This document shows positions 1 through 22,674 of a DNA stretch of 22,674 nucleotides, piece by piece. This DNA comes from an uncultured Deinococcales bacterium. Lineage in GTDB: Bacteria > Deinococcota > Deinococci > Deinococcales > JAAFIG01. A program made the translations under genes and the position numbers. The stretch covers positions 45,924-68,597 of the forward strand of contig CAXTTL010000003.1 in NCBI GenBank assembly GCA_964247135.1, read 5' to 3'. The notes beneath the pieces are model-generated. The model did no database searches, was not told the DNA's origin, and was given only the letters and a program-made list of their open reading frames with translations. Positions within the stretch are counted from its first letter, which is position 1. Each line of letters starts with the position of its first letter.

Positions 1-159
1 CCTCGAGTGGCTTGAAGGACGCGCCGCTCGAGCCACCCGCGCATGAATTCTTGGTATTTGACCCTGAACATTATCGGGAAATGCTTGAAGTTGCAGCCTT
101 GCACCTCGAATACCTCGAGCAAGTAGATGACACGTGCAGCCTTTTGATGCGCGACAGAC

Positions 160-165
160 TATAGT
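160..165 (+). promoter_or_regulatory. -10 box (TATAGT) of a putative leaderless transcript of the MalT-like gene
   Basis: TATAGT lies 6 nt (caaccc) before the ATG at 172. No SD sequence is visible. The same geometry recurs at four other genes in the window. Confidence 0.6.
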
Positions 166-171
166 CAACCC

Positions 172-2898
172 ATGAGCACCGCAGTTTTAGCCACCAAACT
201 GTACATCCCCCTGCCTCGAGCGCAACTTGTGCCGCGCCCTCGTCTGATTGAACGGCTGAACGAGGGGCTGCGCCGTAAACTGACCCTGATCTCTGCGCCC
301 GCCGGCTTTGGTAAAACCACGCTGGTCAGCGAATGGGTCGCCAATTGCAACAGACCTGTCGCTTGGCTGTCATTGGATCAAGGGGACAGTGATCCGACCC
401 GTTTTTTGACGTATCTCATCACGGCTTTGCAGGCGGTTGCGCCCAACATTGGGGAAGGCTTGCTGGGTGCGCTTCAATCCCCTCAGTCACCACCAACCGA
501 ATCGATCCTCACCGCGCTGCTCAACGTCATTGCCACCATCTCGGAGGACTTTGTTTTGGTGCTTGACGACTACCACTTGATCGATGCCAAACCAGTCGAT
601 CAGGCGCTCGGCTATTTGCTCGAGCACCTGCCAGCACAAATGCACTTGTTAATCACCACCCGTGAGGACCCCAATCTGGGGCTGGCTCGGTTGCGTTCCC
701 GCGATCAATTGACCGAATTTCGCGTGACAGACTTGCGTTTTATCCCTTCGGAAGCCGCCGAATTTCTTAATGCTGTGATGAATTTTAAGCTTTCAACCGA
801 AGAGGTTGCCGCTTTGGAAACCCGAACCGAAGGCTGGATTGCGGGTCTGCAATTGGCGGCACTCTCATTGCGGGGACATCAAGACGTTGCTGGATTCATT
901 CAAGCCTTCGCCGGAGACCACCGCTACATTGTCGATTACCTGGTCGAAGAGGTCTTGCAGCGCCAGCCCGAAGCGACCCGAAGCTTCCTGCTTCAGACCG
1001 CCATCTTAGATCGTTTGAATGGTGCGCTGTGCGATGCCGTTACCGGGCAGCCAGGCGGAAAAGCGCGACTCGAGACCTTGCAACGGGGCAATTTTTTTCT
1101 GATTCCGCTGGACGATAAACGCCACTGGTATCGTTATCACCATCTTTTTGCCGATGTGCTGCTGATGCACCTGAACTCGGAGCAGCCCGATCAGGTTTCT
1201 GCTCTGCATTCACGGGCGAGCTTATGGTTCGAGCAGAGCGGCTTGGTTGCCGATGCGATCCGGCACGCGCTGGCGGCTGAGGATTTCGAGCGGACGGCGG
1301 ACCTGATCGAACGGGCTGTGCCTGCCATGCGCCGAAGCAGACAGGAGTCCACGGTACTCGGCTGGCTCGAGCTGCTCCCCAAGGCACTCTTTGAGCGCAG
1401 ACCCGTGCTCAGCATTCACTTCGCTGGAACCTTGCTCTCGAGCGGCAAGTTCGAGGGTGTTGACGCTCGACTGCGCGATGCAGAACGCTGGCTGGACTCA
1501 AGAGCCGATATTGGCGAGCGACCACCATCGGCTGAGCTGGTCGTTGTGGATGAAGAGGAATTCCGCAGCTTGCCTGGTTCAATCGCCGTTTTCCGTGCCG
1601 CACATGCCCTGGCTTTGGGTCATGTGCTCCACAGTGTGAAACACGCTCAGCGGGCGCTTGATCTTTTGCCCGATGAAAACCATCACGGGCGCGGGGCTGC
1701 ATCGGGACTTTTGGGACTTACCTATTGGACGACTGGTGATCTCGAGGCGGCGCAACAATCGTATGCCGAATGTATGACCAGGTTGCTGAGGATTGGTCAC
1801 AACCCTGACGCGATTGGCATCAGCATTGCCTTGGCGGACATACGGATTGTGCAAGGTCGTCTGCTCGAGGCGATGAGACTCTATGAACGCGGACTGCAAC
1901 TTGCCACCGAGCAGGCTGGGCTGGCGTTGCGGGGCGCGGCAGACATGTATGTCGGGATGAGCGAACTGATGCGTGAGCACAACGATTTGAATGCCGCCAG
2001 GCAGCACCTCCTGAAAAGCCAGGAACTTGGGGAGTTCAATGGCTTACCGCAAAATCAGTATCGCTGGCGCGTGGCGATGGCTCGAGTACACGAAGCCCAG
2101 GGTGACTTGGAAGGCGCACTCGAGTTGCTCCTCGAGGCAGAGCGCTTTTATGTGAGTGATTTTTTTCCAAACGTGCGCCCTGTTGCCGCCTTGAAGACAC
2201 GGATTTGGCTCGCGCAAGGCAGGTTGGGAGATGCCCTCAGTTGGGTACGTGAGCAGCACCTGTACGCTCAGGACGACCTGAGTTATCTGCACGAGTTTGA
2301 ACACATCACCCTGGCGCGGGTGCTTTTGGCTGACCGATCCACCCTTGACGCAATGCAACTGCTCGAGCGTCTCCTGAGCGCAGCACAAGAGGGCGGAAGG
2401 ATGGGCAGCGTCATCGAAATCCTGGTCTTGCAGGGGCTTGCTTTTCAGGCACAAAACAACCTGCCCGCCGCGCTCGAGGCTTTACAGCAAGCCTTGACGC
2501 TGGCGGAACCTGAAGGCTACATCCGCATGTTCCTGGATGAAGGCGCACCAATGTTGGAACTGCTGCACGAAGTTGCCGTACACAAGATCGTGCCAAACTA
2601 TACGGGCAGGCTGCTGGCAGAATTTGAAGTGGAGCAACAAAACGCAGGCGATCCTCTCACTCCGAACTTGCACGGGCAAGCGTCCCATGCCTTACAGCCG
2701 CCGCTCGAGACTCTGAGTCAGCGCGAGCTTCAAGTGCTGCGCTTGCTTAAAACCGAATTGAACGGACCGGAAATGGCGCACGAACTCAGGGTGTCCTTGA
2801 ACACCTTGCATACGCACACCAAAAACATTTACAGCAAGCTCGGGGTCAACAAACGTCGGGCGGCGGTTCGCCGCGCCGAAGAACTCGAGTTGTTGTAG
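172..2898 (+). CDS. MalT-like ATP-dependent LuxR-family transcriptional regulator (STAND ATPase, TPR-like sensor, C-terminal LuxR HTH)
   Basis: 908 aa. N-terminal TKL..P...LVPRPRL motif, Walker A APAGFGKTT, Walker B LVLDDYH, TEGWIAGLQL and YRYHHLF motifs. C-terminal LSQRELQVLRLL...TLHTHTKNIYSKLGV. Confidence 0.95.
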   Translation: MSTAVLATKLYIPLPRAQLVPRPRLIERLNEGLRRKLTLISAPAGFGKTTLVSEWVANCNRPVAWLSLDQGDSDPTRFLTYLITALQAVAPNIGEGLLGALQSPQSPPTESILTALLNVIATISEDFVLVLDDYHLIDAKPVDQALGYLLEHLPAQMHLLITTREDPNLGLARLRSRDQLTEFRVTDLRFIPSEAAEFLNAVMNFKLSTEEVAALETRTEGWIAGLQLAALSLRGHQDVAGFIQAFAGDHRYIVDYLVEEVLQRQPEATRSFLLQTAILDRLNGALCDAVTGQPGGKARLETLQRGNFFLIPLDDKRHWYRYHHLFADVLLMHLNSEQPDQVSALHSRASLWFEQSGLVADAIRHALAAEDFERTADLIERAVPAMRRSRQESTVLGWLELLPKALFERRPVLSIHFAGTLLSSGKFEGVDARLRDAERWLDSRADIGERPPSAELVVVDEEEFRSLPGSIAVFRAAHALALGHVLHSVKHAQRALDLLPDENHHGRGAASGLLGLTYWTTGDLEAAQQSYAECMTRLLRIGHNPDAIGISIALADIRIVQGRLLEAMRLYERGLQLATEQAGLALRGAADMYVGMSELMREHNDLNAARQHLLKSQELGEFNGLPQNQYRWRVAMARVHEAQGDLEGALELLLEAERFYVSDFFPNVRPVAALKTRIWLAQGRLGDALSWVREQHLYAQDDLSYLHEFEHITLARVLLADRSTLDAMQLLERLLSAAQEGGRMGSVIEILVLQGLAFQAQNNLPAALEALQQALTLAEPEGYIRMFLDEGAPMLELLHEVAVHKIVPNYTGRLLAEFEVEQQNAGDPLTPNLHGQASHALQPPLETLSQRELQVLRLLKTELNGPEMAHELRVSLNTLHTHTKNIYSKLGVNKRRAAVRRAEELELL

Positions 2899-2960
2899 CA
2901 AAGCCGTAAATACCAACCCTCAGGGCTTTTTCCAACCTTCAGCACCTCCTGATGAAGCTC

Positions 2961-2991
2961 TCACCACAAGTGGTGATGACAGCTCACCACA
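2961..2991. promoter_or_regulatory. Putative operator: TCACCAC-aa-GTGGTGA palindrome plus a third TCACCAC half-site, upstream of a TACCTT -10-like box (3000-3005)
   Basis: Perfect 7-bp inverted repeat at 2961-2976 and an extra TCACCAC at 2984-2990. It lies between the regulator and the downstream gene cluster. Confidence 0.6.
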
Positions 2992-3078
2992 TTCGCTTGT
3001 ACCTTCTGATTCAAGAAAGGAACGCATGGCAACGAGGTGGAGATTCATCCATTAAAAGGAACATGCACAAGGTGCGGC

Positions 3079-3390
3079 ATGAGGGCAATACACGGATCAA
3101 CGGACGAGCATCACGCGCCTGGACTGTATGAGATTCGTATCAAGGGACGCCTTGATGACCGCTGGGCAGATTGGTTCGGAGGCGTAAAAATCACGCTTGA
3201 AGCCAACGGAAACACGCTTTTGATTGGTCCAGTGGTTGATCAAGCCGCGTTGCATGGCTTGCTCAGGAAGGTGCGCGATTTGGGAATGCCACTCATCTCG
3301 GTGAATCAGGTTGATCCCAAACAGGCAAACGAACCAGATGTCAACGCGAACACCGTTCACCATCGCCAGCAAAAGGAGAAAAACACATGA
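3079..3390 (+). CDS. Small conserved hypothetical protein (YEIRIKGRLDDRWADWF...DQAALHGLLRKVRDLG type)
   Basis: Recognisable conserved ~70-aa core. ATG 3079 preferred over GTG 3037. The stop overlaps the next in-frame ATG at 3387 (ATGA). Confidence 0.8.
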   Translation: MRAIHGSTDEHHAPGLYEIRIKGRLDDRWADWFGGVKITLEANGNTLLIGPVVDQAALHGLLRKVRDLGMPLISVNQVDPKQANEPDVNANTVHHRQQKEKNT

Positions 3391-3416
3391 ACATCAATCA
3401 CCAGAAGGAGAGCAAC

Positions 3417-4097
3417 ATGACGATCACAACCTCGAGTCTCATCCGTTGGACGGGTTTATGCGCCGTGATAGCAGGACTCATTTTCGTGGGCATTCAGCCA
3501 ATCCATCCACTCGATGCCGTTTCATCTGTCAACACCACCGCATGGAGTATCATCACCCCTTTGAAGACGGTCATGTGCCTTCTGTTTCTGCTCGGCACTA
3601 CGGGAATGTACGCCAGGCAGGTCAAAGAGTCCGGTTGGCTTGGTCTGATCGGCTACCTGATGTTGAGTTTGTGTTGGGCGCTCGAACTGGTTTTTATCTT
3701 TGCCGAAGCCTTTATCATGCCGCCGTTGGCAAGCGTGGCTCCGAAGTTTGTCGAAGGTTTCTTTGGAATTTTCAATGGACACCCGATTGATATGAACCTC
3801 GGCTCTCTCCCAACACTCTGGAATCTCGTCGGAGCAATGTATATTTTGGGGAGCCTGGTTTTTGGCATCGCCACCTTCCGCGCCAGTGTCCTGCCGCGTT
3901 GGGCATCCGGTTTGCTAATCGCCGCAGCCGTGTTGACCCCAACGGCGTTTCTGCTTCCGCACCCGCTGAACCGAATTGTGGCGGTGCCGACAGGTTTGGC
4001 GCTGGCTTGGCTGGGTTATGCGCTCTGGTCTGAACGGCGCGAGAAAGCCTCGGAATCCTTGCCTGGCACGGCAAGCCCCAAACTCGTCCAAACCTGA
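3417..4097 (+). CDS. Integral membrane protein of unknown function, about 6 TM helices
   Basis: Several hydrophobic segments. AAGGAG SD before ATG 3417. An alternative in-frame start at 3387 also has AAGGAG. Confidence 0.85.
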   Translation: MTITTSSLIRWTGLCAVIAGLIFVGIQPIHPLDAVSSVNTTAWSIITPLKTVMCLLFLLGTTGMYARQVKESGWLGLIGYLMLSLCWALELVFIFAEAFIMPPLASVAPKFVEGFFGIFNGHPIDMNLGSLPTLWNLVGAMYILGSLVFGIATFRASVLPRWASGLLIAAAVLTPTAFLLPHPLNRIVAVPTGLALAWLGYALWSERREKASESLPGTASPKLVQT

Positions 4098-4130
4098 TCT
4101 GATTCAGTGTGCTGGAAACGGCATCAAGCG

Positions 4131-4156
4131 GACAAGCGACAATATTGTCGCTTGTC
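4131..4156. repeat. Perfect 26-bp intergenic palindrome (hairpin or binding site)
   Basis: GACAAGCGACAAT|ATTGTCGCTTGTC with no spacer and no clear U-tract. Confidence 0.75.
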
Positions 4157-4252
4157 GCATTGTCTCCTCGAGAATCACCCTCTGAACCAACGTCTTCGGC
4201 ACGCACTGTGAAATGCGCACAGTCTCGCGTTCATCCGTCCAAGGAGCCAGAC

Positions 4253-5011
4253 ATGAAAACAAAAGTCTCCGCTGACTCTCGAGCCTCCAATGTGCCTCAG
4301 CCCGATGAATTCGGGAAACCCTCGTCTCGGAAAACCAAAACGCCAGCAACAGCAAGTTCAGCAGGCTGGCTCGTAACCGCTGGGCTGCTCATGCTCGGCT
4401 TTATTCCGATCGCTGGCGGCATTTTCCGCATCACCCAGTTGGCTGGCGGTGCCCCAATCACACCCGCCAACGCACGGTTCTTTGCCTCGCCCCTGCCGGT
4501 GGTGTTGCACATCGTGAGCGTCACCATTTTTTCCCTTCTGGGAGCCTTTCAGTTTTTTCCAGGTTTCCGTCGTCGCCGTCCCGCCTGGCACCGAGCTGCG
4601 GGGCGGATTCTGATCCCGTTTGGTCTGGTGGCTGCGCTTTCGGGGCTGTGGATGACCCTTTTCTATCCCTGGGCTGAGGGTGACGGTGTGATCCTTTACG
4701 GCTTGCGGCTGCTCTTCGGGACGCTCATGCTGGGGTCGATTCTGCTCGGTGTCGCAGCAATCGGGCGGCGGGACTTTGTTCGGCACGGCAATTGGATGAT
4801 GCGCGGCTATGCAATTGGTTTGGGAGCTGGCACGCAGGCGTTGACCCAATTGCCTTGGTTTGTACTTTTTGGCAAGCCAAACGAATTCACCAAGGCGCTA
4901 CTGATGGGCGCGGGCTGGGTGATCAATCTGGTGGTGGTCGAATGGATCATCCGCAAGCGACGAAACCCACCAATCCGCACGGTATCAACCGTTGTTTCCC
5001 AGATGCAATAA
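4253..5011 (+). CDS. DUF2306-like predicted membrane protein
   Basis: AAGGAG SD before ATG 4253. Motifs LHI....F..LGAFQF, WHR..GR and H..WMMRGYAIG are typical of this family, with several TM helices. Confidence 0.85.
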   Translation: MKTKVSADSRASNVPQPDEFGKPSSRKTKTPATASSAGWLVTAGLLMLGFIPIAGGIFRITQLAGGAPITPANARFFASPLPVVLHIVSVTIFSLLGAFQFFPGFRRRRPAWHRAAGRILIPFGLVAALSGLWMTLFYPWAEGDGVILYGLRLLFGTLMLGSILLGVAAIGRRDFVRHGNWMMRGYAIGLGAGTQALTQLPWFVLFGKPNEFTKALLMGAGWVINLVVVEWIIRKRRNPPIRTVSTVVSQMQ

Positions 5012-5079
5012 GTTTCGACACAGACCCCGAGAGCCATATCGGGCGATTCGAGGAGCAAAAACCCAGAACAGCCATTGAC

Positions 5080-5285
5080 CGAGTTTGTCCACTGGCGAGC
5101 GTCCCGAACTCAATCCGCGACCTCGAAGTCTTGAGCCTGCTGGCACGGGGCGACACCCACAAAGAAATCGCTGGCGATTTGCGCATGCCACCGTTCACTT
5201 GCAGGTGCGTTCGATTTTTTCAAAACCCAACGTTTCAATCCGAACGGCTGCGACAAGACTGGCACTCGAGCGTGGTTTGATTTGA
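5080..5285 (+). pseudogene. Frameshifted remnant of a LuxR-type HTH domain
   Basis: One frame gives SIRDLEVLSLLARGDTHKEIAGDLRM (from 5110). After a frameshift near 5185-5190, another frame gives TVHLQVRSIFSKPNVSIRTAATRLALERGLI* (to 5285). No N-terminal domain or start. The 5' boundary is approximate. Confidence 0.75.
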
Positions 5286-5307
5286 GGCTCGAGATTCCAG
5301 AATTGAA

Positions 5308-8181
5308 TTAGGGTTTTGACATTCTGGATGCTGGGATCAGTGCCACATCAGTTGTCTCGAGCGCAAACTTGACGGCTTCCTCAAGTTCCATCAACCTGCC
5401 CTCTTGCCAGGCTGATTGAAAACCCGCTTCGTCCATTTGAGATTTGGCTCGAGCCACAAACCGTTCTTGGCGAGCTTGCCAGGAGGCGATCATCGGAGAA
5501 TGGATTTCCTCGCGTAGCCGATCTGACACGCCCCACAAACGAGCGGCACGCCTGGCATCGTTGTGCTCCAGCGCCAGGCTGGCAAAATTCTCGAGTGAAA
5601 AGGTCATGCCCCAACGGTCATTTTGGGCATGGCGGTACTCGAGAACCTGACAAGCCAACTTCCGTGCCGTGTTCAGGTCGCCCAAATCGAGCGTGACGAC
5701 GCTCAGGTTGTCTTTGGCGAGGACAACCAAGAACAAGTTGTGTAAGTTTGCAGCCACCACAATCGCCTCTTCCAATTGGGTTTTTGCTGCCCTCAAGTCG
5801 CCCCGCAGCCAGGCGATATAGCCAAGGTTGCTGAGGTTGAGCGCATGGTCGGCGGTTTGATGCCGACCCAGCTTGCGCAGCAGGCTCAAACTTTCTTGGA
5901 ACAGTGTCCAGGCTTGATCGATGTTGCCAGAACCTTCGGCTAAACTTCCCAGCACAACCAAGGCTACGGCAACAAGCTCATCATCGCCCAGCTTCCGCGC
6001 CAGCCCCAGACCCGCCTCGGCATGGTTTTTGCCGCCTTCAATGTCGCCTTGAAGGCTCGCTTCGTGCGCCAAAAGTACGTAGCTTCTGATCGCAACCGCC
6101 TCGAGTCCCAGAGAGTCGGCAAGGGACAGTGCCTCTTGTCCGTACATGACCGCCAAAGCGCGGTCGCTTTGCCTTGACATGATCCGTCCAGCGTTCAGCA
6201 GCGCCCGCGCCCGTTCCTCGGTTGGCGCGGCTGCCCCAGGCTGCGACAGCAGTGTGGTGAACCAGTGTCTGCCCTCGCTGACATAACCCTGTGTCTCCCA
6301 AAAGGGTGCGAGGGTATTCGCCAGACGCAGACTGAACATGACCTCATGGCGCTCGAGCGACCACGCCAGTGCCGCCAGTGCGTTTTGATGCTCCGCCTTG
6401 CAGCATCTGATGTGTGTTTCTACTCCAATCTTCTGACTGGTTTCGATCAAGTCCAAAATGCAGTGTACATGTTTGGTTCTGGTTTCTTGCTCTGCACTTG
6501 GCTCGAGTTTTTCACTGGCGAACTGGTGCAGCAGGGCATGGAAGTCATAACGACCCTCGAGGTTGAGCCGCAACAGGGATTTGTCCACCAATGAGGTCAG
6601 CAGCGGAATGGTGGCTTCTGCGACCACACTGGCGGCTTCGCGGCTAAAGCCACCGACAAACACCGAGAGCTTGGCGAGGACGGTTTGCTCTTTGGGTTTC
6701 AGCAAGTTCCAGGAATACTCAAACACCGCCCTTAAACTTTGGTGCCGCTCGAGCATATTTCGAGAGGGCGACTCGAGTCCGTCCAAGATTTTGGCGATGT
6801 CCCCTGCCAGATCAGCCATCGACAATGACCGCAACCACACCGCCGCAAGTTCAATCCCCAAGGGCGAACCGGCGACAAATTTGCAAATGCTCAACACGTG
6901 CGGCAGGGTTTCAACACTCAGGGCAAACTCGAGCCGCGCACGCTTGGCACGCTGCACAAAAAGTTTGACCGCATCGTTGTACTCGAGTGCTGCAAGCTCG
7001 AGGCGGTCGGTACCAGGAAGTGGCAAACCCTCGAGACTGAGCACAAATTCTTCCTCGAGGTTGAGCCGTTCCCTCGAGGTGACCACGATGCTCAAGTTGG
7101 CACAAACCTCGAGCAATTCTGAGACCATCAACGCCCCGTCCATCAGGTGCTCGAAGTTGTCCAGCACCAGCAACAGGCGCTTGTGACCGATCCAAGTTTT
7201 CACGGCAGCCAGGGCATCGTCCTTGACCTTGATCCCCAGGCTTTGCGCCAGCGCCAGCGGAATCTGATCGGCTTCGCTCAAGGCGTCCAGAGCAACGAAG
7301 TAGATGCCGTCGCGGAAATTGGTCTCAAACAGTTGCCCCATTGCCAGTTGCAACGCCAAACGGGTCTTGCCGATGCCGCCCGACCCCAGCAGGGTGATCA
7401 ATCGCACGCCTGGTTGAGCGATCATCTGCCCCAATTCGACCAGTTCGGAGTCGCGCCCAATAAACGAGGTCTTGGGACGCGGCAGGTTGTTGGCAACGGC
7501 TTGCACCTCAAAACTGCCCTCAGAGGTTTCTTTGAAGTAGCGACCTCGAGCATCGTCTGGGCTGAGGTTCAACTCGAGGTCGTATTCTGCCGCCTGTTTT
7601 CTGACCTCCGCCGCCAGGATGCTGTTCCCAGCCACCAGCAAGGGATACAGTCGCTCGAGGTCTTCTGGATCGTGGTTGTGCCGCCCAATCTGATAAGCTT
7701 GTTCAGCCCAGCGCAGGCTGAGATCAAACGCACCCCTGGCAGCCTCGAGTTCAGCTTCCCGAATGAACGCGCCGCGCACCCTGGCAGCCATAAATTCCCT
7801 GGTGCTGCCCACCCACTCCTCGAGTTCGACACCCCAATCGGGCAAGGAAAATTCGGTCAGAAAGCCGCCCTGGTACAGCTCTGCGACCCGTTCAGTCTCT
7901 TGATTGGCGAGGGCGGTCTGCAAGGCGGCAACGTCGCTCTCGACCTGTGTGCCGACGGTGCGCTCATCGCTCGAGAGCAATTCGGGACTGACCTCACGCA
8001 GCAGCTTGCTCACCACCCGCAAACTGTTGGCAGGATTGGCAGCATCCGACCAGAACAGTTCGTATAAATGTCGTTTCTCTTTTGCCCCTTCCACCGCCAG
8101 GTACGCCAGCAGCAACAAAGGTTTGGGGCGGCTGAAGTCGCTTGGCTCGAGGGTCAAGCCCCCCAGGGTTTTCAGGTGCAT
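5308..8181 (-). CDS. AfsR/SARP-like STAND regulator: N-terminal wHTH/BTAD-like region, NB-ARC-like ATPase, TPR repeats
   Basis: 957 aa. N-terminal LKTLGGLTLE...KPLLLLAYLA...LFW, then NNLP...TSFIGR, Walker A GSGGIGKTR, Walker B LLVLDNFEH, TSRERL, GSPLGIELAA and C-terminal TPR-like helices. Confidence 0.92.
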   Translation of the reverse strand: MHLKTLGGLTLEPSDFSRPKPLLLLAYLAVEGAKEKRHLYELFWSDAANPANSLRVVSKLLREVSPELLSSDERTVGTQVESDVAALQTALANQETERVAELYQGGFLTEFSLPDWGVELEEWVGSTREFMAARVRGAFIREAELEAARGAFDLSLRWAEQAYQIGRHNHDPEDLERLYPLLVAGNSILAAEVRKQAAEYDLELNLSPDDARGRYFKETSEGSFEVQAVANNLPRPKTSFIGRDSELVELGQMIAQPGVRLITLLGSGGIGKTRLALQLAMGQLFETNFRDGIYFVALDALSEADQIPLALAQSLGIKVKDDALAAVKTWIGHKRLLLVLDNFEHLMDGALMVSELLEVCANLSIVVTSRERLNLEEEFVLSLEGLPLPGTDRLELAALEYNDAVKLFVQRAKRARLEFALSVETLPHVLSICKFVAGSPLGIELAAVWLRSLSMADLAGDIAKILDGLESPSRNMLERHQSLRAVFEYSWNLLKPKEQTVLAKLSVFVGGFSREAASVVAEATIPLLTSLVDKSLLRLNLEGRYDFHALLHQFASEKLEPSAEQETRTKHVHCILDLIETSQKIGVETHIRCCKAEHQNALAALAWSLERHEVMFSLRLANTLAPFWETQGYVSEGRHWFTTLLSQPGAAAPTEERARALLNAGRIMSRQSDRALAVMYGQEALSLADSLGLEAVAIRSYVLLAHEASLQGDIEGGKNHAEAGLGLARKLGDDELVAVALVVLGSLAEGSGNIDQAWTLFQESLSLLRKLGRHQTADHALNLSNLGYIAWLRGDLRAAKTQLEEAIVVAANLHNLFLVVLAKDNLSVVTLDLGDLNTARKLACQVLEYRHAQNDRWGMTFSLENFASLALEHNDARRAARLWGVSDRLREEIHSPMIASWQARQERFVARAKSQMDEAGFQSAWQEGRLMELEEAVKFALETTDVALIPASRMSKP

Positions 8182-8187
8182 TCATCA

Positions 8188-8193
8188 ACTATA
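8188..8193 (-). promoter_or_regulatory. -10 box (TATAGT on - strand) of a putative leaderless transcript of the STAND regulator
   Basis: The minus strand reads TATAGT-tgatga-ATG (6-nt spacer). The hexamer is identical to the one before the MalT-like gene. Confidence 0.6.
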
Positions 8194-8226
8194 GATCAGC
8201 CAACAAACTCGAGACCCTGATTGTGC

Positions 8227-8260
8227 GATCACGCCTTGATAATGCCGATTTCTTTAATTT
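8227..8260 (+). promoter_or_regulatory. Putative activator-dependent promoter, copy 1 (GATCACG-N4-GATAATG, N10, TAATTT)
   Basis: 8227-8246 is 19/20 identical to 8755-8774. A TANNNT box lies 10 nt after the second heptamer in both copies. Confidence 0.6.
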
Positions 8261-8277
8261 GTCTCAAAGGAGAACCA

Positions 8278-8424
8278 TTGAAAAGACCAACTCGAGATTC
8301 AAAACCCTCAGATCAGTCTGCGCTTGAAACCGCCCCTTCGGTCAACTTCAAGCTCGAGTCAAAATCTTGTCCCGATGCCCACTTTTCAGATGTCAAGGTA
8401 TTCCCTGCGAGGTATAACCCATGA
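8278..8424 (+). CDS. Possible small ORF, 48 aa, unknown function
   Basis: AAGGAG SD before TTG 8278, directly downstream of promoter copy 1. The stop overlaps the next ATG (ATGA). No recognisable motif. Confidence 0.3.
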   Translation: MKRPTRDSKPSDQSALETAPSVNFKLESKSCPDAHFSDVKVFPARYNP

Positions 8425-8681
8425 GAAAAAACTGCCCCAGCATTGATCGCTTTTTGCAAGAGGTCTTCGGAAACTTTTTAAGCAAAGAGTCTGACCGCCT
8501 TGCGCCGAAACACCAAGATGATCTGCGCCTCACGGCGAATGACCTTGCGCTACGTTTGATCCTCGAGCTGTACGACCAAAACTCCAGCCCTCAGTCCAAC
8601 ATCTTGCGGATCAGCAGCAACCTCGAGATGGCTGGCGAGAAACTGTTGTTTTTGAGCCGACACGTTCAGACTTTGGGTTGA
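8421..8681 (+). CDS. Possible small helical hypothetical protein, 86 aa
   Basis: ATG start after GAGG. Amphipathic Leu-rich composition. No recognisable family. Confidence 0.4.
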   Translation: MRKNCPSIDRFLQEVFGNFLSKESDRLAPKHQDDLRLTANDLALRLILELYDQNSSPQSNILRISSNLEMAGEKLLFLSRHVQTLG

Positions 8682-8754
8682 TTTTTGCCGTCCTCGAGCC
8701 TACAGCGCCCCCAGGCTCGAGATCATTAGCACCTGATTGCAGCGCTCGAGCCGT

Positions 8755-8788
8755 GATCACGCTTTGATAATGCCCCCTCTTTTAAGCT
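8755..8788 (+). promoter_or_regulatory. Putative activator-dependent promoter, copy 2 (GATCACG-N4-GATAATG, N10, TAAGCT)
   Basis: Near-identical to copy 1. It lies about 50 nt upstream of the lipoprotein ATG. Confidence 0.6.
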
Positions 8789-8835
8789 GGCTGCACTTCG
8801 GGTTAAAGCGCCCGACAGAACCTAAGGAGAACACC

Positions 8836-10158
8836 ATGAACCTGAACCGAATCACCCTGACCAGCCTGTTCGCCAGCCTTTTCTTGTCGCTTGCCGCCTG
8901 CAACCAAATGCCGCCAGTCCCAGCCAGCCAGGAAGCACCCGTTCCCGAGGCGGCATCCCAGGTTTCCAGCCAAGCGGTCATGAACCTGGGCAGCTCCAAA
9001 TACCAGATTCGGAATTTCAACGATCTTTACAATCCGAACTGGCTGACCGACATCGGGCAGTACAGTTCGGTGGCGCTGAACAGCGCGGGCAACCCAGTGA
9101 TCGCCATTTACGACGGCACCCGCAACGACCCGAGGTTGTCTACCGCCCCTTATGGCAACGGCGACCTCAAGCTGGTGGTCTGCAACGACCCAACCTGCTC
9201 GAGTACCACCATCACCACCGTGGACCGAGGCACAACCACTTACACCGACGATGTGGGGCGCTACAACTCGATGGTGCTGGACAGCAAAGGCTTCCCAGTG
9301 ATCGCCTACTACGACCAAGGCAACGGACTGATGCTGGCGCATTGCACCAACGCCACCTGCACCAGCAAGAGCATCAAGAAGTTGACTGACACGGGGAGGA
9401 TGAGCGACATCTCGCTGGCGCTTGACCGCTACGGTCTACCGGTCATCGCTTACACCGCAGTCGATTCCAGCAACCGTGGCGTGCTCTCGCTGATCCGCTG
9501 CACGAACGATACCTGCTCCAGCTTCAAACGCCCAGTCATGATTGATGCCGCCCAGGAGGTGTCGCTGGCAATCAGCCGCAATGACGAGCCAGTGATGAGC
9601 TATTACAACGCCACATACGGCAACCTCATGGTGGCAACCTGTGACAGGGATTGCAGCACCAAGCGCATCCAGCTCGTGGACACCATCGGAGATGTCGGAA
9701 AGTACAACTCGCTGGTGCTGATTCCCTTCCAAGACCCTCGAGGTCAAATCACCGAACGTCCATTCGTCAGCTATTACGACGCCACCAACGGCGACCTCAA
9801 GACGGTCTACTGCGGCAACATCTATTGCTCGAGCGGCAACACCTTCCAGACCTTGGACAGTGAGGGCGACGTGGGGCAGTACACCTCGCTGAAGTTGTCA
9901 AGCAACGGCAGCCCAGTCATGAGCTACTACGATGCCACCAACCAAGACCTCAAGGTGGCTTACTGCGACCCTGGTCAACCCTTCGCCAAAGTTCCTACGA
10001 CCCCATGCCAGGAAACCCAGTACAATGTCATCCAGACCGTGGACAGCTACAAGGATATCGGGCAGTACAGCTCGCTGGTGCTCGATGCCAACAACAATCC
10101 GGTCATCAGCTACTACTACACCAGCTACCAAGGTCTTAGGTTTGCCCGTCGGCTCTAA
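8836..10158 (+). CDS. Lipoprotein with seven ~50-aa repeats (predicted 7-bladed beta-propeller, Cys-paired loops)
   Basis: AAGGAG SD before ATG 8836. Signal peptide with lipobox LAAC (Cys22), then a Pro/Ala/Ser linker. Repeats follow D[VI]G.Y.S..L...G.P.[IM][AS]YYD...DLK...C. Confidence 0.88.
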   Translation: MNLNRITLTSLFASLFLSLAACNQMPPVPASQEAPVPEAASQVSSQAVMNLGSSKYQIRNFNDLYNPNWLTDIGQYSSVALNSAGNPVIAIYDGTRNDPRLSTAPYGNGDLKLVVCNDPTCSSTTITTVDRGTTTYTDDVGRYNSMVLDSKGFPVIAYYDQGNGLMLAHCTNATCTSKSIKKLTDTGRMSDISLALDRYGLPVIAYTAVDSSNRGVLSLIRCTNDTCSSFKRPVMIDAAQEVSLAISRNDEPVMSYYNATYGNLMVATCDRDCSTKRIQLVDTIGDVGKYNSLVLIPFQDPRGQITERPFVSYYDATNGDLKTVYCGNIYCSSGNTFQTLDSEGDVGQYTSLKLSSNGSPVMSYYDATNQDLKVAYCDPGQPFAKVPTTPCQETQYNVIQTVDSYKDIGQYSSLVLDANNNPVISYYYTSYQGLRFARRL

Positions 10159-10198
10159 CACCACGGTCAGTATCAAGCAAACTTCAACTTAAAAATGA

Positions 10199-10229
10199 CG
10201 CTCGAGATTCCGTGTTGGAATCTCGAGCG
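10199..10229. terminator. 13-bp stem-loop, possible terminator
   Basis: CGCTCGAGATTCC-gtgtt-GGAATCTCGAGCG, 40 nt after the lipoprotein stop. The U-tract is weak on + and slightly better on -. Confidence 0.5.
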
Positions 10230-10329
10230 CCAATATATTTGGTGTAGATCAAACGATGTCTCGAGATTGGAGCATTGTGTTGCCAAAACGGTACTCGAGT
10301 CTTGTGGAATTTACGATGACTGGTGGGAG

Positions 10330-10335
10330 TAGAAT
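10330..10335 (+). promoter_or_regulatory. -10 box (TAGAAT) of a putative leaderless aldo/keto reductase transcript
   Basis: TAGAAT-ttcgtc-ATG, 6-nt spacer. Confidence 0.6.
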
Positions 10336-10341
10336 TTCGTC

Positions 10342-11361
10342 ATGACCCAATACCGCACGCTCGGACGTTCTGGCTTAAGAGTTTCCCCCATCGCCCTTGG
10401 CACCATGCAGTTTGGTTGGACGGCGGACGAAGCAATAAGCCAAACCATCATGGATGCTTACGTGGCGCACGGTGGAAATTTCATTGACACCGCCGACATT
10501 TACTCGTTTTGGGCAGCCAACAACCCTGGCGGCGTCAGCGAAGAAATTATTGGGCGTTGGATGAAAGCGCGACACAACCGCGATCAATTGATTGTCGCCA
10601 CCAAAGTTCGTGGACCAATGGGCGTCAACGGAAATGAAGGACGAAACAGCATCCATCAACGTGAGGGACTCTCGAGAAAATGGATTTTACGCGCCTGCGA
10701 GGACAGTTTAAAGCGCTTGCAAGTCGATCATATTGACCTGTACCAAGTGCATTGGGTGGACTCGAGCACGCCGATTGAAGAAACGCTGTCCGCATTGACC
10801 GACCTGGTGCGCAAGGGGTACGTGCGTTACATCGGTTGCTCGAATTTTAGCGCCTGGCGTTTGATGCAATCACTTTGGACATCCGACAAACACAACCTCG
10901 AGAAATTCGTCAGCATCCAACCCGAGTACAACCTGGCGCAACCCGTCCGCGCCAACTTCGAGCGTGAACTCTCACGTGTGGCGCTCGAGTACGGCATCGG
11001 CGTGATTCCCTACAGCCCGCTGGCGGCAGGCTTTTTCACAGGCAAATACAAACGTGGGCAACCTTTGCCAGAGAGTGTTCGCGCCAGCGAGATTGGCTCG
11101 CGTCGCATGAGCGATCAGAACTTTGATACCGTCGAAAAACTGCTCGAGATTGCCGCACGGCACAACAGCACCGCCACCCGCGTTTGCCTCGCCTGGATGC
11201 TGGCACAACCGTTCATGACCGCGCCGATCATTGGGGCGAACAACACCACGCAACTCGAGGATTCGCTAGGCGCGGTGGATTTGCTGCTCTCGAGCGAAGA
11301 GATTGCCGAGATTTCCAAGGTTTCGGATTGGACTCGGGCACGAACCGAACTTGAGCAATAA
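10342..11361 (+). CDS. Aldo/keto reductase
   Basis: [27 protein letters not shown] (catalytic Asp/Tyr), IVATK, IDLYQVH, GCSNF, YSPLAAG and PIIGA motifs. Confidence 0.96.
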
Positions 11362-11364
11362 TAC

Positions 11365-11961
11365 TCATTTCAAGCGCATTCCGTACAAAAAAGAAAACAC
11401 ATGTTCCTCGAGTTTAACAAAACCCAAATGCTCGTAAAATGCTACGGCATTGAGGTTTCTTTTGCTGACCCCAAGGTGAACACCCTCAACCCCCAATTCC
11501 CGAAGTCGCTCGAGAAACACGGTCATGATCTTGCGACCCATGCCGTGCCCCTGCGCCCTGGGCAGCAAATCGATGTGCAAATGCGCGGGATAAAGTTCCG
11601 TACCCTCATCGACGTGATACCCCTTTTGAATCAACTCGAGCAACCAGGTTTCGGTCGGCAAACTCGAGGGGGTCAGCACGTATTTTGAGCGCAGCGGCGG
11701 CAACCAAACCGTGTTCATGAAGGTTTCAAAAGCGCTTGAGTCTCGGGTGCCAAGCACATAACCGCAAGCGCCCATCTCGTCGGTCAGCACAAAGGTCAAT
11801 TCAGGCTCGAGGCTTGGGTAAGGCGCGGCGAAAAAATCCCCGACCAGGTTCGGGTCGGTGTACAAATGCGTGCCGTCGTGACCGTTGTCGCCCGTCAGCA
11901 AGCAAATTCGGTAAAGGTCGGGTAGAAATTCTGGTCGGTATGGTTCGATGTTGAAGGTCAT
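11365..11961 (-). CDS. GNAT family N-acetyltransferase
   Basis: YPAHLHIDLLPRAQGHGMGR (acetyl-CoA motif A) and N.NAVAFYEHLGF. Leaderless-type TACTAT box at 11968-11973. Confidence 0.92.
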   Translation of the reverse strand: MTFNIEPYRPEFLPDLYRICLLTGDNGHDGTHLYTDPNLVGDFFAAPYPSLEPELTFVLTDEMGACGYVLGTRDSSAFETFMNTVWLPPLRSKYVLTPSSLPTETWLLELIQKGYHVDEGTELYPAHLHIDLLPRAQGHGMGRKIMTVFLERLRELGVEGVHLGVSKRNLNAVAFYEHLGFVKLEEHVFSFLYGMRLK

Positions 11962-11983
11962 GAATCAATAGTAGCTCGAGCGT

Positions 11984-13021
11984 TCACTTTTGGTCTGGAT
12001 ACGCGACGGGCAAGAAGCGTTCTGGTATTTCCCAGACGACCAATTTTAAATTCTCAGGCAACGCTTTCAAAAATTCTCGCATCGGCGTGATCGGACCTTT
12101 GCCCTCGAGCGCCAAGTTGAGCAGATCGGTTTGCAACTCGAGTTTTAACGCACCGTCAAAATTGAATTTCGGGTTGGCGCTGTAACTCGTGCCGACCAAT
12201 GCCACCTCGATTTTGGAATCCCCGAACAAGCCCGCGCCCGCGCTTTGGCTGCCTTCAACGACTGGCGTCTCGAGCTGGTCTGGCGCGGGTTTTGGAGAAA
12301 AGCTGGCGAGCGGAATAAATTTCAGCAAGTCACCCTCATGCGCTGCGACCTTGCCAGGTTTTTGCGTGAAAGTTTGAGTTTGAAACTCGAGCAAGGGTTT
12401 GACTGCCTCAGCCACGGCGTGCGCCGCCACCCGAGCACCCTGCGGTGTCCAGTGCGTGTCGGTTTTTAAAAACATCGAATCTCGAGTTTTCATGGCGTTG
12501 AGAACATCTGGCGCAATCACACCTTTGGCTTGCAAACCAGTTAAAAATTTCGCGTAAACATCATCCCAATATTTCGGGCGCACATGGCGTCCCAAATGCC
12601 CTGGATAAACCCTGGCTTTGGCTGGGACGAGGACGACCGCCAGCTTGATACCCGCATTCTCGAGCGCGGTTTTGACTTGGCTGACGTACTCGAGTTTGCC
12701 TGCAATCTCGGCATCAAAATTTTTCGGACGCTCGAACTCTTCACTGCTGTAAAACCAGCCGTCGCTGCCGACCAAAACGCCCTTGCGTCCATTGCCAAAG
12801 ATTGAAAACTCGAGCGACCCCCAAGCATCAATTGCCGCCTGACGAAGTGGGAAGGCTTTCTCGAGGCTTGTTTCCAAGGCTTTGCTTCGCGCACCATTGA
12901 GCAGGGTTTTATCGGTTAAATTTTCCGTCCAGCCGCCACCCGCCACCGTCAAAACCAAACCGGCAGCAACCGTTGCCAGCAGCACCAGGGCGTTCAAACC
13001 AAAAGCTCGAGTTTGCATCAT
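11984..13021 (-). CDS. algJ: AlgJ/AlgX-family SGNH-like polysaccharide O-acetyltransferase
   Basis: N-terminal membrane anchor, G.DGWFY, VPAKARVYP, FLKTDTHWTPQGA (Asp/His), LVGTSYS (Ser) and VVWEIPER. The start could be 13018. Confidence 0.88.
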   Translation of the reverse strand: MMQTRAFGLNALVLLATVAAGLVLTVAGGGWTENLTDKTLLNGARSKALETSLEKAFPLRQAAIDAWGSLEFSIFGNGRKGVLVGSDGWFYSSEEFERPKNFDAEIAGKLEYVSQVKTALENAGIKLAVVLVPAKARVYPGHLGRHVRPKYWDDVYAKFLTGLQAKGVIAPDVLNAMKTRDSMFLKTDTHWTPQGARVAAHAVAEAVKPLLEFQTQTFTQKPGKVAAHEGDLLKFIPLASFSPKPAPDQLETPVVEGSQSAGAGLFGDSKIEVALVGTSYSANPKFNFDGALKLELQTDLLNLALEGKGPITPMREFLKALPENLKLVVWEIPERFLPVAYPDQK

Positions 13022-13028
13022 AAAAACC

Positions 13029-14417
13029 TCAAAATTGAAAATATAAAAACGGCGAGAAACTCTGCGAGAGCATCCTCGAGAGGCTGATCAGAAACAACAA
13101 CGGGATGAGCCACAAACCCCAAGTGACCCGAGGATTGTTTTGACTTGCCCACCGCGCGCCCGCATACGTGGCAACAAATCCAGCGATCAACGCCGCAACC
13201 TCGAGTCCTGTGATTTGAAAGGAGAGCGAATCCGAAACGCCCACGCCATTCAAACCGATCATGCCCGTTAACACTCGAGTTGCCGCCGCCATGTTTTCAC
13301 TGCGGAAAAACACCCAACCGATCACGACCAAAATCATTGTGCCTGGAATGGTCAACCATGAACTCAGCGGCGCTCGACGACCTTTAAGCGCCCGCTCGAG
13401 CGCCAGAATGCCGCCGTGCCACGCGCCCCAAATGACAAACGTCCAATTTGCCCCGTGCCACAAACCGCCCAAGACCATTGTTGTGGTTAGGTTGAAATAG
13501 GTTCGCGCCGTGCCGTAGCGGTTGCCGCCGAGCGGAATGTAGAGATACTCGCGCAACCAACTGGACAAACTGATGTGCCAGCGCCGCCAAAATTCGGTGA
13601 TCGAGCGGCTGATGTACGGGTGCAAAAAGTTTTCGGGGAATTCAAAACCCATCATGAGCGCCAGACCGATTGCCATGTCCGAATAGCCCGAGAAGTCAAA
13701 GAAGATTTGCATGGTGTACGCCAAAGCGCCCAACCAGGCGTCCAAAAAACTCGGATGACTGAGCAAGAACACTGCATCGGCAAGTGGGGCAATCGTATCC
13801 GCCAGCAAAACTTTTTTGGTGAAACCCAGCATGAACCGAGTCGCACCCCTCGAGAATCGATCCCAAGAATGCACTCGAGCGCGAAATTGTTCTGCCAGCA
13901 GGTGATAGCGCAAAACTGGACCCGCAATCAGGTGCGGGAACAAGGCAATAAACGCCGCAAAATCGATGATGTTCTGGGTTGGGCGAGCCTCTTGGCGGTA
14001 AATGTCCACCAGGTAGGAAATGGCGTGAAAAATAAAGAACGACAAGCCAATCGGCAAGATCACGGGCGTCCAAGAAACCGCGTGAACACCCAGTTTCTCG
14101 AGGATCGAATTCAAAGATGCAACGCCGAAATTGGCGTACTTGAAATACGCCAATGCCAGCAAATTGAGTGTGACCGCAAAACTGAGCAACCTGAATTTAA
14201 CTCGAGCATCCTGGGTTTTTTCGATTTGCAGCGCAAAACCGTAAGCCACGACCGTAATGCCAGCCAGCAATATCAGAAAATCGATGCGCCACCAGGCGTA
14301 AAACGCGTAACTGCCCAGCAGAATCAAGAATGATCGAAACTTGAACGGGATGAGGTAATACACACCCAGAAAAACGGGCAGAAAAACAAACAAGAAAATG
14401 CCACTCGAGAAAACCAT
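13029..14417 (-). CDS. algI: AlgI-family MBOAT O-acyltransferase
   Basis: MVFSS..FLF.FLP, LPIGLSFFIF, FPHLIAGP, DFSGYSDMAIGL, FWRRWHISLS.WLREYLYIPLGGNR, GLWHGANW (catalytic His) and C-terminal PFLYFQF. GGAG SD before ATG 14417. Confidence 0.95.
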   Translation of the reverse strand: MVFSSGIFLFVFLPVFLGVYYLIPFKFRSFLILLGSYAFYAWWRIDFLILLAGITVVAYGFALQIEKTQDARVKFRLLSFAVTLNLLALAYFKYANFGVASLNSILEKLGVHAVSWTPVILPIGLSFFIFHAISYLVDIYRQEARPTQNIIDFAAFIALFPHLIAGPVLRYHLLAEQFRARVHSWDRFSRGATRFMLGFTKKVLLADTIAPLADAVFLLSHPSFLDAWLGALAYTMQIFFDFSGYSDMAIGLALMMGFEFPENFLHPYISRSITEFWRRWHISLSSWLREYLYIPLGGNRYGTARTYFNLTTTMVLGGLWHGANWTFVIWGAWHGGILALERALKGRRAPLSSWLTIPGTMILVVIGWVFFRSENMAAATRVLTGMIGLNGVGVSDSLSFQITGLEVAALIAGFVATYAGARWASQNNPRVTWGLWLIPLLFLISLSRMLSQSFSPFLYFQF

Positions 14418-14423
14418 ATTCAA

Positions 14424-15695
14424 TTACTCCGTGGGTTTTAAGCTGCTGAAATTGCAAACGCGCACGTCCAAACCGCCTTGGGTGACGTGACTGGTATCAA
14501 ACTCGAGATCACCCAAACCGTTGCGGAAACAGCGCCATAAAACATCAGACGGGCAGAGGCAAAACCCGATCAACGCCCCGCCAGATTCTCGAGCTTCAAG
14601 CGCCCATTCTTGAACCTTTAAACCCAAATCGGTGAACAGTTTTTCGACATCGGTTTCTTGAGAAAGCCGCAAACCATACGGCGGATGAAGCGGCATCAAA
14701 TTCATTTCTCGGGGTTTGATGATTTCAGTGTTTGGAACCTGAAAAACATCTTTTAAAAGCGCCGAGATTCTGGGCAGTCGCAAGCCAAAATCCTCGAGTT
14801 TTTCAGTCACGTTTTCAAGATTTTGCTCGAGTTCATGAAATTGCTTGCGGTTGTTTTCGATGAAAGTGAGTTCTGGGAGTTCGGCTTCGCTGGCAGCCCT
14901 GGTGATGCGCTTGTCCCACCAGTTTTGGGCGGCTTCGGTTGGATGTGCAAGATGCTGCCAAGCTCGAGGGACATCCCAAATGCTGGGCGGCAAACCAAAC
15001 AGCGAATGCCACGCTTCAACGCCCAAGGTTCCACTGCCCGCGAACGGCACAACCACGCTCGAGGCTTCCAAAGCTCGAGGCTCGAAGGCTGTAAGGCGTT
15101 TTAAGACCGCGCTCGCCAAATCCTCCCGCAACGTTGCGGGCGTGCCCGTCAAAGCCCGCCAGCCGCGTTTGTGCAGCGCGTCAGACCCCAAACTCACCCG
15201 AACCCGCAACCGATCTGCACCACTCTCAAGTTCGATGCGGGTCAATTGGCTGTCTCGAGCGTCATCCTCGAGCAAAATCGTGTACCCGCGCACGCTGAAA
15301 AATTCTTCGGCAATCTCTTGCAAACGCCCCGCATGAGGTAGCACACCACTTGCCGCTTCGCTGCGAACCTCGAGCGTACAACCAGGCTCGAGCAAATCTT
15401 TGAACGGTAATTTCCCAAGTGCGAGCGGAACATCCGACCAGGATTTGGCGGTTACCGACAAGAACGCCAAGCACAAATCATGCACCGTGCTGAGACGCGC
15501 CGCGAGTTCGCACGCCAATTCCCAGGAGGCGTTGCGCACCCGCACAAAACCTCGAGCCTGTTCGACGCTGGCAGCGAATTTATGCGGTTTCCAAGGTTGG
15601 GCAATGATGGCACTCGCGTCAGCCGCGACTTCGGGCAGTGTTCCAGGCGAACCGTACAACTCGAGCGTTAAAGGTCTGGAGGTGATGACGTTCAT
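14424..15695 (-). CDS. Divergent THUMP-domain / RlmL-like SAM-dependent RNA methyltransferase
   Basis: LHKRGWR...ATLREDLASAVL, VPFAGSGTLGVEA (SAM motif I) and HPPYGLRL (NPPY-like). Leaderless-type TAGGCT box at 15703-15708. Confidence 0.75.
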   Translation of the reverse strand: MNVITSRPLTLELYGSPGTLPEVAADASAIIAQPWKPHKFAASVEQARGFVRVRNASWELACELAARLSTVHDLCLAFLSVTAKSWSDVPLALGKLPFKDLLEPGCTLEVRSEAASGVLPHAGRLQEIAEEFFSVRGYTILLEDDARDSQLTRIELESGADRLRVRVSLGSDALHKRGWRALTGTPATLREDLASAVLKRLTAFEPRALEASSVVVPFAGSGTLGVEAWHSLFGLPPSIWDVPRAWQHLAHPTEAAQNWWDKRITRAASEAELPELTFIENNRKQFHELEQNLENVTEKLEDFGLRLPRISALLKDVFQVPNTEIIKPREMNLMPLHPPYGLRLSQETDVEKLFTDLGLKVQEWALEARESGGALIGFCLCPSDVLWRCFRNGLGDLEFDTSHVTQGGLDVRVCNFSSLKPTE

Positions 15696-15925
15696 GGCTC
15701 AGAGCCTACCGCGTTTGCCCCTAAGACAAAATGAAATCAAGCTCAAAGCTGACAATTTGCTCGAGCGAAACCTGCTTCTTCAACTTCTTCATCTCGAGTG
15801 TTGTTCTCGGCACGCCGCAAAAACCCGAGTGTTGCGTGGCAATAGGCTTGCTCGGTTGCGGCAAACACAAATTCCTTCAATCGGAACACGTTTTGACTTG
15901 ATCCACGCCAAGCTGGTGGCAAGCT

Positions 15926-16840
15926 TCAGATTCTGCCACCAAACGATCCTTCGTGTCTCGAGATAAACGCATTCAAGACCCGTTGGTACTCGGTTACCTC
16001 TTCGACATGGGCGGTGTGCGAACTGTTCTCGAACAAAACCCACTCTGAGCCAGCGATGCCGTCATGAACGGTTTGCGCGATCAGGGGCGTTGCCTCGTCG
16101 TACTTGCCCGAGGTCACCAAGGTCGGCGCGTTGATCTTGCCAAGTTGCGCCGTGATGTCCCAGTTTTTGAGCGTGCCGATCACATGAAATTCGCTGGGTC
16201 CGTTCATGGTGTTGTAAACCTCGGGGTTGGCTGCCAGTTTGGCAAAACTGCGCTGGACATCATCTGGATTTGGCACGATCCGGCAGACGTGACGGTTGTA
16301 AAACTCGGTCATGGCGGCAAGGTATTCCGGCGAATCGGTCGTGCCGGCGGCTTCCTGCTCGAGCAGCACCGCATTGATTTGGCTTGGAAGTTCTTGGCGC
16401 AGCTTGTTGGCTTCCTGAACCCACTGCACCATGCTGGCGGGAGAACTGGCAACCGTCAGGCTGGCAACGCCAAGGGGACGGCGAATCATGTATTCCATCG
16501 CCAACATCCCGCCCCACGATTGCCCGAGCAAATGGATGCGCTCGAGTCCGAGTGCCTTTCGGACGGCATCGATTTCCTCGAGGTACAATTCAACCGTCCA
16601 CAGTTCTGGCTTGGAAACATCGAGGCTCGATAAGCCGCAACCGAGTTGATCGTAGAAAATCACGCGCCGCCCCGTGTCCGCCATGCCAGCAAGCGACCAG
16701 AGGTAATCGTGGCAAGCCCCAGGTCCGCCGTGCAACAAGAGCAGCGGCAGCTTGCCTGGGTCTTCCCCAGTGCCGACGATTTTGTACCAGGTTTTATAGC
16801 CTTTGAAGGGGATGTAACCTTCGGTGCTGGCTTGGGTCAT
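15926..16840 (-). CDS. pip: Proline iminopeptidase / L-amino acid amidase family alpha/beta hydrolase (peptidase S33)
   Basis: LHGGPG, FYDQLGCG, GQSWGG nucleophile elbow, MNGPSEF, G.YDEATP and SSHTAH. AAGGA SD. Confidence 0.92.
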   Translation of the reverse strand: MTQASTEGYIPFKGYKTWYKIVGTGEDPGKLPLLLLHGGPGACHDYLWSLAGMADTGRRVIFYDQLGCGLSSLDVSKPELWTVELYLEEIDAVRKALGLERIHLLGQSWGGMLAMEYMIRRPLGVASLTVASSPASMVQWVQEANKLRQELPSQINAVLLEQEAAGTTDSPEYLAAMTEFYNRHVCRIVPNPDDVQRSFAKLAANPEVYNTMNGPSEFHVIGTLKNWDITAQLGKINAPTLVTSGKYDEATPLIAQTVHDGIAGSEWVLFENSSHTAHVEEVTEYQRVLNAFISRHEGSFGGRI

Positions 16841-16877
16841 GGGTCATCCTTTCATGGTTTCTCGAGCAAGTGCAAAT

Positions 16878-17888
16878 TCAAGTTGAACTCGAGGGTTCGT
16901 ACAAAAAACAGGCGCTCTGATGACCTTCCAAACCCCGAGCCTCGAGCTTGGGCACTTCGCGGGTGCAGCGCTCGAACGCCCTTGGGCAGCGCGGGTGAAA
17001 GGCGCAGCCTGTCGGCGGATTGAGCGGGCTGGGCAGTTCGCCGTGCACCGCCTCGAGCGTGGTTTTTCGGCTCGGGTCGAGGTCGGGCGCAGCTCGCAGC
17101 AACGCCTGGGTGTACGGGTGCTCGGGGCTGGTGAAGAGTTTTTCGGTGCTCGAGAGTTCGACGATTCGCCCCAGGTACATCACGGCGACACGGTGCGAAA
17201 TGTGGCGCACCAGCCGCAAATCGTGCGCGACAAACATCACGGTCAAATGCAGGCGCTCTTGCAGCTCGAGCAACAAATTCACGACCTGGGCTTGAACGCT
17301 GACATCGAGCGCACTGACCAGTTCATCGGCAATCAAGGTTTCGGGTTCGACCGAGAGCGCCCGAGCGATGCCGATGCGTTGACGTTGACCGCCAGAAAAC
17401 TCGTGCGGCAAGCGTTCGGCGGCATCTTTGGGCAAACCGACCAAATCGAGCAATTCATTGATCCGATCTGGAATCTCGCGGCTCGAGCGCAATTGATGCA
17501 CCGACAATGCCTCGCGCAAAACCTGCCCAACCGTCATGCGTGGGTTGAGGCTCGAGAAGGGGTCTTGAAACACCATCTGCACGCGGCGGTTGTAATTGCG
17601 CAACGCCAGCCCGCGCAAATCCAGCACGTTTTTGCCGTCATACTCGAGCGTCCCCGAGTCGGCATCGTAGAGCCTGACCAGACAGCGGGCGAGGGTGCTT
17701 TTGCCGCAACCCGACTCGCCGACGATGCCGAGCGTCTCGCCGCGCAAGAGGTCGAGGCTGACCCCAGTTAAGGCTTTGACCGATTTTGCTGGCAGACCAC
17801 GCACACGATCTAGCCCCGAGGAAGGCACGGGAAAGGTCTTGGTCAGGTCGCGCACCCGCATGATTGGGGTGTGGTCACTTGGCTTCAC
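16878..17888 (-). CDS. Oligopeptide/dipeptide ABC transporter ATP-binding subunit (OppF/DppF-like)
   Basis: GESGCGKST, FSGGQRQRI, IADE and a C-terminal GC.FHPRC domain. GTG start overlaps the upstream stop. Confidence 0.95.
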   Translation of the reverse strand: MKPSDHTPIMRVRDLTKTFPVPSSGLDRVRGLPAKSVKALTGVSLDLLRGETLGIVGESGCGKSTLARCLVRLYDADSGTLEYDGKNVLDLRGLALRNYNRRVQMVFQDPFSSLNPRMTVGQVLREALSVHQLRSSREIPDRINELLDLVGLPKDAAERLPHEFSGGQRQRIGIARALSVEPETLIADELVSALDVSVQAQVVNLLLELQERLHLTVMFVAHDLRLVRHISHRVAVMYLGRIVELSSTEKLFTSPEHPYTQALLRAAPDLDPSRKTTLEAVHGELPSPLNPPTGCAFHPRCPRAFERCTREVPKLEARGLEGHQSACFLYEPSSST

Positions 17889-18904
17889 GGCTGCACCTCG
17901 AGTGCCGCTTGGGCGCTCACAGGTTCGAGCTGGTCAAAATGAATGCAGGCTGACAAGCGTGTGCTCGAGATGGCTTGGAGGGCAGGTCGCTCGAGTGTGC
18001 ATTCAGGCGTGACATAGCCGCAACGCGGGGCGAACGGGCAACCAGGTGGCAGCTTGGCGAGGTTGGGCGGTGCGCCCGGAATGGGAATCAACGGGCGGCG
18101 CGTGGCTTGTGCACCAGGCACAGAATTGAGCAGCCCGAGCGTGTAGGCGTGGCGCGGCTGGGCAAAGAGTTCGCTGGCGGGGGCAACCTCGACGATGCGA
18201 CCCGCGTACATCACCGCCACGCGGTCACAGGTCTGGGCAACCACGCCCAGGTCATGCGTGACCAAAATCACGCCCATGCCGAGCGTATCCTTCAGGCGCA
18301 GCAAGAGCTTGAGAATCTGATCCTGAATCGTGACATCGAGCGCGGTGGTCGGCTCGTCGGCGAGCAACAATTTGGGATTGGACGCCAGCGCAATGGCGAT
18401 CATGGCGCGTTGACGCATCCCGCCCGAAAATTGATGCGGAAAATCCTTCAGGCGCTCCTTGGGCGAGGGAATCCCGACCAGCTCGAGCAATTCGGTGGCT
18501 CGAGCCTTGCGGTCTTGGCTTGAAAGATTGGTGTGCTCTTGCAAGGTTTCGCCGATCTGCTCACCAATGTTCAGCACCGGATTGAGCGCGGTCATCGGTT
18601 CTTGGAAGATCATGCTGATCTCGCCGCCGCGCACCTTGCGAAGGCGTGATTCAGGCAACTCGAGCAAGTTGGTGCCGCGCCACAGCACCGTGCCAGAAAT
18701 TTTCCCAGGCGGGCGCACCAGCCGCAAGATCGAGCGCAAGGTGACGCTTTTGCCCGAACCGGACTCGCCGACCAAGCCCAGCACCTCGCCCTCCTGCAAG
18801 CTCAGGTTGACACCATCCACCGCCGTCAACACCCCTCGAGCCGTGTGAAAGACCGTGCGCAGGTCACGCAACTCGAGCAGGGTATTTGCAGTCTGAGTGT
18901 TCAT
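17885..18904 (-). CDS. Oligopeptide/dipeptide ABC transporter ATP-binding subunit (OppD/DppD-like)
   Basis: GESGSGKS, FQEPMTALNP, FSGGMRQR, LADEPTTALD and GCPFAPRC. Confidence 0.95.
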   Translation of the reverse strand: MNTQTANTLLELRDLRTVFHTARGVLTAVDGVNLSLQEGEVLGLVGESGSGKSVTLRSILRLVRPPGKISGTVLWRGTNLLELPESRLRKVRGGEISMIFQEPMTALNPVLNIGEQIGETLQEHTNLSSQDRKARATELLELVGIPSPKERLKDFPHQFSGGMRQRAMIAIALASNPKLLLADEPTTALDVTIQDQILKLLLRLKDTLGMGVILVTHDLGVVAQTCDRVAVMYAGRIVEVAPASELFAQPRHAYTLGLLNSVPGAQATRRPLIPIPGAPPNLAKLPPGCPFAPRCGYVTPECTLERPALQAISSTRLSACIHFDQLEPVSAQAALEVQP

Positions 18905-19749
18905 CCTTTGGGTCTCAAGAGGTCTGCCAGACCATCACCGAGCAGGCTAAAACCGATGCCTGCCACCGTGATTGCCAAGCCAGGAAAGGTCGAAATCCAC
19001 CAGGCGGTGGTCATGAAGTTCTTGCCATCGGCAATGATCACGCCCCATTCGGCGGTGGGTGGTTGTGCGCCCAAACCCAGATAACCCAGGCTCGAGCCAA
19101 GCAGAATGCCGAGCGCCATGTCGGTCATCCAGTAGACCACAGCGGGCGTGATGGCGTTGGGCAAAAGGTGGCGAAAAATAATTCTCGAGGGGGTGTAGCC
19201 CATGACGCGCCCAGCCAGGGCGTACTCGGCTTTTTTCTGGGTGAGAATTTCGCCGCGCACCAAACGCCCGTAGGTGATCCAACCCACCGCGCTGACGGCG
19301 ATGAACATGTTGTTCAAGCCTGGTCCCAAGAGCGCCACAATCGCAATCACCAGCACCAGAAATGGAAAGGTGACCACGATGTCCACAATGCGCCCAAAAA
19401 TCGCATCCAGCCAGCGCCCGTAATAACCCGTCATCGCGCCGACCAACGTGCCAAAAACAAAAGGGAACAGGGTTGTAAAGAGGGCAATCTGCATGTCCAC
19501 CTGTGCGCCCCAAATGACCCTCGAGAGCACATCGCGCCCGAAGTTATCGGTGCCAAACCAGTGCTTGATCGACGGGGCTTGCAGCACCGCCTGATAATCA
19601 AAATTGGTCGGGCTGTACGGCGCAACCCACTGCGGCACGAGCGCCATCACGACCAGTGACCCAATGATAACGATGCCAGCGATCAAGCTCGGCTTCAAGC
19701 GCACCCGAGGGCGACTCGAGGTTTGTGCGACCAGACTTGGCGCAGCCAT
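18901..19749 (-). CDS. Peptide ABC transporter permease (OppC/DppC-like)
   Basis: HWFGTDNFGRDVLSR, EAA-like loop EYALAGRVMG, RHLLPNA and LGLGAQPPTAEWG. Confidence 0.95.
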   Translation of the reverse strand: MAAPSLVAQTSSRPRVRLKPSLIAGIVIIGSLVVMALVPQWVAPYSPTNFDYQAVLQAPSIKHWFGTDNFGRDVLSRVIWGAQVDMQIALFTTLFPFVFGTLVGAMTGYYGRWLDAIFGRIVDIVVTFPFLVLVIAIVALLGPGLNNMFIAVSAVGWITYGRLVRGEILTQKKAEYALAGRVMGYTPSRIIFRHLLPNAITPAVVYWMTDMALGILLGSSLGYLGLGAQPPTAEWGVIIADGKNFMTTAWWISTFPGLAITVAGIGFSLLGDGLADLLRPKG

Positions 19750-19774
19750 CAGTTTAACCTCTGGCTCGAGCGCT

Positions 19775-20716
19775 TCATGCGACTTCCACCCGAGGGTCGA
19801 GTTGGGCGTGAACGATGTCGGTCAGGATAAACGTCAGTGACACCAGCACCGCAAAGGTCAGCGTCAAGCCCTGAATCACGGGGTAATCGCGTCCAAAAAT
19901 CGAATCGACCATCAGACGCCCAACCCCAGGAATCGCAAACACGCTCTCGGTGATGACCGCCCCGCCGATCAAACCGCCGATGTTCAAACCGAACAGCGTC
20001 ACCGTCGAGATCACCGCATTTCTGAGGACATGCTTTCCCAAGATCAAACTCGAGCGCAAGCCTTTTGCCCGCGCAAAATCCACGTACTCGGATTGCAGCA
20101 CCTCGAGAATCGCCGCCCGCAAATTGCGCATCAGGATGGCGGCGAGGTTAAAACCAAGCGTTAACGCAGGCAAAAACAGATACCACAAATGCTCGAGGAA
20201 GGTCTCGCCGTAACCACCGATGGGGAACAAGCGCCAACGTGCGCCGAGGATGGTCAAGAGTTGCAAACCGATGTAAAACACGGGCATCGACAGACCAATC
20301 TGAAACACGCCACGGATCGCCGTATCGATGGCAGTATCGCGTCGCAACGCCGCCACAAAAGAAAGCGGCACCGCCAACAAGACCGCCAGCACACTGGCAT
20401 AAAGCGTCAAAAACAAGGTCACGGGCATCCGCTCGAGGATCAAACGAAAAACCGGCACCTTCAAGTTGATCGAATCGCCAAGATCGCCCTGAAAAAAATG
20501 CCCGACAAAAACCCCGAATTGTACCACCAGCGGCTTATCCAAGCCCAGTTCTTTGTTGGCTCGAGCGATCATCGCTTCGGTGGCGCGTTCGCCCAGAATC
20601 GCGCTGGTGGGATCGCCTGGCAGCAGTCGCACCATGAAGAACACCAGTGCCATCACCACAAAAAATGTGGGGATCACCTGGAGCACGCGCACAATGATGT
20701 ACGACCAACGGTTCAT
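19775..20716 (-). CDS. Peptide ABC transporter permease (OppB/DppB-like)
   Basis: LLPGDP, LGLDKP, GDLGDS, EYVDFARAKGL, ITESVFAIPGVG and RDYPVIQG. Confidence 0.95.
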   Translation of the reverse strand: MNRWSYIIVRVLQVIPTFFVVMALVFFMVRLLPGDPTSAILGERATEAMIARANKELGLDKPLVVQFGVFVGHFFQGDLGDSINLKVPVFRLILERMPVTLFLTLYASVLAVLLAVPLSFVAALRRDTAIDTAIRGVFQIGLSMPVFYIGLQLLTILGARWRLFPIGGYGETFLEHLWYLFLPALTLGFNLAAILMRNLRAAILEVLQSEYVDFARAKGLRSSLILGKHVLRNAVISTVTLFGLNIGGLIGGAVITESVFAIPGVGRLMVDSIFGRDYPVIQGLTLTFAVLVSLTFILTDIVHAQLDPRVEVA

Positions 20717-20801
20717 TCAAAATTCCTTGGCTCGAGTTTGAGGAGAAAGGTTGCATTCATGGTTTCTCTTTAGATACGACGATTAACGATTATCCGCGCC
20801 A

Positions 20802-20920
20802 CCCTCATCCCCAACCCTTCTCCCGCTAGCGGGAGAAGGGAGCTTGGCTCTTTTACACGTGTGGCTCAAGGGATTTCCTTCTCCCTGCGGGAGAAGGTGG
20901 CGCGTAGCGCCGGATGAGGG
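20802..20920. repeat. REP-like composite palindromic element (two inverted CCCTCATCC...CCTTCTCCC/GGGAGAAGG units)
   Basis: Outer inverted repeat CCCTCATCC (20802) / GGATGAGGG (20912). Perfect 26-bp palindrome at 20815-20840. Further hairpins at 20877-20897 and 20899-20911. Confidence 0.8.
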
Positions 20921-20981
20921 CTTCAAGCGAGTCATCCAATACCCCATTTGCTTTTGCATCGGGAGTTTTGATCCTCGAGCT

Positions 20982-22550
20982 TCACTTCTCGAGATACGCA
21001 GCGCCAAAGATATTCACGCCCAGCGGGGTTTGCACAAAATCCCGCACTTTTTTCGAGATCGCCACGGCAAAAGGTTGCTCGTACAGGAAGATCATCGGGG
21101 CGGCTTCAGTGTGAATTTTTTGAATTAGGGCGTAGAGGGCGGCGCGTTTGGCGGGGTTGGTTTCTTGTTGACTTTGGGTGAAAGCTTTTTCGACTGCATC
21201 GCTTTTGAAACCTGTTTTGAACGATTCAGCACTCTCGAACACGGCGGCGTAGGCGGTCAATTCGTTGGGGTCGGCGATGTCGTCGGTCCAGTAGTTGACC
21301 TGCATTTGAAAGTCGGTGTCTTGATAGCGTTTGTTGGTGGTGGCGCTGTCAAATTGTTCAATCTTGAGTTTGACCCCAATGGCATCCCACATCTGTTGCA
21401 GTGCGGTGGTCAGCGCGATCTGGTCGGCGCTGCCAGCAACAATCTGCACCGAAATCTCCGTGCCTGGGGCAACGCCAGATTCGGCAAACAGGGCTTTGGC
21501 TTTCTCGAGGTTGAACGGGTACATCGCTTGGGGTGCGAACAGTGGTGTGCTCGAGGAGAGATACGAGCGCATGGGTTTGCCCAGCCCGAAGGTCACGAGT
21601 TTGATCAAAGCTCCCTTGTCGGTGGCGTAATTCAGGGCTTGGCGCAATTTGAGGTTGGCAAGCGGGTTGTCTGTACCGTCTTTTAGTTTGGGGCGGTTGT
21701 TCATGACGATAAAATTGACTCGCGTCGAGGGGAAGAGTTTCATGTTGATTTTGGGGTCGGCTTGCAGCTCATTAACCCGAGCGAAGGGGATAAATTCCGC
21801 GCCGTCCAGTTCGCCAGATTGCAATTTTAAAATGCGGGCGTTGTCATCGGGAACGATTTCAAAACGCACCGTCTCGAGGTAAGGCAGCGGCTTGCCATCC
21901 GCCCCTTTGCGCCAGTAGTTGGGGTTGCGTTTCAAGGTCATGCTCGAGCCGCGTTTCCATTCTTGGAGCAAAAATGGTCCTGTGCCGATGGGTTTCTCGG
22001 CAAAGGCTTTGGCTCGAGCCTTCTCGTCCGCGCCCTTTGCCGCGCCGTACAATTTTTTCGGCAGAATCGCGCTGTTAAACGTGGCGAGGGCGGCAGGCAG
22101 GCTTGGGTCGGTGTTTTTCAGGGCAAGCACAACTTGATTGCCGCTGGCTTTGACGCTCGAGATAGAACCGAGCAAGAAGTTCCATGCGCCGTTGTCGGGG
22201 TTTCTGGCGCGATCCAAGGAAAACTTCACGTCCTCGGCGGTCACGGCGGTGCCATCCGAGAATTTCACGCCCGGGCGCAAGGTCAGTGTAAAGGTTTTGC
22301 CGTCCTTGCTAAAGCCCCACTGGCTCGCCAGCCCTGGTACAAGTCCTTTGCTGCCCGTCTGAATCAGGGTTTCGTAGATGTTTTGCAAAATCCAGATGTC
22401 CAAATTGGCATCGGTGAACACGGGGTCAAGAAACAAGGAATCGGCGTAACGCCCATACGTCAGTGTGCCGCCTCGAGTCGGACCTTGCGCGTCGCTGACA
22501 CCCAAAAAGACCATCCCGACCACCAGCAAAGCCCCAAACCAATTTCGCAT
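20982..22550 (-). CDS. Peptide ABC transporter substrate-binding protein (family 5, OppA/DppA-like)
   Basis: GGAGG SD before ATG 22550. Cleavable signal peptide with no lipobox. Motifs IYETL, PGLASQW, LRPGVKFSDG.AVTAEDVKFS, PIGTGPF and RNPNYW. Confidence 0.95.
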   Translation of the reverse strand: MRNWFGALLVVGMVFLGVSDAQGPTRGGTLTYGRYADSLFLDPVFTDANLDIWILQNIYETLIQTGSKGLVPGLASQWGFSKDGKTFTLTLRPGVKFSDGTAVTAEDVKFSLDRARNPDNGAWNFLLGSISSVKASGNQVVLALKNTDPSLPAALATFNSAILPKKLYGAAKGADEKARAKAFAEKPIGTGPFLLQEWKRGSSMTLKRNPNYWRKGADGKPLPYLETVRFEIVPDDNARILKLQSGELDGAEFIPFARVNELQADPKINMKLFPSTRVNFIVMNNRPKLKDGTDNPLANLKLRQALNYATDKGALIKLVTFGLGKPMRSYLSSSTPLFAPQAMYPFNLEKAKALFAESGVAPGTEISVQIVAGSADQIALTTALQQMWDAIGVKLKIEQFDSATTNKRYQDTDFQMQVNYWTDDIADPNELTAYAAVFESAESFKTGFKSDAVEKAFTQSQQETNPAKRAALYALIQKIHTEAAPMIFLYEQPFAVAISKKVRDFVQTPLGVNIFGAAYLEK

Positions 22551-22674
22551 GACCAACCTCCAGATCGGCAACACTCGAGCAACAATTTTGTTTCTTACAG
22601 CAGCCTCTGAGATCGCACTAAAAGTATGTTGACCCTCGAGAAATAAAAATCATTCCTTCAAAGACTGTAGGGTG

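Follow-up and report, generated by a model that had tools for sequence, protein, structure and literature searches.

The window analysed here, a stretch of 22,674 nucleotides, contains 151 exact copies of the palindrome CTCGAG, which corresponds to one per 150 bp or 6.66 per kb, compared to approximately 6.7 copies predicted for the whole window from base composition. A first-pass annotation had arrived by hand at about 150 sites, one per 150 bp, with about 7 expected, and both figures were essentially right. The features relevant to the analysis are the following.

1-22674, no strand: all 151 CTCGAG sites, sampling locally a palindrome that is iterated throughout the genome
215-220, plus strand: phase-1 site, translated as CCT CGA GCG (Pro-Arg-Ala)
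1437-1442, plus strand: phase-2 site, translated as CTC TCG AGC (Leu-Ser-Ser)
1741-1746, plus strand: phase-0 site, translated as CTC GAG (Leu-Glu), inside a MalT-like regulator gene (172-2898, assigned by Pfam)
10199-10229, plus strand: hairpin (13-bp stem without mismatches, 5-nt loop), starting 41 nt past the stop of gene 8737-10158
10260-10299, no strand: two more intergenic sites, at 10260 and 10294, in the same 183-bp spacer as the hairpin
14424-15695: the only methyltransferase-like gene of the window, folding like THUMP-type RNA methyltransferases (RlmL, Trm14)
16878-22574, minus strand: five-gene peptide ABC-transporter operon with 33 CTCGAG inside its genes, used for the orthologue comparison

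Shuffling the window with preservation of dinucleotides gave a mean of 5.46 sites (sd 2.31, largest value 11), and none of the 100 shuffles reached 151. The same was seen throughout the assembly (5.09 Mb in 386 contigs, 84% complete), where 33,925 CTCGAG were found compared to 1,371 expected, a 24.7-fold excess that makes it the commonest hexamer, while the runner-up palindrome is only 3.7-fold enriched. Every 5-kb window of the genome (825/825) contains at least 8 copies. The description of CTCGAG as a highly iterated palindrome thus holds, and an enrichment limited to the window, which the first-pass annotation had named as grounds for giving the idea up, was not what the genome displayed. 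The iterated unit is a bare six-base word and no part of a longer repeat: its flanks show no more than a slight bias (G at -1 in 39%, C at +1 in 38%), and the top 12-mer containing it has 109 copies among the 33,925 sites, so that no conserved unit beyond the core, with copies related by descent as in REP or MITE elements, is present. The inner TCGA is without enrichment outside the hexamer (20,685 observed compared to 19,771 expected for TCGA overall), and the one-mismatch neighbours of CTCGAG occur at 0.5-1.8 times expectation, those containing CTAG excepted.

Within the window, 75, 22 and 29 sites lie in coding phases 0, 1 and 2, respectively, and 25 more lie in or at the edge of the 2,393 non-coding bases; the three codon examples singled out earlier, at 1741, 215 and 1437, were all exact. 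Genome-wide, coding DNA holds 28,497 CTCGAG, compared to 3,952 ± 30 in within-gene synonymous shuffles (7.2-fold) and 1,666 ± 25 in codon-order shuffles (17-fold; ten shuffles each). The enrichment accordingly did not disappear when codon usage and dipeptide content were controlled for; its disappearance would have been a refutation by the terms of the first-pass annotation. All three phases contributed, with 17,787, 4,182 and 6,528 sites compared to 3,102, 289 and 561 under the protein-preserving shuffles, that is, excesses of 5.7-, 14.5- and 11.6-fold, respectively. Phase 0, which encodes Leu-Glu, accounts for 62% of coding sites. Intergenic DNA is even denser in CTCGAG than coding DNA (7.29 and 6.57 per kb, respectively), with a 33-fold excess at 47% GC. 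The imprint on the proteome is considerable: 77% of the 23,088 Leu-Glu pairs are written as CTCGAG, and Leu-Glu is the most over-used dipeptide, with an observed/expected ratio (O/E) of 2.34 compared to 1.01 for Glu-Leu. By that ratio, roughly 13,000 extra Leu-Glu pairs are present in one proteome. CTCGAG is favoured so strongly that codon use has been shifted and thousands of extra Leu-Glu pairs have been created.

The conservation of sites among orthologues of relatives, a comparison that the first-pass annotation had called for, was assessed on one 12-kb stretch of the window against five genomes of the same genus, which were pooled and are not independent of one another. CTCGAG was kept at 219 of 268 positions (81.7%), compared to 13,030 of 30,851 (42.2%) for other hexamers and 41% for GC-matched ones. 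Third codon positions were identical in 90.2% of cases inside the sites and 69.6% outside, and the codons CTC, GAG, CGA and TCG were kept at frequencies of 0.88, 0.88, 0.79 and 0.87 inside the word but only 0.40, 0.60, 0.42 and 0.66 outside it. Among close relatives the word is hence kept far better than neighbouring synonymous positions. Differences between same-genus genomes went in both directions (49 and 46) and were mostly single transitions, with gaps involved in 3 of the 49 sites differing in a same-genus relative. At family distance, in the single-contig relative G011, 8 of 31 sites were kept compared to 18% of other hexamers, and third-position identity was 0.48 inside the sites and 0.51 outside; at this distance there is little or no excess conservation, and sites turn over. 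CTCGAG thus arises through point substitution, both between genes and in all reading frames, and given more time it disappears from some positions and reappears at others.

The peptide ABC-transporter operon allowed the same question to be addressed against Deinococcus, whose syntenic operons contain no CTCGAG in D. deserti and one in D. peraridilitoris. Out of 15 Leu-Glu sites in the operon, Leu-Glu is found in only 3 (D. deserti) and 2 (D. peraridilitoris), and at the phase-1 and phase-2 sites identical residues were kept in only 4 of 18 cases. When a window protein was compared with plasmids, the best 9 of at least 5,000 matching records were Deinococcus megaplasmids, on which the five-gene operon is also present. 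The iteration can therefore be placed outside cyanobacteria, as proposed earlier, because the closest orthologues listed are on Deinococcus plasmids. The assignment to relatives of Deinococcus draws on these plasmid matches and on the composition of the phylum sample; ribosomal protein L2 is absent from the assembly, and the matches listed for the conserved ABC ATPase among genome contigs came from unrelated phyla.

Between genes, the sites at 10201, 10222, 10260 and 10294 do lie, as the first-pass annotation had it, in the spacer separating genes 8737-10158 and 10342-11361. The first two pair mutually in the stem of the hairpin, and for the 183-nt spacer a folding energy of -58.8 kcal/mol (z = -3.5) was obtained. 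In the genome as a whole, stems of at least 10 bp take in 172 of 1,342 close intergenic pairs, compared to 138 of 7,125 coding pairs; since the 172 intergenic pairs comprise only about 6% of intergenic sites, hairpins were discarded as the cause of the iteration. The spacing of sites is itself structured. At 6-12 bp from a site the chance of meeting the next one is 1.7 per kb, and by 90-200 bp it has reached 8.3-8.5 per kb; the coefficient of variation of spacing is 0.96, compared to 1.07-1.13 for four other abundant hexamers. The neighbourhood of an existing copy, out to about 60-90 bp, is thus unfavourable for a new CTCGAG. The longest CTCGAG-free stretch of the genome is 2.6 kb, and 85 gaps exceed 1 kb, the longest of which are mostly 27-45% GC (40 of the 85 listed). 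Among the six restriction-modification modules, densities of 4.7-7.9 sites per kb were found in five, and the sixth, at 39% GC, has 0.6. Resident DNA of every kind is saturated with CTCGAG, and the AT-rich stretches poor in it are probably recent arrivals.

The trait extends beyond this genome, being found in all 18 family relatives searched, one of them a single-contig assembly. Some lineages neighbouring the family are intermediate in density, while a Deinococcus-like genus is depleted, at 0.01-0.2 sites per kb. In the same phylum sample, moderately rich genera with genomes of 2.4-5.4 Mb have 2-3.5 sites per kb before any correction for codon use. The genome G253, separately rich, reaches 7.0 sites per kb, and G197, for which G253 is the nearest among four genomes compared, has 0.2-0.3 per kb at equal GC; G196 also counts among the rich genomes. 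The genome-wide extent implied by the earlier proposal is borne out, and the word is iterated across the clade as well. Viral contigs were considered as a test of amelioration and abandoned. At least 120 stretches contained three close sites, and the densest of those listed were of high GC with GAGCTC also common; several high-GC viral contigs hold 3-7 CTCGAG per kb, and of seven tested for similarity to this genome none was similar. A single run of public reads was found, kept as contigs and with 0.10 of the sampled words.

DNA methyltransferases were surveyed in the genome with five Pfam families, searches from which specificity is not predictable. Six small type II methyltransferases were found, each of them (6/6) beside a restriction enzyme of a family fitting an avoided palindrome, the partners being of PvuII, SacI, MvaI/BcnI, NotI, NgoPII and Eco29kI type. 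The remaining matches were type I enzymes, two MmeI-like enzymes and weak or truncated PF01555 hits, and one reading frame of 1,502 residues matched the Eco57I and N6_Mtase families. Within these five families, this 84%-complete genome yielded no unpaired small methyltransferase. Nor was a methyltransferase common to the clade found, as each of the eight profiled has close orthologues in at most 6 of the 18 family relatives. G011 has no PF01555 match, and its only C5 enzyme is without a close orthologue (best 38%). Vsr gave no match in the genome, and neither did the XhoI nuclease (PF04555), a weak negative given that the family control matched in no genome. The orphan CTCGAG methyltransferase suggested by the first-pass annotation thus received no support, and the search it had recommended for a methyltransferase lacking a cognate endonuclease returned none among the six small type II enzymes.

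Individual enzymes were also set aside as a common cause. The PvuII-type and MvaI/BcnI-type methyltransferases adjoin their nucleases and are without clade-wide close orthologues, the NgoPII-type and Eco29kI-type C5 enzymes are likewise paired and not clade-wide, and the SacI-type D12 enzyme has close orthologues (76-93%) in just 6 of 18 family relatives. A weak 479-residue enzyme is broken by stop codons in several relatives, a TaqI-like enzyme is present in G007 only, enzymes of 507-538 residues look like type I HsdM, and the C5 enzyme of G011 fails on its lack of a close orthologue elsewhere. In the window, the family-specific gene 14424-15695 was rejected as a writer of CTCGAG, since its model (pLDDT 80.6) matches RlmL, SMU.472 and Trm14 over the full length; no responsible gene is evident there, as had been stated beforehand. 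A C5 methyltransferase conserved in g5, one genus of the family, is 74-84% identical in all four loci read and has no adjoining restriction enzyme in the two loci annotated. A 59% homologue occurs in G253, and the poor G197 is without any C5 enzyme.

Several other palindromes are strongly avoided in this genome: GAGCTC occurs 0 times, CAGCTG 15 times and GGCC 380 times, compared to an expectation about fifty-fold higher for the latter, and all four GRGCYC words are near zero. A mechanistic tie between the absence of GAGCTC and the richness in CTCGAG was rejected. GAGCTC is low in CTCGAG-poor genomes too and a SacI-type system is present; its absence is therefore ordinary restriction avoidance.

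Taken together, the data show CTCGAG to be a highly iterated palindrome of HIP type, carried by a family of uncultured bacteria related to Deinococcus. It behaves as HIP1 does: it is frame-independent, occurs both inside and outside coding DNA, spreads by substitution and is more conserved than the background. Of the interpretation given in the first-pass annotation, the likeness to HIP1, the genome-wide extent (here widened to the clade), the non-cyanobacterial host and the lack of an evident responsible gene in the window stand, while the orphan methyltransferase found no support. HIP1 (GCGATCGC) is similarly a palindrome rich in GC and over-represented by a factor of tens, which occurs in every frame as well as in non-coding DNA and spreads by substitution; its codons are more conserved inside the motif than outside, a test of Xu et al. 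2018 (PMC5861425) that was repeated here. This is not HIP1 proper, that is, GCGATCGC in a cyanobacterium: the word is different, has 6 bases instead of 8 and occurs in another phylum, CGATCG is found only 47 times (0.03 of expectation), and the best listed orthologues are from Deinococcus. CTCGAG is also denser, at 6,660 per Mb compared to 300-2,700 per Mb reported for HIP1 (PMC4390886), it has visibly changed protein sequences, and no clade-wide cognate methyltransferase was found for it. Moreover, one-off variants of HIP1 are biased to the outer bases, whereas the inner TCGA of CTCGAG is not enriched on its own. HIP1 is further reported to be distributed periodically on a 10-90 kb scale (PMC5861425); in this 386-contig assembly, spacing was analysed at short range. 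The alternate HIPs of single cyanobacteria (GCsGC, rCCGGy; Elhai 2015), among which GGGATCCC, TCGATCGA and CAGGCCTG have been described (PMC13756078), are likewise lineage-variable, short words of 5-6 bases, but the cases reported in PMC4390886 are all cyanobacterial and each has a matching methyltransferase. CTCGAG has 0 occurrences in the main text of that article, supplements apart, and in the literature, the supplementary tables of PMC4390886 and PMC5861425 aside, no published report of its hyper-iteration was found.

The account of the iteration favoured here, to which we give about even chances as a whole, is that CTCGAG serves as a 'self' word of HIP type and persists through biased fixation via a putative reader. 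Some DNA transaction that reads CTCGAG would give sites a fixation advantage, either through selection or through biased conversion. Somewhat more tentatively, the word may be a watermark of self that is read when kin DNA is taken up, spared or recombined, whereupon segments bearing sites would spread through the population by molecular drive, as with uptake sequences; such a reading would fit the part in transformation that has lately been proposed for HIP1. Given the palindromic form, the reader may be a dimer akin to a restriction enzyme or methyltransferase, and no candidate for this protein was identified.

The DUS of Neisseria and the USS of Haemophilus are short words enriched by drive in genes and spacers, with an imprint on peptides, and their inverted pairs form hairpins after genes. 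The 172 intergenic hairpins of CTCGAG are a further likeness. Uptake sequences are, however, asymmetric, 9-12 bases long and found about once per kb, with a known receptor or uptake bias, whereas CTCGAG is palindromic and has 6 bases. Against the watermark it also counts that a 6-bp word discriminates poorly, random DNA having one per 4 kb, that its density is several times that of known uptake sequences, and that being palindromic is what characterises the targets of methyltransferases and restriction enzymes. That the word could be kept without a dedicated methyltransferase, by new CTCGAG-reading machinery in DNA exchange or repair, is a doubtful proposition.

The strongest rival, which we regard as possible though improbable, is a methylation-directed repair ratchet as in Elhai's HIP model. 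A CTCGAG-specific, possibly orphan, methyltransferase would mark the word, and methyl-dependent mismatch or very-short-patch repair would turn near-sites into sites and protect existing ones; non-homologous methyltransferases may do so in different lineages. In E. coli, Dam/GATC with MutH and Dcm with Vsr very-short-patch repair show how a methylated palindrome becomes a genome-wide, even or slightly enriched signal. Their enrichment is modest, though, and a conserved orphan methyltransferase and a nicking enzyme are needed, neither of which was found in this genome. CTCGAG is a classical target of restriction-modification systems, among them those of XhoI and PaeR7I, but such systems have cognate enzymes and their sites are normally avoided, as CTCGAG is in the Deinococcus-like genus, while here the identical word is enriched 25-fold. 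CTCGAG is also given as the recognition word of the MamA-type system of M. smegmatis (PMC7526240), CTCGAG and TCGA are among the methylated motifs reported as common to one hot-spring genome group (bioRxiv 10.64898/2026.06.24.734251), and for every alternate cyanobacterial HIP a cognate methyltransferase was reported in PMC4390886, the class of enzyme differing in some cases. A signal that is required within a set distance would agree with the spacing pattern, and the conserved g5 C5 enzyme, with its homologue in G253 and none in G197, mildly favours methylation. The pairing of all six small methyltransferases with nucleases, the patchy distribution of the profiled enzymes, the lone C5 enzyme of G011, the missing Vsr and XhoI matches (the control for the latter matching nowhere) and the one-mismatch neighbours, which are not depleted, all argue against the ratchet.

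It appears unlikely that CTCGAG is bound by an abundant dimeric protein that structures the nucleoid or chromosome, the sites being kept by ordinary selection on compaction or segregation. The somewhat even spacing with its short-range repulsion, the uniform density across the 825 five-kb windows and the chromosome-architecture role argued for HIP1 (PMC5861425) agree with this, but the analysis yielded no candidate for such a protein, a structural role would hardly call for a site every 150 bp when thousands of amino acids have to change for it, and sister lineages manage without the iteration. More improbable still is that the word marks self DNA and protects it from a nuclease or defence system particular to the clade. 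Such a marker would work in the manner of Chi sites, which stop RecBCD/AddAB degradation, with the palindrome active in both orientations; the many defence genes, the extreme avoidance of other palindromes (GAGCTC, GGCC, CAGCTG) and the acquired AT-rich DNA without CTCGAG are in line with this, yet known Chi-type signals are asymmetric and strand-skewed, and no nuclease candidate was identified. An artefact of codon usage, dipeptide content, dispersed repeats or assembly, for which the predominance of Leu-Glu, the dense high-GC viral contigs and the common rise of CTCGAG along with GAGCTC through codon use in high-GC DNA might speak, is refuted by the protein-preserving shuffles in three phases, the intergenic excess, the near-random flanks, the absence of GAGCTC and the occurrence in 18/18 relatives, one of them single-contig.

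To our knowledge, HIP1 has been left unexplained for thirty years and studied in one phylum only, and CTCGAG provides a second HIP-type case that is denser, shorter and in another phylum. The graded spread, with a saturated family, intermediate neighbours and a depleted Deinococcus-like genus, together with a rich and a poor genome of equal GC, offers leverage that cyanobacteria lack for testing whether methylation is really required. If no methylase is involved, bacteria that exchange DNA naturally would have converged on 'watermark' palindromes, which would then be no peculiarity of cyanobacteria linked to orphan methylases. On that reading, the contrast between G253 (7 per kb) and G197 (0.2 per kb) would mean that a lineage can switch the system on or off, and the responsible gene would therefore be findable by subtraction. 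The case also shows the extent to which a drive at the DNA level can override protein coding, and iterated words of this kind distort k-mer-based binning and codon models.

Within the window, CTCGAG occurs 151 times, compared with 5.46 ± 2.31 (maximum 11) in 100 dinucleotide-preserving shuffles. The first-pass annotation had thus described a highly iterated word correctly, and the three codon-phase examples and the intergenic cluster that it named are all exact. The excess is genome-wide, as it had supposed: across the assembly (5.09 Mb in 386 contigs, with the window on contig 3; 52.7% GC, 84% completeness), 33,925 copies were counted, 24.7 times the 1,371 expected, and CTCGAG ranks as the commonest of all hexamers. 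The base following CTCGA is G in 33,925 of 38,651 cases. Since TCGA outside the hexamer is at its expected level, the flanking bases are only mildly biased, and analysis of flanks and neighbouring words in the genome revealed no longer repeat unit, CTCGAG is a bare six-base word.

Coding constraints were assessed on 4,307 genes, called with an ORF and codon-score method that reproduced the hand-made gene list of the window.

Coding CTCGAG: observed; protein-preserving synonymous shuffles; codon-order shuffles
Total: 28,497; 3,952 ± 30; 1,666 ± 25
Phase CTC-GAG: 17,787; 3,102; 1,198
Phase xCT-CGA-G: 4,182; 289; 155
Phase xxC-TCG-AG: 6,528; 561; 313

The excess therefore persists under both codon- and protein-preserving shuffles and reaches well beyond the window. 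Density is 7.29 per kb in intergenic DNA (47% GC, 33-fold excess) and 6.57 per kb in coding DNA. Leu-Glu is the most over-represented dipeptide in the called genes (O/E 2.34, compared with 1.01 for Glu-Leu), and 77% of Leu-Glu pairs are spelled CTCGAG; outside the sites, CTC makes up 15% of Leu codons and GAG 32% of Glu codons.

Conservation was followed by aligning window positions 10300-22674 to the syntenic loci of relatives. In the same-genus pool (five genomes, 83-89% identity), 219 of 268 sites were intact; the pooled figures for other hexamers and for GC-matched ones were 13,030 of 30,851 and 41%, respectively. Third codon positions were 90.2% identical within sites and 69.6% outside, and each of the four codons that build CTCGAG was far better kept within sites than outside, a control applied to HIP1, the highly iterated palindrome of cyanobacteria, in the available part of Xu et al. 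(PMC5861425). Differences within the genus run in both directions (49 vs 46) and are mostly single transitions. At family distance, in the single-contig relative G011, 8 of 31 sites were kept compared with 18% of other hexamers. As this positional excess fades, yet the family genomes are themselves rich in CTCGAG, the sites must turn over.

The octamer GCTCGAGC is present at 838-4,448 copies per genome in all 18 family relatives searched, spanning five genera. In a phylum sample of 251 genomes, every one from a single order, CTCGAG density is graded: 5.2-6.7 per kb in the six family genomes (source genome included), 7.0 in G253, a member of another family, 3.6 in the CTCGAG-rich G196, 2-3.5 in several genera with genomes of 2.4-5.4 Mb, and 0.01-0.2, under expectation, in a Deinococcus-looking genus of 92 species. 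Intermediate raw densities in high-GC lineages may partly be a codon effect. Among the matches listed, high-GC viral contigs of IMG/VR (L230, L270, L285 and others; 64-72% GC) also carry 3-7 CTCGAG per kb, and GAGCTC is common in several of them; their richness is an effect of codon use and warns against taking raw counts from lineages of high GC at face value. Composition is matched in the comparison of G253 with G197, a CTCGAG-poor genome. A 20-kb stretch of G197 matched G253 best among four genomes compared (45 matches, 66-74% nucleotide identity), and at the shared-gene loci (L290, L294 and L298 vs L161) CTCGAG density is 7.1 vs 0.2 per kb at a GC of 0.52 vs 0.51, a 35-fold difference between related genomes of equal GC.

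These results securely identify CTCGAG as a word of the HIP type: it arises by substitution, a site-specific fixation bias keeps it, and its sites turn over with time. The HIP1 likeness noted at first pass holds in all codon phases, in intergenic DNA and under the HIP1 codon control. No report of CTCGAG as an iterated palindrome was found in the literature searched, and the accessible portion of Elhai 2015 (PMC4390886) mentions neither CTCGAG nor Deinococcus. CTCGAG is among the methylated motifs of hot-spring genomes in the available part of a preprint (bioRxiv 10.64898/2026.06.24.734251). As for mechanism, we tentatively infer that CTCGAG could be a self watermark, which would be read during DNA exchange or sparing and would thereby lead to molecular drive.

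A methylation-directed repair ratchet would need a writer, and the first-pass annotation had proposed an orphan CTCGAG methyltransferase, an idea that gained no support from the searches made. Pfam searches of the source genome yielded a type I HsdM, a reading frame of 1,502 residues with matches to both the Eco57I and the N6_Mtase family, two MmeI-like enzymes, two C5 enzymes, a D12 enzyme and three N6/N4 enzymes of full length; one further N6/N4 match is weak and another truncated. All six small methyltransferases adjoin a nuclease: PvuII with a C protein (methyltransferase matching M.PvuII at 1.5e-149; CAGCTG, 15 copies), SacI-like (avoided word GAGCTC, 0 copies), MvaI/BcnI, NotI-like (a weak match), NgoPII (GGCC, 380 copies) and Eco29kI (CCGCGG, 11 copies). 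Many palindromes are avoided to an extreme degree; among them, each expected about 1,400-1,700 times, are GAGCTC (0), GGGCCC (1), CGGCCG (3), AGGCCT (4), CGTACG (5), GGATCC (7), CCGCGG (11), CAGCTG (15) and GCATGC (17); GGCC stands at 0.02 of expectation, and the four GRGCYC words are all near zero. Several of these fit the restriction-modification systems of the genome, which account for the avoidance and leave no small methyltransferase of the 84%-complete assembly over for CTCGAG. Vsr gave no match in the source genome, nor did the XhoI-nuclease family, whose control matched in no genome either. G011 carries type ISP-like and HsdM-like enzymes, a SacI-type D12 orthologue and one C5 enzyme, which adjoins an HD-CE protein and lacks a close orthologue elsewhere; a PF01555 search of its single contig gave no match.

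The ratchet is possible but unlikely: it is favoured by the palindromic form of CTCGAG and by a C5 enzyme conserved in g5, one genus of the family, with a 59% homologue in G253, whereas no methyltransferase common to the family was found, each of the eight profiled over 41 genomes having close orthologues in at most 6 of the 18 family relatives. The C5 enzyme, the one remaining lead for a writer, lacks an adjoining restriction enzyme in two annotated g5 loci and is followed by an HNH protein in G253, which has five C5 methyltransferases compared with none in G197. In g5 it is directly followed by an orthologue of a window gene:

14424-15695, minus strand, METHYLTRANSFERASE-like gene encoding a 423-residue THUMP/RlmL-like methyltransferase paralogue

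This gene was rejected as the CTCGAG writer because its signature motifs are those of THUMP-type RNA methyltransferases, which its model (pLDDT 80.6) also matches from end to end. An invariant HPPYG replaces the usual N/DPPY. Protein-level checks of six family genomes found an orthologue in each (50-63% identity), and same-genus relatives match at the DNA level; outside the family, 243 of the 245 other phylum-sample genomes gave no match at 1e-10 and two gave weak partial ones.

Sites in the genome lie on average 148 bp apart, and the CV of their spacing is 0.96, where other abundant hexamers give 1.07-1.13. Across the first 90 bp the chance of a next site climbs from 1.7 to about 8.4 per kb; past 300 bp it drops. 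In intergenic spacers, 172 of 1,342 close site pairs form perfect stems of at least 10 bp, including the window hairpin at 10199-10229. That the sites bind nucleoid proteins seems doubtful. CTCGAG-free gaps longer than 1 kb number 85, the longest being 2.6 kb; the longest 40 listed are mostly 27-45% GC, and such AT-rich gaps are probably acquired DNA. Restriction-modification modules are as saturated with CTCGAG as the rest of the genome, bar one at 39% GC. A role as protective marker is very improbable, and an artefactual origin of the excess scarcely credible.

The word also affects proteins. The five-gene peptide-transporter operon of the window, syntenic on the megaplasmids of Deinococcus deserti and D. 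peraridilitoris, contains 33 CTCGAG, compared with 0 and 1 in the respective orthologous operons. Its 15 Leu-Glu sites correspond to Leu-Glu at just 3 and 2 of the Deinococcus positions, and at the 18 sites in other phases the residues are unchanged in the orthologues at only 4. Other features of the window are as follows:

172-2898, plus strand, large STAND-type regulator, a MalT-like AAA-TPR-LuxR protein, ordinary
5308-8181, minus strand, large STAND-type regulator, an NB-ARC/NACHT-TPR protein, ordinary
about 20795-20915, spacer between permease and binding-protein genes, REP-like element of inverted GC-rich hairpins without CTCGAG

The REP-like element has 67 BLAST matches in the source genome and many in same-genus relatives.
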